64,000 nt of DNA from an uncultured Verrucomicrobiae bacterium. Lineage in GTDB: Bacteria; Verrucomicrobiota; Verrucomicrobiia; Chthoniobacterales; UBA10450. The DNA is taken from NCBI GenBank assembly GCA_963772365.1, contig CAVYXA010000004.1, positions 1-64,000 of the forward strand. The letters are read 5' to 3'. Both the position numbers and the translations under genes were made by a program. Each line of letters starts with the position of its first letter. The stretch's first letter is position 1. Of this stretch, positions 1 through 64,000 are shown piece by piece. The notes under the pieces were generated by a model. That model saw only the letters and a program-made list of their open reading frames with translations. It made no database searches and was not told the DNA's origin.

Positions 1-127
1 GTTTCAAGACTCTGGCGAATCGGTTTACCGCCGACCTTGAATCTCGCGAAGTAGGTGCCGGACGGGCCGTACCGAAACAGGTTTTGCACTGCCGTGCTTT
101 CCCAAAGTGATCGTCGGTATTCTTCAT
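1..127 (-). mobile_element. 5' end of a tyrosine recombinase/integrase, running off the left edge; start codon uncertain
   Basis: Manual minus-strand translation gives ...SLWESTAVQNLFRYGPSGTYFARFKVGGKPIRQSLET, resembling the N-terminal arm-binding region of verrucomicrobial phage-type integrases. It lies next to a tRNA. The ATG at 127 is out of frame with this peptide (possible 1-nt indel, or an upstream GTG start). No catalytic domain is visible in the window. Confidence 0.6.
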
Positions 128-301
128 GGCGAAGATGCGCGACTATCGTGGCCACGTGCAGCGAAGGCGCTGCTCCGCGAGTAGAGCGGCGAAACCTTCG
201 GCAAATCAACTTGCCTGGGAGAAAGTCGCGGCGAGAGTAGTGACCCTGTGGAAGCTGGCCTTTTCAGCTCGTTTGTCGCGATCAGCCAGTTGCACTCAAA
301 A

Positions 302-324
302 GGGGTACAATTAGGGGGTAAAAT
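302..324. promoter_or_regulatory. Direct repeat GGGGTACAAT / GGGGTAAAAT, candidate integrase arm-type sites
   Basis: Two 10-nt near-identical direct repeats (302-311, 315-324) between the integrase start and the tRNA. Confidence 0.35.
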
Positions 325-368
325 GGGCGTTTCAAACGGTCTCGAAGGTGCTGGTTTCCCTCGTAAAA

Positions 369-441
369 GCCGGCATAGCTCAGCTGGTAGAGCAGCTGAT
401 TTGTAATCAGCAGGTCGTCGGTTCGAATCCGACTGCCGGCT
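369..441 (+). tRNA. tRNA-Thr(UGU), CCA not encoded
   Basis: GCCGGC acceptor stem ends, D arm AGCTCAGCTGGTAGAGC, anticodon arm GCTGA-TTTGTAA-TCAGC, T loop GGTTCGAATCC. Confidence 0.97.
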
Positions 442-466
442 CCGTCTCATTTCACGCGTTCCATCC

Positions 467-886
467 ATGCCTGTGCATCATCAGCAGATCGATGTCCCGA
501 CCGACGGCAAAGGCACCTACGAGATAACCGATCAAGTTCAGGAGAAGATCGACAAAAGCGGTATTCGTAACGGGATTGTGACCATTTTTGTCCAGCACAC
601 CAGTTGCAGTCTCATCGTGATGGAAAATGCAGATCCAACCGCCCGCCGCGATCTCGAAGAATTTTTTGAACGGCTGGTGCCGGAAGATACCGATTATTTT
701 GTCCACACTTCTGAAGGCGGCGATGACAGCACGTCCCACATTCGGACGGTGCTGACGCGGAGCAGCGAAATCATTCCGATTGTCGATGGTAAAATGAAGC
801 TTGGAACGTGGCAGGGGATTTTTCTGTTCGAACATCGCCGCGCGCCGCACCGGCGAAGGGCGCAAGTGACGATTCTGGGCGAGTAA
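467..886 (+). CDS. yjbQ: YjbQ/UPF0047 family protein (secondary thiamine-phosphate synthase)
   Basis: HTSCSL..ENADP, SHIR and LGTWQGIFLFEHR motifs. Confidence 0.9.
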   Translation: MPVHHQQIDVPTDGKGTYEITDQVQEKIDKSGIRNGIVTIFVQHTSCSLIVMENADPTARRDLEEFFERLVPEDTDYFVHTSEGGDDSTSHIRTVLTRSSEIIPIVDGKMKLGTWQGIFLFEHRRAPHRRRAQVTILGE

Positions 887-895
887 TTGTCGATC

Positions 896-2038
896 CTAGA
901 AATAAATCGCGTCTACGACTCTGAGTACCTTTTCGGTCGGCAAGACCGATCGCTCCATTTGATTCATCACATAGGCAAACCCGATCCTGTTTTCCGGATC
1001 GGCGAAGGCGTGACTCCCGCCAGCACCGGGATGACCGAACGCTGATTCCGAAGTTCCGAAAATTCTCCTCGCTGCCTGAGCGGAATCTTTCATGAACCCG
1101 GCTGAGAACGCCGTTGGAAACTGGAACACGCGATCGATTCCGTCGGTGAGCGTAGTTTTCATCAAGCCCACCGTGGCTTGGGAAAAAAATTCGTGCCCAT
1201 CTAATTTCCCGCCATTTGCAAGCATGGCGTAAAATTTCGCGAGCGAATTCGCTGTGCCAATTCCGCCAAACGAAACAATTGGCCTGGCCCGAAGATCAGG
1301 ATGATTCATCGCGCTGATCGACTGCAAACCGCGGGGAGATGTAAACACTTTATGAGCAAATGTGCCGCGGGTGGTGAGATCGACATAGAATTTCTTTGGT
1401 TCGGAAAATTCGCCAGCCTTTGGCGCATAGATCGTCGCGACACGCGAGTTTTCCTTTTCCGGCAAACCGATCCAAAGATCGAGACCGAGCAGTTCACGAA
1501 AGTTTTCTTCCCAATATTTGGCCAACGGTTTGCCTGCGATCCGGCGTACAAGTTCATCGAGCAAAAACCCGAAGGTGCGCGCGTGATAACCATGGGCCGT
1601 TCCCGGCGGCCAGTTCGGTGTTTGTTTTTCAATTGCTTCGATCACGGCCGGGTAATCGAGCACATCAACTTGTCGATCCAGCGCCGCCAGACCGGCGGAA
1701 TGGGAGAGCAATTCCCGCAAGATGATCTTATCCTTCCCGCCTTGGGCAAATTCCGGCCAGATCTCAGCGACTGGTTGAGCGATGTCGATCCTATTTTCCT
1801 GGAGGGCATGCGACACGGAGGCGCTGCCAAGCCCTTTTGTGGCCGACCAAATCAGAACCAGCGTGTCGAAACTCCACGCTTTCTCGCGGCGCACGTCTTC
1901 GAATCCACCGTGAAGATCGACAATCGGTTTTCCATTCTGCCAGATGGAAATTGCCGCGCCGAGCTCACCGAATTTCTCGAAGTTTTCCCGGAACAACGGC
2001 TCGACTCGTTGGCGCAGCTCATCAGCATTGAGTTGCAT
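896..2038 (-). CDS. Serine hydrolase, beta-lactamase class C / EstB family
   Basis: SATK (SxxK), LLSHSAGL, GYH, FGHPGAGG motifs. Confidence 0.9.
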   Translation of the reverse strand: MQLNADELRQRVEPLFRENFEKFGELGAAISIWQNGKPIVDLHGGFEDVRREKAWSFDTLVLIWSATKGLGSASVSHALQENRIDIAQPVAEIWPEFAQGGKDKIILRELLSHSAGLAALDRQVDVLDYPAVIEAIEKQTPNWPPGTAHGYHARTFGFLLDELVRRIAGKPLAKYWEENFRELLGLDLWIGLPEKENSRVATIYAPKAGEFSEPKKFYVDLTTRGTFAHKVFTSPRGLQSISAMNHPDLRARPIVSFGGIGTANSLAKFYAMLANGGKLDGHEFFSQATVGLMKTTLTDGIDRVFQFPTAFSAGFMKDSAQAARRIFGTSESAFGHPGAGGSHAFADPENRIGFAYVMNQMERSVLPTEKVLRVVDAIYF

Positions 2039-2073
2039 CCCGCGATGCTACATGAGCAATGGCTGGAGGCCAG

Positions 2074-2571
2074 CTAGAGCAGAGCCTGGAGGGATTGCAG
2101 ATCGGGATCTTTCTTGGCCAGCTCGCGAAAGGATTCGTCCATCTCGAAACTGGTGTGCAAATGAAGCCGCGCTTCCTGGAAATTGCCCAGAAGCGCATCG
2201 TAACAACCCATGTTGTAGTAATAGATCGGCTCATCCAGCAGGATGGATGGTCCTTTTAGCAGAACCTTTTTCGCTTCAGCCGTCTTGCCCATTTCGTGCA
2301 GGCAAAAACTGGCGTGCAAAAATCCGGTGCAACAATCCGGTGCAATTCGGCAGAGTTTCTGGCTCACTCGCAAACCTTCTGCCCAGCTTTTTTTCCGCAT
2401 CAGATTGTGCAACCGGAGCTGCAAGACTTCAGGACGATTTTGGAATTCATCCTCGATCGCATTTAGCTCGGCTATCGATTCGCGAATCATGTCCAATTCC
2501 GCGTAACCGCAAGCAGCCATCAATCGTCTCTCGAAGTCCACGGCAGACTCTTTAAGCAAAGAGCTTGCCAT
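2074..2571 (-). CDS. TPR-like helical repeat protein
   Basis: YYNMGCYDALLG...A..DPDL C-terminal TPR-end pattern. Confidence 0.7.
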   Translation of the reverse strand: MASSLLKESAVDFERRLMAACGYAELDMIRESIAELNAIEDEFQNRPEVLQLRLHNLMRKKSWAEGLRVSQKLCRIAPDCCTGFLHASFCLHEMGKTAEAKKVLLKGPSILLDEPIYYYNMGCYDALLGNFQEARLHLHTSFEMDESFRELAKKDPDLQSLQALL

Positions 2572-2586
2572 CGCTGTATCCGCGCT

Positions 2587-2646
2587 CTATAGCGTCGCCA
2601 CCCTCTGCATCCCTGCGTTTGCGACGGTCACAGACCGCCGCTACAG
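2587..2646. repeat. GTAG-type REP family B (degenerate left arm), overlapping the pepF stop codon
   Basis: GCGACGGTCACAGACCGCCGCTACAG at about 2621-2646; related copies at 18549, 24722, 34979. Confidence 0.8.
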
Positions 2647-4444
2647 CAACAGCTCTTCCAGTTCGTCCAGCCGCTGTTCAAACAGTCGAAGCGTGCTCTC
2701 GATCGGCCCAGGTGTTCCCATGTCGACGCCGGCTTCTTTCAATGTATCCAGAGGAAATTTCGAGCCGCCGGAGCGCAGAAAATTCAAATAAGCATCGACG
2801 CTTTCTGGCTCGCCGGAGAGGACTCGCTGCGAAAGGGCGACGGCTGCTGAAATCCCGGTCGCATATTTGTAAACGTAAAACGAATGATAGAAATGCGGGA
2901 TTCGCAGGCATTCCAAATCGAGTTCCGGATCGATCACAAAGTTTTCGGCAAAATATGAATTGAGCAGCTTGCGATATTCCGCTTTGAACACATCGAGAGT
3001 TAAAGCGTCGCCGCTCTCTTCGATGGCGTGAACGATCTTTTCGAATTCGGCAAACATTGTCTGGCGGAACAGCGTGCCGCGCAGATCATCGATCTGCCGG
3101 TTGATGATATAGGCCCGCATCTTGGGATCGCTGGTTTGCTGGAGCAGGTGATGGGTCAGCAGTTCCTCGTTAAAAGTCGAAGCCACTTCCGCCAGAAAAA
3201 TCGGGTAATCGTAATCCTGAAATAACTGCGTCTTTTGCGAGAACCAACTGTGCATCGAGTGGCCGGCTTCGTGCGCGAGGGTGTAGATATCGGCGAACAC
3301 ATCCTCTTTGTAATTCATCAGGATGTAAGGCGGCGCGCCGTAACTGCCGGATGAAAACGCACCGCTACGTTTCCCCTTGTTCTCGTAACGATCGCACCAG
3401 CGATTGCGTAATCCTTCGGTGAGAACATCGACATATTCTTTCCCGAGTGGAGCGAGAGCGGCCAGAACCATCTCGGCCGCGGAATCAAAACTGGTGCGCG
3501 TCTCGATCTCAGCAACAAGCGGCACATAGGTGTCGTAATGATGCAGTTCCTTCAGTTTCAGCGCGCGCCTGCGGAGATCGAAATAGTGAAAGAGCGGCTT
3601 TAGGTTCGCGCGGACCGATTGGATCAATCCATCGTAAACGGAAACCGGCACATCATCGGGAAATAAAGCCGCTTCCAGCGCCGACGGATAACGGCGCGCG
3701 CGTGCGTGAAATACATCAGTCTTGATCGAATAAGCCAACGCCGCAGCCAGCGTGTATTGATGGTCCTGAAACTCGGCATAAAACTGATGAAAAGCGCGTT
3801 TGCGCAATTCCGGGTCGCGTTTGACCAGAAACGAGCTGAACGAACTCTGCGTGAGCGGTTTTTCGTGGCCGGCCTCGTCAATCAGGCTCCCGAATTTCAT
3901 GTCCACATCGGTGAGCTGCGAAAAAGTTTCGTCGTATCCGCCAAGCGCGACACTTCCCAGCGCCAGGATCCGTTCTTCCGGCTCGGACAGGTACATGCGG
4001 TTTCATCCGGCGAATCTTGTGCAACTTGAATCGCCAATCTTTCAGCGCAGGATCGACAAGAAATTTCGCAAAGGCAGCCTCGTCGATCGCCTGAATTTCC
4101 GGAACAACGAACGCCGCTGCCTCACCGATTTTCGTGAGCAGGTTCTGTAGTTGGCCGACTCGCGCGAGATATTCGCCATTTGCACCATCTTCCGCCAGTT
4201 GGAGCGAAGCGAAGTGGTAAAGCTTTTCGATTTTCTGCTCGAGTTGCTTTTCAAACTCGAGACAGTCCGCCAGGTTTTTCGCAGAACTTCCGAGTTTTCC
4301 CTTCCATTCGGTGATTCGCGGATAAGTCTGTTGAACCCAGGCAAAGTCTTCCTGCCATTTGCCGACGTCAGCGAAAAGCTGCGTCAAATCCCACTTGTCG
4401 GACTCGGCAATGTCGTCGCGCGTTGGAGTCTTCGTTTCAGCCAT
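2641..4444 (-). CDS. pepF: Oligoendopeptidase F (M3B), split by a +1 frameshift near 3990
   Basis: N-part KWDLTQLF (3878-4444) and C-part with HEAGH zinc motif, KRSGAFS and FYVYKYATG (2641-3996). The junction reads HV(fs)LSEPEE. Confidence 0.9.
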
Positions 4445-4506
4445 TGCTGACGCTATACATGAAGGATTGCATGGCGCAACGCATTGGCCCGCATTAGCTG
4501 TTGCGC

Positions 4507-5514
4507 ATGTCGATCAAACATCTTGTCGCCGCGTTTTTCGCTATTGCTTCGATCAACGCAGCGGAGCCGCCTTACAAATTTCTCGCTGAGATTCCGATCG
4601 GCGGCGAAGGCGGCTGGGACATTCTCAACATCGATGCGCAGGCGCACGAGCTTTATCTTTCGCACGCCACCAAGGTTGTCGTCGTCGATTTAACGAAGAA
4701 TTCGGTCGGCGGCGAAATTGGTGGCACGCCCGGTGTGCACTCCTTTTTGCCGGTCCCGGAGTTGCGGCGTGGTTTTTCATCCAATGGCAGGGAATCAAAA
4801 TCGAGCGTTGTCGATCTTACTACGCTGAAGACACTCTCGAAAATTGATACAGGCCAAAATCCGGACGCGATAGCGTACGATTCGAAGCGAGGCGAAATTT
4901 ACATTTTTAATCACAGCAGCAACTCGGTAACTGTCATCGACGCGAAAGCCGCGAAGGGTGCCGGGACGATTCCGTTAGGTGGAAATCCAGAGTTTGCCAT
5001 TGCCGACCCCGCGGCCGGCCGCGTTTACGTCAACATCGAGGATAAAAGCGAAGTCGAAGTGATCGACACGACAAAACATGAAGTGATTGCACATTGGCCG
5101 CTCGCGCCTGGCGAAGAGCCAACGGGAATTGCGCTCGACGCTGCGCATCACCGATTGTTCGCCGTCTGTCGCAACAAAATGATGATGATGCTCGATACGA
5201 GCTCTGGCAAAGTTGTCGCCCATGTCCCGATCGGTAGCGGAGTTGATGGCTGCGTCTTCGATGATGCGACTCAGCTTGTTTTCGCATCCTGCGGCGAAGG
5301 CGTCACCGTGATCGCGAAGGAAAAGTCGGCTGACGACTTATCGGTCGTGCAAGAGCTGCAAACACAACGCGGCGCCCGCACGATCGCGCTCGACCCCAAG
5401 ACCGACCGCATCTATCTGCCGACGGCGGATTTTGGTCCGCCATCTTCGCCAGGCGCGCGACCGTCAATCGTGCCCAACACGATGCGGCTGCTTGTCTACG
5501 GTCCCGAAAAATAG
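4507..5514 (+). CDS. Secreted YncE/YVTN-family beta-propeller protein
   Basis: Signal peptide, GGEGGWD motif, repeated beta blades, GARTIALDP. Confidence 0.85.
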   Translation: MSIKHLVAAFFAIASINAAEPPYKFLAEIPIGGEGGWDILNIDAQAHELYLSHATKVVVVDLTKNSVGGEIGGTPGVHSFLPVPELRRGFSSNGRESKSSVVDLTTLKTLSKIDTGQNPDAIAYDSKRGEIYIFNHSSNSVTVIDAKAAKGAGTIPLGGNPEFAIADPAAGRVYVNIEDKSEVEVIDTTKHEVIAHWPLAPGEEPTGIALDAAHHRLFAVCRNKMMMMLDTSSGKVVAHVPIGSGVDGCVFDDATQLVFASCGEGVTVIAKEKSADDLSVVQELQTQRGARTIALDPKTDRIYLPTADFGPPSSPGARPSIVPNTMRLLVYGPEK

Positions 5515-6258
5515 GTGCAACGCTTTCTTTTCCTCGCCTTGCTGGTCACGGCCGCGCGTTACGCCTTTGCCCAGGGCGGCCCGCCGATGATCACGGATGA
5601 TCCTGCAACGCCGGGTGCCGGCAAATGGGAGAACAATCTCGCGATCGCATTTGAGCATCGGACTAACGAGTGGTCGGTCGACGCGCCCGGCATCGACCTG
5701 AACTACGGCTGGGGCGATCACGTCCAGCTTACGCTCCAAACGTCGGTTGCACTCTTGAAGGGCGCCAATCCCGGACTCATCGGAGGTCTCGGCGGCACGG
5801 AGGCAGCAGTCAAATGGCGCTTCCTCGATGAGGAAACAAGCGGAGTCGATATGTCGATGTTCCCGCGAGTTCTCTTCCACGTCTTGCGCTCGTCCGTCCG
5901 CCGTGGCCTGGCGGAAAACGGGACGCGCTTCCAGATTCCATTTCAGGCGGCGAAGACGTTTGGTCCCGTCGTGTTCGATGTCGAACTTGGGCCGCTCATC
6001 AACTCGACCGATCGCGGCGAATTCCTCTCCGGATTTGTGGCGGCAACTGAACTGTCCAGGACCACGGCCATCATGGCGGAAGTGCATGCCACTTCACGGA
6101 TGAATTTCACCCGCGACGTGGTGATGCTGAATCTCGGTTGGCGGCACACCTTGAACAAGCATGCTGTCTGGATTTCCTCGTTAGGCCACGAAGTCCATTC
6201 CGGCACCGGTAAGCCGCTGGCTCTCATCGGCTACTGCGGGGTGCAGATCCTCTACTAA
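5515..6258 (+). CDS. Putative outer-membrane beta-barrel protein
   Basis: Signal peptide, GPPMITDDP.TP motif, amphipathic strands, aromatic C-terminus; abuts the YncE gene. Confidence 0.6.
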   Translation: MQRFLFLALLVTAARYAFAQGGPPMITDDPATPGAGKWENNLAIAFEHRTNEWSVDAPGIDLNYGWGDHVQLTLQTSVALLKGANPGLIGGLGGTEAAVKWRFLDEETSGVDMSMFPRVLFHVLRSSVRRGLAENGTRFQIPFQAAKTFGPVVFDVELGPLINSTDRGEFLSGFVAATELSRTTAIMAEVHATSRMNFTRDVVMLNLGWRHTLNKHAVWISSLGHEVHSGTGKPLALIGYCGVQILY

Positions 6259-6259
6259 G

Positions 6260-7051
6260 TCAGTGGGCTTTGCTCGCTGGTCTCTGCGGGAAAATGAGGA
6301 TGAGCGCGACGATCGCCAGCACGAGCGCGGCGGAGGCGGTGTACCGGGACAGAGCCAGGCCGCCGTTCGCGACTGGTTTGTCGAGGAAATCGCCGACCGT
6401 TGCTCCGAGCGGCCGGGTCAGAATAAAGGCCGCCCAAAACAGAAGCGCGTGCGAAATGGTGGTGAAGTAGTAGAGGAGCGCCGTGACCAGGAGCAACCCG
6501 GCGAACACCCCGCCCGCGCTGAGGTAACCCAAGCCGCGCGTGTCCGCGAGCCAATCGCCGAGGGCGGTGCCGAGGGTTTGTGAAAACATGATTGTGACCC
6601 AGTAAAAGATTTCGACCTTTGGCGTACTCACGGTTTCGATGGAAATGCTCCCGGTGGACCAGCGCCAGATTAGGAGTGACCCGATCACGCACATAAGCAG
6701 AATGGCCGAGCCACCGGTGTAGCCGATCCCGAGCGATCGATCGCAAAGATCCGCCAGCGCGGTGCCGACGGTCGTCGTCGCAACAATCGTCAACCAGTAG
6801 AGGAAGGGATGGAATTTTTCCGCGGTGATTTGTACCCAGACGGCGACAATGAAGATGAGGGCAAAAATCCCGGTTCCGATGAGATAACCATGCGGGGTGG
6901 GATGGCTAGTTGTCTCCCCGAGCCACGACATCGTGACCGCGTCGCCGCCCGTTTCACCCAGCGTCGTTGCCAGGATCTTGATGATCCAGAAGATCAGCGT
7001 GACTTGCGGGACTTTGGCAACGAGCTCCAATTTTGTGTAGTCGGTTTTCAT
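6260..7051 (-). CDS. DUF347 / COG4705 repeat membrane protein
   Basis: KVPQVT..FW..KILATTLGETGGD and FW.AFILTRPLGAT.GD repeats. Confidence 0.88.
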   Translation of the reverse strand: MKTDYTKLELVAKVPQVTLIFWIIKILATTLGETGGDAVTMSWLGETTSHPTPHGYLIGTGIFALIFIVAVWVQITAEKFHPFLYWLTIVATTTVGTALADLCDRSLGIGYTGGSAILLMCVIGSLLIWRWSTGSISIETVSTPKVEIFYWVTIMFSQTLGTALGDWLADTRGLGYLSAGGVFAGLLLVTALLYYFTTISHALLFWAAFILTRPLGATVGDFLDKPVANGGLALSRYTASAALVLAIVALILIFPQRPASKAH

Positions 7052-7129
7052 CGGTGCACGTCGCGTCCATCCTGCAGCAGAATCATTTAACTTTCGAACA
7101 GCGGGGCCGTGGCGGATGTCGCACCTTAC

Positions 7130-7481
7130 ATGAAGAAATTTTTTTTGGTTCTTCTCGCTTTTAGTATGTGCACTTTGGCGCTATCTGCTGCACGTGCCGA
7201 CTCTCCGGCCAATTCGAAATTGCGTCGGGAAGCGAAATTGACTCAGGCACAGGCGGAGAAGATTGCGCTGAAACGTACTTTGGGCGGTACGGCTAAGAGC
7301 GGCGAACTGGAGCGCGAACACGGACACTTGGTCTGGTCATTTGATATCGCGAAGCAGCACTCGCGCGACATCATCGAGGTGCTAGTCGATGCCAAGGATG
7401 GTGCGATCGTGAAGTGTACAGAGAGAAACGCCCGCAGATCAGGCGGCAGAAGCTCGCGCCGATCGTAGCCATATCCACTGA
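7130..7481 (+). CDS. PepSY-domain secreted protein; likely +1 frameshift near 7414
   Basis: ELEREHGHLVWSFDI...EVLVDAKDG; removing one A restores the tail VSVQRETPADQAAEARAD. Confidence 0.75.
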
Positions 7482-7503
7482 CGGACGTAGTCTCGCTGCT
7501 CCA

Positions 7504-8295
7504 TCAGCGGAAACCTTCTTCGCCCTCTTTGTGCATTCGCAGGCCCTTGTGTTCTAGCGGCTCGCACGCTTGGGAAATTGGAATCTGCGGGCAACTGTCG
7601 ATCCACCGTTCTTTGTCCGGCGCGGCCCAGCAGACTGCATTTCTCAAAACCTGTTGAACGCTCGGATTGAAATAAATCGGATAAATTTCGTGACCAGGCG
7701 CGAAGTAAAAGATTTTCCCATTGCCACGTTTCCAAGTGCATCCGGACCGAAAGACATCTCCACCTTCATACCAGGAGATGAACACGATCTCGTCGGGCGT
7801 AGGGATTGCGAACGGTTCTCCGTACATTTCCGTGTTCTCAATTTCAAAATGGCGATGGATTCCCCGAGCAATCGGGTGCGCGGGATTACACACCCAGACC
7901 CGCTCTTTCTCGCCGGCTTCGCGCCATGTCAGCGAACAACTCGTACCCATCAGGCGTTTGAAAATTTTTGAATAATGCGACGAATGCAGGGCGATAAAAC
8001 CCATGCCCTGCCAGATCCGCTTTAACACGCGATCGACAATCGCATCGGCGACTTTTCCGTGGGCGGCGTGTCCCCACCAAAGGAGGATATCGGTTTGATC
8101 GAGAACATTTTCGGTCAGGCCGTGCTCAGGTTGTTCGAGAGTTGCGGTGCGGACATCAATTTCGTTGTCGATCTTAAGGGCGTCGGCAATGCAGCCATGA
8201 ATCCCGTTTGGATAAATCTTCTTAACGACCGGGTTTTCCCGCTCATGGACATTCTCATTCCAGACCAGGACCCGAAGCTTTTTTGTCAACGTCAT
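7504..8295 (-). CDS. thuA: ThuA-domain (trehalose utilisation) protein
   Basis: [32 protein letters not shown] motifs. Confidence 0.88.
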
Positions 8296-8320
8296 ACTCG
8301 CAACAATTCAACGTGACGCT

Positions 8321-8392
8321 AAAGGTAGAACGCGTTGTCCTCAACGCGTTGGTAAGATTTAGCATCGTCTTCGGAGAAGCCGATCCACCTTT
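8321..8392. repeat. REP-like palindromic doublet (family E) forming the C-terminal codons of the uracil-DNA glycosylase gene
   Basis: GGTAGAACGCGTTGTCCTCAACGCGTT ... GCATCGTCTTCGGAGAAGCCGATCCACC, with inverted GGTAGA/TCCACC ends. Confidence 0.6.
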
Positions 8393-9000
8393 TCGCGGAT
8401 GGCTGGATGGCGTGCGAGTTTGCGCATCGCTTTTTCGAGCAATTCTTTCCCGGGAGAAATCTTATGCCAGGGCGACGCGCCGGAAGGATGCGGCAATGGA
8501 ATCAAATCGAATTTATGTTCGGCGCGATCAACACGGAATTTTCGACCAATTACCGCTTCTAATTTCGTGCACTCAATAAATTGCGCGATGGCCAGCCGGC
8601 CGACGGGAATGATCAGGCGCGGCTGGAGGATCTTAATCTCCTCGTCCATCCAGGACGAACAATTGCGAATCTCGTCCGGCGACGGGACACGATCGGTGCC
8701 GCCTGAATTCTTTCCGGGGAAACACCGACAAACGGCGGCGAAATAGATTGTCGATCTTACTGCGGCTTCGTTCATGTCGCAGAAATTCTCGAACCAGCGA
8801 AATAGAGTTTGGCCAGCAGTATGCGCGAACGGCCGTTTCAGAGTTGGCTCGCGTGGTCCGGGTGCCTGCCCGACAATCATGAGATCGCTCATGATAGCGC
8901 CGCCGGATACCGGCGTGGATTTCATGCGCGGGCAGCGCCGGCATTGCAGCAATTGTGCAACATGTCTGTCCAATCGGAGTTGTTTTCGTGGCGCCGCCAT
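8359..9000 (-). CDS. Uracil-DNA glycosylase superfamily protein (family 4/5-like, Fe-S cysteines)
   Basis: CRRC, VGQAPG, VCRCFP, LPHPSGAS motifs. Confidence 0.88.
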   Translation of the reverse strand: MAAPRKQLRLDRHVAQLLQCRRCPRMKSTPVSGGAIMSDLMIVGQAPGPREPTLKRPFAHTAGQTLFRWFENFCDMNEAAVRSTIYFAAVCRCFPGKNSGGTDRVPSPDEIRNCSSWMDEEIKILQPRLIIPVGRLAIAQFIECTKLEAVIGRKFRVDRAEHKFDLIPLPHPSGASPWHKISPGKELLEKAMRKLARHPAIREKVDRLLRRRC

Positions 9001-9212
9001 CAGCGCCGGAAGATCGACAATAAAAGACTGAGAAGAATGCTTAGAAGGATGCAGGTGACCATCGGGAAATAAAACGCCGAATGCCCGCGTTCGATCCGAA
9101 TATCACCCGGCAAACGGCCCAACCATTTCGGGAAAAAGCCACTCCATAACAGAATGCCGACCAGCGTCACGACAAAGCCGATTATCACGACAAATTTCCC
9201 GAGCTCGCGCAT
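9000..9212 (-). CDS. DUF2905 small membrane protein
   Basis: LGRLPGDI..E...FYFP..TCIL.S signature. Confidence 0.85.
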
Positions 9213-9259
9213 CGAGAGAAGGTTGCGCGAATCGAGCTGTGGCACAAGGTTCAGGACCG

Positions 9260-10228
9260 ATGGCAGTGCAGTTCCGAGATTATTACGAGACGCTTGGCGT
9301 GCCCAAGACCGCTAGCGAAAAAGAAATTCGCAGCGCCTTTCGCAAACTGGCGCGCAAGTACCATCCGGATGTGGCCAAGGACAAGAAGGCAGCCGAGGAA
9401 AAATTTAAAGAGATCAACGAGGCCTACGAAGTCCTGAGCGATCCGGAAAAGCGAAAGAAATACGATCAGCTCGGGGCGGATTGGAATCAGCCGGGCGGAT
9501 TTCAACCGCCGCCTGGATGGGGCGCGCAACAACCCGGCGGCGGATTTCAACAATGGCAATCGGCCGGTGGTGAGAATGGCGGAGTGGAATTCGAGTTTGG
9601 CGGGACCGGTTTCAGCGATTTCTTCGAGGCATTTTTCGGCGGAGGTCGTGGGCGCTCGGCATTTTCTGGGTTCGGCGGGCGGCAGGCTACTGCCACGCGC
9701 GGTGCGGATGTCGAGGCGGACATCATGGTCACGCTCGAGGAAGCTTTGCACGGTTCGACCCGGCCGGTTTCGCTGCGCCGCGCCGGTTCGAACAAAGTAG
9801 AGAATTACCAGGTCAAGATCCCACGTGGCGTCCACGAGGGGCAACGGATTCGTTTGGCCGGTCAGGGCGAGGCAGGCGCTCGTGGCGGCAAAAGCGGGGA
9901 TCTGTTTCTCCGGGTGCGGCTGGCGCGCCATCCTGATTTTTCCGTGGAAGGAAGCGACTTGATTCACGAAGAGAAGATTGAGCCGTGGAAAGCGGTGCTC
10001 GGCAACGAACTGATCGTGCCGACGCTGGAAGGGAACGTGCGCCTGAAAATTCCGCCCGGCACGCAGGGCGGTCAGCGTTTTCGTTTACGGGAAAAAGGAC
10101 TTTCCGGTGTTTCCGGCAAACGCGGCGATCTCTATGTCGATGTTCAGATTGAAACTCCTAAAAAATTGAGCCAGCGCGAGCGAGAGATTTGGAGCGAATT
10201 AGCGAAGCTGCAGGGCGAATCATCGTAA
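9260..10228 (+). CDS. DnaJ class II chaperone (CbpA-like)
   Basis: J domain with HPD, G/F region, DnaJ C-terminal domain, no zinc finger. Confidence 0.92.
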
Positions 10229-10235
10229 AGAATCT

Positions 10236-10667
10236 ATGAAAATTTCACTTGGAACCGATCACGCCGGTTTTCGTTATAAAGAGAGAATCAAGGAATTGCT
10301 CGGCTCACTGGGGCATGAAGTGAAGGATTGTGGGACGTTCAGCGAAGAGCCAGTGGATTACCCACTTTTCATTCGGCCTGCGGCGGAAGCCGTTGCACGA
10401 GGGGAATGTGAACGCGGAATCGTGTGCGGCGGGTCGGGCAACGGCGAGGCGATGGCGGCGAATAAAGTGCACGGAGTGCGCTGCGCTCTCTGTTGGAACG
10501 AGGAAAGTGCGCGCCTTTCCCGACAACACAACGATGCCAACGTACTATCCGTGGGTCAGCGGATGATTCCGGAGGATCTCGCGCTAAAGATTGTGCGCGT
10601 CTGGTTGGACACGCCGTTTGAAGGCGGTCGCCATATCAAGCGAGTCGAGCAATTGAACGCGATGTAA
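10236..10667 (+). CDS. rpiB: Ribose-5-phosphate isomerase B
   Basis: DHAG, VDYP, GGSGNG, HNDAN, FEGGRH. Confidence 0.95.
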   Translation: MKISLGTDHAGFRYKERIKELLGSLGHEVKDCGTFSEEPVDYPLFIRPAAEAVARGECERGIVCGGSGNGEAMAANKVHGVRCALCWNEESARLSRQHNDANVLSVGQRMIPEDLALKIVRVWLDTPFEGGRHIKRVEQLNAM

Positions 10668-10670
10668 GCT

Positions 10671-11561
10671 CTACCAGAATCGATCGAGACAAACGGCCAA
10701 AAGAAAAACCGCGCTGACAAAGGCGTTGCTCTGGAAAAAGGCGCGGTTGATGCCCGCTAGATCCAGATTCTCGGTTCGATGTTCGTAAATGAGCGCCGCC
10801 GCGACCAAAACCATCGCGCAGAAATAGATGAATCCTAGTTGCGCCACGATTCCAAAGACGACCAGAGCGCAGAACATGCCCAAATGAAGCAATCGAGCCA
10901 GTCGAAGACTGCGAAAAATGCCAAGCTCAACTACCAGAGATCGAATTCCTTCGCGCCGATCGAATTCGAAATCCTGAGTCGCATAGATCAAATCGAATCC
11001 GGCAACCCAGCAAATCACGCCAGCAGCCAGCACCAGCGGGGGAAAATCGACATCGCCAGTTTGCGCAATCCATGCACCCACCGGCGCAATTCCCAGAGCA
11101 AGACCGAGAAAAAAATGAGTCGCGCTGGTGAAACGCTTCGTCAGCGAATAAAAAAGGCTAATTCCCAGAGCGACCGGCGAGAGAAGGAAAGTGAGGCGGT
11201 TAATGGCTGAAGCGGTAATAACAAAGGCGATCGAACTCAAGGCCAGCCCTGTAATAGCGACCGATCTTGAAACCAATCGATGTCGTGATGAAGTCCGCGG
11301 ATTGCGCTGATCGAGCGACCAATCAACGATCCGATTAAACAGCATTGCAGCGGTGCGGGCGAATACCATGCAACCGAGAACGAGCAAAATAATTCTTCCC
11401 GACGGCAGCCCGTTTGCCGCGACCACTAGCGCGCCGAGAGCAAATGGCAGGGCAAAAACAGTGTGCGAAAATCGAATCAGGTGCAGAAATCGACCCACTG
11501 GTCCGGCCGAAATGCCGGCCACTTCGTCTTGTCGATCTTCCCTTTGAATCGATGCCGGCAT
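10671..11561 (-). CDS. UbiA-family polyprenyltransferase (MqnP-like)
   Basis: HTVFALPF, NRIVD..LD.RNPRT, YSLTKRF, GFDLIYATQD. Confidence 0.88.
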   Translation of the reverse strand: MPASIQREDRQDEVAGISAGPVGRFLHLIRFSHTVFALPFALGALVVAANGLPSGRIILLVLGCMVFARTAAMLFNRIVDWSLDQRNPRTSSRHRLVSRSVAITGLALSSIAFVITASAINRLTFLLSPVALGISLFYSLTKRFTSATHFFLGLALGIAPVGAWIAQTGDVDFPPLVLAAGVICWVAGFDLIYATQDFEFDRREGIRSLVVELGIFRSLRLARLLHLGMFCALVVFGIVAQLGFIYFCAMVLVAAALIYEHRTENLDLAGINRAFFQSNAFVSAVFLLAVCLDRFW

Positions 11562-11563
11562 AA

Positions 11564-12184
11564 TTAATCAGGATCGACCTCGAGCAATGTCCGCAAGCGA
11601 GCGGCAGCGCCCGATAAGATCGGCGTTCCATGCGCAAAAAGCATGCGGTCCGCCGGATGATTCAGAAGTTTGCGTAGCGATCGCCGCATGATTCCTTGAT
11701 CGGAACAATACTTCGATGGGAGAAAAGTGAAGCCATACGGCTCAAAATTTATGAGCGTGTCGCCGACGATCAGCGTCCCGCCATTCGATTTGTGATGAAT
11801 TACAATTTCGCCGGGAGCCGCGCCTTCGATCTCGACTACCTCTAGCTCGTCACAGATTCTATCGCCATCGCGAACTTCTGTTAGATCCAGTCCAGCCTCG
11901 TTCGCAACGGATCCAGCTCGCGCAAAAACAGGAACGGAAAACCGCAGGCAAAACTCAGGCGCTGCCCGCAAATGATTAGCGTTGGTGAGGATGATTCCAA
12001 CAATCCTCCCGGAGTTCGCGAGCTCGGCGAGAGGACCGTTCTTTAACAAAATTGGATCGACCAGATAAATGCCGCTCGCGGAGCGAATCGCAGTAGAAAA
12101 AAGGTCGCTTTTGCTCTTAGAATCGTAGACCTGCCAGATCGACAGTGCTGCAGAAAGGCGAACGATCTCGGAGCCAGCAGACAT
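11564..12184 (-). CDS. Metallo-beta-lactamase-fold protein
   Basis: LVDP, LTNANH.R, VGD, FAHG motifs. Confidence 0.7.
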   Translation of the reverse strand: MSAGSEIVRLSAALSIWQVYDSKSKSDLFSTAIRSASGIYLVDPILLKNGPLAELANSGRIVGIILTNANHLRAAPEFCLRFSVPVFARAGSVANEAGLDLTEVRDGDRICDELEVVEIEGAAPGEIVIHHKSNGGTLIVGDTLINFEPYGFTFLPSKYCSDQGIMRRSLRKLLNHPADRMLFAHGTPILSGAAARLRTLLEVDPD

Positions 12185-12273
12185 GCGATAACATTCTCAT
12201 GGAGCCAGAGGGAGAGACAAGCGGGCGGCAGAGATGGCATTCTAGTTGCTATAGTGAATAGAAATACCAGAAT

Positions 12274-13497
12274 ATGATCACCTTCTCCTACCAAGCTCGA
12301 GATGCCAACGGTCGCATCGTTTCCGGCATCCAAGATGCCCTGAATGAAGATAATGCGGTAACCAGTTTGATGAGCCGAGGACTCATGGTCCTTTCTCTCC
12401 AAAAGAAGACCGTAATCAACCGGTCTCGCAAGAAAATCTGGTCGGTAAAAGAAACCGATCTTGTGCTGTTTACCCGCCAGCTTGCCACTATGATCGAAGC
12501 GGGCATCTCGCTGGTGCAGGCATTGACAGCCCTTTATGATCAGTGCGACCCAAGAAGGCAGCGCAACCTGCGATCGGTCATCAGCGATATAACGACTCGC
12601 GTCCAGGGTGGCGAGAGCTTCCACGAAGCGATTGCGAAGCATCCGCGCGTTTTCAACCGGCTGTTTACCAGCATGGTAAAAGCGGGTGAAACCGGTGGTT
12701 TGCTGGCCGAAATTCTCGATCGGCTGGCAGGATTCCTGGAAGCAAATGCCAGGCTCAAAAAGAAAGTCAAGTCGGCGATGACCTATCCGGTAATCGTTGT
12801 CTGTATTGCATTTGCTATCACGACATTTCTGATCGTTCGCGTGGTCCCGGTTTTTGCTGAAATCTTCAAGGATTTCGGGGCTAAATTGCCAGCGCCGACT
12901 CAATTCCTCATCGACGTGAGCGACTTCGTCCGCGCGGAGTGGTTCATTTTGCTCGCGCTTTTGGGCGGGGCATTTTTCGGCACGCGTGCATTCCTGCTTT
13001 CCAAGCGCGGCAGACAGTTTGCGGATAAGTGGAAACTAAAGCTGCCCGTGTTCGGCCCGCTCATTCACAAGATTTGCATGTCGCGCTTTTCGCGCACATT
13101 TGCCCAACTGATTCGCAGCGGCGTGCCGATTCTTGAGGTCCTCGAAATCGTGGGCGGCACATCGGGAAATCACGTCATCGAAAACAGCATCCAATCGGTC
13201 AGTGTGAATGTGGAAAAAGGCGACAATCTTTCGACTGCGCTCTCGAAACAAAAAGTTTTCCCGCCAATGCTGCTACGAATGGTCGCGGCTGGCGAAGCCA
13301 CCGGTAAGATCGACAGCATGCTCGAGAAAATGGCCGATTTCTGGGACGAAGAAATCGAAGCCATGCTCAATGCCCTTACTTCGCTGATCGAACCAATGCT
13401 CATCGTCTTTCTCGGTTTGATCGTGGGCGGCATCGTGATCGCCATGTTCCTCCCGATCTTCAAACTGAACGAAGTTGTTTCGCAGAGCAAAAGCTAG
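12274..13497 (+). CDS. pilC: Type IV pilus / T2SS inner-membrane platform protein (PilC/GspF)
   Basis: FTRQLATMI.AG, AGETGG.L, AMTYP, GEATG, IEP motifs; two T2SSF domains. Confidence 0.92.
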   Translation: MITFSYQARDANGRIVSGIQDALNEDNAVTSLMSRGLMVLSLQKKTVINRSRKKIWSVKETDLVLFTRQLATMIEAGISLVQALTALYDQCDPRRQRNLRSVISDITTRVQGGESFHEAIAKHPRVFNRLFTSMVKAGETGGLLAEILDRLAGFLEANARLKKKVKSAMTYPVIVVCIAFAITTFLIVRVVPVFAEIFKDFGAKLPAPTQFLIDVSDFVRAEWFILLALLGGAFFGTRAFLLSKRGRQFADKWKLKLPVFGPLIHKICMSRFSRTFAQLIRSGVPILEVLEIVGGTSGNHVIENSIQSVSVNVEKGDNLSTALSKQKVFPPMLLRMVAAGEATGKIDSMLEKMADFWDEEIEAMLNALTSLIEPMLIVFLGLIVGGIVIAMFLPIFKLNEVVSQSKS

Positions 13498-13520
13498 GGA
13501 GAAGCTGCTCGTGGACAGGA

Positions 13521-13551
13521 AGGGGGCGGGCCGAAAGGTCCGCCCCTTTTT
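13521..13551 (+). terminator. Rho-independent terminator after pilC
   Basis: GGGGCGGGCC-GAAA-GGTCCGCCCC followed by a T run. Confidence 0.85.
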
Positions 13552-13587
13552 GTTTCCTAGACGGAGATTTCCTCCTGGTCGGCGACT

Positions 13588-14760
13588 CTACTCTTCTGGA
13601 TTTACCGGGAAATGCTTGTTCTTGAGTCGCTCGGGCACGCGCTTCGTTTGTTCTTTTTCGATCTTTTCCGTCGCCTCGTTGAGCGTCTCATACGCTTCGC
13701 GGTTTTTCGGCGCGCGACACATGTAAGCGGTTGCATGAGCCAGAGGAATACGCGCTTCCGGCAAGCCCACGAATTCCACTGCCTGCTGAGTTGCGACCGC
13801 GAGCGGCAATGCTTGAGAATCAGCCAGGCCAATGTCTTCGCTGGCAAAAATCACAATCCGCCGGGCGATGAATCGAAAGTCTTCGCCGGCATGCAACATT
13901 TTGGCCAGCCAATACATCGCGCCTTTTTCGTCGGAAGCGCGCATGCTTTTAATAAATGCGCTGATCGTGTCGTAATGCGCATCGCCCGCTCGATCGTAAA
14001 CAATGGCTTTTTGTTGGATACTTTCCTCCGCGACTGCGACAGTAAAATGGATCAAACCGTGCAAATCGGGCGGCGTAGTAAGCACGCCGATCTCGAGCGC
14101 ATTCAAACATTTTCGGGCGTCGCCGTCGCTCAACTTCGCCAGATGACGCCGGGCATTCTTGTCGATCTTAACTTTGTAATTTCCCAGGCCGCGCTCCTTG
14201 TCCGATAAGGCGCGATCGATCAATCCTTCCAGTTGCTCGACACGCAAAGGCTCGAGCTGAAAAACTTGCGACCGCGAAACTAGCGCGCTGTTGACATAGA
14301 AAAATGGATTGTAAGTGGTCGCGCCGATCAGCCGAAGATTTCCCGCTTCCACATCCGGCAAGAGAATGTCCTGCTGCGCCTTGTTAAAATGATGGATCTC
14401 ATCGATGAACAGGATCGTTTTTCGTTCGGAAGTGCGGAGCCGGTTCGTCGCTGCAGCAATCACGCGGCGCATTTCCGCGACATTGCTTTCCACCCCGCTG
14501 ATTCGAACAAACTCGGCGTTCGTCATATCGGCGATGATGTGGGCCAGTGTTGTTTTACCCGTGCCCGGCGGACCGGAGAAAATCACCGAGGGCAAGCGAT
14601 CCGCCTCAATCGCGCGACGCAACAATTTCCCGGGCGCAAGAATGTGTTCCTGCCCGACGAATTCTTCGAGTGAACGCGGTCGCATTCGCGTGGCCAGCGG
14701 CGCGGCCCGAGTCAGCGCCGCGTCGGTTCCGGATTCTTCCTTAACGAATAAGTCTTGCAC
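13588..14760 (-). CDS. rarA: Replication-associated recombination protein A (MgsA)
   Basis: PLA.RMRP, GPPGTGKT, FIDEIH, HYDTISAFIKS, ASEDIG. Confidence 0.93.
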   Translation of the reverse strand: MQDLFVKEESGTDAALTRAAPLATRMRPRSLEEFVGQEHILAPGKLLRRAIEADRLPSVIFSGPPGTGKTTLAHIIADMTNAEFVRISGVESNVAEMRRVIAAATNRLRTSERKTILFIDEIHHFNKAQQDILLPDVEAGNLRLIGATTYNPFFYVNSALVSRSQVFQLEPLRVEQLEGLIDRALSDKERGLGNYKVKIDKNARRHLAKLSDGDARKCLNALEIGVLTTPPDLHGLIHFTVAVAEESIQQKAIVYDRAGDAHYDTISAFIKSMRASDEKGAMYWLAKMLHAGEDFRFIARRIVIFASEDIGLADSQALPLAVATQQAVEFVGLPEARIPLAHATAYMCRAPKNREAYETLNEATEKIEKEQTKRVPERLKNKHFPVNPEE

Positions 14761-14824
14761 AAACCCAAGCTAACGCTCGACCGAAATGATTTCCAGTTGA
14801 GCACGTGTTCGCTAAGCTGATGCG

Positions 14825-15184
14825 TTGAAACGCTCGAAAGCCGAAAAGATCAAAAAGGGCTTGCGCAAAGCGGGAGTTGCCACCGCCCGCCGGCACCTAT
14901 TTTTATGTCTCGGACCGGATTGCTGCGATCCCACCGACGGAGAAACGACGTGGGAATTCATGAAACGCCGGATTCACGAAACGGGATTGAACATTATGCG
15001 AACAAAGGCCCAATGCTTTCGGATTTGCACCGGCGGACCCTGGCTGGTGGTTTATCCGGATGGAATCTGGTATCGAGGAGTAACGCCGGCGCGATTCGAA
15101 CGCATTTTGCAGGAACACTTGCTGGCCAATGCGCCGGTAAAGAAATGGATTGTTGCCCAGAATTCGCTACACGACGCGGATTAG
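14825..15184 (+). CDS. Thioredoxin-like [2Fe-2S] ferredoxin
   Basis: HLFLC....CC and [15 protein letters not shown]. Confidence 0.85.
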
Positions 15185-15191
15185 CAATTCC

Positions 15192-17378
15192 GTGAAGAGT
15201 CTCAATCCGTGGCGAGATTTAGCGGCCGCATGTGCCGCTGGCTTGATCGTTTTCGTCTTCTGTTTGCTTCTGCTCTGGCATGATCCGCTCGTTTTCTGGA
15301 ATGACGACTATGAGCTGTCGATCCTGCCGGTATTTGCCGATATCGCCCGCAGTTGGAACGAAGGGCATTTTCCGTTGCTCAGCCCTTATTCCTGGGTTTG
15401 CAACAATCTAGCTGGCGAATTTCAGTACGGCACGTTTTCCGTTTTCGTTAATGCGGCGGTGGTTCTGGTCTGGAAATTCCCGCTCACGTTTCCGCTACAG
15501 GCGGCCGCGCTATCGATCACGCATCTCTTTATCCTCGGCATGGGCGCATTCCTCCTCGCGCGCGACCGACAATTGTCTGTCGCGTTGTCGGTTTTTGTCG
15601 CGCTCGTCTCGACGTTGAGTGGCTGGATTATCTGCTGGGGCGCGACGGATTGGTTCGGGGCACTCGGCGCGTTCACCTGGTTGCCCTGGGCTTGGTGGGG
15701 GCTTGAACGCGCCCTGGATCGACAACGAAGTCGATGGCGATTCCTTTGGCCGGCACCGTTTGTTTATCTGCTCGTGACCGGTGGATTTCCTTACACGGTC
15801 GTGATGTTGCTGCTCCTGATCGCATGGTTCGCGATTAAATCGTTAGTCCAAACACGAAGCTCGGTGTCGATCTTGCCGATGCTTTTTGGCGCTGCGCTTG
15901 GGTTCGGACTTTCCGCACCGGCCTGGCTCGCCCTTCTTGATTACGTTCGCGGCTCCGCCCGGGAATTTCAGCCCGTAAGCTTGCATTGGCAGTGGCTCGT
16001 CCCGCCCGCTGCATTGCCTGCATTCATCCTGCCTTCCTGGACCGTGAACTGGTCCAATTTTTCCGGTGAGCACCTCCCGCACACGGGAACGGAGCTCGCC
16101 TGCGGCGTGGTCGCTCCATCCGCATTGCTTGCTGGTTTTCTCTGGCGCCCGCGCTTGTTGATGAGTCGAATGAAATGGGAGCTGATCCTGCTCGGGGTTT
16201 TGCTTCTACTCTGCATGGTGCCGACAGTTGGGCTTTTCCGCTGGAGTTTTCGCTGGCTGCCATTTCTCCATCTCGTTTTAGCAATCTGTGCCGCGGAAGC
16301 CTTGCATATTCGACGACGAACACCGACTGCATCGATGTCGATCCTGCTGTTACTCGCAATCACGATTGCGATGTCGCTCTTGCACACTGCCGGCTCCTAC
16401 GGCGCCGACTTAACCTTCGTCTATTTTCAAATCGCGGTGATTTGGGTCATCGGAGAATGGTTCTTGCGCAATCGCTGGTTCTGGCAATGGTCGCCGGCGC
16501 TCGCCACTTTTTCTTTTCTGCTAGCCACATACCTTTGCCTTCCCACAAATTGCGGCGTCCCGAAATTCCACTTCGATCAACAGCTGCTCAAACCCGCGCC
16601 GCTTGATCGACATCGGCTTTACCTGAGCTTTTATCCGCCGCCGGAAACGGATTATCGAATCAAAAAAAAAACCGGCCCCGTCGGTCAGACCGTGCGGCCA
16701 GGCAGCACATCGATGTGGGCCGGACTGCGATTCATCAACGGCTACAGCCCAATTCGCCCGGCCGGCGTCGCTCGCGAATTCGGGTTTGCTACTCACGGCG
16801 AGATCGATTCGAGCATGGATGATTACGTGCTTCAATACCAAGCCGGCCCAACTGGCAAGCTCGCCCTGTTAGGCGTGGATGGAATTATCGTGGCGCGGGA
16901 AATCGATGTCGATCCTCAGCCCGCGTCTGAATGGCAACGCGTCGCGTCCAATGATGAAGGCCGCGTTTTTCATCGATGTGGACCGCCACTCGCGCGTGTC
17001 CGATCGCTCACTGCTATCGACTCGCGGCCAGGCCAAAAATTTGCGGAAGCCACGATCTCGCACATCAAAGATTCGCGTAACGAAGCGGAAGCCGATGTCG
17101 ATGTTCCGCCCGGCGATCACTCGGCTCTGCTGGTTTTTTCGCGTCCATATTTTCGCGGTTATAAGGCATGGATTAACCAGGAGAAGCTCGTCGTCGAATC
17201 CGCGGATGGTCTGGCTCCGCTCCTCGAGATTCCGCCCGGCACGAGCGGCCGGCTGCATCTTGTTTATCGACCAGTTTGGTTGCTTATCGGAGCGATTACA
17301 GCTTGCGTATGCGCAATCGTCATGCTGACGGCGCTTTGTTTCCGCACATCCGCCATCCGACATTCGTCATCTCAATAA
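15192..17378 (+). CDS. Polytopic membrane protein, YfhO/GT-C glycosyltransferase-like
   Basis: Many TM helices, G..PL..PY..., C-terminal RPYFRGYKA...L.Y.P typical of YfhO. Confidence 0.6.
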   Translation: MKSLNPWRDLAAACAAGLIVFVFCLLLLWHDPLVFWNDDYELSILPVFADIARSWNEGHFPLLSPYSWVCNNLAGEFQYGTFSVFVNAAVVLVWKFPLTFPLQAAALSITHLFILGMGAFLLARDRQLSVALSVFVALVSTLSGWIICWGATDWFGALGAFTWLPWAWWGLERALDRQRSRWRFLWPAPFVYLLVTGGFPYTVVMLLLLIAWFAIKSLVQTRSSVSILPMLFGAALGFGLSAPAWLALLDYVRGSAREFQPVSLHWQWLVPPAALPAFILPSWTVNWSNFSGEHLPHTGTELACGVVAPSALLAGFLWRPRLLMSRMKWELILLGVLLLLCMVPTVGLFRWSFRWLPFLHLVLAICAAEALHIRRRTPTASMSILLLLAITIAMSLLHTAGSYGADLTFVYFQIAVIWVIGEWFLRNRWFWQWSPALATFSFLLATYLCLPTNCGVPKFHFDQQLLKPAPLDRHRLYLSFYPPPETDYRIKKKTGPVGQTVRPGSTSMWAGLRFINGYSPIRPAGVAREFGFATHGEIDSSMDDYVLQYQAGPTGKLALLGVDGIIVAREIDVDPQPASEWQRVASNDEGRVFHRCGPPLARVRSLTAIDSRPGQKFAEATISHIKDSRNEAEADVDVPPGDHSALLVFSRPYFRGYKAWINQEKLVVESADGLAPLLEIPPGTSGRLHLVYRPVWLLIGAITACVCAIVMLTALCFRTSAIRHSSSQ

Positions 17379-18541
17379 ACATCACGCTTGTAGCGTTTGT
17401 CCGACTTGAGTTTCTCAACGTACGCGTTCGCGTCATCGGCCGATTTTCCGCCTTGCTCCCGAACAATTTGGCGTAAAGCAGCATCGACATCCTTGGCCAT
17501 CCGTTTTGCGTCGCCGCACACGAAGAACTGCGCGCCTTCGCTGTCGATCCACTTCCAAATCTCAGCTGCGTTCTCGAGCATTTTGTCTTGCACGTAAACC
17601 TTATGAGCCTGATCGCGCGACCATGCGCAATCGAGACGCGCCAAAATTCCGTCCCTCTGAAACCGGACGAAGTCTTCCTTGTAAGCATAATCACAGCTCT
17701 CGTGCTGCGCGCCAAAGAAAAGCCAATTCCTGCCTTTTGCGCCGGTGGACTGTCGATCCTGCAAAAAAGCGCGGAACGGCGCCACGCCGGTGCCCGGACC
17801 GATCATGATCAGCGGAGTGTTTCCGTCTTCGGGCATGCGAAAATGTTTCGCCGCAGTCGGGAAAACCGGCACGGGAACATTGTCGGCGCGCTCCGCTAGA
17901 AATGTCGAAGCTACGCCTTTGCGCGCGCGTCCGTGAGTTTCGTAACGGACGACATCGATAATGAAATGGACCTGGTCCGGAAACGCCCGCAGGCTCGAAG
18001 CCACGGAATACAATCGCGGCTGCAATTTAGTGAGGAGCCCGACAAATTCCTCCGGCATAAATTTGGCGGATGGATGCTCATTCAAAAAATCGATCACTTC
18101 CATGCCCCAGAGCAAGTTTTCCAAATCGTGCTTGCGCTCCGGCTCGAGCAATTCCTTCAACAACGGCGCTGAACTAGATCGTTCGGTGATTGCCTTCAGA
18201 AATCTCGGGGTCGGCTGCGTGATGGAGCAATCGCGCAGCAACGCCTCGCGCAAGCTCTTTTGCGCTTTCGCCACGAGAACGGTCTCATCGCCATTCGCTC
18301 CGATAGCGTGAATGATTTCCTCGACCAGCTTTGGATCGTTAGTTGGATACACCGCCACGGAATCGCCTACCTCGAAACTCAATCCCCATCCCGTGAGATC
18401 AATCTCGAAATGCCGCGTGTCCTTGGCTGATTCGGGTCCGCTTAACCGCCGATTGACCACGAGCTTTCCCGGAAACGGATTGGTTCGCGTCCACGGTGAA
18501 GCTGGTGTCGCGGTTTTCGGCGGAGCAGTTACTTCAGGCAT
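17372..18541 (-). CDS. cysJ: Sulfite reductase flavoprotein-like FAD/NADPH reductase lacking the FMN (flavodoxin) domain
   Basis: PRLYSVASS, GVASTFL, MIGPGTGVAPFR, VYVQDKM, CGDAKRMAKDV, RYKRDVY. Confidence 0.85.
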   Translation of the reverse strand: MPEVTAPPKTATPASPWTRTNPFPGKLVVNRRLSGPESAKDTRHFEIDLTGWGLSFEVGDSVAVYPTNDPKLVEEIIHAIGANGDETVLVAKAQKSLREALLRDCSITQPTPRFLKAITERSSSAPLLKELLEPERKHDLENLLWGMEVIDFLNEHPSAKFMPEEFVGLLTKLQPRLYSVASSLRAFPDQVHFIIDVVRYETHGRARKGVASTFLAERADNVPVPVFPTAAKHFRMPEDGNTPLIMIGPGTGVAPFRAFLQDRQSTGAKGRNWLFFGAQHESCDYAYKEDFVRFQRDGILARLDCAWSRDQAHKVYVQDKMLENAAEIWKWIDSEGAQFFVCGDAKRMAKDVDAALRQIVREQGGKSADDANAYVEKLKSDKRYKRDVY

Positions 18542-18548
18542 ATTATTT

Positions 18549-18577
18549 CTGTAGCGGCAGTCTGTGACCGTCGCAAA
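18549..18577. repeat. GTAG-type REP family B singlet
   Basis: CTGTAGCGGCAGTCTGTGACCGTCGCAAA. Confidence 0.8.
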
Positions 18578-18669
18578 TCTCAACGCGCTTTGGCTTCGAA
18601 CGTTTCGATCACACAGGAAAGCGCGTTCATGACAATTGCGTGTTCAGCATCTAATATCCACGATCCGGC

Positions 18670-19959
18670 ATGAAAGCCCGTCCCGCTGCCATAATTTTTA
18701 TTCTCGTCACCGTCACTCTCGACATTCTGGCGATGGGACTGATCATTCCAGTTTTGCCGAAACTGATCCTCGATTTTCTCGGCGGCAACATGACCGTGAC
18801 CGCACAATGGAATGGCTGGTTCGCGCTCGTTTTCGCCGCAATGCAATTTGTCTTTTCACCGGTGCTCGGCGTCGTGTCGGATCGGTTCGGACGGCGGCCA
18901 GTGATTTTACTCTCGAATCTCGGCCTCGGTCTCGACTACATCGTCATGGCTCTGGCACCGAGTCTCGGATGGCTGTTCCTGGGTCGCGTGATCTCCGGAA
19001 TCACTACTTCGAGCATTCCCACCGCGATGGCTTACATCGCCGATGTCACGCCAAAGGAGAAACGGGCAGGTGCTTTTGGGATGATCGGCGTCGCTTTCGG
19101 CATCGGTTTCACATTTGGGCCGGGGCTAGGTGGACTGCTCAGCGATGTAAACCCGCGGCTTGCGTTTTGGGTTGCAGCTGGTTTGAGCCTGGCAAACTGG
19201 CTATGGGGCTTTCTTTTCGTACCGGAATCCTTATCACAAGAAAAGCGGAAGCCGTTCGAACTGCGTCGGGCAAATCCGGTTGGCTCGCTCGTTCTGCTGC
19301 GATCGCATCATGAGCTGTGGCGATTGGCAACGATCCAGTTCCTCGCTTACACCGCGCACAACGTATTCAGCGTCTGGGCACTCTATTCCATCTATCGATA
19401 CGATTGGAACCAAAAGTGGATTGGCTATTCGCTTATGCTGGTGGGTATCTGTACCGCAATCGTCTCCGGAGGCCTAACAGGTCGGATGGTCAAACGATTC
19501 GGCGAACGGCGGACCCTCTATATCGGACAATTTTTTGGCGCCAGTGGCATGTTCATCGCCGGTCTCGCCCGAAACACGGCGGCTTTCCTCGCGTCGATTC
19601 CGGTAATCTCACTCTGGAATATTTCGATGCCAGCTGCGCAAGGGATGATGACGCATCGAGTGAGTGAACGCGAGCAGGGCGAATTACAAGGTGCAATTCA
19701 AAGCCTGCGCTCGATCACCTTCATCATCGGCCCAGTTCTGTTCTCGCAAATCTTCAGTTGGTTTATTAATCCGAAAGGTCCGGTCCACGTGCCGGGTGCA
19801 CCCTACTACTTGGCGGCGGTGATGCTGTTCGTGGCCATGCTGATGTCGACCCGGCTCAAGCGCACAGAGTCATCGCGTACGCCGGCTGTTGCTATTCCAC
19901 CGGCGGAAGCCGCTTCCGGCGCCGCACCGATTGTTGATGCCCGGCAAGAAAGCGTCTGA
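18670..19959 (+). CDS. MFS efflux transporter, TetA/TCR family
   Basis: SDRFGRRPV motif A, about 12 TM helices, RANPVG, EQGELQG. Confidence 0.9.
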
Positions 19960-20053
19960 AATCGACAACGCGATTTTGGTGGCGCGTCTCGCTATCGCGG
20001 CTTCTTGGCCCGAATCCACTTGCTCGTCCCCACAACAAAGCGGAAATTTTGTT

Positions 20054-20920
20054 ATGGCTACGTACCCCACGCAATACGCGCATCCCGAGGCGCTGGTGGA
20101 AACCGATTGGCTCGAGAAACATCTCAAGGACGGCAGCATTCGAATTGTTGAGTCGAATGAAGACATTCTGCTTTACGACACCGGACATATCCCGGGCGCG
20201 GTCCACGTCGATTGGCGGGCCGATCTTCAGGACCCAGTGATCCGCGACTACATTTCGCCGGAAAAATTCGCCCGGCTGTGCAGCCGGCACGGAATCACGC
20301 CCGAGACGACCTGCATTTTCTACGGAGATAAGGCTAATTGGTGGGCTTGTTACGCGCTCTGGGCGTTTCGATTATTCGGGCACGAGAACGTGAAAATTCT
20401 TAACGGCGGCCGCGACAAGTGGAAAGCCGAAGGCCGTCCGATGACTCGGGAAGTGCCCGAATACCCGCAAACGAATTATCCAGTGCCGAAAAAACGCTTC
20501 GACAAGGAGATTCGCGCTTTCTTCGACGAGACGCTTGCCCATAGCAAAGCGAGCAAGCCGCTGATCGATGTGCGTTCGCCCGGGGAATTTCGTGGCGAAG
20601 TCACTCACATGCCTGAGTATCCGCAGGAGGGAGTGCTCCGCGGTGGTCACATTCCAGGTGCGAAAAGTATGCCTTGGAAGACAGCGACCAATGACGACGC
20701 CACATTCAAACCGGCCGCGGAGCTGGGGAAAATTTATCTCGACCAATGCGGCATTAAACCTGGCACGGACACTGTCGTATACTGCCGCATCGGCGAGCGC
20801 TCCAGCCACACGTGGTTCGTGTTGACGTATCTGCTCGGGCTGGAGAACGTGCGTAATTACGACGGCTCGTGGACTGAGTGGGGCAACAAAGTTGGCGCAC
20901 CAATCGAGAAAAGCGCGTAA
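20054..20920 (+). CDS. sseA: Double-domain sulfurtransferase (rhodanese)
   Basis: GHIPGA twice, YCRIGERSS active site, YDGSWTEW. Confidence 0.92.
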
Positions 20921-20925
20921 GTTCC

Positions 20926-21006
20926 GTCATTCCGAGCGGAGTCGAGGAATCCCGTGGCCGAACCGAACGCAATGCAACGAGATCCTTCGACTTCGCTCAG
21001 GATGAC
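20926..21006. repeat. Palindromic repeat family D (GTCATYCYGAGCG...CGCTCRGRATGAC)
   Basis: Terminal inverted repeats; copies at 30689 (half), 36677, 39467, 51450. Confidence 0.88.
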
Positions 21007-21016
21007 AAGAGAGAAA

Positions 21017-21472
21017 ATGTATCCTAAGAAGCTCAGCAAGATCATCAATCTCTTTGAATCGCTTCCAAGCGATGAACGCCGTGAAACGCTCGTGTCTTAT
21101 GCAGACAACGCCTCGAAACAGGAGCCGCGCGAAAATGAGAAGTTCGAGCTTGTCGATGTTCGCAAGGACGAAGAATGCGCCGATACAGTGGGCGTTTATC
21201 TCCAAGTCGATGATCAAGGCAAAGCGCATATCCGCATGACCCTCGGCCCAGAAGTGCAGACATTGACTCGCGCGATGACAGCGATTCTTTGCAAGGGTCT
21301 CGATGGCTGCACACCGCAGGAGATTCTCGATCTTCCCAGCGATTTCGTTACCCGAATTGTCGGTGCCGAGCTCGTGCGTGTCCGAAGTCAGACCACGTAT
21401 TACGTGCTCACGCGGATCAAGAGCATCTGCAAAGTCTGGTTGGATCGACAACGAATGGCGCAAGTGGCGTAA
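21017..21472 (+). CDS. sufE: SufE-family sulfur acceptor
   Basis: Conserved Cys (EECAD), GLDG.TPQEIL..P; follows the sulfurtransferase. Confidence 0.8.
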   Translation: MYPKKLSKIINLFESLPSDERRETLVSYADNASKQEPRENEKFELVDVRKDEECADTVGVYLQVDDQGKAHIRMTLGPEVQTLTRAMTAILCKGLDGCTPQEILDLPSDFVTRIVGAELVRVRSQTTYYVLTRIKSICKVWLDRQRMAQVA

Positions 21473-21537
21473 TCGAAATGGCAGCGCCGATTCGGGCGTG
21501 AAGTTCTGCCGATTTGCTTTATCATCTCGCGCGCAAG

Positions 21538-24500
21538 ATGCCGCGGAACGATCAGATCAAAAAAATTTTGCTCATCGGCTCGGGTCCAATCGTGATCGGA
21601 CAGGGCTGCGAATTTGATTATTCCGGCGTCCAGGCCTGCAAAGCCTTGCGCGAGGAACGCTACCAAGTCGTGCTGGTGAATTCCAATCCGGCCACGATCA
21701 TGACCGACCCGGAGTTTGCCGATCGTACTTACATCGAACCGATCACGGCCGAAGTCATTGAAGCGATCATCGAACGGGAAAAACCGGACGCGATCCTGCC
21801 GACAATGGGAGGTCAGACCGCTTTGAACGCGGCGATGGAACTTTATCGCAACGGCGCGCTTTCGCGGCATGGAGTGAAATTGATTGGCGCAAACGCGCAG
21901 GCGATCGCCAAGGGCGAAGATCGACAATTGTTCAAAGAAGCAATGCTGCGGATCGGGCTGGACGTGCCGCGCTCCGGGATCGCGCGCTCGATCGCCGATG
22001 CCAATCGCGTGGCGGACGAGATCGGCAAGTTTCCGTTGATTATTCGACCGGCGTTTACGCTGGGCGGTACCGGGGGCGGCATTGCTTACAATCGCGATGA
22101 GCTGAATGAAATCGCCGATCGCGGGCTGTCGCTTTCGCCTGTGACCGAAGTGCTCATCGAAGAATCGCTCGTTGGCTGGAAAGAATTCGAAATGGAAGTG
22201 ATGCGCGATCGCATGGACAACTGCGTTGTCGTTTGCTCCATCGAGAACTTTGATCCCATGGGTGTTCACACCGGCGACTCAATCACCGTCGCGCCGGTCC
22301 AGACTCTCACGGACAAGGAATATCAATTGATGCGCGATGCGTCATTCGCGGTCATTCGCGAAATCGGCGTCGAAACCGGCGGCTCAAATATCCAGTTCGC
22401 AGTCAATCCGGACAATGGCCGGATAGTTGTGATCGAGATGAATCCACGCGTCTCGCGCTCCAGTGCGCTCGCTTCCAAAGCGACCGGTTTTCCCATCGCC
22501 AAGATCGCGGCCAAGCTCGCAGTCGGCTATACCCTCGACGAAATCAAAAACGATATTACTCGCGAAACGCCCGCCTGTTTCGAGCCGACTATCGATTATT
22601 GCGTGGTCAAAGTGCCACGGTTCACTTTCGAGAAGTTTCCGCAAGCCGATCCGACGCTTACGACCCAGATGAAAAGCGTGGGCGAAGCGATGGCAATCGG
22701 CCGCACCTTTAAGGAAGCGCTGCAAAAAGCATTGCGCAGCCTTGAGATCAAACGTTTTGGTTTATGCGCTGACGGCGCCGAAAACCGCGTCGATCCCGAA
22801 ACATTGCGCCGCAAACTTTCGGTGCCTAACGCGGAGCGAATCTTCTACATCGCGCAAGCATTCCAGGACGGAATGTCGATCGATGAAGTGTATGACCTGA
22901 CGAAGATCGATAGATGGTTTTTGCGAAACCTGGCGGAGATTGTCACCGAGTCGCAATGCCTGAAAACGAAACCGTTGCTTCGCGCCAAGAAGCTCGGGTT
23001 CTCGGATCGACAACTCGCCATTGCCACCGGCACTCCCGAAAACGAAATCCGCACTTTGAGAAAATCGGCGGGCGTAGTGCCAACCTACCGCTTGGTCGAT
23101 ACCTGCGCCGCGGAGTTCGAAGCCTATACACCTTACTACTATTCGACATACGGTGATGAGAATGAGCGGCGCGAATCGGGCAAGCGCAAGATCATGATTC
23201 TCGGCGGCGGCCCGAACCGAATCGGGCAAGGAATCGAGTTTGATTACTGCTGTGTGCACGCCGCATTCGCCCTGCGCGAGCTTGGGTTTGAAACAATCAT
23301 GGTTAACTCGAATCCGGAAACCGTTTCCACCGATTATGACACGAGCGATAAACTCTATTTCGAGCCGCTCACGCTGGAGGACGCTCTCAACATTTATGAA
23401 CAGGAAAAACCAGAGGGCGTGGTTGTTCAGTTCGGCGGGCAGACGCCGTTAAATCTCGCTGATGGTCTGAAAACCGCCGGTGTGCCGATCCTCGGGACAC
23501 AGCCGGAAAGCATCGAGACCGCTGAGGATCGACAATTATTCGCCGCGATGCTCGACAAGCTTGGGCTGCGTCAAACGCCGAGCGGCTCAGCTGTGAGCAC
23601 AGACGAAGCTGTCGCCATCGCGGCAAAGGTCGGGTATCCGGTCTTAGTGCGGCCGTCATTCGTGTTGGGCGGTCGCGCGATGGAGCTCGTTTACAACGAG
23701 GAAGATCTCCGGCGTTACATGCAGAGCGCCATCGAAGTCACGCCCGAGCGGCCAGTTCTGGTGGATCGGTTTCTCGAAGACGCAATCGAGGTGGATGTCG
23801 ATTGCATCGCCGACGGTGAAACAACCGTGATCGGCGCGATCATGGAACACATCGAGCAGGCCGGGATTCACAGTGGCGACAGCGCCTGTGTAATTCCCAC
23901 GTTTTCTCTTCCGAAAAAAGTGATCGACGAAATTTCATCGGCAACGAAAGCGATGGCGCGCGAATTAAAGGTGCGCGGCCTCATGAACGTACAGTTTGCC
24001 GTCAAAGGCGAGGACGTTTACGTGCTGGAAGTAAATCCGCGCGCGTCGCGCACCGTGCCGTTCGTAAGTAAAACCATCGGTGTGCCGCTGGCCAAACTCG
24101 CCGCCAAAGTCATGGTGGGAAAAAAATTGACCGAGCTCGGGTTTACCAAAGAAATCGCGCCGGATCATTTTGCGGTTAAAGAAGCGGTCTTTCCGTTTCT
24201 GCGTTATCAGGGCGTAGACATTTCGCTCGGCCCGGAAATGAAATCGACCGGCGAAGTAATGGGGATCGATGTCGATCTTGGGCTCGCCTATGCCAAATCG
24301 CAGATGGCCGCGCCGCCGCCATTGCCGAAAGAAGGGAACGTTTTCGTTAGCGTAAAAGACAGCGACAAGGAGGCGGTCATCCCGGTCGTGCGCGAGTTTG
24401 TCGATCTCGGGTTCAAGATCATTTCGACTGAAGGCACGTTTGCCGCATTGAAAAAGGCGCGTGTCCCGGTGTCCAAGGTTTACAAAATCGGGCATGGTCG

Positions 24501-24726
24501 GCCCAACGTGCTCGACCTCATCAAGAACGGGAACATCCATTTCATCATCAACACCCCGAGCGGAAAAATCCCGCGCGAACACGAAGTCGTGATTCGCAAT
24601 GCAGCGCTGGCCGCCAAAATCCCGATAATGACCACGGTGCGTGCCGCCTTGGCCAGTGCCAATGGCATTCGTTCGCTACAAAAACGAAAGGTAAGCGTGC
24701 GCAGTTTGCAGGAGTATCACTTGTAG
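21538..24726 (+). CDS. carB: Carbamoyl-phosphate synthase large subunit
   Basis: [17 protein letters not shown], two ATP-grasp domains, MGS domain. Confidence 0.98.
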
Positions 24727-24790
24727 CGGTCTATGACCGTCGCCGTCTCCGTGTTCAGAAATTTGCGACGGTCACCGACCGCCGCTACAG
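24722..24790. repeat. GTAG-type REP family B inverted doublet, supplying the carB stop
   Basis: TGTAGCGGTCTATGACCGTCGC...GCGACGGTCACCGACCGCCGCTACAG. Confidence 0.85.
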
Positions 24791-24797
24791 AAGTAGA

Positions 24798-25403
24798 ATG
24801 AAATTGTCGATCTTGCTGGCTGTGCTGTTGAGCTCGGCGGCCCTTGCCGCGTCAGAAAACAAAAACGAAAGCAAACCAGCCAGTGCTTCCGAGGAAGTCG
24901 CGATCATCAAGACCAGCGAGGGCGACATGGTGATCGAGTTTTGGAAAGACGCCGCGCCGAAAACGATCGAGAATTTCAAGTCACTGGCGCGAAAAGGTTT
25001 TTACAATGGCACCGCGTTTCATCGAATCGTGAAAGGATTCATGATTCAGGGGGGCGATCCGCTCACCAAAGATCCAGCGAAGGAAAGCGAGTACGGCAGC
25101 GGTAACGCCGGGTATCGGATCAAAGCTGAGTTTAACGATCACGGACACGAGCGCGGCGTGATTTCCATGGCGCGCGAGCCCGATCCCGATTCGGCAAGTT
25201 GCCAGTTTTTCATCTGCCTCGCGCCAGTCCACCGGCTCGATCACCAATACACGACATTCGGGAAACTGATTAAAGGCGACGATATGCTGGAGAAGATCGG
25301 TAATACACCGACGGTGCGCGGTCCGGATGGCGCAATGAGTAAACCGACCAAGCGCGTCGTGATTAATAAGATCGACATCGTCCCGGCGAGCTCAGTGAAG
25401 TGA
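24798..25403 (+). CDS. Periplasmic cyclophilin-type peptidyl-prolyl isomerase
   Basis: Signal peptide, FHRIVKGFMIQGGDP, SMAR, QFFI. Confidence 0.93.
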   Translation: MKLSILLAVLLSSAALAASENKNESKPASASEEVAIIKTSEGDMVIEFWKDAAPKTIENFKSLARKGFYNGTAFHRIVKGFMIQGGDPLTKDPAKESEYGSGNAGYRIKAEFNDHGHERGVISMAREPDPDSASCQFFICLAPVHRLDHQYTTFGKLIKGDDMLEKIGNTPTVRGPDGAMSKPTKRVVINKIDIVPASSVK

Positions 25404-25404
25404 T

Positions 25405-25511
25405 GTGGAAGTCAGGCTTCCAGCCTGACTCGGCCGGCGAGCTTCCAGCTTGCTTCCGGTATCGACATGCTGGAAGCATGTCTTCCCAGACAGGCAGGAT
25501 GCCTGTCATCC
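25405..25511. repeat. Composite REP-like cluster (family F, four short hairpins with CTTCCAG/CTGGAAG-type loops)
   Basis: GTCAGGCTTCCAGCCTGAC, GCGAGCTTCCAGCTTGC, GACATGCTGGAAGCATGTC, GACAGGCAGGATGCCTGTC. Confidence 0.75.
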
Positions 25512-25512
25512 G

Positions 25513-26394
25513 ATGAAGAACATAACCAAGATCGCACTGGTCCAAATGCGTTGCGGCGCGGATCCGAAGGCCAATTTTAAAAGAGCAATTGAATTCATCC
25601 GCAGCGCGGCAAAACAAGGCGCGCAAATCGTTTGTCTGCCGGAATTGTTTCGTTCGCAATATTTTTGCCAGAGCGAAGAGCACAAGAATTTCGAGCTGGC
25701 CGAGGAGGTTCCCGGAAGATCGACAGCCGACCTGGAAAAAGTTGCGGGTGAGCTTGGAATTGTGATTGTGGCTTCGTTGTTCGAAAAACGAAGCGCAGGT
25801 GTTTTTCACAATACCGCCGCGATCATCGATGCCGATGGAAAATTTCTTGGGAAATATCGCAAGATGCATATTCCCGATGATCCGTTGTATCACGAGAAAT
25901 TTTATTTCGCTCCGGGTGATCTCGGTTTTCGCGCCTGGAAAACCCAACGTGGAAATATCGGCGTATGCGTTTGCTGGGACCAATGGTATCCGGAAGCAGC
26001 CCGGCTGACTGCGCTAAACGGCGCCGAGATCATTTTCTATCCGACCGCTATTGGCTGGCATCCATCGGAGAAAAAGGAGTTCGGCGAAGCGCAACATTCG
26101 GCTTGGGAAACGATTCAGCGCAGTCACTCGATCGCGAATGGATGCTATGTGGCGGTTCCAAATCGCGTCGGCCACGAGGCACCGGCCGGTGGCGAAGGGA
26201 TCGAGTTCTGGGGCCAAAGTTTTGTTTGCGGACCGGATGGCCAGATCATCGCCAAAGGTTCAGTGGATCAGGAAGAAATCGTGATGGCAGATGTGGAATG
26301 GAAACGCGTGAATGAGCATCGGACGCACTGGCCGTTTCTGCGCGACCGAAGAGTCGACGCCTATGAGGGAATCGAAAAGCGCATGCTAGATTAA
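25513..26394 (+). CDS. aguB: Carbon-nitrogen hydrolase, N-carbamoylputrescine amidase-like
   Basis: LPELF, YRKMHIPDDP, CWDQWYPE, YPTAIGW, WPFLRDRR. Confidence 0.85.
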   Translation: MKNITKIALVQMRCGADPKANFKRAIEFIRSAAKQGAQIVCLPELFRSQYFCQSEEHKNFELAEEVPGRSTADLEKVAGELGIVIVASLFEKRSAGVFHNTAAIIDADGKFLGKYRKMHIPDDPLYHEKFYFAPGDLGFRAWKTQRGNIGVCVCWDQWYPEAARLTALNGAEIIFYPTAIGWHPSEKKEFGEAQHSAWETIQRSHSIANGCYVAVPNRVGHEAPAGGEGIEFWGQSFVCGPDGQIIAKGSVDQEEIVMADVEWKRVNEHRTHWPFLRDRRVDAYEGIEKRMLD

Positions 26395-26398
26395 GAGA

Positions 26399-27457
26399 AT
26401 GAATTTAATGACGCTCACCGAAATTCGCCGGGCAACCCAGAACGGCCCGATCACAGCGCGCACTCATGTGCAAGTCGAGAGCGTTGCCGCCGAGCTAACA
26501 AAGGAACAGCAACCGTATTGCAAACTCGGTCTGGCTGACGCATGCGACCGAATGACACTGCGGGTCTGGAGCGATCATCCCGCTTACAAAACGTGCAGCG
26601 CCTTCAAAGGCGAAGAGTTCATCGAGGTCACCGGCGAATTCTTTCAATCCCAATACGGAATGGAGGCGCGCAAATGGACGGTACGTCCGCTGACAGATCA
26701 GGAAAAAAATGAATTGCTCCAAGGCCCGGCCGAGTTGCGGACCAAACAGACGTCGGACTGGGAACTGATCCGCAAAAATTGTGAAACGATTGTCGATCCT
26801 CGATTGCGGAGGCTGTGCGATGCCTTTCTCAACGAATGGGGGGATCGGTTTCGGCGCACGGCCGCGGCCCGCAATTATCATCACGCCAGACGCGGTGGTT
26901 TGGTCGAACACACTGCGCAAATGATGCGGCTGGCGATGGCGATCGCTCCGATTTATCCCGAATTGAATCTTGATCTTCTGACCGCCGGGATCCTGTTTCA
27001 CGACTCGGGAAAACTGTGGGAGAACCAATACTCGGAAAGCGGTTTCGTCATGGCTTACGATGAGATTGGCGAATTGATGGGGCACATCTCGGTGGGACTC
27101 GAGCTGGTAAATTCACTCTGGCGAAAATTGAGCGCCGAAAATGCCGCGACTTGGAAAAATCTCGCGCCGCCATCGGAAGATGTGCGGATGCATCTATTAC
27201 ATCTCATCGGATCGCATCATGGCGAAATGCAATTCGGCTCGCCGGTTTTTCCAAAAACGCCGGAAGCGATGGCGTTGCATTACATCGACAATCTGGATGC
27301 ACGTTTGGAAATGTTCGCCGCGGGTTATGCCAGCGCAAAACCGCTGGCCGAGCGGATCTTCGAGCGAGCCCGTCCATTGCCGGCAAATCTGGTCAAATCG
27401 CTTGAGAAATTCCGATCGAGCGCACCAGTTGCTCCCGGATCAGATCAGCTATTGTGA
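26399..27457 (+). CDS. OB-fold + HD-domain 3'-5' exoribonuclease (YhaM/CBF1 family)
   Basis: AA..YHHA..GGL.EHT, LFHDSGK, GHI, SHHG, P.TPEA..LHYID. Confidence 0.85.
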   Translation: MNLMTLTEIRRATQNGPITARTHVQVESVAAELTKEQQPYCKLGLADACDRMTLRVWSDHPAYKTCSAFKGEEFIEVTGEFFQSQYGMEARKWTVRPLTDQEKNELLQGPAELRTKQTSDWELIRKNCETIVDPRLRRLCDAFLNEWGDRFRRTAAARNYHHARRGGLVEHTAQMMRLAMAIAPIYPELNLDLLTAGILFHDSGKLWENQYSESGFVMAYDEIGELMGHISVGLELVNSLWRKLSAENAATWKNLAPPSEDVRMHLLHLIGSHHGEMQFGSPVFPKTPEAMALHYIDNLDARLEMFAAGYASAKPLAERIFERARPLPANLVKSLEKFRSSAPVAPGSDQLL

Positions 27458-27463
27458 CCTGTT

Positions 27464-27889
27464 ATGATTACGTATCCCAAAAGCCCCAACGAAACCGTGC
27501 GCGGGATGATTTATTTCCCGAGGATGCTGGACAAGATCCGGATGCATGCGCGAGGCGAGTTGCACGAGGACTATCATAAAAACTTCGGCACACGTCGGAC
27601 GGCTGACGCGGCCTGCTGTAATTTTTTGCGGGTAAATCATTCTGATCTCTGCGAGCGCGTCCGGCAGGGCGGCACCGACGAGGAAATTTTGGATTGGTGT
27701 TTCGAAAAAGGCCGTCGGCTGAATGAAGGCGACATTACTGTATGGAACGGTTTTGCTTCGAAACTGGGCTGGCGCGATTTCGCCACGCCTGTGCTCGAAC
27801 AGGCAAAACGGAAAGCCGGTGTGGCGGACCGCGACGACATCGCCACCATCCCCGATTTCATCGATTTCGACGAAGGCCGCTGCGCCTAG
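27464..27889 (+). CDS. DUF5069-like protein
   Basis: P.SP....G..YFPRMLDKIR, D.....FL, D.DEGR C-terminus. Confidence 0.7.
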   Translation: MITYPKSPNETVRGMIYFPRMLDKIRMHARGELHEDYHKNFGTRRTADAACCNFLRVNHSDLCERVRQGGTDEEILDWCFEKGRRLNEGDITVWNGFASKLGWRDFATPVLEQAKRKAGVADRDDIATIPDFIDFDEGRCA

Positions 27890-27946
27890 GGTGCGGCTCC
27901 AATGATCGATTTATCGATCAAGTGACTATGTTTCACCTGCAGCGGA

Positions 27947-27977
27947 AAAGCGACGCGAGGACTCGTCGCACTCCAAA
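27947..27977. repeat. REP-like hairpin (family G) between convergent genes
   Basis: AAAGCGACGCGAGGACTCGTCGCACTCCAAA; single copy in this window. Confidence 0.4.
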
Positions 27978-28031
27978 GCTTCGCAAAACGGGAACACACC
28001 ATGGCTACATTTCGCTTTGGAGACGGTCGTC

Positions 28032-28889
28032 CTAACGAAGTCTGCGTCGGGCTTCGTCGAGATAGGTCTTGTCGATCTCGAACCCGATAAAGTTCGTTAT
28101 GCCGCAGCGCTGCGCGGCCACAGCGGAATTCCCGATCCCGAGGAACGGATCGAGCATGGTCTCCACGCGTGAGATGCCATGTAACTTGACGCACCATTCC
28201 GCGAGTTGAACCGGAAATGTAGCCGGATGCGGGCGTTCTTTTTCGCGGCTTTGGATGGTCTCGTAAGGAATAAACCAAGTGTTGCCACGGCAACGCAAAT
28301 CCTTACCAACGGTGTGATTCCAACGCGCGATGTTGCTCTTGTCCTGATAAGGAACTCCCAGTGCGAGGCGATCGATTTCCACGCGACCCGATTTCGTAAA
28401 GTGAAAAATGTATTCGTGACAATCATTGAGAAATCGCTTCGAGCTGATCGGCTTGAAATGACCGAATGTCCTCGCGATTTGATCCACTCTCACCCGGCGC
28501 TTCGCGGCCGCCTCTCCCTGCCTAGGGAGAGGATGGTCGTGTTTGAGGTTTTGGGGCTCAATCGCGATCGATTTGATCCAGTGAATCGTATTTTGCAGAA
28601 CGAAAAGTTCCCGAAACTGCAAAACGATTTCGTGCGGCAACATTGGATTGCTGGGCGCCGCGCCGATATTCAAGAAGAACGAGCCGTCAGATTTGAGCAC
28701 GCGCTGAATCTGTCCTGCCCATTGTTTGCACCATTTCAAATACGATTGTCGATTCTGCCGATCATGATATTTCCGATAGGCTATTCCGAGATTGTAGGGC
28801 GGTGAAGTTACAACGAGATCGACAGCTTCCGCCGGAAGTTTCGCCATTCCTTTTACGCAATCTTCCAGTCCGAGATCGAACTGCGTCAC
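28032..28889 (-). CDS. Orphan beta-class amino (N4-C/N6-A) DNA methyltransferase with an in-frame repeat insertion
   Basis: Motif IV TSPPY precedes motif I LDPFLGIG; HPATFP; no restriction enzyme gene adjacent. Confidence 0.9.
   Translation of the reverse strand: MTQFDLGLEDCVKGMAKLPAEAVDLVVTSPPYNLGIAYRKYHDRQNRQSYLKWCKQWAGQIQRVLKSDGSFFLNIGAAPSNPMLPHEIVLQFRELFVLQNTIHWIKSIAIEPQNLKHDHPLPRQGEAAAKRRVRVDQIARTFGHFKPISSKRFLNDCHEYIFHFTKSGRVEIDRLALGVPYQDKSNIARWNHTVGKDLRCRGNTWFIPYETIQSREKERPHPATFPVQLAEWCVKLHGISRVETMLDPFLGIGNSAVAAQRCGITNFIGFEIDKTYLDEARRRLR
28481..28535 (-). repeat. Palindromic element family A inside the methyltransferase ORF
   Basis: Minus strand CCTCTCCCT-AGGC-AGGGAGAGGCGGCCGCGAAGCGCCGGGTGAGAG; matches 34063, 41333, 59194. 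Confidence 0.88.
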
Positions 28890-28940
28890 GGGCGAATGTT
28901 GCGCAGAAGGCGCCTGTCGTACACCAGAAATTTGGGCGAA

Positions 28941-30590
28941 TCAGTTCTTCGACTGATTTGGCAGTTGCTTCTCAAGCGCTGCTTCCAAGGCTTCATCGAC
29001 ATTTTCCACGGAAACGAACTTTAGTTTTTGTTTTGCTTCCTCTGGAACATCGACAAGATCTTTTTCGTTCAACTTGGGAATGATCACCGTGGAAATGCCC
29101 GCGCGCATCGCGGCCAAACTTTTTTCCTTGAGCCCGCCGATCGGCAAGACCAAACCGCGCAGAGTGATTTCGCCTGTCATTGCAACATCGGAACGCACCG
29201 GCCTGTTGCTGAAAAGTGAAGCGAGCGCGGTGAACATAGCGATCCCGGCTGAAGGCCGGTCTTTGGGCACTGCTCCAGCAGGCACATGCACGTGGACGTC
29301 GAGATTCCGAAAATCTTCCGGCGTTGCGCCGAGATGGCCGTCGCGGCTTCGGACCAGACTGAAGGCGGCCTGGACAGATTCTTTCATTACATCACCGATC
29401 TGACCGGTAAGAGTAACGTTCCCTTTGCCGGGATAACGGGCGGCTTCGATGTGAAGAATTTCGCCGCCGGCGGGCGTATAAGCCAGACCAGTAACGACAC
29501 CCGGTTTGCTCGTCTGGAGTTTTGTCTCGCGGACATATTTCGCCGGGCCGAGCATCTCCGCAGCCAAATCTGAAGTAACGACAACACGTTCGGTCTTTCC
29601 GCGCGCCACCTGCGCCGCAATACCGCGGCAGACCGATGCGATCTGCCGCTCAAGTTCCCGAACACCCGCTTCGTGAGTGTAATCGTTAACAATCCGGCGA
29701 AGTGCTTCCTCCTGAAATTCGCATTGCTCCTGCTTCAGCCCATTCTCCTCGAGTTGTCGCCGGACGAGATAACGTTTCGCGATCTCAAGCTTCTCTCGCT
29801 CCGTATAACCCGGTAGCGAAATCACTTCCATGCGGTCACGCATCGGTTCCGGAACTCCACCGACGTAATTGGCCGTCGCGATGAAAATGATTTGCGAAAG
29901 ATCGAACGGAACATCGAGATAGCGATCGACAAAGGCGTTATTCTGCCGAGGATCGAGAACCTCCAGCAGCGCGCTGGCCGGATCGCCTCGAAAATCGGCG
30001 CCGATTTTGTCGATCTCATCCAGCATGAAAACCGGATTGCGCGTGCCGCACCTCCGAAGCTCCTGAATGATGCGGCCCGGCATTGAGCCAATATACGTGC
30101 GGCGATGACCGCGGATTTCCGCTTCGTCCCGCATCCCGCCAAGACTGATTCGCACAAACTTGCGACCAAGAGCATCGGCAATGGATTGGCCGAGACTGGT
30201 CTTCCCCACGCCCGGCGGCCCGAGAAAACAAAGAATCGCGCCGTGCCCCTGCGGATTTAGCTTTCGTACCGCCAGATATTCGATGAGCCGCTTCTTCACC
30301 TTTTCCAGGTCGTAATGATCACGATCGAGGGTTTGCTGGGCTTGATCGAGATCGAGATTGTCCGTGCTCAATTTATTCCAGGGCAGATCAGCAATGATCT
30401 CGATGTAACTGACGATCACGGAAAATTCCGGACTGGCTGACGGAATGAAATCGAGTCGCTTCAGTTCGCGTTCGGCCTGTTTCATCACTTCCTCCGGCGG
30501 TTTGGCTTCCTCTAGCCGGGTGCGCAATTGCTGCGCTTGTTCTTCACCGCCTCCTTCCGCCTCACCAAGCTCGCGCATGTAATGCGCCAT
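28941..30590 (-). CDS. lon: Lon protease lacking the N-terminal substrate-binding domain (possibly degenerate)
   Basis: GPPGVGKTS, GHRRTYIG, LDEIDK, PKDRPSAG (canonical PKDGPSAG), PIGGLKEK; only 549 aa. Confidence 0.85.
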   Translation of the reverse strand: MAHYMRELGEAEGGGEEQAQQLRTRLEEAKPPEEVMKQAERELKRLDFIPSASPEFSVIVSYIEIIADLPWNKLSTDNLDLDQAQQTLDRDHYDLEKVKKRLIEYLAVRKLNPQGHGAILCFLGPPGVGKTSLGQSIADALGRKFVRISLGGMRDEAEIRGHRRTYIGSMPGRIIQELRRCGTRNPVFMLDEIDKIGADFRGDPASALLEVLDPRQNNAFVDRYLDVPFDLSQIIFIATANYVGGVPEPMRDRMEVISLPGYTEREKLEIAKRYLVRRQLEENGLKQEQCEFQEEALRRIVNDYTHEAGVRELERQIASVCRGIAAQVARGKTERVVVTSDLAAEMLGPAKYVRETKLQTSKPGVVTGLAYTPAGGEILHIEAARYPGKGNVTLTGQIGDVMKESVQAAFSLVRSRDGHLGATPEDFRNLDVHVHVPAGAVPKDRPSAGIAMFTALASLFSNRPVRSDVAMTGEITLRGLVLPIGGLKEKSLAAMRAGISTVIIPKLNEKDLVDVPEEAKQKLKFVSVENVDEALEAALEKQLPNQSKN

Positions 30591-30688
30591 GCAACCAGCG
30601 CAGTTTGATCCGGCTTATCGGGTCCATTGTAAATTAAACGTCGCCTGAGCCACTCCGATTTCAATCACATCTGAATCGCGCGCCGCCA

Positions 30689-30717
30689 TCATTCTGAGCG
30701 GTATGGAGCGCAGCGAA
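30689..30717. repeat. Half copy of repeat family D
   Basis: TCATTCTGAGCGG...GAGCGCAGCGAA. Confidence 0.5.
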
Positions 30718-30743
30718 CCAGGCTGGGCTTTCCGCCTTTTTAC

Positions 30744-31592
30744 CTATTCGCCTTTCTTGAGCAGACGCTTGCGAGCGCGCTCAAGCTGCCGGCGTTCGTT
30801 CTCGGTCAAGCTGGCCATCCCGGATTTGGAGATCTTATCTAGAATTGCATCGACAGAATCGGCCAGTTCGTTGGGTTCCGATGAACGGTGCGGTTCGGGT
30901 TTCGGTACGACTCGGAATTTCGGCCGCCGTTGGAATCGGGCTTTGAAATCGTTTAACCAGACCAGCTCCGGGCCCGCGCCGCGGGATTCAATGAAGAAAA
31001 ACGCGACGCCAATGCTCGCCCAAAGAACGAGAAGGCTTTGCCAGTCATGCGCTGCCATCCCACTCAAAGTTGCAACCGCTGCGAGGATTAGAAAAATCCA
31101 TTTTGCCGCGATTCGGAGAAAGAATTGAACATTCGGGTAAATGGTCACGAACGCTGTAAAAACGGCGAAGTGGAGCGCACCCGATCCGGCAAATCCCGTG
31201 CGCGTCCTCAGCCCCCACAACGTCAAAATCAGCGACGGCACCAGCAACAACAGACCGTAAAGCCAAATGTAAGCGCGCTGACCAATGAAACGCTCTACCT
31301 CGCGCCCAAAGAAAAAGAGCATGTACATCTCAATGGCAAACCAGAGCAACGCGTAGCCAGATGGCGAATGAATGAAAGCGTAGGTGACCAGTCGCCAGAT
31401 TTGCCCGTGCCAAACGTAGGCACTGTCGAACATCGCGCTGTTAAGCAGGCCGTCATGAATGAAGCCGATGATCAGAGCAGTCGCGATCGCGCAGACGACA
31501 TGGATGCCCACAAGGATCGTCGTGACATCGACAGGATAACGGCCCATCCACCCAACGGGTCGGTAGTCATCCGACGTGCTCACCCCAAACAT
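30744..31592 (-). CDS. Rhomboid-family intramembrane protein with C-terminal DUF6576-like tail
   Basis: GQIWRLVTYAFIH, FAGSG, VDAILDKISKSG..SLT..ER. Confidence 0.8.
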   Translation of the reverse strand: MFGVSTSDDYRPVGWMGRYPVDVTTILVGIHVVCAIATALIIGFIHDGLLNSAMFDSAYVWHGQIWRLVTYAFIHSPSGYALLWFAIEMYMLFFFGREVERFIGQRAYIWLYGLLLLVPSLILTLWGLRTRTGFAGSGALHFAVFTAFVTIYPNVQFFLRIAAKWIFLILAAVATLSGMAAHDWQSLLVLWASIGVAFFFIESRGAGPELVWLNDFKARFQRRPKFRVVPKPEPHRSSEPNELADSVDAILDKISKSGMASLTENERRQLERARKRLLKKGE

Positions 31593-31726
31593 GCTTCCAA
31601 TAAATCCCCTGCAGGCCTTTGCGCAAGCCGACCACGGGAACCCGCGAAGTTTTTGCTTGGAGATGCCATTGATGCAGCCGAAAATTAACGCCCCGACTCT
31701 TTCTCCAGGTTCTACCATCGACATCC

Positions 31727-33532
31727 ATGAAAAACATCGCCCCCGCTATTTCGCCGCCTGCCGGCATCGGCGATGCCAAGCCTGAGAATCGGGCAGTGCT
31801 CGATTGGGTGCATCAAGTTCAGGCTCTCACGAAGCCGGAAAACATTTTTTGGTGTGACGGCTCGGAGCGCGAGCGCGAGTTTTTACTTGATCAAGCGTGC
31901 CGGGAGAACGTCTTGATCAAACTGAACCAGGAAAAAGTTCCGCGCTCCTATCTGCACCGCTCGAATCCGAATGATGTCGCCAGGGTCGAGCAATTCACTT
32001 TCATTTGTACGCCGACCAAAGAGGAAGCCGGACCGACTAATAATTGGTCTGCGCCGGATGAGACCTACACCAAGCTGCATGTTTTGCTCAAAGACGCGAT
32101 GCGCGGGCGCACCATGTTCGTCATCCCCTACATCATGGGCGCACCCGATTCGCCGCTCACCAAGGTTGGGTTCGAAATCACGGATTCCATTTATGTCGTG
32201 CTCAGTATGCGGATCATGACCCGCATGGGCAAGATCGCGCTCGAGCGCCTCGGCAGCGATCAAAAGGCGGAATGGAATCGCGGCGTACATTCACTCCTCG
32301 ATGTCGATCCTGCTCGCCGGTTCATCTGTCATTTCCCGCAGGACAACGCCATCATCTCGGTCGGCTCCGGTTATGGCGGCAATGTTTTATTGAGCAAGAA
32401 ATGCCTGGCGCTGCGAATCGGATCGTATCTGGCGCGGAAACAAGGGTGGATGGCGGAACACATGTTAATTCTGGGAGTCGAATCACCCGATGGAAAAAAA
32501 CATTATGTGGCCGCCGCATTTCCCAGTGCCTGCGGCAAGACCAATTTCGCGATGCTCATTCCGCCCGCGCACTTCAAAGGCTGGAAAGTCACAACGGTCG
32601 GCGACGACATAGCCTGGATGCAAATTCGCAATGGCCGGCTTTGCGCGGTCAATCCCGAGAACGGATATTTCGGCGTCGTGCCGGGCACGAATTGCAAGTC
32701 GAATCCGAATGCGATGGAAACGATCTCCCACGATTCCATTTATACGAACGTCGCTCTGACAGATGACGGCGACGTTTGGTGGGAGGGAAAGGACGGCGCG
32801 CCGCCTGCGCATGCCAAAGACTGGCGGGGTAACGATTGGACGCCTGCCTCGAAAGAAAAATCTGCACATCCAAATTCGCGGTTCACCACACCCGTGGCAA
32901 ACAATCCCGTGTTAGATCCTGATTTCGACAAAGGCGAAGGCGTGCCGATCAGTGCGATCATATTCGGCGGTCGCCGGAGCACGACCGTGCCGCTGGTTTA
33001 TCAAGCGTTAGATTGGAACCATGGCGTTTATCTCGGTGCGACCATGGCTTCGGAAACCACGGCCGCCGCCACTGGGGCGGTTGGCCAGGTCCGCCGCGAT
33101 CCCATGGCGATGTTGCCGTTTTGCGGATACAACATTGGCGATTATTTCCAACATTGGATCGACATCGGGAAACGTTTAACAAATCCGCCGCTCATCTTTA
33201 ACGTAAATTGGTTCCGCAAAGGCGTGAAAGGACAGTTCCTTTGGCCCGGTTTCGGCGAAAACATGCGAGTGCTCGAATGGATCATCGATCGATGCGAAGA
33301 CCGTGGCGGCGCCGTCAAATCCCCGATTGGCTGGTTACCGAGCCCGCATGATCTCGACCTGGACGGACTGGACATCGATCATAAATGCGTTGCCGAAATT
33401 CTCGGGATCGATCACGAAGAATGGCAGCGCGAGCTCGACCAGCACAAAAAGTTTTTCGATTCGCTCGGCGGTGTTGTGCCGGAAGAGCTGCACAAACAGT
33501 GCGAGCAACTGGCCGCGCGATTTAAGGCATAG
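31727..33532 (+). CDS. pckG: GTP-dependent phosphoenolpyruvate carboxykinase
   Basis: DVARVE, GSGYGGN, AFPSACGKTN, VGDDIAW, DPMAMLPFCGY. Confidence 0.97.
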   Translation: MKNIAPAISPPAGIGDAKPENRAVLDWVHQVQALTKPENIFWCDGSEREREFLLDQACRENVLIKLNQEKVPRSYLHRSNPNDVARVEQFTFICTPTKEEAGPTNNWSAPDETYTKLHVLLKDAMRGRTMFVIPYIMGAPDSPLTKVGFEITDSIYVVLSMRIMTRMGKIALERLGSDQKAEWNRGVHSLLDVDPARRFICHFPQDNAIISVGSGYGGNVLLSKKCLALRIGSYLARKQGWMAEHMLILGVESPDGKKHYVAAAFPSACGKTNFAMLIPPAHFKGWKVTTVGDDIAWMQIRNGRLCAVNPENGYFGVVPGTNCKSNPNAMETISHDSIYTNVALTDDGDVWWEGKDGAPPAHAKDWRGNDWTPASKEKSAHPNSRFTTPVANNPVLDPDFDKGEGVPISAIIFGGRRSTTVPLVYQALDWNHGVYLGATMASETTAAATGAVGQVRRDPMAMLPFCGYNIGDYFQHWIDIGKRLTNPPLIFNVNWFRKGVKGQFLWPGFGENMRVLEWIIDRCEDRGGAVKSPIGWLPSPHDLDLDGLDIDHKCVAEILGIDHEEWQRELDQHKKFFDSLGGVVPEELHKQCEQLAARFKA

Positions 33533-33582
33533 AATGCTTGAGCTAAATTTGCGAATCAGATCGCCTTCTGAAATAATCATTA

Positions 33583-36500
33583 GTGGGTTCGAAGGCTCGC
33601 GGAAAAGAATGTGTTACTGCGCCGTTTGAGACGGGCTGCGTAGAGGTTCGTGGCGCGCGTCAGAACAATCTGAAGGGGATCAATGTCGATCTTCCGCTGG
33701 GGAGATTGACCGTCGTTACCGGCCCGAGCGGTTCCGGAAAATCGAGTCTCGCCTTCGAAACGATTTACGCCGAGGGCCAGCGCCGTTACGTCGAAACGTT
33801 CAGCCCGTACATGCGGCAATTCCTCGATCGCATGGATAAGCCGCGCGTGGACGACATCCGTGGCATCCCGCCAGCAATCGCCATTGAGCAGTCGAACCCT
33901 GTCAAGACATCGCGCTCGACGGTCGGCACGATGACGGAGATCAACGATTATGTAAAGCTGTTCTGGCCGCGCGTGGCTAAGGCGTTTTGCCCAAGCTGCG
34001 GTCGCGAAATCCGCCCGGAGACGGCGAGATCGATCGCGGATGAAATCTTTCGCGTGTTCGGAAGCGACCCTCAACTCAATCCTCTCCGTGGCCAGGGAGA
34101 GGAAGTCGCGAAGCGACAGGTCAGGATTGAATCGAACGCTCTGCCCGGGACCGTGCTTATCACCTTCTGGGTCTCAGTTCCCGCAAAAACTGAACCGAAG
34201 AAATTCTTCGGATTTCTCCAGCAGCAAGGTTATCTGCGCGTCTGGATCGACGACCAAATCGTCCGGGTAGATGTCGAGCCAAAGAAGACGCTGCGGCTCG
34301 GCGCGCGGGTTCAGGTCGTTCAGGATCGGATCGCGATCACAGCTGAAAATCGCGCACGTCTCATCGAAGCGATCGAGACTGCGCTTCGGTTTGGTAAGGG
34401 AAAGCTCAATGTAATTCCGCTCGGTTCTGCTCCTCATCCCTCATCCCTCATCCCTTATCCTTTCTCGACCGGCTGGCATTGCGCGCATTGCGATCTGGAT
34501 ATCCGTCCGCCGACTCCCGGTCTGTTCAGCTTTAACAATCCGCTTGGCGCGTGTCCCGAATGTCGCGGATTCGGTAGAACGATTACGATCGACCTGAACA
34601 AAGCGATCCCGGATCGCTCTTTGTCAATCAAACAAGGCGCAGTCCGCGTTTTTCGCGGTAACGAATTTGGCGAATCGCAAAAAGATTTGCTCCGGGCCTG
34701 CGCGCGAGAAGAGATCGATGTCTATCTTCCCTTCGAGGAATTACCCAAGGCAGATCAAACTTTCGTGATCGAAGGGGAAAAGCGCTCCGGTGAATATACC
34801 GACGAAGATTACGAGAACGACCGCTGGTACGGGGTGCGCGGTTTTTTCCGCTGGCTCGAAGCGCAGACCTATAAGATGCACATGCGAGTCTTGCTTAGCC
34901 GCTATCGGGCTTACACGACATGCCCAAGCTGCAACGGCGGACGGTTTCAACCGGATGCGCTCAATTACAAACTCGCCGCTGTAGCGGCGGTCTATGGCCG
35001 TCGCAAACTTTCCTCTGAAGACGGAGACGCTCATAAAGCGCCGCTACAGCTAGCTCTTCCCGACTTTACAGCGCTTTCGATCTCTGATGCGCAGGATTTC
35101 TTGGCGAAGATCGACATCAACCATAGCGATTCGACCGCGCAAATGCTGCACGGTGAGATTTGCGCACGGTTGAATTACTTGTGCGAAGTCGGTGTCGGTT
35201 ATCTCACGCTAGATCGATCCACCCGCACATTGAGTGGCGGCGAAGTGCAACGGGTCAATCTGACAACCTGTCTCGGCGCCTCGTTGGTCAACACGCTTTT
35301 CGTCATGGATGAACCGAGCGTGGGATTGCATCCGCGCGATGTTGGTCGGCTCGTCCGCGTGATGCACAATTTACGAGACAAAGGCAACACACTGCTGGTA
35401 GTCGAACACGAAGAGCAGATCATCCGAGCGGCCGATAACTTGATCGACATCGGCCCGGGTCGCGGGGAACGCGGGGGCGAATTGGTTTACACTGGAACGT
35501 TGGATGAATTTGTAGGGCAGGCGCTCCGCCTGCCGAACTTAAGAATGGCAAGCGATGCGCTTGCTCTACAATCGCGTTCGCTCACGGCCGATTATTTGAG
35601 CGGTCGCAAATCGATTCCCGTTCCGAAGAAACGGCGGAGATCGAAATCGTCGATCAAGATCGCCGGCGCGCCGAGCACAATCTCAAGAACATCGAGGTCG
35701 ACCTTCCGTTAGGCATTTTCACCTGTGTGACTGGCGTGTCGGGCTCCGGAAAATCGACACTGATCCACGATGTGCTTTATCGAAATCTGCTCATCGCCAA
35801 GGGCCAAACGTCCGACCAGCAAGCCGGCGCCTGCAAATCGGTGACCGGCGCGCATCGGATCGATGAACTCATCATGGTCGATCAATCTCCGCTGGCCCGC
35901 ACGCCGCGTTCGACTCCGATTCTTTATCTCGGTCTTTACGATCGGGTCCGCGAATTATTCGCCACCCAACCGGAAGCGATGGCCCAGGGACTTACCGCCA
36001 GCGCGTTCTCATTCAATTCTGGCGGCGGGCGTTGCGAACGTTGTTCCGGCACCGGCTTCGAAAAGATCGAGATGCAATTCCTGAGCGATCTCTATGTGCG
36101 TTGCGCGGAGTGTGAAGGCAAACGATTCCAGCCCCATGTGCTGAAAGTGAAACTGCACGGCAAATCGATTCACAACGTGCTGGAACTTACCGTCACCGAA
36201 GCTATTCAGTTCTTTGCCCAAATCGGCGAACTGAAAACGCTATCCGAGCCGCTCGATGTGCTCGAGGAGGTAGGACTCGGTTATCTCAAATTGGGGCAAC
36301 CTCTCAACACTTTGAGCGGCGGCGAATCGCAGCGATTGAAGCTGGTGCGGCATCTCTCAGAAAACGCCGAGCACCCAACGCCTAACGTGGAACGCGGAAA
36401 CGGAGAAGGAATTGGCAATCTGTTTATCTTCGACGAACCAACGACCGGTTTGCATTTTGATGATGTCGCGATGTTGCTGAAACTATTTCAGCGCTTGGTG

Positions 36501-39476
36501 GATGCCGGGCATTCCATCGTCGTAATCGAACACAATCTGGAAGTGATTAAATGCGCGGATTGGATCATCGATCTTGGACCCGAGGCTGGCGATGACGGCG
36601 GCGATGTCGTGGCGACAGGCACACCGGAGCAAGTAGCGAAGATCGAGAAGTCGCATACCGGAAGATTTCTTAACCGTGTCATCTCGAGCGAAGCGAAGCG
36701 CAGTCGAGAGATCCCGCAACGATATCAAACCGTTACTGCCCCGGGATCACCGGGCTTCGGTCAGAATGACAACATTGAATTTGCCCGAGCGGCGGAAATA
36801 TCGCCGCGTTTCCAGGCGAATGGCTCGACAGGGGCGATCGCGATTCACGGGGCGCGCGAGCACAACCTGAAAAACATCGACATCAAAATCCCGCGCGATC
36901 AGATGGTCGTGATCACGGGTTTGAGTGGCTCCGGTAAATCGACGCTCGCGTTTGACATCTTGTTAGCCGAAGGACAGCGCCGCTTTCTGGACAGCATGTC
37001 GCCTTATGCGCGTCAGTTTGTCGAACAACTCGAGAAACCCGATGTCGATCTTGTTGAGGGCTTACCACCCAGCGTCGCGATCGAACAGCGCGTCACCCGC
37101 GGTGGTGGGAAATCAACCGTGGCTACGGTGACGGAAGTTTATCATTTCCTCCGATTGTTGTTTGCCAAGACGGGGACACAGTTTTGTCCCGACTGCGATT
37201 TGCCGGTCGAAAAACAAAGCCTGGCTGCGATCGTGAGGCAGGTGGAGACGGCGGTCCGGCGGCGGCCGGACGGGCCGCTGAAAGTGCTTGCGCCGTTGGT
37301 CAAGGCTCGCAAAGGTTTTCACACCGACGTGGCGCGTTGGGCGGAGAGACAGGGATTCGATACGCTGTATGTCGATGGTACGCTGCTGCCCGTCACGCAG
37401 TTTCGGAAGCTCGAGCGATTCAAGGAGCACACCATTGATGTCGTCGTTGGCGTTATCGATGCCAAACGAATTTTGAAATCGCGCAATCTGACGCAGCGCG
37501 CGCTCGATATCGGTCGCGGCACGGCGCACCTGCTGGATGCGAAAAATCGCCTCACGGTGATGAGCACGGAGATGAGCTGTCCCGGATGCGGGCGGGCGTT
37601 TGAAGAACTCGATCCGCGTTTGTTCTCGTTCAACTCGCCTCACGGCGCGTGCGAAGAGTGTGGCGGGTTTGGCGAAATTTGGAACCAGGATTTGCAGACG
37701 GGCCAAAGCGACGATGGTGAATCCGCTCTCGAGAATGAGCTAGTGGCCGAGCGCGAATCGGAATGGATCGACGAAGAAGAAGCGCGCGAGTGCCCGAGCT
37801 GTCACGGCTCGCGCTTGAACGAAGTTGCTCGCCATGTGCGGGTGCAGGGATGCACTATCGACGATTTCACAAATCTTTCGGCCAGCGAAGCTGCGCGTAA
37901 GATCGACAAGCTGAAATTTCACGGAACACAAAAAACTATCGCATCGGAATTATTGCCGGAAATTCGGCAAAGGCTGCGATTCATGGAAAACGTCGGGCTC
38001 GGTTATCTCGCGCTGGGGCGATCGGCCAAGACCTTGAGCGGCGGCGAATCGCAACGCATCCGTCTGGCTGCGCAGCTTGGGTCGAATCTGCGCGGTGTAC
38101 TTTACGTGCTCGATGAACCCACGATCGGTCTGCATCCACGAGACAATCTGCGCTTGCTCGAAACGCTCATCGCGTTGCGAAAAAAGGGAAACTCGCTTGT
38201 GATTGTCGAGCACGACGAAGAAACAATGCGGCGCGCCGATCACATTGTCGATCTTGGGCCGCGGGCGGGAATCCATGGCGGCGAGGTCGTAGTGAGCGGA
38301 ACGTTGCGAGACATCGAGCGGGCGAAAAATTCCGAGACCGGGCGCTGTTTGAAAACGCCGCTTTGTCATCCAATTCGCAAATCGCGACGGTCGCTGCGCA
38401 CGGTCGAGAACTGGATCGAGATTCGAAAGGCGCGCGTCAATAATCTGAAAGATGTTGATGTTCGGTTCCCAGTGGGACGCTTATCGGTCATTACCGGAAT
38501 TTCCGGCTCCGGGAAATCGACTTTGATGCACGATGTGATCTGGCCCGCTGTGCGCGATGAATTGGAAGCGAAAAAGCGCGGCGGCAATGGCGACTTGTTC
38601 AAACTTGTCAGCGGCGCGACCGAGATCGAAGCCGTTTACGAAGTCGATCAATCGCCCATCGGCAAAACGTCGCGCTCGACCCCGGGCACGTACATCAAAG
38701 TGTTCGATGAGATTCGAAACCTTTACGCTCAACTCCCTGTCTCGCGCGTCCGCGGTTATTCAGCCAGCCGCTTTTCGTTTAATGCCGAAGGCGGCCGTTG
38801 CGAAGCGTGCAAAGGGCAGGGCGTGATCAAGCTGGAGATGAATTTTCTGCCGAATGCGCTGGTGCCGTGTGAGGAATGCGGCGGGCGCCGCTACAATCCG
38901 CAAACGCTCGAAGTTCTCTACAACGAAAAATCGATTGGTGACGTAATGGAGATGACGATTGAAGAAGCGGCGCAATTTTTCTCGGCGCATCCAAAGATTG
39001 CGCGGTCGCTCGATTTGTTAGTCGAAACCGGTCTTGGTTATCTCAAGCTCGGCCAACCGAGCCCGACCTTGAGCGGTGGTGAAGCGCAGCGCCTCAAGTT
39101 GGTCACACAGCTCAAACGCGGAGTGAATCGCGCCGCCAACGAGCGGATCCGGAAAATGCGGAAACCGGGATCGACATTATATTTGCTGGAGGAACCAACC
39201 ATCGGCCTTCACATGGCCGACGTGGAATTATTGCTCAACGTGTTGCATCGCCTCGTCGATGAAGGGAACACCGTAATCGTGATCGAGCACAATCTCAGCG
39301 TGATCGCCGAGGCTGATTACATTGTCGATCTTGGACCGGAAGCGGGAGCAGAGGGCGGCGAAATCGTCGCAACGGGCACGCCGGAAGAAGTGTCCAAAAA
39401 TCGAATCAGCCGCACAGCACCGTTCTTGCGAGAAATCTTGAAATCATCACGCACCAAAACAGCGGTGTCATCCTGA
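33583..39476 (+). CDS. uvrA: Double-length excinuclease ABC subunit A (two fused UvrA units); 1-nt frameshift near 35670; several in-frame repeat insertions
   Basis: Four Walker A motifs (GPSGSGKS, GVSGSGKS, GLSGSGKS, GISGSGKS), LSGGE signatures, zinc fingers; the junction GA(fs)EHNLKNI joins ORFs 33583-35712 and 35727-39476. Confidence 0.93.
34063..34125 (+). repeat. Family A element in frame in uvrA
   Basis: AGCGACCCTCAACTCAATCCTCTCCGTGGCCAGGGAGAGG..., close match to the intergenic copy at 41333. Confidence 0.88.
34432..34459 (+). repeat. Heptamer tandem repeat (CCTCATC)x3 + CCTTATC in uvrA
   Basis: Directly visible; encodes PHPSSLIPYP. Confidence 0.85.
34979..35049. repeat. Family B REP doublet in frame in uvrA
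   Basis: CTGTAGCGGCGGTCTATGGCCGTCG...GCGCCGCTACAG. Confidence 0.85.
35510..35571. repeat. GTAG-type REP doublet (family C) in frame in uvrA
   Basis: TTGTAGGGCAGGCGCTCCGCCTGCC...GGCAAGCGATGCGCTTGCTCTACAA. Confidence 0.8.
36363..36397 (+). repeat. Degenerate heptamer tandem repeat (AACGNNN) in uvrA
   Basis: AACGCCG AGCACCC AACGCCT AACGTGG AACGCGG. Confidence 0.6.
36677..36771. repeat. Family D element in frame in the linker between the two UvrA units
   Basis: TGTCATCTCGAGCGAAGCGAAGCGCAGTCGAGAGATCCC...GGGATC...GAATGACA. Confidence 0.82.
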
Positions 39477-39558
39477 GCGAAGCGAAGCGGAGTCGAAGGA
39501 TCCCGCGAAACCGCGATGGAGCTTTGCCACGGGATTCCTCGACTTCACTCGGAATGAC
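39467..39558. repeat. Family D element supplying the uvrA stop codon
   Basis: GTCATCCTGAGCGAAGCGAAGCGGAGTCGAAGGATCCC...GGGATTCCTCGACTTCACTCGGAATGAC. Confidence 0.88.
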
Positions 39559-39573
39559 GGCGAAGATTTCGCC

Positions 39574-40512
39574 GTGTTCGCCTATTACATCCACGATCTC
39601 GACCCGATCATTTTCCGGATTTACGACAACGTCGGGCCACGTTGGTATGGGCTGGCTTACGTGCTGGCGTTCATCTGCGGCTACGTTTTGCTGCGCGTGC
39701 TGTCGAAAATGGGCTACGCAGATTTGCCGGTCGCGAAGGTCGGCGATTTCATCACCGGTTGCGCGCTCTTCGGCGTGATCATCGGCGGCCGGCTTGGTTA
39801 CGTTTTTTTCTACCGGCCGGAAATGCTGCGCGAGCCGTTGTCGATCCTGAAAGTCTGGGAAGGCGGGATGTCCGCACATGGCGGAATGATCGGCGTGTTG
39901 CTGTTCGCACTCTACTTTGCGCACCGCCAAAAGATTTCGTGGCTGAATCTCGGCGATAATCTCGTGGTGACCGCCCCCCTCGGTTTGTTCTTTGGCAGGT
40001 GCGCGAATTTCATCAACGGCGAACTTTACGGTCGGGCCGCAACTGTTCCGTGGGCAATGCAATTTCCCAAGGAACTTCTCGATCATCCGACGGAAGCCAA
40101 CCGCGCGATTTCCGCTGCGATGAAAATTGATCCGACGCTGAGCACGCCGGAAGCCGTCATCGTAGCCATTCATCGGCAACCGCAGCTGAAAGAAGCATTG
40201 CGCTCCATTCTGACTCCGCGCCATCCATCGCAGCTCTATGAAGCTTTCTTTGAAGGCATCGTTCTGTTCGCGATCCTCTGGCTCGTTCGGACGCGAACAC
40301 ATCAACCGAACGGCGTTCTGACCGGCTTATTTTTTATCTGTTACGCTGTTTTCCGGATCGTGATCGAATATTTCCGGGAACCGGATGCAGCATTGATTGC
40401 TGGTTTCACGCGCGGACAATTCTTTTCGTTTTTTCTAATCGCGATCGGGACCGCATTTATTGTAGCAGCCAAAACGCGACCCACATTTCTGAAGAAATTG
40501 ATTCCGGATTAG
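39574..40512 (+). CDS. lgt: Prolipoprotein diacylglyceryl transferase
   Basis: RWYGLAY, GGRLGY, GGMS.HGG, GRCANFINGELYGR, RHPSQLYE. Confidence 0.96.
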   Translation: MFAYYIHDLDPIIFRIYDNVGPRWYGLAYVLAFICGYVLLRVLSKMGYADLPVAKVGDFITGCALFGVIIGGRLGYVFFYRPEMLREPLSILKVWEGGMSAHGGMIGVLLFALYFAHRQKISWLNLGDNLVVTAPLGLFFGRCANFINGELYGRAATVPWAMQFPKELLDHPTEANRAISAAMKIDPTLSTPEAVIVAIHRQPQLKEALRSILTPRHPSQLYEAFFEGIVLFAILWLVRTRTHQPNGVLTGLFFICYAVFRIVIEYFREPDAALIAGFTRGQFFSFFLIAIGTAFIVAAKTRPTFLKKLIPD

Positions 40513-40557
40513 ACATTCGTCATTCGTCCTTTATTAGTGTTCGCGGGTGATGCGCGA

Positions 40558-41313
40558 ATGTTCCTTCCAGAAATCGTAGCAGCAGGGGGCCTGCTCTTCG
40601 CATTCGATCACGCGACGATCGCAGGGAAGCTGGTTCTTCTGCTTCTGGCGATCGGGTCGATCTTTAGCTGGTCGGTCATGATCACGAAGTTGCGCGTGGT
40701 CCAGTTTGCCCGAAAACAAAACGCCCGGTTTCGTGGTGCGTTTCGACAGGATCGACAACCACTGCGGTTATTCGAAAAAAATGCGCGCTTTCCCGGCTCA
40801 CCCAATTTCAATGTTTACCGGGCTGGCTGCCAGGAAATGACGTTTCACTTGCTCGGCTCCGCCGAAGTGGACGAAACATTTAAAGCCCGTTTGGAAATCG
40901 CCGATAAAATTTCGCCCGCGCAAATGAACGCGGTCACAGCGGCAATGGAACGCGCCGTGGGCGAAACAGCGATCGCCCTCGAGTCGCAAATGATTCTTTT
41001 GGCGACGGCGGTGAGCGGCTCTCCATTTCTGGGATTGTTAGGCACCGTGTGGGGAGTGATGGATGCATTCACCGGCGTGGCCGTGGCGGGTTCGCCGAAT
41101 CTCGCTGCCATGGCTCCCGGGGTTTCCGGCGCACTTATCACCACCGTCACCGCCCTCTGCGTGGCAATCCCCGCAATGTTCGGTTACAATTTTCTCGTCA
41201 CCAGCATACGCGCGATCATTGTGGAGATGGATAATTTCGCGGCCGAGCTCGCCTCGGAGTTTGAGCACAAATATGTCGATCACGGCGCGCGCGAGCCCGC
41301 CTTCCGCAGATGA
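40558..41313 (+). CDS. tolQ: MotA/TolQ/ExbB proton channel
   Basis: SPFLGLLGTVWG.M..F, APGVSGALITT; first gene of a tolQRAB-like run. Confidence 0.85.
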   Translation: MFLPEIVAAGGLLFAFDHATIAGKLVLLLLAIGSIFSWSVMITKLRVVQFARKQNARFRGAFRQDRQPLRLFEKNARFPGSPNFNVYRAGCQEMTFHLLGSAEVDETFKARLEIADKISPAQMNAVTAAMERAVGETAIALESQMILLATAVSGSPFLGLLGTVWGVMDAFTGVAVAGSPNLAAMAPGVSGALITTVTALCVAIPAMFGYNFLVTSIRAIIVEMDNFAAELASEFEHKYVDHGAREPAFRR

Positions 41314-41332
41314 GCATCCTGATACTAACGGT

Positions 41333-41395
41333 AGCGACCCTCACCTCAGTCCTCTCCCTGGCCAGGGAGAGGCGGACGCGAAGCGCCGGTGAGGG
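41333..41395 (+). repeat. Family A element between tolQ and tolR
   Basis: ACCCTCACCTCAGTCCTCTCCCTGGCCAGGGAGAGGCGGACGCGAAGCGCCGGTGAGGG. Confidence 0.9.
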
Positions 41396-41407
41396 TGGAC
41401 CAGCACG

Positions 41408-41824
41408 ATGAGACGCTATTCACAGCGTCAGGGATTATCATCGCTCAGCGAGATCAACATCACGCCGTTGCTCGATCTGGCGTTTGTGCTGTTGATCATT
41501 TTCATGATCACCACACCGCTGCTCGAGAGCAGCATGAATCTCATCATTCCATCGAGCACTCAGCAAAATCCGACGATCAAATCTCCGGAAGTGCAGACGA
41601 TCTCGATCGATCGGGCCGAGAAGATCACGTTCAACGATCAGATTGTCGATCTTCCGACGCTCACAGCTCAATTGGTCCAACTGAAGCAGACGAATCCTGA
41701 CGTGGCTGTGGTGATTCGACCGGATCGGGACTTGCCAGTGCAGAAATTGATCGCATTGATGGACGCGTTGCAAAGCGCGCAAATCACGAAAGTAGGCATC
41801 GCCACCAAAGCTGGATCGAAATAA
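41408..41824 (+). CDS. tolR: ExbD/TolR family protein
   Basis: EINITPLLDL.FVLLIIFMITTP. Confidence 0.85.
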   Translation: MRRYSQRQGLSSLSEINITPLLDLAFVLLIIFMITTPLLESSMNLIIPSSTQQNPTIKSPEVQTISIDRAEKITFNDQIVDLPTLTAQLVQLKQTNPDVAVVIRPDRDLPVQKLIALMDALQSAQITKVGIATKAGSK

Positions 41825-41827
41825 CCG

Positions 41828-42799
41828 ATGGCGAACAAGGCGCGGTTCTGGCGGAATCTCATTCTTATTGGTCTCGCGCACGTAGCGCTAATCATTGGGC
41901 TGATTCGTTGGAGTCGGGAACCAAAGATTGCAACGAGCCAAAGCGTCGTTTGGCTCAACGGCGGTGGCGCAGGCGATGGCAATGTTGCCAACGTTAAGAG
42001 TGCTCCAGCGCCGGAGATGGCGGTCGTCCCGACGCCTGAACCGAACCCGGTAGAAAAACTTGAAGAGGACCGCCCAACACTCGTTTCCGCCAAGAGCGAA
42101 ATCCAATTGCCTACCGCTACACCAAAACCGACTCCTAAACCGACGCCCAAGCCAACTCCGAAGGTCACGCTCAAGCCCGAAGTAAAGGAAACGCCAAAAC
42201 CAAAACCGAAACCGAAACATAAGCCAACACCCAAACCAAAACCAAAGGAGAAGAAAAAGACTGTTGTGGCAAAAGCTTCTCCTAAACCGACTCCCAAAAA
42301 GAAAGCGACTCCCGAGAAGTCAGATGACGAGGAGGAAAAGCAAGACGTCGATGCTGAGAAAAAGCGGATCGCCATGGCGGCGCTGGGAAAAAGTGACGCG
42401 AGTGAAGATGAAAAGCCGAAGAAAGCGACTGCTGCGAACAGCGGCTCCGGCAAAGGAACATCATCCGGCGCTGGCCGTCACAGTGGCGGCGCGGGCGCAG
42501 CCTCGCAATTCGGTTGGTACGGCGAGATGTTGCACGATCGTTTTCACAGCGAATGGATTCAGCCCACTACTGAAGTTTCGGCAGGCGAAAAAATTTCCGT
42601 GCTGGTGAAGATTCGAATTGAGAAAGATGGAACTGTTTCGCAATTTGAGATTATCAAGCCTTCCGGGAATGCAACGGTGGATGGATCCGTGGCAGCCGTT
42701 ACGAAGCGCGTGACACAAGTCGATCCTCTGCCCGACGGGCTCGGAAGCGACGGGCATTACGACGTACGAATCAACTTCGAACTCAATTCCGAACAATGA
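41828..42799 (+). CDS. tolA: TolA/TonB-like energy transducer
   Basis: N-terminal TM helix, PK/PT-rich linker, TonB C-terminal domain (SGN..VD.S). Confidence 0.75.
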   Translation: MANKARFWRNLILIGLAHVALIIGLIRWSREPKIATSQSVVWLNGGGAGDGNVANVKSAPAPEMAVVPTPEPNPVEKLEEDRPTLVSAKSEIQLPTATPKPTPKPTPKPTPKVTLKPEVKETPKPKPKPKHKPTPKPKPKEKKKTVVAKASPKPTPKKKATPEKSDDEEEKQDVDAEKKRIAMAALGKSDASEDEKPKKATAANSGSGKGTSSGAGRHSGGAGAASQFGWYGEMLHDRFHSEWIQPTTEVSAGEKISVLVKIRIEKDGTVSQFEIIKPSGNATVDGSVAAVTKRVTQVDPLPDGLGSDGHYDVRINFELNSEQ

Positions 42800-43953
42800 T
42801 CGGCAAGCTTTCAGTTTTTAGTTTTCAGATCTCAGCGCTTTTGGTTTGCGCAGCGATCACGATCTACGGCGCGGAACCACCGACGATCACCGTGAGCAAG
42901 AGCGATAAGATCAATCTCACAATTTCCACTTTAGGCGGAAGTGAAGGTGCGGCGGCAACCAAGACGTTGCAGAACGATCTCAATCTGTCTGGATATTTCG
43001 TGTTGAGCAGCAACGCTGCCTATACCGTGCACGGCTTGGCCAGCGGCGGAACGTTGCAGGGACGCATTGTCGATCATAGCGGGGGTACCGTTCTATCAAA
43101 AAGTTACAACGGCAGCGCTCGCGAGAATTCTCACCAATTCGCCGATGACATCATCGAAACGCTGAGCGGCAACAAAGGTTTTGCCGCGACCAAGATTGCC
43201 TTTATCGCAACACGAACCGGACACAAGGAAGTTTATGTTGCCGACTATGATGGATCGAACGCACGCCAGATGACGCACGACGGCGTCATCAGCGTGCATC
43301 CGTCGATCAGCCCGGACGGTCGCCGCATCGCTTACACGGGTTATCAAAGTGGCTACCCGGATGTGTACGTGATTGATCTCAGCAGCGGCGCACGAAATCG
43401 GATCGTAAATTTTCCGGGCACAAACAGCGGTGCAGCGTTTTCGCCGGACGGGAATCGCATCGCGCTCACAGTAAGCAGAGATGGAAATCCCGAGCTTTAC
43501 ACGGTTAGCGCGCGTGGCGGCAGCGCGCGAAGGTTAACGAGAACACACGGAATGGAATCGGGTCCAAGTTGGTCGCCCAACGGCGATGAAATTGTTTATT
43601 CGTTCGACGGAGGCAATGGACCGCAGCTTTACCGGATTTCATCCGGCGGCGGGAGCGGCTCGCATATTTCGACGGGATACGGTTATTGCACCGAGCCGAA
43701 TTGGTCGCCAGACGGAAAGAAAATTGCCTTTAATGTGCGCGGTGGTGGCGGATTTCAGGTCGCGATTGTCGATCCTAACGGCGGTGGCGCGCACATCGTA
43801 GGATCCGGCGAAAATCCCGTCTGGGGCGCGGATTCGCGCCACATCATGTGCACCCAGGACAGCGCGCTTTATCTGGTGGACACGGTAACAAGCCGCAAAA
43901 CGAAAATTCTCGACGGCCTCGGACGAATCACCGAGCCAAGTTGGTCGCGGTAA
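42796..43953 (+). CDS. tolB: TolB periplasmic beta-propeller
   Basis: TKIAF, DYDG.N, repeated SPDG PD40 blades. Confidence 0.88.
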   Translation: MIGKLSVFSFQISALLVCAAITIYGAEPPTITVSKSDKINLTISTLGGSEGAAATKTLQNDLNLSGYFVLSSNAAYTVHGLASGGTLQGRIVDHSGGTVLSKSYNGSARENSHQFADDIIETLSGNKGFAATKIAFIATRTGHKEVYVADYDGSNARQMTHDGVISVHPSISPDGRRIAYTGYQSGYPDVYVIDLSSGARNRIVNFPGTNSGAAFSPDGNRIALTVSRDGNPELYTVSARGGSARRLTRTHGMESGPSWSPNGDEIVYSFDGGNGPQLYRISSGGGSGSHISTGYGYCTEPNWSPDGKKIAFNVRGGGGFQVAIVDPNGGGAHIVGSGENPVWGADSRHIMCTQDSALYLVDTVTSRKTKILDGLGRITEPSWSR

Positions 43954-43969
43954 TTTCTTCGCTGTAAAT

Positions 43970-44980
43970 TTACAACAGCGCCAGCGATTTGCCTTCGCGT
44001 CCAGTGACTTGATCCATGGTGCATTGGCGGGGCGATTTGTCGGGTCGCCAGCGGAGAAATTTCGTCCCGTGCCGGAACCGGCCGCCTGTGAAATGATCGT
44101 AGGCAACTTCGACTACACTCTTAGGTTCGACAGGTTCCCATTGGCCGCTTCTCTCAGTGCTCCAGCGACTCGGCCCGCCTGGCGCATTGCCGGTGAATCC
44201 CGGTGGGTTGCGCAATGCTTCAAATTTTTTTGTGAGCGAACGGCGTTCGCTTGCCTTGATTGCGGATGTGAAGCCAACATGATGAAGTAATCCATCATCG
44301 CCGTACAAACCGAGCAAAAGCGAGCCGAGAACTTTGCCGCTGCTGGCATAACGAAATCCGCCCACTACGCAATCCGCGCTCCGGATCTTTTTTACCTTCA
44401 CCATCGCGGTCCGTTCACCGGAAGCGTAGGGCAGATCGAGACGTTTTGCGATTACGCCATCGAGATCGCCGCCGGCTTTAGCAAACCATTTCTGTGCCTG
44501 CTTCAGGTTCGTCGTGGCTGGCGACAGTTTCACAGCCCCTGTGAGTTCGAATTTATCGAGCTGGACCCGCCGCACGCGAAGCGGCTGTTTTAAATACGAT
44601 TGTCGATCCTGCGCGAGCAGATCGAATACGACATAGATGGCCGGTTGTACTTTCGCTAATTTCGCAACCCGGCTGGCGGCGGGATGCAAACGCAATTGCA
44701 ATTCGTCAAAAGAAAGTCTGCCACCAACCGCGATTGCTAGCTCACCATCGACGACGAAATTCCGACCCGGCAATTTTCTCACCGATTCCACCACATCAGG
44801 AAAATAGCGCCCTAGCGGTCGTCCGTTTTTCGATTGCAGATAAACATCGTTCCCGTTTCGAAAAGCTATGCAGCGAAACCCATCCCATTTCGGTTCGTAC
44901 TGCCAATTATCACCGACTGGAATTTCCTCCACTGTGCGCGCCTCCATGGGCGGAAGAGGCGGTTTAATTGCAAATTTCAT
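43970..44980 (-). CDS. ligC: ATP-dependent DNA ligase, LigC type
   Basis: YEPKWDGFR motif I, VDGE, VFDLL, DGVIAK, KVK, RFRHGT..LRWRPDK. Confidence 0.88.
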   Translation of the reverse strand: MKFAIKPPLPPMEARTVEEIPVGDNWQYEPKWDGFRCIAFRNGNDVYLQSKNGRPLGRYFPDVVESVRKLPGRNFVVDGELAIAVGGRLSFDELQLRLHPAASRVAKLAKVQPAIYVVFDLLAQDRQSYLKQPLRVRRVQLDKFELTGAVKLSPATTNLKQAQKWFAKAGGDLDGVIAKRLDLPYASGERTAMVKVKKIRSADCVVGGFRYASSGKVLGSLLLGLYGDDGLLHHVGFTSAIKASERRSLTKKFEALRNPPGFTGNAPGGPSRWSTERSGQWEPVEPKSVVEVAYDHFTGGRFRHGTKFLRWRPDKSPRQCTMDQVTGREGKSLALL

Positions 44981-45650
44981 CCCGAGCGTAACGCCGTGGA
45001 GTCAATTTTGGCGGGCGCTTCCCATTTCGAATGGCTCCGGCGACGGGAATATATCGCAACTCCTGTCGATCGTGTGCGCATCGCAGCATCAAACCTCCGC
45101 GACTCATGTCGCCGCGTCCGATAAAATCTGCCGGGAAACAAAGCTTTTTCTGAAAATTGGCGAGAAGAACATCGACATATTTTCCGCTGGCAATGCTTCC
45201 GAGTAGAACAACGTCGGATGTAATGGATAATTTTCTCGCAAGGAGCCCGGCGTCTCGCTCGAGCGGTTTGCGATAGCGCGGATCGTTTTCGTCGATGTCG
45301 ATCTCGGCAAACTCGCGTAGATCCTCGAGTCGAATCCGCGTCTGAGCATCGACAAGTCCGCGTGTTGGTGTGATCACAAACACGGCGGAAGCGCCGTTAG
45401 CCGAACGCGCGAAAGTTTCCGCGTAGGCGATCTTGCCGCGGAAATAGAGTCCGCTCAAAAATGTAAACACCTCGGCAATGCTCGCTCCGCGCCTGCTCCG
45501 AAGTTTTTTCGCGAGATCAAATTTCGCAGTCTCTCTCAGGATCATCTGTGCGCGTCGGCCACCCGCGTAAGCCGGCGATAACAAAAAGATGCGGCTTTCA
45601 CCGGTTTGGCGAGCCTGGTCAGTTTCCGAATTTTTCATCCTCATTATCAC
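44964..45650 (-). CDS. Hypothetical protein overlapping the ligC start
   Basis: 228-aa ORF with motif-like blocks FLLSPA, FLSGLYFRGK, LLGSIASGKY, GRGDMSRGGL. Confidence 0.7.
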   Translation of the reverse strand: MIMRMKNSETDQARQTGESRIFLLSPAYAGGRRAQMILRETAKFDLAKKLRSRRGASIAEVFTFLSGLYFRGKIAYAETFARSANGASAVFVITPTRGLVDAQTRIRLEDLREFAEIDIDENDPRYRKPLERDAGLLARKLSITSDVVLLGSIASGKYVDVLLANFQKKLCFPADFIGRGDMSRGGLMLRCAHDRQELRYIPVAGAIRNGKRPPKLTPRRYARDEICN

Positions 45651-45742
45651 CGCGCAATCTTCCGATTCGATCGCTCTGGTGCAAGTTTTCGCCTCGACCT
45701 AATTCTATCAAGTGTTGCCTTTAGGCCGCTGTTCGGAAAATA

Positions 45743-46699
45743 ATGAAAGGCATGCGCTGGCCTGTGAAACTGCAAGCCGATGATCGTGATGAATGGGAAC
45801 GGCGGTGCTCAACAAACGGGCATCAGCCTGATTTCATCTGCATCGGCGCCCAAAAGTCCGGGACTTCGTGGCTGTATCATCAACTTACATGCCACGCCGA
45901 TTTTTGGATGCCGCCGGTCAAAGAGCTGCACTACTTCGATCTGCTGAGCAAGTTCAAGCGGAAAAAACCTCCGCGTTGTCAGGACGAACGCGACCGCTGG
46001 TTCATGGAAAAGTTACTGGAGCTCACCCAACGGCCGTATCTCGATCTGGAAAGGTATTCGGGCTTGTTCCAATGCAAAGGGACGCTCCTGTGCGGTGATA
46101 TCACTCCAGGCTATTCAATTCTAAGCGAGGAAATCATCGAGCAGGTCATGGATTTTTTTCCAGATCTCAAGGTCATCTTTCTGGCCCGCGATCCAGTGGA
46201 GAGAGCGTGGTCGCAATTGTCGATGGACGTCCGGCTGGGAGGGGTTCGCTTGTCCGATCCCGCAGATGGCGATGAGGTCATCCGGAACTTGCGCAATCCC
46301 GCAGTTTTGCTGCGTTCGTTTCCAAGCAAAATTATTGCGCGTTGGCGCCGCTATGTACGGCCAGAATTGTTGCGGATTTATTTCTTTGACGATTTGGAGC
46401 GACAACCGGGGAAAGTTCGCGATGAGATCATCAGTTTCCTGGGGGGCGATCCAGAAAAGCCAAGCGGCCGAATCGCACCCGATTACAACACGAATCGCGG
46501 AAGCGAAAAATCTCGATTCACTGACCGAGTCCGTTCGCGCCTTGCCGATTTTTTTCAAGAAGAACTGAGAACCTGCGCATCAGAACTGGGCGGACCGGCG
46601 AAAAATTGGCCCGCACGGTACGGGTTTTCACTGCTTTGGTTCCTGCTTGATTTGGCGAATGATCTCGATCTCTTCGGCTGGTGCGATTCCTTTACCTGA
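45743..46699 (+). CDS. PAPS-dependent sulfotransferase family protein
   Basis: PDFICIGAQKSGTSWL (5'-PSB), KELHYF, RDPVERAWS (3'-PB). Confidence 0.88.
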   Translation: MKGMRWPVKLQADDRDEWERRCSTNGHQPDFICIGAQKSGTSWLYHQLTCHADFWMPPVKELHYFDLLSKFKRKKPPRCQDERDRWFMEKLLELTQRPYLDLERYSGLFQCKGTLLCGDITPGYSILSEEIIEQVMDFFPDLKVIFLARDPVERAWSQLSMDVRLGGVRLSDPADGDEVIRNLRNPAVLLRSFPSKIIARWRRYVRPELLRIYFFDDLERQPGKVRDEIISFLGGDPEKPSGRIAPDYNTNRGSEKSRFTDRVRSRLADFFQEELRTCASELGGPAKNWPARYGFSLLWFLLDLANDLDLFGWCDSFT

Positions 46700-46777
46700 A
46701 GTCGTTGATTTTTTATTATCATCGCCTGGGCCGGGTCGAGATCACATTCCGTGAATTTGAGGCAGAGCGAATCGATC

Positions 46778-47176
46778 TCAATCGCCCGCAGACGTTGCAG
46801 AGAAGACGCCGCGGTTTTTTCTCTCCGCCCGGGTCCGATTCGCCTCGAGCTCAGCCAAATGTTTTTCTGACCATCGACAAAGCGCGTGCAATGGCTCGAT
46901 CAATGTTCGTCCGAGGCGAGTCAACGAATACTCAACCTTGGGCGGAACGACGGGGTGGACCTTTCGCTGGACTAGTCCGTCGCGCTCGAGACTTCGCAGA
47001 GTTTGAGTAAGCATCTTCTGCGAGATGCCGCCGATCTCACGCTGGAGCGTTGCGTAGCGCATCGTTCCGCGAGCGAGAATCTGGATGATGAGCGCGGTCC
47101 ATTTGTCCGCAATCCGATCGAGGACGAGCCGGGAAGGGCACTGCGGCTCCAGAACAGAGGGAGGGGATTTCGCCAT
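46778..47176 (-). CDS. HxlR-family winged-helix regulator
   Basis: CP.R..LD.IADKW, GISQKMLTQTLR.LERDG, VPPKVEYSLT. Confidence 0.92.
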   Translation of the reverse strand: MAKSPPSVLEPQCPSRLVLDRIADKWTALIIQILARGTMRYATLQREIGGISQKMLTQTLRSLERDGLVQRKVHPVVPPKVEYSLTRLGRTLIEPLHALCRWSEKHLAELEANRTRAERKNRGVFSATSAGD

Positions 47177-47283
47177 GACTTTGTCTAGCCTACGGATAAA
47201 GCCAGAGCAACATCCCAGATGGAGTGTATGGGCAGCCTCGACATGTATTTGACGCAATGATGGGCTGCTTGGAAATTTGGGAT

Positions 47284-48339
47284 ATGCCAATTTATTTAAA
47301 GGAACCTGAAGCTCTCGACTTATTGCTCAGCGAGACAAATCCGGGAAGCCCTTCGCGCAGCGAAGCGGCTGCAGCCATGCCGAACGATGCAATGCTGTTG
47401 GACGAATATTCGCGAACCGTCGTGGACGCAGTGGACCGCGTCTCGCCAGCGGTGGTTAACATCGACATCAAACAGCGGCAGCACGGCCGCCGTGGAACAC
47501 GCGAAATCGGCGGCAGCGGATCAGGCTTCATCGTCGCGCCGGACGGATTCATTTTGACGAACAGCCATGTCGTCCATGACGCCACGGAGATCACGGTGAA
47601 TCTATCCGATGGTCGCGATTATCGCGCCCAACTCATCGGCGATGATCCCGATACCGATCTCGCCGTGATTCGCATCGACGCGCCGCAGCTGAAGCATGTT
47701 CGCCTGGCTGATTCGGAAAATTTGCGCGTCGGCCAGATCGTGATCGCGATTGGCAATCCGCTCGGTTTTCAGGCGAGCGTGACCGCAGGAGTGATCAGTG
47801 CGCTCGGGCGATCGATGCATTCGACGTCCGGGCGTTTGATCGACAATATCATCCAAACCGACGCTGCTTTGAATCCGGGAAACTCCGGCGGGCCGCTCGT
47901 CAATTCCACCGGCGAGGTGATCGGTGTCAACACGGCCATGATCCGTCCGGCCCAGGGCATCTGTTTTGCCATAGCCAGCAACACCGCGAAGTTTGTTGCC
48001 GGCTGGCTCATTCGAGACGGGCTGATTCGGCGCAGTTACATTGGCGTCGCCGGCCAAAACGTGCCGATTCATCGGCGCATCGTCCGGTTTTACAATTTTC
48101 AGGTTGAGACGGGCGTCTTGGTTGCGTCGGTCGAAAAGGCAAGCCCGGCAGCGCGGGCCGGTCTGCGTGAAGGGGACGTGATCGTGGCCTTCAATGACAA
48201 AGCAATCGGGAACATTTACGAGCTTCATAAGATTCTTATGGGTGACCAGATCGGCGTCCGCTCCGAGATCACTGTCATTCGGCACACAGAAAAATTGAAG
48301 TTGTCGATCTTGCCTGCGGAATCACCGCCGCGAATGTAG
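47284..48339 (+). CDS. HtrA/DegP-like serine protease with one PDZ domain
   Basis: TNSHV, DLAV, TDAALNPGNSGGPL, PDZ SPAARAGL. Confidence 0.92.
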   Translation: MPIYLKEPEALDLLLSETNPGSPSRSEAAAAMPNDAMLLDEYSRTVVDAVDRVSPAVVNIDIKQRQHGRRGTREIGGSGSGFIVAPDGFILTNSHVVHDATEITVNLSDGRDYRAQLIGDDPDTDLAVIRIDAPQLKHVRLADSENLRVGQIVIAIGNPLGFQASVTAGVISALGRSMHSTSGRLIDNIIQTDAALNPGNSGGPLVNSTGEVIGVNTAMIRPAQGICFAIASNTAKFVAGWLIRDGLIRRSYIGVAGQNVPIHRRIVRFYNFQVETGVLVASVEKASPAARAGLREGDVIVAFNDKAIGNIYELHKILMGDQIGVRSEITVIRHTEKLKLSILPAESPPRM

Positions 48340-48343
48340 CGCG

Positions 48344-49627
48344 GTGAAGATCCTGGTCATCGGTTCCGGCGGGCGCGAGCACGCGCTGGCTTGGAAGCTG
48401 TCGCAATCGCCCGGAGTGGAGCGAATCTTTTGTGCGCCCGGAAACGCTGGCACGGCTGGACTGGGTGATAATCTGGATATCAAGGCCAACGATCTTTCCG
48501 CTTTGGTTCGCTTTGCCAAAGAAAATGCGGTGGACCTAACCGTCGTCGGTCCGGATGATCCGCTGGCCGCCGGCATCGTCGATCTCTTCCAGGCAGAAAA
48601 GCTACGCGTCTTCGGTCCTAGTAAATCGGCTGCCCGGCTGGAATCGTCGAAGATTTTTGCCAAGGAATTGATGCGCGCTCAAAAAATTCCGACCGCGGAA
48701 GCGAGGACTTTTTCGAAAAGCGACGAAGCGCTGAATTATTGCGAGCAGCTTGATTTTCCAATTGTGATCAAGGCCGATGGACTGGCTCTGGGAAAAGGTG
48801 TGATTATTGCGCCAGACGCAGCAACGGCACGATCGACAATCGAAGAAATGATGGCGCGCGGTCGATTCGGCGAGGCGGGCCGACGCATCGTGATCGAAAA
48901 ATTTTTGTCGGGATCGGAATGCTCGCTGCACGCCTTAGTTGATGGAAAAAACTATTTGTTGCTCGAATCGGCACGCGATCACAAACGGGCCTTCGATGAC
49001 GATCGCGGCCCGAACACAGGCGGTATGGGCGCGTCCAGTCCGGCCAGTAATTGGAGCACGGAATTGGAAACTCAATTTCAAAAAGCAATCATGTATCCGC
49101 TGCTGGATGGGCTGCGGTCGAAAGGAATTACTTTTCGCGGGCTGCTGTTTCCGGGACTCATGATCACGAATGGCAGCGCACGCGTTCTGGAGTTCAACTG
49201 CCGATTCGGCGATCCGGAGACGCAGGTTATTCTACCGCGAATGAAATCCGAGCTGCTTCCGCTTCTCGAGGCTACAATCGATGGAACGATCGGCAAATGT
49301 TCGGTCGAATGGGACGCCCGTCCTGCAGTGAGCGTCGTCCTGGCTTCCGGCGGGTATCCGGATAAATACGACACGGGCAAGCCGATTTCAGGGCTCGACG
49401 AAGCAGAGAAGCTTGATGATGTCCAAATTTTTCATGCCGGAACACGAAACGTTAATGGCCGAATTGTAACCGCCGGCGGCCGTGTGCTCGCGGTCACGGC
49501 GCTAGGATCGACAATCGAAGCCGCCCGGACTCGCGCCTACGAAGCCATTTCGCATATTCATTTTGATGGCATGCATTACCGGCGCGATATCGCCGTAAAT
49601 CGTGAATCTGCGGCGCGGATTGAGTGA
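48344..49627 (+). CDS. purD: Phosphoribosylamine-glycine ligase
   Basis: GSGGREHAL, KADGLALGKGV, GPNTGGMG, EFNCRFGDPE. Confidence 0.97.
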   Translation: MKILVIGSGGREHALAWKLSQSPGVERIFCAPGNAGTAGLGDNLDIKANDLSALVRFAKENAVDLTVVGPDDPLAAGIVDLFQAEKLRVFGPSKSAARLESSKIFAKELMRAQKIPTAEARTFSKSDEALNYCEQLDFPIVIKADGLALGKGVIIAPDAATARSTIEEMMARGRFGEAGRRIVIEKFLSGSECSLHALVDGKNYLLLESARDHKRAFDDDRGPNTGGMGASSPASNWSTELETQFQKAIMYPLLDGLRSKGITFRGLLFPGLMITNGSARVLEFNCRFGDPETQVILPRMKSELLPLLEATIDGTIGKCSVEWDARPAVSVVLASGGYPDKYDTGKPISGLDEAEKLDDVQIFHAGTRNVNGRIVTAGGRVLAVTALGSTIEAARTRAYEAISHIHFDGMHYRRDIAVNRESAARIE

Positions 49628-49658
49628 CTGTTAAACAAAGTATAGGTTTCTCACGCTA

Positions 49659-50816
49659 ATGTCTGTCTCTCGGCCGCTTACTTTCACCCTTCGATTTCCT
49701 GGCGCTTTAGCGGTCTTTTTCCTCGGCATCGTTTCCAGCGCGGAGATGCTGGCGCAGCCGCCAAGGCCATCTCCCGCCCGGCTGCCGACGCCAACCAAAT
49801 CGTCGGCGACACCATCTCCTTCACCACCCTCTACGCCGACGAAAGAGGAATTGATTAACGAACTGACGCCCGCTGATTTGCAATCGGCCATTGGATTTTT
49901 CAAAAACAATTTCGCAAACCCCGGCGCCCTGAGTGAAGTCGAACTGAATCGCGCGCTGGTGGAAGGATTGATGACACGTCACAATCGCGGGGCGATGCTT
50001 TTGCCCGCTGGCGCGAGCGCCTCCGGCAGTCCGCCGAGCCCATTTTACAGTGAGATTTTGGAAGGGCACATCGGCTATTTGCGTCTGGGAACGCTGAATT
50101 CTGCGAATCTTCAGGAACTCGATAAAGCCCTTCCGCAGTTTGTTTCGAAAAAGGTCGACGCGATCATTCTCGATCTTCGGGGCAGCTCTGAATCCAACGA
50201 TTTTGCAATCGCAGCGGAAATCGCGAATCGATTTTGTTCCCGAGGAAAACCGCTTTTTAGCTTGCATAAACCGGGGGCGCGCCAGGACAGAATGTTTAAT
50301 TCCGATCGCAATCCCGCATTTCAAGGATTGACCGTTGTGCTGACCGACGGCGAGACGGCAGGTGGGGCGGAAGCTGTCGCTGGCGCGCTGCGGATGAATG
50401 ACAAAGCCCTTATCATCGGTGAGCCGACGGCCGGTCGCGCGGCGGAATATTCCGACCTGCAATTGCCGAGCGGCAAGATTCTTCGCCTGGCGGCGGCGGA
50501 CGCGGTTTTGCCTGACGGCCAGCAATTATTTCCCGATGGAATCAAACCCGATGTGCCGGTGGAGATGTCGATAGTAAACAAGCGCCAGATTTTTCAGCTG
50601 AGCGCCCAAAACGGACTCGGCCCGTTTGTTTACGAAGCGGAACGGCCACATATGAATGAAGCAGCGCTTATCGCGGGGACGAACCCGGAACTAGACGCGG
50701 CCGAAGCCGAGCAGCGACGGCGGCAGCCCGGAGCGTCAAGACCCGCAGTGCACGATGTGGTTTTGCAGCGCGCTCTCGATCTGGTGACATCCGTCGAGAT
50801 TTATCAAAAACGATAA
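49659..50816 (+). CDS. S41 (C-terminal processing peptidase) family homolog, apparently non-catalytic
   Basis: IGYLRL, ILDLRG, GIKPD, D..LQRA; TAGGAE where active enzymes have ASASE. Confidence 0.75.
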   Translation: MSVSRPLTFTLRFPGALAVFFLGIVSSAEMLAQPPRPSPARLPTPTKSSATPSPSPPSTPTKEELINELTPADLQSAIGFFKNNFANPGALSEVELNRALVEGLMTRHNRGAMLLPAGASASGSPPSPFYSEILEGHIGYLRLGTLNSANLQELDKALPQFVSKKVDAIILDLRGSSESNDFAIAAEIANRFCSRGKPLFSLHKPGARQDRMFNSDRNPAFQGLTVVLTDGETAGGAEAVAGALRMNDKALIIGEPTAGRAAEYSDLQLPSGKILRLAAADAVLPDGQQLFPDGIKPDVPVEMSIVNKRQIFQLSAQNGLGPFVYEAERPHMNEAALIAGTNPELDAAEAEQRRRQPGASRPAVHDVVLQRALDLVTSVEIYQKR

Positions 50817-50817
50817 G

Positions 50818-51435
50818 CTAACTGGAAGAGCTCGCCTGGGCGTTGGGGGCTGAGGTTGGCTTTGGCGCAGTCGGCAGGCTGCGCGTGCGCAATTCCTCGA
50901 CGTTTGGCAATTCGTCCAGATTGCGCAAGCCGAAGTGATCCAGGAAGAATTGCGTCGTTTCGTAAAGAAGCGGACGACCCGGAATTTCCGCGCGGCCGGC
51001 AATTTTCACCAGACCGCGCTCCATCAATGTTTGGAGAACGCCATCGATGTTGACGCCACGGACAGCTTCCACATCGGCGCGGGTAATGGGCTGGCGATAA
51101 GCAATGATGGCCAATGTTTCCAAAGCTGGCGCGGTCAGGCGCGCGGGTTTGGGAGCAGGGAAAAGTTCACTCACCCAGCTCGCATAGCGAGGATCGGTGA
51201 TGAATTGCCAGCCACCGGCTTTTTCGGCCAATTGAAAACCGCGCTCCTGCTGAATGCATTCCACCTTCAATTCCTGTAATGCGGCCGCCACTTCCGGTTC
51301 CTTTATTTTTGCAAATTCATTAAGCGTAAGTTCATCCTCGCCGCCGGCACGCCGGAGAGTATCGACAATCTCCTTGGCTGAGATCGGTTTTTGTGCGCTA
51401 AACAGAAGCGCTTCGATGACGCGAATAAGACTCAT
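50818..51435 (-). CDS. scpB: SMC-Scp complex subunit ScpB
   Basis: IEALLF, ALETLAIIAYRQPITRA.VEAVRGV, PGRPLLY.TT..FL..FGL. Confidence 0.95.
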   Translation of the reverse strand: MSLIRVIEALLFSAQKPISAKEIVDTLRRAGGEDELTLNEFAKIKEPEVAAALQELKVECIQQERGFQLAEKAGGWQFITDPRYASWVSELFPAPKPARLTAPALETLAIIAYRQPITRADVEAVRGVNIDGVLQTLMERGLVKIAGRAEIPGRPLLYETTQFFLDHFGLRNLDELPNVEELRTRSLPTAPKPTSAPNAQASSSS

Positions 51436-51449
51436 AAATCAAAAGCCTA

Positions 51450-51542
51450 GTCATCCCGAGCGCAGCGAAGCGGAGTAGAGGGACCCCGGTGCGTTGGCTT
51501 TCCGGTTTTGCAACGGGATTCCTCGGCTCCGCTCGGAATGAC
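51450..51542. repeat. Family D element between glmM and scpB
   Basis: GTCATCCCGAGCGCAGCGAAGCGGAG...CTCCGCTCGGAATGAC. Confidence 0.88.
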
Positions 51543-51547
51543 AGTCT

Positions 51548-52930
51548 TCATTTCACGCCAATGGCCGCTTCTATGACTTCCGCGATGCGGTTGGCTTGTT
51601 TGTCGATCTTATCGAAGTCGCGGCCTTCGATGAGCAATCGAATCTTTGGCTCGGTGCCGGAGTAACGCAATAGCACCCGCCCCTTCCCATCCAGTTCCCG
51701 TTCGATTTCATCCCGTAGTTTCACCAGACCGCGCAGCTCCTCAATCGGCGGTTTTATTTTCACAACGAGATTGCGCTGGGCTTGCGGATATTTCTTCAGA
51801 CAGCTTTTCAATTTGCTCAACGGCTGACCGCTCTCGTGCATAATCCTCAGGATTTGCAGCGCGCTGATGATGCCGTCGCCGGTTGTCGTGAAGTCGCGAA
51901 AAATAATATGGCCGCTCTGCTCACCACCCAAATTCAGGTTCTGTTTCATCATCTCCTCGATCACGTACCGGTCGCCCACTTTCGTCCGGACTACTTTGCC
52001 ACCGTGTACAGTCAACGTTTCATCAAGTCCGAAATTGCTCATCACCGTTGCGACCAGGACGTTGTCGCGAAGTTCTCCTCTGCTCAGAAGATCGACTGCC
52101 GCGATCGCGAGAATTTCGTCACCATCGACAATTTCGCCATTCTCATCGCAGAGCAGAACGCGGTCGGCATCGCCATCGTGGGTAATGCCCACATCCGCGC
52201 CAGCCATTTTCACGATCCGCTGAATCTCCTCGGGATGCGTGCTGCCGCATCCGTCGTTGATGTTCATGCCGTTAGGCTGGTTGTGGGCGATGGCAACATC
52301 GGCGCCGAGCTCGCGTAAAATGCACGGGGTCGATTTGTAAGCGGCGCCATTGGCGACATCCACCGCCACCCGCATTTCTTCGAGCGACATTTTCCTGGGG
52401 AAACTAGCCTTGGCGAATTCGATATAGCGGCCGAGGGCATCGTCGATCCTCGCGGCTCGGCCGATTTTCCCTGCCGTGGGTCGGACCGAATCAATCGCGC
52501 CGGTAAAGACGAGCTGCTCGATTTTTTCCTCGATCTGATCATCGAGTTTGTAACCATCGTGGCGGAAAAATTTGATGCCATTGTCCTCATAAGGATTGTG
52601 CGAAGCAGAAAGGACAATCCCGGCATCGGCGCGAAGCGATCGGGTAATGTAGGCCACGCCCGGTGTGGGCAGAGGTCCGATGACGAGAACATCGACACCG
52701 AGCGATGTGATCCCGGCCACGAGCGCATTTTCCAACATGTAACCCGAGAGACGAGTGTCCTTACCGAGAACAATTTTCGGACGCGTACCTCCGGGCGTCG
52801 TCCGCGGATTGAGTTGCGTAAAAACGTGCGCGGCAGCACGCCCCAATTTGAGCGCCGTCTCAGCAGTGACGGGCTCGACATTGGCCACGCCACGAACACC
52901 GTCGGTCCCAAAGATCTTTTTCGTCTGCAT
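51548..52930 (-). CDS. glmM: Phosphoglucosamine mutase
   Basis: FGTDGVRG, SASHNP, DGDADR, GGEQSGH, RYSGTEP. Confidence 0.96.
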   Translation of the reverse strand: MQTKKIFGTDGVRGVANVEPVTAETALKLGRAAAHVFTQLNPRTTPGGTRPKIVLGKDTRLSGYMLENALVAGITSLGVDVLVIGPLPTPGVAYITRSLRADAGIVLSASHNPYEDNGIKFFRHDGYKLDDQIEEKIEQLVFTGAIDSVRPTAGKIGRAARIDDALGRYIEFAKASFPRKMSLEEMRVAVDVANGAAYKSTPCILRELGADVAIAHNQPNGMNINDGCGSTHPEEIQRIVKMAGADVGITHDGDADRVLLCDENGEIVDGDEILAIAAVDLLSRGELRDNVLVATVMSNFGLDETLTVHGGKVVRTKVGDRYVIEEMMKQNLNLGGEQSGHIIFRDFTTTGDGIISALQILRIMHESGQPLSKLKSCLKKYPQAQRNLVVKIKPPIEELRGLVKLRDEIERELDGKGRVLLRYSGTEPKIRLLIEGRDFDKIDKQANRIAEVIEAAIGVK

Positions 52931-52958
52931 CTGTATCAGGCCGCCGCGCCGCGATAAT

Positions 52959-54704
52959 CTACAGTGACGACGACGATTCCGTTTGTCGATTGTGATCGCT
53001 CAGAAAAATGCATTCATTCTCCAGTCCGAGCAGCATGCCCCATTTCAATGGGAATGTCTCCAGATTCACCGTCCGCGAAATAATTGGCGCCCACGCGCTG
53101 TATTCTCCTTTCAAAATGTCGCCGAGGGTATTTTGGCTGCCGCTGATGGGTGTGAGATAAAGACCGTAAACCGGGCCGCCAAGAATTCTGTAATCGCTGA
53201 TATCGGTCATCTCCTTGATCGTTTCCGGCACATAGAGAGCGCGCCGATCGGCATACCACGCCACCGCCCACGGCATATCGGACGCGGTCACCTCGTTAGG
53301 CTTCATCCAATCGTTCAACACGGCGATGTAGGGCGGAACATAAGGCGGCCAGCGGATCGATGACTCCGGTTGTTTGAAGAATGGTAGTTTTAGGATCAGG
53401 GGCGTAGCGCAAAGTAAAAACAACAGCGTGATGAATGCGATCCGCGCCACTCGAAGACGCAGCTCCAATCGACGCCATTGGACCAGAAGGAACGCGAGCC
53501 CGTAGCAGGTCATCAGCGGCACAAACATCAGGTGCAGTTGGTTTGCGGCAAAACCTTGTTCTTCATTGACGCCAAAGACGGCCATGCCTGTGACGCCGCC
53601 GAGCCACATGGTCAAAAGCATCCATCGAATTGTTCCCGTTTCGCGGCGTCTGAAAACGTAAAGCAGCCCGGCAAAAAACATGATCGCGACAATGCTGTAG
53701 CCGAAATATCCGAAGAGTCCCGCCGCCTGATTCAAAAAATTGGTGACGATCTTATCGCGGAAACTCGAAGGGAGAGCACTCCCTTCCAAGTCCAAACTCA
53801 GCCGCCGCATCCAGCCGGATTCGGTATGCTGGATTCCGTCGAGAACGGAATAGATCGCCAGACCCGCAGGATTTCCACTAACGAGATAATTTCGGATCAG
53901 CCACGGAAAATAAACAATCGCGAACGCAGCCAACAAAACGAGAGCAGCCCAGCCCCGCGGCCGAAAAAAGAAAACGCAGTAAATGAATGCAGCGACAAAA
54001 ATCCAGATAGTCAGCGCGTGAGTGAGGGCCAGAAGTCCGAAACCGAGCCCGACGAAGGCCAGCCACAATCCCACGCGTCCGCCGCCATATCGTGCTTCGA
54101 CAGCGCGAACCAGTGCATACATGGTGCAGTTGAACAAAAACAGCAGCAGCATCTGAGGCAGACCGGAGAGCGAGTACTGCCAGAACATGTCGCAGAGCAA
54201 GACCAGCGCGCACGTCATCAAAGCCAGACGCTGATCGAACAATCGCCGCACAATAAGGTAGAGAACCACTACCGAAAGCAAAAAGAGCGCGATCGCCATC
54301 ACCACGACCGCCCGATCCCCAGCGTATAGAACGTCGGCCGGCGTCATTTTCCAGTGGGATTTGATCGGGAAAAGCGCAATCGCATCCACCAAAGACGGCA
54401 ACGGCGCATTATAAGTGTCGATCCAAATTTTCTGCGGCACATCTTTGCCATGGGCCAGCAGGTTCCCAATCGAGAGTGGCCGGGCAAAATTCGTTCGCCA
54501 ACCATGACCGCGAGCAATTTCCCGACCGATTTGCGCCTGATCCATCGCCTGCGAGGTGGCCAGCCCGCGGAACTCGTGCGTCATATAAAAGATAGCCAGC
54601 AGTGCAACGCCCGCCAGGGCGAGGCCGCGACGCATCCAAACTACGGGCTTGCCAGCTTCTAGACTGTGAACTAGGCGCTGGATGAATTCTGCGCTACCTG
54701 GCAT
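52959..54704 (-). CDS. GT-C fold membrane glycosyltransferase (GT39/ArnT-like)
   Basis: AMD.AQIGR.IARG.G, PL, multiple TM helices, PWLIRN...GNP. Confidence 0.7.
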   Translation of the reverse strand: MPGSAEFIQRLVHSLEAGKPVVWMRRGLALAGVALLAIFYMTHEFRGLATSQAMDQAQIGREIARGHGWRTNFARPLSIGNLLAHGKDVPQKIWIDTYNAPLPSLVDAIALFPIKSHWKMTPADVLYAGDRAVVVMAIALFLLSVVVLYLIVRRLFDQRLALMTCALVLLCDMFWQYSLSGLPQMLLLFLFNCTMYALVRAVEARYGGGRVGLWLAFVGLGFGLLALTHALTIWIFVAAFIYCVFFFRPRGWAALVLLAAFAIVYFPWLIRNYLVSGNPAGLAIYSVLDGIQHTESGWMRRLSLDLEGSALPSSFRDKIVTNFLNQAAGLFGYFGYSIVAIMFFAGLLYVFRRRETGTIRWMLLTMWLGGVTGMAVFGVNEEQGFAANQLHLMFVPLMTCYGLAFLLVQWRRLELRLRVARIAFITLLFLLCATPLILKLPFFKQPESSIRWPPYVPPYIAVLNDWMKPNEVTASDMPWAVAWYADRRALYVPETIKEMTDISDYRILGGPVYGLYLTPISGSQNTLGDILKGEYSAWAPIISRTVNLETFPLKWGMLLGLENECIFLSDHNRQTESSSSL

Positions 54705-56163
54705 TTTCGGATTCGGTGGTTACGTCGTTGCGCGCCGGACCCTGAGTCGGAGCCGGACTGCCATTTTCGCGGGATAGCTCGCTGGCTGCCTTCATCTCGT
54801 TGATCTTTCGATGAAGTGTTCGCCTGCTAATGCCGAGCTTCTTTGCTGCTGCCGTCACGTTGCCATCTGTCGCTGCAAGTGCCTGCATGATCAACTTTTT
54901 CTCCGTTTCATGAAGATCGAGCGGGCTCGCCTTTTCGCCATAGGCTTTAGCAGCGGAAATGCCGCGCGGTAAAGTTCCGCCCGCAGCCTGGCGCACGGCC
55001 ATCGGTAAATCACGCAAGGTCAGCTTCGAACCGGTGGCCATGACCACGCCGTGCTCGATCGCCGTTCGCAGCTCGCGCACATTGCCAGGCCAGTTGTAAG
55101 TGAGCAGTGCGTTCATGGCGTCGGCGGTAAGATCGACAACCGATTTCTCATTCGCTTTCGAAAAATGCCGCAGAAAAGATTTAACTAATATCGGAATATC
55201 GTCCTTTCGCTCCCGCAAAGGCGGCATGGTAATGCGCACAACATTGAGCCGAAAGAAAAGATCATCACGAAATTTTCCTTCGCGCACGAGCGCCTCAAGG
55301 TTTTTGTTGGTCGCGGCAATCAAGCGAACATCCGCCCGCAAGGTCTGATTGCCGCCCACTCGTTCAAACGAACGCTCTTCGCTGATCACGCGCAAAAGTT
55401 TTACCTGTGTGCTCGGCGGAATTTCGGCCACTTCGTCGAGAAAAATTGTGCCGCCATTGGCCTGCTCGAATCTTCCGATCCGGCGTTCATGCGCGCCAGT
55501 GAAGGCGCCTTTCTCATGACCGAACAATTCGCTTTCCAGAAGAGTAGGAGAAAGCGCCGCGCAATGCACTGTTACGAATTTCGTCTTGCTACGGCGGCTC
55601 AAATTATGAATCGCATGGGCTGCCAATTCCTTGCCGGTACCGCTTTCTCCTTCGATCAAGACATTCGCCGACGACGGCGCCACCTGCTTGATGGTTGCGA
55701 GCACTTCATGTAGAGCCGGTGATTCTCCAATGATGTTTTCCAGCCCGAACCGCTCATCCACTTGCTGGCGCAGTACGCGGTTTTCCTGTTCCAGGTTGCG
55801 GCCCTTGAGCGCTCGCGCGATCAGCATCTCGATTTTGTCGAGGTTGAGCGGTTTGGTCACAAAATCGTAAGCGCCGCGTTTCATCGCTTCGACCGCGGTA
55901 TCCACCGAGCCGTAAGCAGTCATCATGATGCAAATCGGCGATTGCGGAAGTTTGAGAGCGCGATCAATCAACTGCATCCCGTCTTCGCCGCCAAGCCGCA
56001 GATCCGTGAGAAGCAAATCGATTGGCTCGCGTTCGAGGACGCTCATCGCGCCGGCGATATCTCCCGCGACATAGACATCGTAGTCATCTTCCAGCAATCG
56101 ACGCAGCCCGTCCCGGGTATGTTTTTCATCATCGACAATCAGTATGGTTGGTTGTGGCGACAT
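54694..56163 (-). CDS. Sigma-54-dependent response regulator (NtrC/AtoC family)
   Basis: Receiver domain, GESGTGKE, GAFTGA, WPGNVREL, Fis-type HTH. Confidence 0.95.
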   Translation of the reverse strand: MSPQPTILIVDDEKHTRDGLRRLLEDDYDVYVAGDIAGAMSVLEREPIDLLLTDLRLGGEDGMQLIDRALKLPQSPICIMMTAYGSVDTAVEAMKRGAYDFVTKPLNLDKIEMLIARALKGRNLEQENRVLRQQVDERFGLENIIGESPALHEVLATIKQVAPSSANVLIEGESGTGKELAAHAIHNLSRRSKTKFVTVHCAALSPTLLESELFGHEKGAFTGAHERRIGRFEQANGGTIFLDEVAEIPPSTQVKLLRVISEERSFERVGGNQTLRADVRLIAATNKNLEALVREGKFRDDLFFRLNVVRITMPPLRERKDDIPILVKSFLRHFSKANEKSVVDLTADAMNALLTYNWPGNVRELRTAIEHGVVMATGSKLTLRDLPMAVRQAAGGTLPRGISAAKAYGEKASPLDLHETEKKLIMQALAATDGNVTAAAKKLGISRRTLHRKINEMKAASELSRENGSPAPTQGPARNDVTTESENAR

Positions 56164-56247
56164 TTAATAACAGGCGATTCGATCAATCGGATTGCCGAGA
56201 CATTTGACTCATTCGTCGCATCTCTCAATCGGCAACTGTTTCTGCCT

Positions 56248-57690
56248 TTATGGGCCTTGAGGAATCCGAGCGACCGGCGTGGGCGATGAACTAATCGTCG
56301 GACTTTCCGACACGGTCGGGCTCGGGGTGGGAGAAGCGACTGGAAAAGCGAATGTCGCTTCCGGTACAGGCGAAACGCTGGCCTCAGCGGGCGGCGATGT
56401 CGATGCTCCGCTCGCGACAGGTGTCGGAGTTGCACCGGGACTCGCCGTCGGTGCTGGAGTCGGCGAAGGCGATGGCAAAAGGATATTTTCCCATTGATGC
56501 AATGGCACGGTCGCCCCACCGACCTCATTCACCAACGTTTCGCAACGGGCGCGGATCTTGTCCAAAACCGGCGGACCCCATGGCTTGTCCGACGTTCCTG
56601 GAAAAACCAGATACGTCACTTTGAGATCGCTCACGGGCCGGCTATAAGCCGTAGCGGCAGGATTGATTTCCTTGGCAATCCGCAACGAAGCTTCGCCGAC
56701 CCGATCATTCGGGCCGATATCGCCAACGAGCGTTGGATAAATGGCGTCTCCGAAAATGACCAAGGCGTAATCACCGACCTTCAAACCATCGGGCCCGCGG
56801 GCGAATGCTGCCGGCACAACAATGTAAGGATCGGTCACACCGATGAGAAAACTGAATTTCTTAAGCGTGAAAATCTCGGCATGCAGTTCCGCAATCAGCG
56901 AACGCAATTCACGTTTGCGTTCTACCGTTGTGGCCGGCGAAGCAAACTCATCCTCGGCCTGTTTCAAACGCGCCTCTGTCGGCGCCAGATAGGGATTGGG
57001 CACGGATGTTTTCTTAGACCACTTGTAGCTTGTGAAAGGCTTGAAGTTGGTCGGAGCACCCGCGCTGGCCGGCATCCTGTCGCCATCGGAGCCGTCTGCA
57101 TCGACATCCATGTCCGCCTGAATCAGAACGGCCCGGCGATGGCTCTCCGGATGGCGCAATTGCAGAACAGTCTGGCAATCGAAAAAATTGTGGCGTGAGA
57201 GCAACAGATCGAGGCGGACCAATTTTTCGCGCAGAACTTTAATTTTGGTCTCGTAAAGCTCGGCGAAAAGAGGCGAGACCGATTCCGGCGTCACCATTTT
57301 GCTCAAGCCGGGCAGAAGGGCGGGCAATTGCGGGCTCACTTTCGACAGGTCATCGATCGTTTTATTCGCTACCGGCAGACGTGCCTTCAATTGAAGATCG
57401 ACGATGTAACTTTCCAGATCGTTCCGCTCTGTCGTTGCATCCGCTCCGGGAAGAGTCTCAACTTTGGAATGTAGAGTGAGGCCGTTGAATATTTTGTTCG
57501 TATCGAGCTTGCCGGTGATGATCGGCGGACGCGTCGGACTTGGCGTAGGCGTCGGAGTCACCATTAATTCAGGGCCGAAGTGGACCAAACGCTCCAGCGA
57601 AATCCAGCTGTAGATAATTGCGACGAAAATCGCCAAAGCCAGAACCAGCACCACCCGCCCCAGCCATGTCCTGACGCGCAATTTTGCCAC
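56248..57690 (-). CDS. Membrane-anchored glycoside hydrolase family 75 (chitosanase-like) with P/S/T-rich tail
   Basis: ADMDVDADG, PYIVVP, VGD.ALV, VGDIGP..VGEAS..IA. Confidence 0.7.
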   Translation of the reverse strand: MAKLRVRTWLGRVVLVLALAIFVAIIYSWISLERLVHFGPELMVTPTPTPSPTRPPIITGKLDTNKIFNGLTLHSKVETLPGADATTERNDLESYIVDLQLKARLPVANKTIDDLSKVSPQLPALLPGLSKMVTPESVSPLFAELYETKIKVLREKLVRLDLLLSRHNFFDCQTVLQLRHPESHRRAVLIQADMDVDADGSDGDRMPASAGAPTNFKPFTSYKWSKKTSVPNPYLAPTEARLKQAEDEFASPATTVERKRELRSLIAELHAEIFTLKKFSFLIGVTDPYIVVPAAFARGPDGLKVGDYALVIFGDAIYPTLVGDIGPNDRVGEASLRIAKEINPAATAYSRPVSDLKVTYLVFPGTSDKPWGPPVLDKIRARCETLVNEVGGATVPLHQWENILLPSPSPTPAPTASPGATPTPVASGASTSPPAEASVSPVPEATFAFPVASPTPSPTVSESPTISSSPTPVARIPQGP

Positions 57691-57699
57691 TGGGTGCGG

Positions 57700-58017
57700 T
57701 TACTTTTTCACCCAGGCTACGATTCCTACAATGATGCCGATCACGCTCAGGATCGACATCATCCCAGCCGGCATTGCTTTGCCGGTACTGATGAATTTGG
57801 GAACGAATTGCGCAGCCAGAACGAAGGAAATAATCAAGACAATCGCCAGCCCGGCAACCGTATGTTCCGGCAAAAGCCAGGCGCCGACGAGCAGCAGAAT
57901 CCCAGTGATCGAGCCGGCGATGATCGAAGCCGTGCTGCCGGCCTTGATGTAGCCAATGATGCCGCCGGCAATTGTGAGAACGCCGAAAACGATGAAGTAG
58001 ATCCTGGGTCCGAACAT
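57700..58017 (-). CDS. TMEM14-family small membrane protein
   Basis: GG..GY.KAGS..S..AG, KF..TGK.MPAG. Confidence 0.85.
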   Translation of the reverse strand: MFGPRIYFIVFGVLTIAGGIIGYIKAGSTASIIAGSITGILLLVGAWLLPEHTVAGLAIVLIISFVLAAQFVPKFISTGKAMPAGMMSILSVIGIIVGIVAWVKK

Positions 58018-58152
58018 TGAGGAATTCAGTAACCTAACGCTCCGGTCCTGTCCAGCGGGGCAAGAGCGGCTTACCTGATTTACGCCCAGGGTTGAGCGAC
58101 ATTCGAATTCCGAAGAGCGTGCGCTCCACGGAAATCGCGGCTAGGCTTTTTC

Positions 58153-59517
58153 GTGCACGCGTTTCATTACCGCGATGGCAAACTTCACGGCGAAGATGTC
58201 GATCTTACCTGCGTGGCCGAGCAGTTCGGGACGCCGCTGTATGTATATAGCGCGAGCACAATTCTGGATCATTACCAACGCCTCGATACCGCTTTGGCTC
58301 CGCTCGATCACTTGATTTGTTACGCGGTCAAGGCCAACTCGAACGGCGCGATCTTAAAATTGCTGGGCGATGCCGGCGCGGGGTTCGACATCGTTTCCGG
58401 CGGCGAACTCTTCCGCGTGCTCAAAACCGGCGGTGATCCAGCCAAATGTACATTCGCAGGTGTCGGCAAATCGCGCGCCGAAATCGAGTACACGCTCGAC
58501 CAGGGCGTTTACAGTTTCAATGTCGAAAGCGAAGCCGAGCTGGAATGCATCGACCAAATCGCGGCCGAAAAAAAAGTGCAGGCGCCGATCGCATTGCGCG
58601 TCAATCCCGATGTCGATCCTAAGACACATCATTACATTTCGACCGGGTCGCACGAGAACAAGTTCGGAATTTCGCTCGATCGGGTCGAAGCGATCTACAA
58701 TCGCGCCGCGAAGATGGACAACATCGACATTGTCGGAGTCCAAATGCACATCGGCTCCCAGATTACTGAGGCGAAACCGTTTGCCGAAGCGATCGGGAAA
58801 GTTGCCGGAATCGTGCGCCAGCTGAAATCGAAACACGCCATCAAGTTTTTCAGCATCGGCGGCGGCATGGGAATCATTTATCGCCGCGCATTAGAGAGCG
58901 GCTCGGGCCAATGGTGGCACAAGCATGGTCCCGCATGCGCGGGATCCGCATTCAGCATCCGCGATTATGCCGATGCCATCGTGCCGTCGCTGCGTAAACT
59001 CAATGTCCGGATCCTGGTTGAGCCGGGCCGGTTTCTGGTTGGAAATGCCGGCGTTCTTCTCACCCGGGTTTGTTACGTCAAACAGACCGGCCAAAAGAAA
59101 TTTGCGGTTGTCGATGCTGGAATGAACGATCTCATCCGGCCGGCCCTATACCAGAGTTATCACGAGATCGTGCCCGTTAAAGAGTGTGGCAACACCCTAA
59201 CCTCAATCCTCTCCCTGGAAGGGAGAGGCGGACGCGAAGCGCGGGGTGAGGGTCGAGCCACACCGACCGAGAAGATCGACATTGTCGGACCGGTCTGTGA
59301 ATCAGGAGATTTTTTCGCACTCGACCGGGAGATGCCGCCGCTGCGTCAGGGCGACCTGCTCGCCATCATGAGCGCCGGCGCATATGGATTCACGATGGCC
59401 TCGAATTATAATTCGCGTCCCTTCCCCGCCGAAGCGCTGATTCGCGGGGACCAGTCCAGACTAATTCGTGAGCGACAAACGTGGAGCGATCTGGTGCGCG
59501 GTGAGATCGACAATTAG
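58153..59517 (+). CDS. lysA: Diaminopimelate decarboxylase with an in-frame repeat insertion
   Basis: GTPLYVY, YAVKAN, HIGSQI, EPGR, GPVCESGD, GAYG..MASNYN. Confidence 0.96.
   Translation: MHAFHYRDGKLHGEDVDLTCVAEQFGTPLYVYSASTILDHYQRLDTALAPLDHLICYAVKANSNGAILKLLGDAGAGFDIVSGGELFRVLKTGGDPAKCTFAGVGKSRAEIEYTLDQGVYSFNVESEAELECIDQIAAEKKVQAPIALRVNPDVDPKTHHYISTGSHENKFGISLDRVEAIYNRAAKMDNIDIVGVQMHIGSQITEAKPFAEAIGKVAGIVRQLKSKHAIKFFSIGGGMGIIYRRALESGSGQWWHKHGPACAGSAFSIRDYADAIVPSLRKLNVRILVEPGRFLVGNAGVLLTRVCYVKQTGQKKFAVVDAGMNDLIRPALYQSYHEIVPVKECGNTLTSILSLEGRGGREARGEGRATPTEKIDIVGPVCESGDFFALDREMPPLRQGDLLAIMSAGAYGFTMASNYNSRPFPAEALIRGDQSRLIRERQTWSDLVRGEIDN
59194..59253 (+). repeat. Family A element in frame in lysA
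   Basis: ACCCTAACCTCAATCCTCTCCCTGGAAGGGAGAGGCGGACGCGAAGCGCGGGGTGAGGGT. Confidence 0.88.
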
Positions 59518-59549
59518 GTCTTACAATCTTGCCCGGATGGCACGATCCG

Positions 59550-61565
59550 TTACGGAGCCTCCAAACTCCAACCTGACGGAAGCGTTGGACCGTAGGCGCC
59601 ACCGATGTAGGCACTGTTGTTCAGATACCAGATCGCTGTCCGGCGGGTGCTGGTATTCTGCAACAAATAATCAGGCTTTTCGTCCGAGTTAAAATCGGCC
59701 ACGCCGACCAATTCATAGCCACTCGCAATCGTTGGCCCATAGACGCCCCTGAGAAACGTAACCCCGGAGAAATACCAGATCGCTGTCTGACGCGTGCCGC
59801 GGTTGAAGAACGCTACATCCACCGAGCCGTCCCCATCGAAGTCCGCTATACCAGCCTTTCTCCAGCCAACCGGAATAGTGGGCCCGTATGTGCCCCCGAT
59901 GTAAACGTTGTTGTTCAGGTACCACACCGCCGATCGGCGCGTGCTCGCATTGAAAAGCACGTAATCAGGTTTTCCGTCGCCATTAAAATCGCCGACAGCG
60001 ACCAAGGCCCATCCGCTCGGGAGACTGGGCCCGTAAGCGCCGCTGATGTAAACGTTATTGTTGAGGTACCAGATCGCCGTCTGGCGTGTGCTGGGGTTGA
60101 ACAGGGCGTGATCCGGGTGGCCGTCGCGATTGAAATCGGCTACATCGATTACGCTCCAGCCAACCGGCAGAGTCGGAGCATAAGCCCCGCCGATATAAAC
60201 GTTGTTATTCAAATACCACACTGCCGTCTGGCGCGTGCTTCCGTCATAGAGCAAGTAATCTGGGTGGCCGTCACCGTTGAAATCGTAGGTTGCTTGCGAG
60301 GGAGGCGTGGAGCCGAATTCGAAGGCGCCCATGTCCACGATGCCGTTCGCGATACGGCGGTTGCCATCCAGGTCGGTGCCTGTGGTCATCCAGGTCTGAT
60401 TGGTTCCTGTGTCAATGCACGGCGAGCCGCTACCAAGATGGTACCCGGTCGCAAAACCGGGGTCAGAAGCGATGTTGCCGGCGCCGGGAGGCAGGGGAGT
60501 TGAGTCGCAGTGGTCAAACGTCGCTGCCCCATACGGGTTGAGGTAATAGTTAGGATCAGTGGCGGCAGTGTTACCATAGATGATTGTGTTCCGAATCTGA
60601 CTGCCATAGGCGAGACCTCCTCCGTTGGAGAAATTGCCATAAAGTGTGTTGCCAGAGACGGTGCTGGACTCCAGAATCCCGCCGCTGTTGAAATACACGC
60701 CGCCGCCCACCGCCCAGTTGGCGCCTCCGGGGTCGGTATGGGCGTTGTTGCCGGTGATGAGACAGTTTCGAACAAGACCATCCACGTTCGCCGTCATGTA
60801 AACTCCGCCGCCGTTGGCATACCAATGTCCATAGGCCGTGTTGCCGCTGATCGTGCAGTTTTGCACTGAGCCGTTGTTGGCGTTGATCCCGGCGCCGTTC
60901 GCGTAATAGCCGGTCAGGGTGTTGTTGGTGACGGTGGAGTGGTCAATCTGACTTTCATCAATAGCATAGATGCCGCCACCCTCGGCGAACGCCCCATACT
61001 GGTAGCTATTTGTGGATGTGACGGTATTCCCGCTGATCATACAGTGAGAAACGGTTCCTCCGTTACAATAGACACCGCCACCCTTTGGTGCATCACCTAC
61101 CGCCTGATTGTTGGTGATCACGCAGTTCGTTAGGGTGCCGCCAACACAGTAAACGCCGGCGCCAAGCTCCGCCGTTCCATTGGCAATCGTCAGGCGGGAA
61201 ATGGTGGCGGTACTGGAAGTGATATTGAAAATGCGGAAAGGCATCACGGAGTTGCGCTGCACGGTCAACAGATTTACGCCGGGGCCATTGATCGTCAGGT
61301 GTTTGTTAATTAACAACTCACCACTCGTGAGGTTAATCATGGTAACACCAGCAGCGAAGTTAATCACATCGCCGGACGCCGCATTAAGGATCGCCTGCCG
61401 CAGTGATCCCGCGCCGCTGTCGTTACCATTGGTAACAGTAAGAGTTGCCGCCGGCGCATCGGTCGCATTTAATAGGAGGGCGGAGATCACGCAAGCCAGA
61501 TAAGAACACCAGTGCGTCGGCAAATACCGGTTATGACAAGGGGTTGTTAACATGATCTTTTTCAT
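59550..61565 (-). CDS. Secreted protein: beta-helix (GGGVY repeats), choice-of-anchor-Q-like segment, five C-terminal FG-GAP/VCBS-like repeats
   Basis: DSGAGSLRQAI, SPCIDTG..DLDG..R...VDMGAFE, repeated DFNGDG.PD..L....TRQTAIWYLNNN. Confidence 0.8.
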   Translation of the reverse strand: MKKIMLTTPCHNRYLPTHWCSYLACVISALLLNATDAPAATLTVTNGNDSGAGSLRQAILNAASGDVINFAAGVTMINLTSGELLINKHLTINGPGVNLLTVQRNSVMPFRIFNITSSTATISRLTIANGTAELGAGVYCVGGTLTNCVITNNQAVGDAPKGGGVYCNGGTVSHCMISGNTVTSTNSYQYGAFAEGGGIYAIDESQIDHSTVTNNTLTGYYANGAGINANNGSVQNCTISGNTAYGHWYANGGGVYMTANVDGLVRNCLITGNNAHTDPGGANWAVGGGVYFNSGGILESSTVSGNTLYGNFSNGGGLAYGSQIRNTIIYGNTAATDPNYYLNPYGAATFDHCDSTPLPPGAGNIASDPGFATGYHLGSGSPCIDTGTNQTWMTTGTDLDGNRRIANGIVDMGAFEFGSTPPSQATYDFNGDGHPDYLLYDGSTRQTAVWYLNNNVYIGGAYAPTLPVGWSVIDVADFNRDGHPDHALFNPSTRQTAIWYLNNNVYISGAYGPSLPSGWALVAVGDFNGDGKPDYVLFNASTRRSAVWYLNNNVYIGGTYGPTIPVGWRKAGIADFDGDGSVDVAFFNRGTRQTAIWYFSGVTFLRGVYGPTIASGYELVGVADFNSDEKPDYLLQNTSTRRTAIWYLNNSAYIGGAYGPTLPSGWSLEAP

Positions 61566-61724
61566 ATTTTTTCCAAAGATTGATTGTGGGGCGAGAAGCA
61601 ATTTGATCTTGGGGGAGGCACTTGTGGATATTCTCGCTGGAATGGAACGGCCTTTTTACGCACTTTCCGCCAGAAACGCAAGAAAAAAATTCTAGGATCG
61701 AGCCAGGCCGAATGGTGTTTGCCA

Positions 61725-62052
61725 ATCGCGCAGGAAGCGTTTGTCCGTAGGCACCGCCAATAAAGACGTTGTTGTTCAATACCAAATCGCCAGCTGGCGC
61801 GTGCTGGTATTAAACGGGGCATAATCGGACTTGCCGTCGCGGTTAAAGTCCGCTGTGCCAGTCAAGATTTAACCGGTGGCGATGGTTGGGCCATAGACGC
61901 CGCCGACAAACACATTGTTATTCAAATACCAGATCGCGGATTGGCGAGTCGCAGCGTTGAAGAGCAGGTAATCGGTTTTGCCGTCGCCGTTGAAATCGCC
62001 GACAGCCACCAATTCCCCAGCCGCTGGGCAGCGTTGGGCCGTATGCGCCGGC
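61725..62052 (-). pseudogene. Degenerate FG-GAP repeat cassette paralogous to the tail of the neighbouring gene
   Basis: GAYGPTLPSGW / GDFNGDGKTDYLLFNAATRQSAIWYLNNN, with an in-frame TAA (61869-61871) and two frameshifts. Confidence 0.8.
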
Positions 62053-62536
62053 ATCGGGAAATGTCCCACCGGGTTGTCCGCGACGCGTCCACGTTGGTGG
62101 ACTTTGAGGTAAGTGGAATCAATCTCGCTCATCACCACCGACGCTGGCTTGGGCTAAAGCTTGACCGGGCCACCATTGTCGATCGGGCTGCTGGCAGAGT
62201 TTTGCTCCACGGAGCACGTACCGCCAAATCAACCGCCCACTCAATCGCACCCGCAGCCAGCGTGGAAGTTCCCGCGCCGCCGGCCGGTAATTGCCTGAGC
62301 CGCGCTCGTAGAAAACCCCCAATCGAACAGGTCTCAGAAATCATCCATCAGCTCACGGACAAGGCGTGGCGCGGGTCGGAGTCATCGTCAGCAAATTGGA
62401 AAAGCAGCTTCGCAAAAGAGCGCGATATTCTCTCGGCGTCCGGCAACCAAGCGGCCAGTGCTCTTGGGCTTTTCGTAAGCGCGGTCCACTCTTGCGCGAT
62501 TCGTGTCCCGCATAAATAGTGCTTCTGCCTAAATCG

Positions 62537-63229
62537 ATGAAACGATTGGTCCTGATTTTTTTACTGCTCCTACTGGCTCAGTCGTCACAGGCCCGCACGA
62601 CCGAACGCGAGTGGATCATCCTCGTAGGTGGTCCATCGCTTTACCAATGGGAGAAATACAAGGCCTATCCGCATGATCATTGGTGGGCCAATTTTGTGCG
62701 GGCAGCCCGGATCCGCACCGAACAATTGCGGGCCGTGGGGACGAACGCGAAGATTACCTGGCTGGTTTACAAGCAGGGCTATATCTCCCGTGGCAAACAG
62801 GACCATCAGGATTTGCTCAGCTACATCGATTCCGTGCGCGACAAATACAATCTCAAGCTCGTTTATTTTCAAACCGGTGCCGATGTTATCAATTACCTAA
62901 ACAACGGCCAACCGCGCGATCGGGTGAAAGTGGCCGGGTTCGAATATTTCGGTCACTCGAACAAGGCCTGTTTCATGTTCGATTACAGCAACAATCTCGA
63001 CAGCGCTTCAAAAGCTTGGCTGCACGAAAATGATTTGGTGAAAATCGATCGCCACATTTTTGCGCACCCGACCTATGCCCGAAGCTGGGGTTGTCATACT
63101 GGCGAAAGCATGTCGCGAAAATGGTACAACGCGACCGGTACGCATATGTTCGGCGCAATCGGCAAGACACAGTTCATGATGGAAGAATTGCCGATTCTCA
63201 CTTCAGCCAACGGCAGGTGGGTCAATTAG
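62537..63229 (+). CDS. Secreted hypothetical protein with a possible clan-CD His/Cys dyad
   Basis: Signal peptide; FEYFGHS and SWGCHTG motifs. Confidence 0.65.
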   Translation: MKRLVLIFLLLLLAQSSQARTTEREWIILVGGPSLYQWEKYKAYPHDHWWANFVRAARIRTEQLRAVGTNAKITWLVYKQGYISRGKQDHQDLLSYIDSVRDKYNLKLVYFQTGADVINYLNNGQPRDRVKVAGFEYFGHSNKACFMFDYSNNLDSASKAWLHENDLVKIDRHIFAHPTYARSWGCHTGESMSRKWYNATGTHMFGAIGKTQFMMEELPILTSANGRWVN

Positions 63230-63303
63230 GAATCATCACGAATACTTGGCCAAAATAGAATCCAATGTGCTAGACTGAAACAGGGCTGTCCTCTTTTCTC
63301 CTT

Positions 63304-64000
63304 ATGAAACACACGTTTTTTCTTCACGCGCTCGTTGTCCTGTTTGGGATCAATTCTTCGCTCCATGCAGCGGTTAACGTCACGCAGGAGCACAACAACC
63401 TCTCGCGCGACGGCGTTTACGTCGATGCGGCCTTTACTGCATCCGCGGCCGCCAATCTGACCCGCGACCTCAACTTCAACGGGGCGATCTCGGGCAATAT
63501 GCTTTCCCAACCGCTCTACATTGAAGGCGGCCCAAATGGACCGATGGTGATTGCCGCGACGGAATCGAACAACGTCTACGCGCTGAATGCGATTACCGGC
63601 AGCATCATTTGGCAGCGTAACCTCGGTAACCCGGCGACGAGCGGTTTGCCGTGCGGCAACATCAATCCCCTCGGAATCAGCGATACGCCGGCTGTCGATC
63701 TTCCGTCCCGCGCGCTCTTTCTGGACGCCATGGTCGATACCGGAACTGCCAAGAAGCATCTTATTTTCTCACTGAATGTAGACACGGGCGCGACCAATCC
63801 CGGTTGGCCAGTGGATGTGAGTGCCGCGTTTCCATCATTTGATTCTCCCCATCACAACAATCGCGGCGCGCTCGCTGTAGTGAACGGTATCATCTACGTG
63901 CCATACTCGGGGCACTTCGGAGATTGCACTCCATACCGGGGTTGGGTCGTTGGCGTGCAGATCGACAATCCCTCGGCTGTCTTGGCTTGGTCCACGAGCG
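63304..64000 (+). CDS. Secreted PQQ-like beta-propeller protein (partial, runs off the right edge)
   Basis: Manual translation MKHTFF...AAVNVTQEHNNLSRDG...QPLY...ATESNNVYALNA.TG..IWQ...GISDTPAVD. Confidence 0.75.
   Translation, partial: MKHTFFLHALVVLFGINSSLHAAVNVTQEHNNLSRDGVYVDAAFTASAAANLTRDLNFNGAISGNMLSQPLYIEGGPNGPMVIAATESNNVYALNAITGSIIWQRNLGNPATSGLPCGNINPLGISDTPAVDLPSRALFLDAMVDTGTAKKHLIFSLNVDTGATNPGWPVDVSAAFPSFDSPHHNNRGALAVVNGIIYVPYSGHFGDCTPYRGWVVGVQIDNPSAVLAWSTS

What the first reader, a model, noticed from the sequence alone, without database searches (positions are those of the whole stretch)
546..63968. Non-palindromic motif TTGTCGATCT / AGATCGACAA repeated about once per kb: candidate uptake-sequence or HIP1-like genome signature
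Seen: exact 10-mers read by eye at 546, 1914, 4808, 8165, 8748, 9011, 11529, 14159, 21918, 24398, 24804, 28069, 30007, 37900, 38245, 39322, 41643, 48301, 51600, 55130, 59504 and 63959. That is 22 copies, 14 as TTGTCGATCT and 8 as AGATCGACAA. The 8-mer core TGTCGATC/GATCGACA occurs roughly 70 times. Uniform-base expectation for 64 kb on both strands is about 0.1 and 2 respectively. The motif sits inside genes in different frames and orientations (KIDK, IVDL, LSIL, EDRQ, GSTI peptides), so one codon-pair preference does not explain it. I found no core copy in about 5100-7500, 45400-47700 or 59520-62100, which look accessory. Established: Neisseria DUS and Pasteurellaceae USS are 9-12 nt, non-palindromic, about 1 per kb and not strand-skewed; cyanobacterial HIP1 is linked to methylation; Chi and KOPS are strand-polarised. 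Inference: an undescribed DNA-uptake or methylation/repair-driven signal in this lineage. It contains overlapping TCGA and GATC, and the window has both pilC and an orphan methyltransferase.
Basis: partly seen in the sequence, partly recalled or inferred. Interest (0 to 1): 0.85.

Follow-up and report, generated by a model that had tools for sequence, protein, structure and literature searches.

The report
Uptake-signal-like DNA word, soil Verrucomicrobia
A soil bacterium and one branch of its relatives have written the same 10-12-letter DNA word hundreds to thousands of times through their genes, while sister branches use a different word; this looks like the self-DNA tags that Neisseria and Haemophilus use to choose DNA for uptake, but uptake has not been tested.

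Summary
Observation confirmed: 22 exact copies (0.2 expected), 76 cores. The better register is TGTCGATCTT (consensus RWTGTCGATSYT, 'word A'): 1048 copies in this 3.35-Mb Chthoniobacterales genome. It survives 5th-order Markov (10x) and tripeptide-preserving codon shuffles (4x), shows no strand polarity or terminator pairing, and is missing from islands. Sites are kept in place in A-rich relatives (143 of 289) but not in A-poor ones (13 of 347). Word A is confined to part of one family (37 of 147 genomes at 150/Mb or more, up to 1600/Mb; at most 14/Mb in 298 other Verrucomicrobiota). Most A-poor genera carry a second word, TCGTTAGGC, which persists as a remnant here; one genus has both. The genome encodes type IV pilus genes, ComEC, DprA and pilins folding like Thermus ComZ, but its ComEA is truncated. 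Best reading (about 60%): a DNA uptake sequence spread by biased uptake and recombination, with a switch of word. No reader was identified, and the link to competence genes weakens once kinship is considered. Not found in print. This scan noted the second word, and probably this one, earlier on other genomes.

The parts
546..63968 (.). Dispersed word A, consensus 5'-R W TGTCGAT S Y T-3' (reverse AAGATCGACAWY): 76 cores TGTCGATC, 28 TGTCGATCTT and 22 TTGTCGATCT in the window, on both strands
21919..21926 (-). Example site in carB (read as EDRQ), present at the same position in all 7 A-rich genomes compared and in none of 4 A-poor ones
39323..39330 (+). Example site in uvrA (read as IVDL), present in all 7 A-rich genomes compared and in none of 3 A-poor ones
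6178..6186 (+). Remnant copy of the sister word B, TCGTTAGGC
53293..53301 (+). Remnant copy of the sister word B, TCGTTAGGC
12274..13497 (+). PilC/GspF-family platform protein, one of three in the genome; context only. The other pilus and competence genes lie outside the window
28032..28889 (-). Orphan N6/N4 DNA methyltransferase (SPPY motif, closest solved relatives are cytosine-N4 enzymes); conserved whether or not word A is abundant, so judged not to be the driver

Best explanation
Word A is a DNA uptake sequence. SHOWN: it is a fixed, flankless, non-palindromic 10-12-mer with an intolerant inner TCGAT, held as DNA (silent positions included) across one clade, and it has bent the proteome. 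INFERRED: a surface or periplasmic part of the type IV competence machinery prefers DNA carrying the word; fragments with a better word enter and recombine more often, so the word accumulates in long-resident genes on either strand and is missing from recent imports. The family used word B (TCGTTAGGC) first; the ancestor of this clade gained a preference for A, and B decayed to a remnant here. Candidate readers are the ComZ-like tip-pilin cassettes or the nuclease-ComEA fusion; neither is shown. In this genome the drive may be fading, because comEA is truncated.
For: Enrichment over Markov-5 (1048 vs 105) and tripeptide-context codon shuffle (909 vs 225), in all six frames. No polarity. Pairs under 100 bp depleted. 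Absent from IS, Rhs, restriction and glycan islands, two of which were tested and are missing or patchy in 5 relatives. Sites kept in A-rich orthologues 143 of 289, silent codon identity 0.88 vs 0.57 expected. Motif-encoded tripeptides 777 vs 403 in A-poor orthologues, matching the doubling reported for DUS/USS (PMC2817400, abstract). Density 313/Mb here and up to about 1600/Mb against 867/Mb for the meningococcal DUS (computed from PMC2817400, Introduction). Clade-wise words like DUS dialects (PMC3630211, passages). ComEC, DprA, PilB, PilT/U, secretins present; a PilX-like pilin matches only ComZ significantly in the PDB (E 1e-9; Z 13.8). Two A-genomes with intact ComEA hold 9 of 12 lineage-unique sites and the sharpest word.
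Against: No uptake or binding data. ComEC is in 38 of 40 relatives, including families without either word. This genome's comEA is a 5' remnant and was not found in 4 of 5 other A-genomes tested, a remnant in the fifth. The link between word density and ComEA plus ComZ is clear per genome (median 498 vs 146/Mb) but not per genus (rho 0.22, p 0.21; 5 of 10 within-genus contrasts). Genus g15 is A-rich yet gave 0 of 4 ComZ-like matches with this query. The ComZ-like tree does not separate A-rich from A-poor genomes. [quoted passage not shown] No terminator pairs, unlike DUS/USS. A and B share only TCG.T and coexist unmixed in genus g42.
Confidence: 0.6

Rival explanations
1. A cytoplasmic self mark: a nuclease, helicase or recombination factor spares or favours DNA with the word in either orientation (a non-polar counterpart of Chi), giving the same drive after DNA has entered by any route.
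For: Explains persistence of A in genomes without intact ComEA and the weak genus-level link to uptake genes. Earlier unchecked scan notes report word B in phages and in Gemmatimonadaceae, which fits a reader that matters inside the cell.
Against: Chi-type signals are oriented with replication (recalled); here 146/154 and 242/271 on the two skew segments of contig C1. No candidate gene found. My viral scans found no A-rich contig, which is weak because the patterns were narrow.
Confidence: 0.2
2. Another transfer route with a sequence-specific start (packaging by a gene transfer agent or transducing phage, or nicking for conjugation-like chromosome transfer) spreads the word by recombination.
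For: Gives the same core-genome, orientation-neutral accumulation (inference).
Against: No such apparatus was looked for or seen; nothing in the logo suggests a longer start or nick site.
Confidence: 0.06
3. Binding site of an abundant chromosome-organising protein, kept by direct selection.
For: Even density along contigs and conservation of sites.
Against: No periodicity, uniform along genes, less dense between genes (0.56 vs 0.75/kb); density varies a hundredfold inside the family and some genera have almost neither word.
Confidence: 0.07
4. HIP1-like by-product of methylation or methyl-directed repair at the GATC/TCGA inside the word.
For: The word contains GATC and TCGA; HIP1 reaches similar densities and is tied to two methylases (10.64898/2026.06.24.733823, abstract).
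Against: Not palindromic; GATC is not enriched (57144 vs 56578 by Markov-2); no C5 methyltransferase (genome 90% complete); the window's methyltransferase is in A-poor genomes too; word B behaves alike without these sites.
Confidence: 0.06
5. Codon, peptide or composition artefact, or a repeat element.
For: Part of the count reflects favoured peptides (the tripeptide null already gives 922 cores).
Against: Excess over every null in all frames; no shared flanks; orthologues of A-poor relatives have 29 cores where this genome has 347.
Confidence: 0.01

Closest known systems
DUS of Neisseriaceae (10-12-mer, eight dialects, read by minor pilin ComP)
   Same: Non-palindromic 10-12-mer without flanks, hundreds to over a thousand per Mb, inner core least tolerant, clade-wise variants, kept in core genes, rare in recent imports.
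   Different: Unrelated sequence and phylum; no terminator pairs (about half of DUES lie in predicted terminators, 10.1101/2025.10.24.684340, passages); 87% in coding DNA against 34.5% for N. meningitidis (PMC2817400, outline table); two barely related words can coexist; no ComP-like pilin recognised.
USS of Pasteurellaceae (Hin and Apl types)
   Same: Two clade-specific words in one family; doubled tripeptides; sites at less conserved residues (58.5% vs 72.4% identity to A-poor orthologues).
   Different: No extended three-part motif with flanking segments; A and B differ far more than the two USS types and are both abundant in genus g42.
HIP1 (GCGATCGC) of cyanobacteria
   Same: Very high density in genes, no strand bias, proposed link to transformation.
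   Different: HIP1 is a palindrome read by two methylases and quasi-periodic; word A is neither, and GCGATCGC is not enriched here (690 vs 665-862 by Markov 1-4).
Chi and KOPS
   Same: Short asymmetric genome-wide words.
   Different: No orientation bias.
ComZ of Thermus thermophilus (PDB 6QVI)
   Same: The PilX-like pilins of this family share its pilin-plus-beta-solenoid fold and sit beside two minor pilins.
   Different: 10-12% identity; multi-copy and mobile here; Thermus uptake has no apparent sequence specificity.

Membership tests
DNA uptake sequences (DUS/USS) | Preferential uptake of DNA carrying the word | not testable with these tools
   Needs competent cells or purified receptor.
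DNA uptake sequences (DUS/USS) | Strong genome-wide excess of a short non-palindromic word beyond codon and peptide bias | tested here: met
DNA uptake sequences (DUS/USS) | No replication-strand polarity | tested here: met
DNA uptake sequences (DUS/USS) | Sites more conserved than surrounding DNA, placed at permissive positions | tested here: met
DNA uptake sequences (DUS/USS) | Rare in recently acquired DNA | tested here: met
   Longest gaps hold islands; two gaps tested against 5 relatives; no full pan-genome test.
DNA uptake sequences (DUS/USS) | Encoded tripeptides about doubled | tested here: met
   777 vs 403 for 18 chosen tripeptides
DNA uptake sequences (DUS/USS) | Complete competence machinery | tested here: inconclusive
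   ComEC, DprA, pilus genes present; comEA truncated here, intact in the densest A-genomes.
DNA uptake sequences (DUS/USS) | Receptor that co-varies with the word | tested here: inconclusive
   ComZ-like cassettes and ComEA do not track A cleanly.
DNA uptake sequences (DUS/USS) | Inverted pairs in transcription terminators (common trait, secondary) | tested here: not met
   Of 61 core pairs within 60 bp, 4 are outside genes and 2 of those inverted.
HIP1 | Palindrome GCGATCGC with cognate methylases | tested here: not met
HIP1 | Methylation of the word in vivo | not testable with these tools
   No runs listed; no signal data.
Chi / KOPS | Orientation follows replication | tested here: not met
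Integron attC sites (for word B in this genome) | Inverse core 35-135 bp upstream, outside genes | tested here: not met
   6 of 86 have an inverse core (background 5%); 63 of 86 lie in genes.

The most novel reading that the evidence does not exclude
One family of soil Verrucomicrobiota evolved sequence-specific DNA uptake independently of Neisseriaceae and Pasteurellaceae, with two separate signals read by exchangeable ComZ-type pilus-tip cassettes (or a nuclease-ComEA fusion); its genomes record the switch in progress: B only, A plus B, A with remnant B, and decay after loss of competence genes.
Probability: 0.3. Interest if true: 0.9.

Novelty: new variant of a known kind. Interest (0 to 1): 0.72.

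Why it matters
Sequence-specific DNA uptake is described for two proteobacterial families. A case in soil Verrucomicrobiota would be an independent origin, and a family holding two words at densities from background to about 1600/Mb is a natural experiment on how such signals arise, switch and decay, which cannot be followed in Neisseria or Haemophilus. The words also give a marker for binning and for spotting foreign DNA, and a practical hint for transforming these bacteria.

Tried and rejected
Replichore polarity, periodicity, terminator pairing and flank conservation: tested, none found. Under-representation of CGATCG and ATCGAT is partly an artefact of the word; it shrinks after masking (0.81 and 0.94 of expected). 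The A-free, 67-72% GC ends of contigs C1 and C3 were first taken for islands; their housekeeping-like genes suggest assembly chimeras, so they were not used as evidence for recent imports. A third word was sought in 20-100-kb samples of 9 genomes poor in both words; none seen. ComZ-like pilins as word-specific readers: unresolved (54 sequences in the tree, several loci missed by the extraction pattern). Sequence search of the pilin against the PDB found nothing. No sequencing run was listed for the second pilin cassette, so its frameshift could not be checked. Rfam found only a tRNA in the window. Literature: no paper holds TGTCGATC, GATCGACA, TCGTTAGGC or GCCTAACGA as whole words; topic searches listed no uptake sequence for Verrucomicrobiota. 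The library lacks most subscription papers, and supplements were not searched.
Full report
OBSERVATION. The 22 coordinates are exact, 14 on + and 8 on -, against 0.21 expected from 100 dinucleotide shuffles; the core TGTCGATC occurs 76 times against 4.3. The window is the start of contig C4 of a 3.35-Mb, 55% GC, 90% complete genome. Its CarB is closest to a Chthoniobacterales record (86%, L002), so it is a member of Verrucomicrobiota; the family is unnamed here (f1).

THE WORD. The consensus is R W TGTCGAT S Y T with no information beyond about 12 bases; single changes in the inner CGA are rare (2-25 copies each) while C to G at position 8 (299) and T to C at position 9 (483) are common. I call it word A.

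NULLS. Fifth-order Markov gives 105 for the 10-mer (10x) and 1133 for the core (2.1x); these nulls are inflated by the word itself. With my own gene calls (3048 genes), genes hold 2058 cores and 909 10-mers, against 335 and 68 (synonymous shuffle within genes, 8 runs), 922 and 225 (synonymous shuffle keeping both neighbouring residues, 5 runs), 160 and 12.5 (codon order, 8 runs), about 535 and 46 (dicodon chain, 3 runs); all six frames exceed the two synonymous nulls.

LAYOUT. No polarity: 146/154 and 242/271 on the opposite-skew segments of C1, and 1190 of 2365 neighbours share orientation. Pairs closer than 100 bp are depleted (107 vs 167 expected), gaps over 6.4 kb in excess (32 vs 20.5); of 61 pairs within 60 bp only 4 lie outside genes. 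Density is even along genes, with no periodicity, and 0.56/kb in short spacers against 0.75/kb in genes. The longest native gaps carry IS-like transposases, Rhs pieces, a type I restriction system and glycan genes (read from the sequences, not family-scanned); one 13.7-kb gap was found in 0 of 5 relatives and a 19.6-kb gap is missing from 2 of 5 and patchy in 3, whereas the window segment 21-41 kb matched all 10 relatives searched.

HELD AS DNA. In codon alignments to relatives (613 aligned segments), this genome's cores are kept exactly in 143 of 289 comparisons with 9 A-rich genomes and 13 of 347 with 12 A-poor ones. All 8-mers are kept at 0.11 and 0.08; five control words of similar make-up at 33 of 121 and 23 of 153, so the fairer contrast is 49% vs 27% and 4% vs 15%. 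Where the residue is unchanged, the codon inside the word is identical in 414 of 470 cases (0.88) against 0.57 expected. Counting each site once, 59 of 107 are kept in at least one A-rich relative and 11 of 197 in an A-poor one. Residues under the word are less conserved than average against A-poor orthologues (58.5% vs 72.4%) and 18 chosen encoded tripeptides are about doubled (777 vs 403; genes counted once per relative). Both traits are reported for DUS and USS (PMC2817400, abstract and Introduction; PMC2397512, passages).

DISTRIBUTION AND A SECOND WORD. Among 147 published family genomes, A reaches 150/Mb or more in 37 (13 genera; up to about 1600/Mb), 50-150 in 14 and under 50 in 96. In 298 Verrucomicrobiota outside the family it never exceeds 14/Mb. 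Sampling A-poor genomes revealed word B, TCGTTAGGC: 300/Mb or more in 34 of 147, up to 1355/Mb, and at most 12/Mb in 74 genomes of other families of the order. Four genomes of genus g42 are rich in both, as separate words. Seven A-rich genomes split from four A-poor ones with support 1.0 on 1059 residues and share sites that the others lack; a ComEC-based tree of 21 genomes was less clean, placing G007 apart and two A-poor genomes inside the A group. This genome keeps 86 B copies (11.9 by Markov-3; a reversed control word has 65), 63 in genes and not attC-like, twice as often in A-free gaps as random positions (34% vs 17%), and 6 of 11 aligned copies are shared with A-poor relatives. Inference: B is older and A was added in one clade. 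No third word was seen in genomes poor in both.

MACHINERY. Present outside the window: ComEC, DprA, four PilB-like and several PilT/U-like ATPases, three full secretins, ComM- and ComF-like genes (by recalled motifs), and two cassettes of two minor pilins, a 600-residue PilX-like pilin and a 190-residue protein. The model of the intact pilin (pLDDT 78) has one significant PDB match, Thermus ComZ (Foldseek E 1.1e-9; Z 13.8, 354 aligned, rmsd 9.1), a DNA-binding competence pilin proposed to cap the pilus (PMC6561018, passages). The family's ComEA is a secreted staphylococcal-nuclease-like domain fused to the HhH domain, matched in 96 of 151 genomes; here only a frameshifted 5' remnant is left, and the second pilin cassette has a frameshift near its start that could be a sequencing error.

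FOR AND AGAINST A LINK. For: in 14,976 co-aligned bases the two A-genomes with intact ComEA have 35 and 31 of 50 sites and 9 of 12 unique ones; the five without have 17-25 and 3 unique, this genome none. Their word is also sharper (10-mer per core 74/99 and 78/109 against 1048/2371 here). Among genomes at least 90% complete, those with both ComEA and a ComZ-like match have median 498 words/Mb (n 36) against 146 (n 62). Against: by genus the correlation is 0.22 (p 0.21) and only 5 of 10 within-genus contrasts go the same way; ComEC is near-universal (38 of 40); A-rich genus g15 gave no ComZ-like match with my query; the cassettes are multi-copy, sit at different loci, and their tree mixes A-rich and A-poor genomes. 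The frequent position-8 and position-9 variants are concentrated in this genus and look more like a relaxed preference than plain decay (inference). The tallies include unpublished genomes G003, G008, G014 and, for 36 and 63, G151; no other claim rests on them.

METHYLATION. No C5 methyltransferase was found. The window's orphan enzyme resembles cytosine-N4 methyltransferases and is conserved in A-rich and A-poor genomes. GATC is not enriched and B has no such site. HIP1, by contrast, is a palindrome recognised by two methylases (10.64898/2026.06.24.733823, abstract).

VERDICT. A real, clade-specific, selected or driven DNA word that works like an uptake sequence on every genomic test but one (terminator pairs), with the defining test, uptake, out of reach. 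I put uptake-driven accumulation at 0.6 and an intracellular self mark at 0.2. The drive model is cited from its title in a reference list (Maughan et al. 2010) and from passages of PMC2397512; DUS dialects from passages of PMC3630211; terminator figures from passages of 10.1101/2025.10.24.684340. My searches found neither word in print; subscription papers and supplements were not covered. Earlier notes of this scan describe word B repeatedly, a 10-12-base word in another Chthoniobacterales genome that is probably A (letters hidden), and replacement of B in sister lineages; I had found B before reading them.

Noticed in passing
G000:C1:1-60000 and G000:C3:775000-832895 (L098-L101): Contig ends of 66-72% GC with housekeeping-like genes and almost no word A; probably DNA of other bacteria joined in assembly (about 120 kb).
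   Followed up: partly
L320:769-1680 (G007) and G000:C1:675025-675300 (L405): The family's ComEA is fused to a staphylococcal-nuclease-like domain behind a signal peptide; a candidate periplasmic DNA-cutting uptake protein. Truncated remnants in G000 and G051.
   Followed up: partly
L092:9871-13824 and L093:5385-9249: Mobile, multi-copy four-gene cassettes (two minor pilins, ComZ-fold pilin with a weak HpsA match, 190-residue protein); the intact one here belongs to a clade otherwise seen in A-poor genomes.
   Followed up: yes
   Followed up: partly
window 33583-39476: Double-length UvrA split into two ORFs; short repeats that recur many times in relatives lie near 34980-35050, 35510-35570 and 39460-39560.
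   Followed up: no
window 2641-4444 and 28941-30590: Oligopeptidase F is split in two frames and Lon lacks its N-terminal part; with a split PilU-like gene on C3 this suggests assembly frameshifts.
   Followed up: no
L094:12-464: Integron-integrase-like ORF end (recognised by eye); about three attC-like B copies elsewhere in the genome.
   Followed up: no
G017:C7 and G017:C2: The pckG-uvrA region matches twice in this relative: duplication or contamination.
   Followed up: no
genus g10 (13 genomes): All keep ComEA but none matched the ComZ-like query, G010 gave no ComEC match, and word A is low to middling: possible decay after loss of other competence genes.
   Followed up: partly
window 369-441: A tRNA gene, the only Rfam match in the window.
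   Followed up: no

Follow-up and report, generated by a model that had tools for sequence, protein, structure and literature searches.

Insertion of REP elements into coding sequence has a precedent in the UvrA proteins of Opitutus terrae. According to the available text of PMC3733652, the 1995-aa UvrA (Oter_2709) holds two in-frame REP inserts and the 999-aa UvrA also holds two; intragenic GTAG REPs of this species fill 70 rows by our own count (Oter_3168 included). The same text notes a bias of intragenic REPs to repair and tRNA genes, and the only same-site reuse of REPs that it gives, as far as available, is in Xanthomonas recB. For conserved extragenic sites, the accessible part of the REPORTH study (bioRxiv 10.1101/2024.10.14.618302) suggests that REPINs are overwritten. 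How REP-type repeats move, and why repair and tRNA genes are favoured, have been open questions since 2013. Intragenic REPs in uvrA are already published; what is new here is a set of fixed slots that unrelated element classes share throughout the family.

Seven in-frame inserts in a double-length uvrA gene

We analysed a stretch of 64,000 nucleotides (the window), to which all plain coordinates refer; coordinates that begin with C lie elsewhere in the same genome (G000) unless another genome is named. The gene under study encodes the conserved double-length UvrA of Chthoniobacterales, in a soil bacterium. A profile search matched TIGR00630 to both of its parts, and the closest named relative among the matches listed is a Chthoniobacterales bacterium at 77% identity. 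The protein has four complete ABC modules (four each of Walker A, signature, Walker B and H-loop) and 12 zinc-binding CxxC pairs, the same numbers as in relatives. The parts of the gene are as follows.

33583..35670, + strand: 5' part of the double-length uvrA, in frame, unit 1 to the end of the first ABC module, motifs intact
35671..35672, + strand: frame break, probably an assembly error: two-base codon within the GAREHN motif
35673..39476, + strand: 3' part, comprising the rest of unit 1, the linker and unit 2

A first, sequence-only reading had listed six repeat elements in this gene, and we recovered all six with matching coordinates and peptides. The small hairpin that it mentioned at 37254 is also real and constitutes a seventh insert, of three residues.

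34063..34128, + strand: S1, family A double hairpin, an insert of ~27 aa at the start of the UvrB-binding domain
34430..34463, + strand: S2, TCATCCC heptamer array
34978..35050, + strand: S3, family B GTAG REP dimer
35510..35571, + strand: S4, family C GTAG REP dimer
36363..36404, + strand: S5, degenerate AACGNNN heptamer array in the second ABC module, between its signature and Walker B motifs
36677..36771, + strand: S6, palindrome of family D with a GTCA foot, placed in the linker that joins the two UvrA units
37254..37271, + strand: mini-hairpin, a 3-aa insert in the unit-2 loop that corresponds to S1 by alignment
39465..39558, + strand: family D element from which uvrA takes its final three codons and stop

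The inserts measure 9-95 bp, are read in several frames and lie in both orientations. As had been proposed, they fall outside the conserved motifs: none overlaps a Walker A, signature or Walker B motif of any of the four modules, or any of the 12 CxxC pairs. Sequence alignment to 3PIH, 9GXK and 2R6F, together with Pfam ranges and length variation, suggests that S1-S6 are surface loops. The mini-hairpin insert at 37254 occurs in this genome only, among 30 alignment rows covering the site, and has 15 look-alikes in the genome. The density of elements, which the first reading had called unusual for one gene, is indeed high: four palindromes in 5.9 kb compared with 0.17 expected at the genome's in-ORF rate (Poisson P 3e-5, uncorrected for the choice of gene).

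In the assembly, uvrA is split into two ORFs (33583-35712 and 35727-39476) by a one-base frameshift that lies between the family C insert and the AACG array and is caused by none of the inserts. The earlier statement that the inserts keep the frame open is correct in that all seven do so, but a single open frame is not confirmed for the gene, which is broken at 35671-35672 in the assembly. The core is under purifying selection, with dN/dS of 0.06-0.09 on either side of the break, as between relatives. When this genome was compared with its relative G007, 20 of 189 orthologues looked frameshifted in this genome; the comparison drew on 400 kb of G007, a portion of a single contig in a genome of 2.6 Mb, and some of the 20 flags may stem from overlapping weak matches. 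Because of these two observations, we take the break as a likely assembly error. The second, single-length uvrA (C1:1530523-1533392) is among the 20 flagged genes, as is one that, by its tail, we take to be groEL. Furthermore, frame changes occur in 8 of 31 aligned uvrA loci of relatives (7 of the 8 in assemblies of 3-8 contigs), and 22 full-length relatives have one open frame, many of them with as many inserts. A programmed frameshift was rejected because relatives are in frame at the site and G017 breaks at the GAREHN motif in the opposite direction. G017 has two double-length uvrA copies (L032 and L033; C2:3414700-3421800 and C7:66300-73200 of that genome), which fall in different clades and may reflect either contamination or transfer.

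Repeat families and their candidate cognate genes

Searches with nhmmer and genome-built profiles found 31 copies of family A, 63 of B, 61 of C and 49 of D in the 3.35-Mb genome, so all four palindromic families recur outside uvrA. The sequence-only reading had described intergenic siblings of A, B and D in the window. We found siblings of all three; not all are intergenic, as the D element at 39465-39558 ends uvrA and the A element at 59194 is in frame in lysA.

59194..59247, + strand: family A sibling, in frame in lysA (ORF at window positions 58153-59517)
28492..28540, - strand: family A sibling, in frame in the ORF at 28032-28889
41337..41392, + strand: family A sibling, intergenic
24723..24790, - strand: family B sibling, at a gene junction
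2575-2646 and 18549-18583: further family B siblings
51457..51542, + strand: family D sibling, intergenic
20926-21007: further family D sibling

Families B and C qualify as REP/REPIN elements, both occurring in many genomic copies as inverted REP dimers with a spacer. A GTAG or GTGG foot precedes a short stem-loop in 60 of 63 B copies and in all 61 C copies, and a GTCA foot is present in 139 of 150 copies of D and E. The spacers of 14 B and 16 C dimers are all different, and inspection by eye gave no convincing match of the spacers, as remnants, to RAYT cassette ends or host sequence. Family B is present in 15 of 21 published genomes of the family, or 17 of 24 when three unpublished ones are included. 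The heptamer arrays are likewise a feature of the whole genome, in which we counted 72 arrays of period 7 versus 1, 21, 21, 14, 3 and 1 for periods 5, 6, 8, 9, 10 and 11. The TCATCC unit shows clear periodicity, occurring 9 times at period 7 versus 0, 0 and 1 at periods 6, 8 and 9. Three-unit AACG arrays number 14 at period 7 versus 0, 2, 8 and 1 at periods 5, 6, 8 and 9, and on account of these off-period counts we regard AACG as the weaker heptamer family.

In-frame elements were found throughout the genome. In a set of 3117 ORFs from a home-made, unvalidated gene caller, 83 of 547 palindromic matches lie well inside ORFs, affecting 76 of them, and 27 of the 72 heptamer arrays are also inside ORFs. 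We scanned 83 host ORFs of at least 200 aa, 28 of which had no family at E 1e-40. Named hosts include dnaE, dnaE2, dnaG, mutS, mutL, ligD, ftsK, nrdJ, tsaD, tilS, miaB and obg, seven tRNA ligase genes (among them ileS, alaS, metG and cysS) and many metabolic enzymes. Comparison with G007 gave 31 insertions of at least 6 aa, 11 of which overlap a known family. The gene with most inserts is uvrA; a 999-aa oxidoreductase-like ORF has three elements. A recG-like ORF (C1:529891-532605, L069) contains an in-frame RAYT domain between palindromic arms. Heptamer arrays inside ORFs are clustered at C5:14584-89561, with four-helix-bundle genes nearby.

The first reading had treated these repeats as one multi-family system. 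This does not agree with their neighbours, since the families go with separate cassette genes: RAYT genes for B and C, a GIY-YIG gene for D and a four-helix-bundle gene for the TCATCC heptamer.

C1:514947-515417: candidate cognate RAYT gene of family B, flanked on both sides by B
C1:1171378-1171812: candidate cognate RAYT gene of family C, C-flanked
C3:612750-613240: region of the GIY-YIG gene, which starts at C3:612853, and of the D elements on its two sides
C1:1469382-1469781 (listed also as C1:1469415): PF05635 four-helix-bundle gene flanked by the TCATCC unit of S2
C1:1309848, C5:231425, C1:1356093, C6:84765, C5:174768 and C1:1337160: GxxExxY (PF13366) genes

Nine Y1 transposase matches were examined: one is flanked by B, two by C (one of these truncated), one by G and three by H, and the remaining two by none of the 13 families; RAYT genes flanked on both sides were seen for B, C and G. 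The B-flanked RAYT protein scores 91.3 bits against NF047646, above the cut-off of 80, and the C-flanked one 77.8 bits, just under this cut-off and above that of PF01797. Family D lies on both sides of one of nine GIY-YIG matches, which encodes a single-domain protein of 107 aa that no NCBIfam family covers. Inverted period-7 arrays surround PF05635 four-helix-bundle genes, 5 of 12 of which score at least 11 on both sides, compared with 33 of 3000 background windows. This heptamer-flanked cassette class is defined from the present genome, and our literature search returned no paper on it. For family A, a search for a parent gene in this genome (90% complete) gave none; there are two DUF559 (PF04480) matches, neither of them near an A copy. 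The co-location suggests that these small genes may mobilise the repeats that flank them, and the available text of PMC6006769 and PMC11893778 points the same way for RAYT and Ssn, respectively.

Other arrangements of small genes and repeats were noted in the same genome. The GxxExxY genes are each bracketed, as seen by eye, by short inverted arrays whose units are 9-10 bases long. Terminal repeats of family H flank long Y1 transposase genes (C1:1727911-1728957, C3:402560-403468 and C3:400120-400296), which resemble the TIR-flanked subclass 2.1 of PMC6006769 as described in its accessible text. At C1:377020-379069, a tandem array with a period of 321 bp holds GIY-YIG-like ORFs, each behind a tRNA 3' fragment; these fragments carry the mini-hairpin family of uvrA position 37254, and a full tRNA-like gene heads the array.

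Changing occupants of six slots across relatives

We compared uvrA across relatives in an alignment of 32 rows (the truncated G009 and the partial G005 were left out of the trees; G011, G004, G023 and L225 were inspected separately). Orthologues lack the insert peptides of this gene, as the sequence-only reading had anticipated. Inserts as such are not specific to this gene or lineage: they are present in 76 ORFs of this genome, and in relatives other elements occupy the six sites. In 18 rows of the family the six sites differ in length, and in the order's other families they are for the most part unoccupied. S1 is occupied by A, D or another palindrome class, or is empty; S4 holds C or one of two other classes, or is empty; and S6 holds D or the other class. 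On a tree built without the insert columns (18 rows, 17 genomes), which has several weak branches and on which occupant states were set by eye, the occupant class changes 5-10 times per site. The same-genus neighbour G001 differs at five of the six sites. In 91 distant UvrAs, S1-S3 are also variable in length and S4 hardly so, whereas windows in the ABC core are not. Among ten long distant UvrA proteins scanned for whole cassettes, no RAYT, GIY-YIG or DUF559 domain was among the matches listed.

Other enzymes were compared in the same way. We found one shared slot in mutS, plus one insert present in this genome only, and two shared slots in alaS; rpoC showed no such slots in this comparison of relatives. 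In G005, G020 and G021, one alaS slot holds RAYT-like cassettes of ~190-200 residues, bounded by palindromic arms and with a start like that of the RAYT inside recG of the present genome. At this site (loci L199-L217), G000, G009, G010, G011, G016 and G019 have unrelated segments of 50-85 residues.

Some arms of the inserts are better conserved than neutral decay allows. At S3, the B arms keep 80 of 96 third positions (six pairwise comparisons among four genomes, which are not independent), whereas the uvrA gene keeps 54-60% and the S3 flanks are not raised. At S6, the D arm matches its G007 counterpart in 37 of 40 bases and is closer to it than to the D copies of its own genome; among 22 genomes this variant is seen exactly twice, in G000 and in G007, both times at uvrA S6. 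It is therefore not a recent copy from the local pool. The nearest neighbours of G000 and G007 each hold the other class at S6. Nucleotide-level constraint, repeated insertion and short-tract recombination would all account for the arm identity and cannot be told apart with this sampling.

We consider it probable that tolerant loops of the double-length UvrA were filled by several cassette systems and then overwritten. Within one genome, several small and mutually unrelated cassette enzymes would place non-autonomous repeats widely, and selection would retain only those copies that spare frame, fold and motifs. A long multidomain protein would offer many length-tolerant loops, to be refilled over time, and occupants would be replaced by other elements over evolutionary time. 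The insert peptides are likely translated as tolerated, near-neutral loops. This explanation agrees with the variation at six sites within the family and their mostly unoccupied state in more distantly related members of the order, with the co-location of B, C and G with RAYT genes and with in-frame copies across the genome. It agrees as well with S6 arm variants that recur elsewhere in their own genomes, with 7 exact copies in G024 only, and 3 in G020 and 3 in G005. It fits less well with the conservation of the arms at S3 and S6, with the near-constant length of S4 in distant UvrAs and with the missing parent of family A. In addition, empty alleles nested among filled ones (G007, G011) would demand precise loss, short-tract recombination or many independent gains.

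Alternatively, the cassette enzyme active at a given time might recognise a resident hairpin or heptamer array and rewrite it in place, and hot spots would then arise from targeting as well as tolerance. We regard this as possible but distinctly less probable. Most sites do show replacement rather than piling up, the dimer spacers of B and C all differ, and REPINs at fixed extragenic sites 'may be overwritten' in the accessible part of bioRxiv 2024.10.14.618302. At S6, two arms of one variant flank a retained host segment in seven of the eight rows with the class concerned, and two of the three variants tested are genome-specific. However, the variant of G017 is widespread (14 of 22 genomes), some slots hold stacked elements, and the slots showed no shared target motif. 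Moreover, G011 has the left arm alone at S6 with ancestral sequence downstream, so that S6 may in fact consist of two adjacent slots. Exchange of the entire S6 region between lineages was rejected, as trees of the flanks, although short and noisy, did not group by occupant class. Active rewriting of residents is compatible with the filling of tolerant loops by several cassette systems, and would explain replacement.

A bolder form of these ideas, which we put forward as a doubtful proposal, is that in soil Chthoniobacterales loops of core enzymes may serve as programmable slots. RAYT, Ssn-like GIY-YIG or four-helix-bundle cassettes would each be able to rewrite a seeded slot in place, at times by putting in a complete enzyme cassette in frame, and nucleotide-level selection would retain the hairpin residing there. 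If so, loops of DNA-repair and tRNA enzymes would turn over by a general route that has not been described.

It is unlikely that selection at the DNA or mRNA level maintains the hairpins (through stability, pausing or tuning of repair genes) or that the loops alter UvrA activity; a role of REP inserts in repair genes is a speculation of Di Nocera et al. in the available text of PMC3733652. Synonymous change in the arms is low, and many hosts are replication, repair or tRNA enzymes. Short-tract transfer would also yield high arm identity, though, and large metabolic enzymes are hosts as well, the median host length being 426 aa compared with 245 aa for all ORFs. Moreover, the occupants share no sequence relationship, and relatives often lack them.

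We think it very improbable that this uvrA is a real pseudogene that gathered repeats after a frameshift. The break is present in the assembly and a second, single-length uvrA exists, but the break is the only one, the motifs are intact, dN/dS and branch length are like those of relatives, none of the seven inserts disturbs the frame, the full-length relatives are open throughout, and the second uvrA itself looks frameshifted in company with the other flagged orthologues. Removal of the elements from DNA or RNA before translation, to give a protein without loops, is likewise very improbable: the elements do fold into long hairpins and four-helix-bundle genes take their name from intervening sequences of rRNA, yet the inserts keep open frames and sit at length-tolerant sites, neither of which removal would need, and proteins with R. 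conorii RPE-1 are stated to be expressed in vivo (PMC3733652, available text).

Comparison with described systems

Six recurrent coding slots, read across relatives that also hold the candidate cognate enzymes, separate tolerance from targeting, and the uvrA slots offer defined substrates for insertion assays. In an abundant soil group, inserts of this kind and long-read-type frameshifts will lead to wrong annotation and to errors where families are called by length. Our literature search, thin on most subscription journals, found no paper on turnover among unrelated element classes in coding slots.

The closest precedent is the O. terrae orthologue (PMC3733652), rather than the Rickettsia palindromic elements with which the sequence-only reading had compared this gene. 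The contrast it drew with one element per gene was overstated, since the table of PMC3733652, as far as available, has two inserts in several ORFs. By their descriptions in PMC10969869 and PMC3733652, RPEs are palindromes in frame in housekeeping genes, as here; RPE-1 is ~150 bp long with a conserved peptide, whereas the present inserts are 9-95 bp, occur in multiple frames and orientations and have candidate cognate enzymes. O. terrae belongs to the same phylum, and the available text describes a UvrA of the same double length and in-frame REP singles or dimers of 7-25 aa; one UvrA insert there, at residues 638-644, is near S4 by position only. That text gives at most two inserts per ORF, of GTAG families only, in contrast to the seven inserts, at least four element classes and occupant turnover at fixed sites across the family seen here.

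With the REPIN-RAYT systems or REPtrons of PMC6006769, as far as its accessible text goes, families B and C share inverted GTAG-footed dimers and monomers that flank a short HUH/Y1 gene. Family D, flanking a 107-aa single-domain GIY-YIG gene and sharing a GTCA foot with E, resembles the Ssn GIY-YIG system with NTS/SRM repeats in the available text of Chenal et al. 2025 (PMC11893778), with the difference that the 18 places in the genome that match the published SRM pattern all lie outside D and E. REPORTH (bioRxiv 10.1101/2024.10.14.618302) comes nearest in describing occupant change at conserved sites, in P. chlororaphis; in its accessible part these sites are extragenic and the change is among REPIN types only. 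In the present family, by contrast, the sites are coding, the dimer spacers all differ, and the occupants switch among RAYT-type REPs, GIY-YIG-type palindromes and heptamer arrays.
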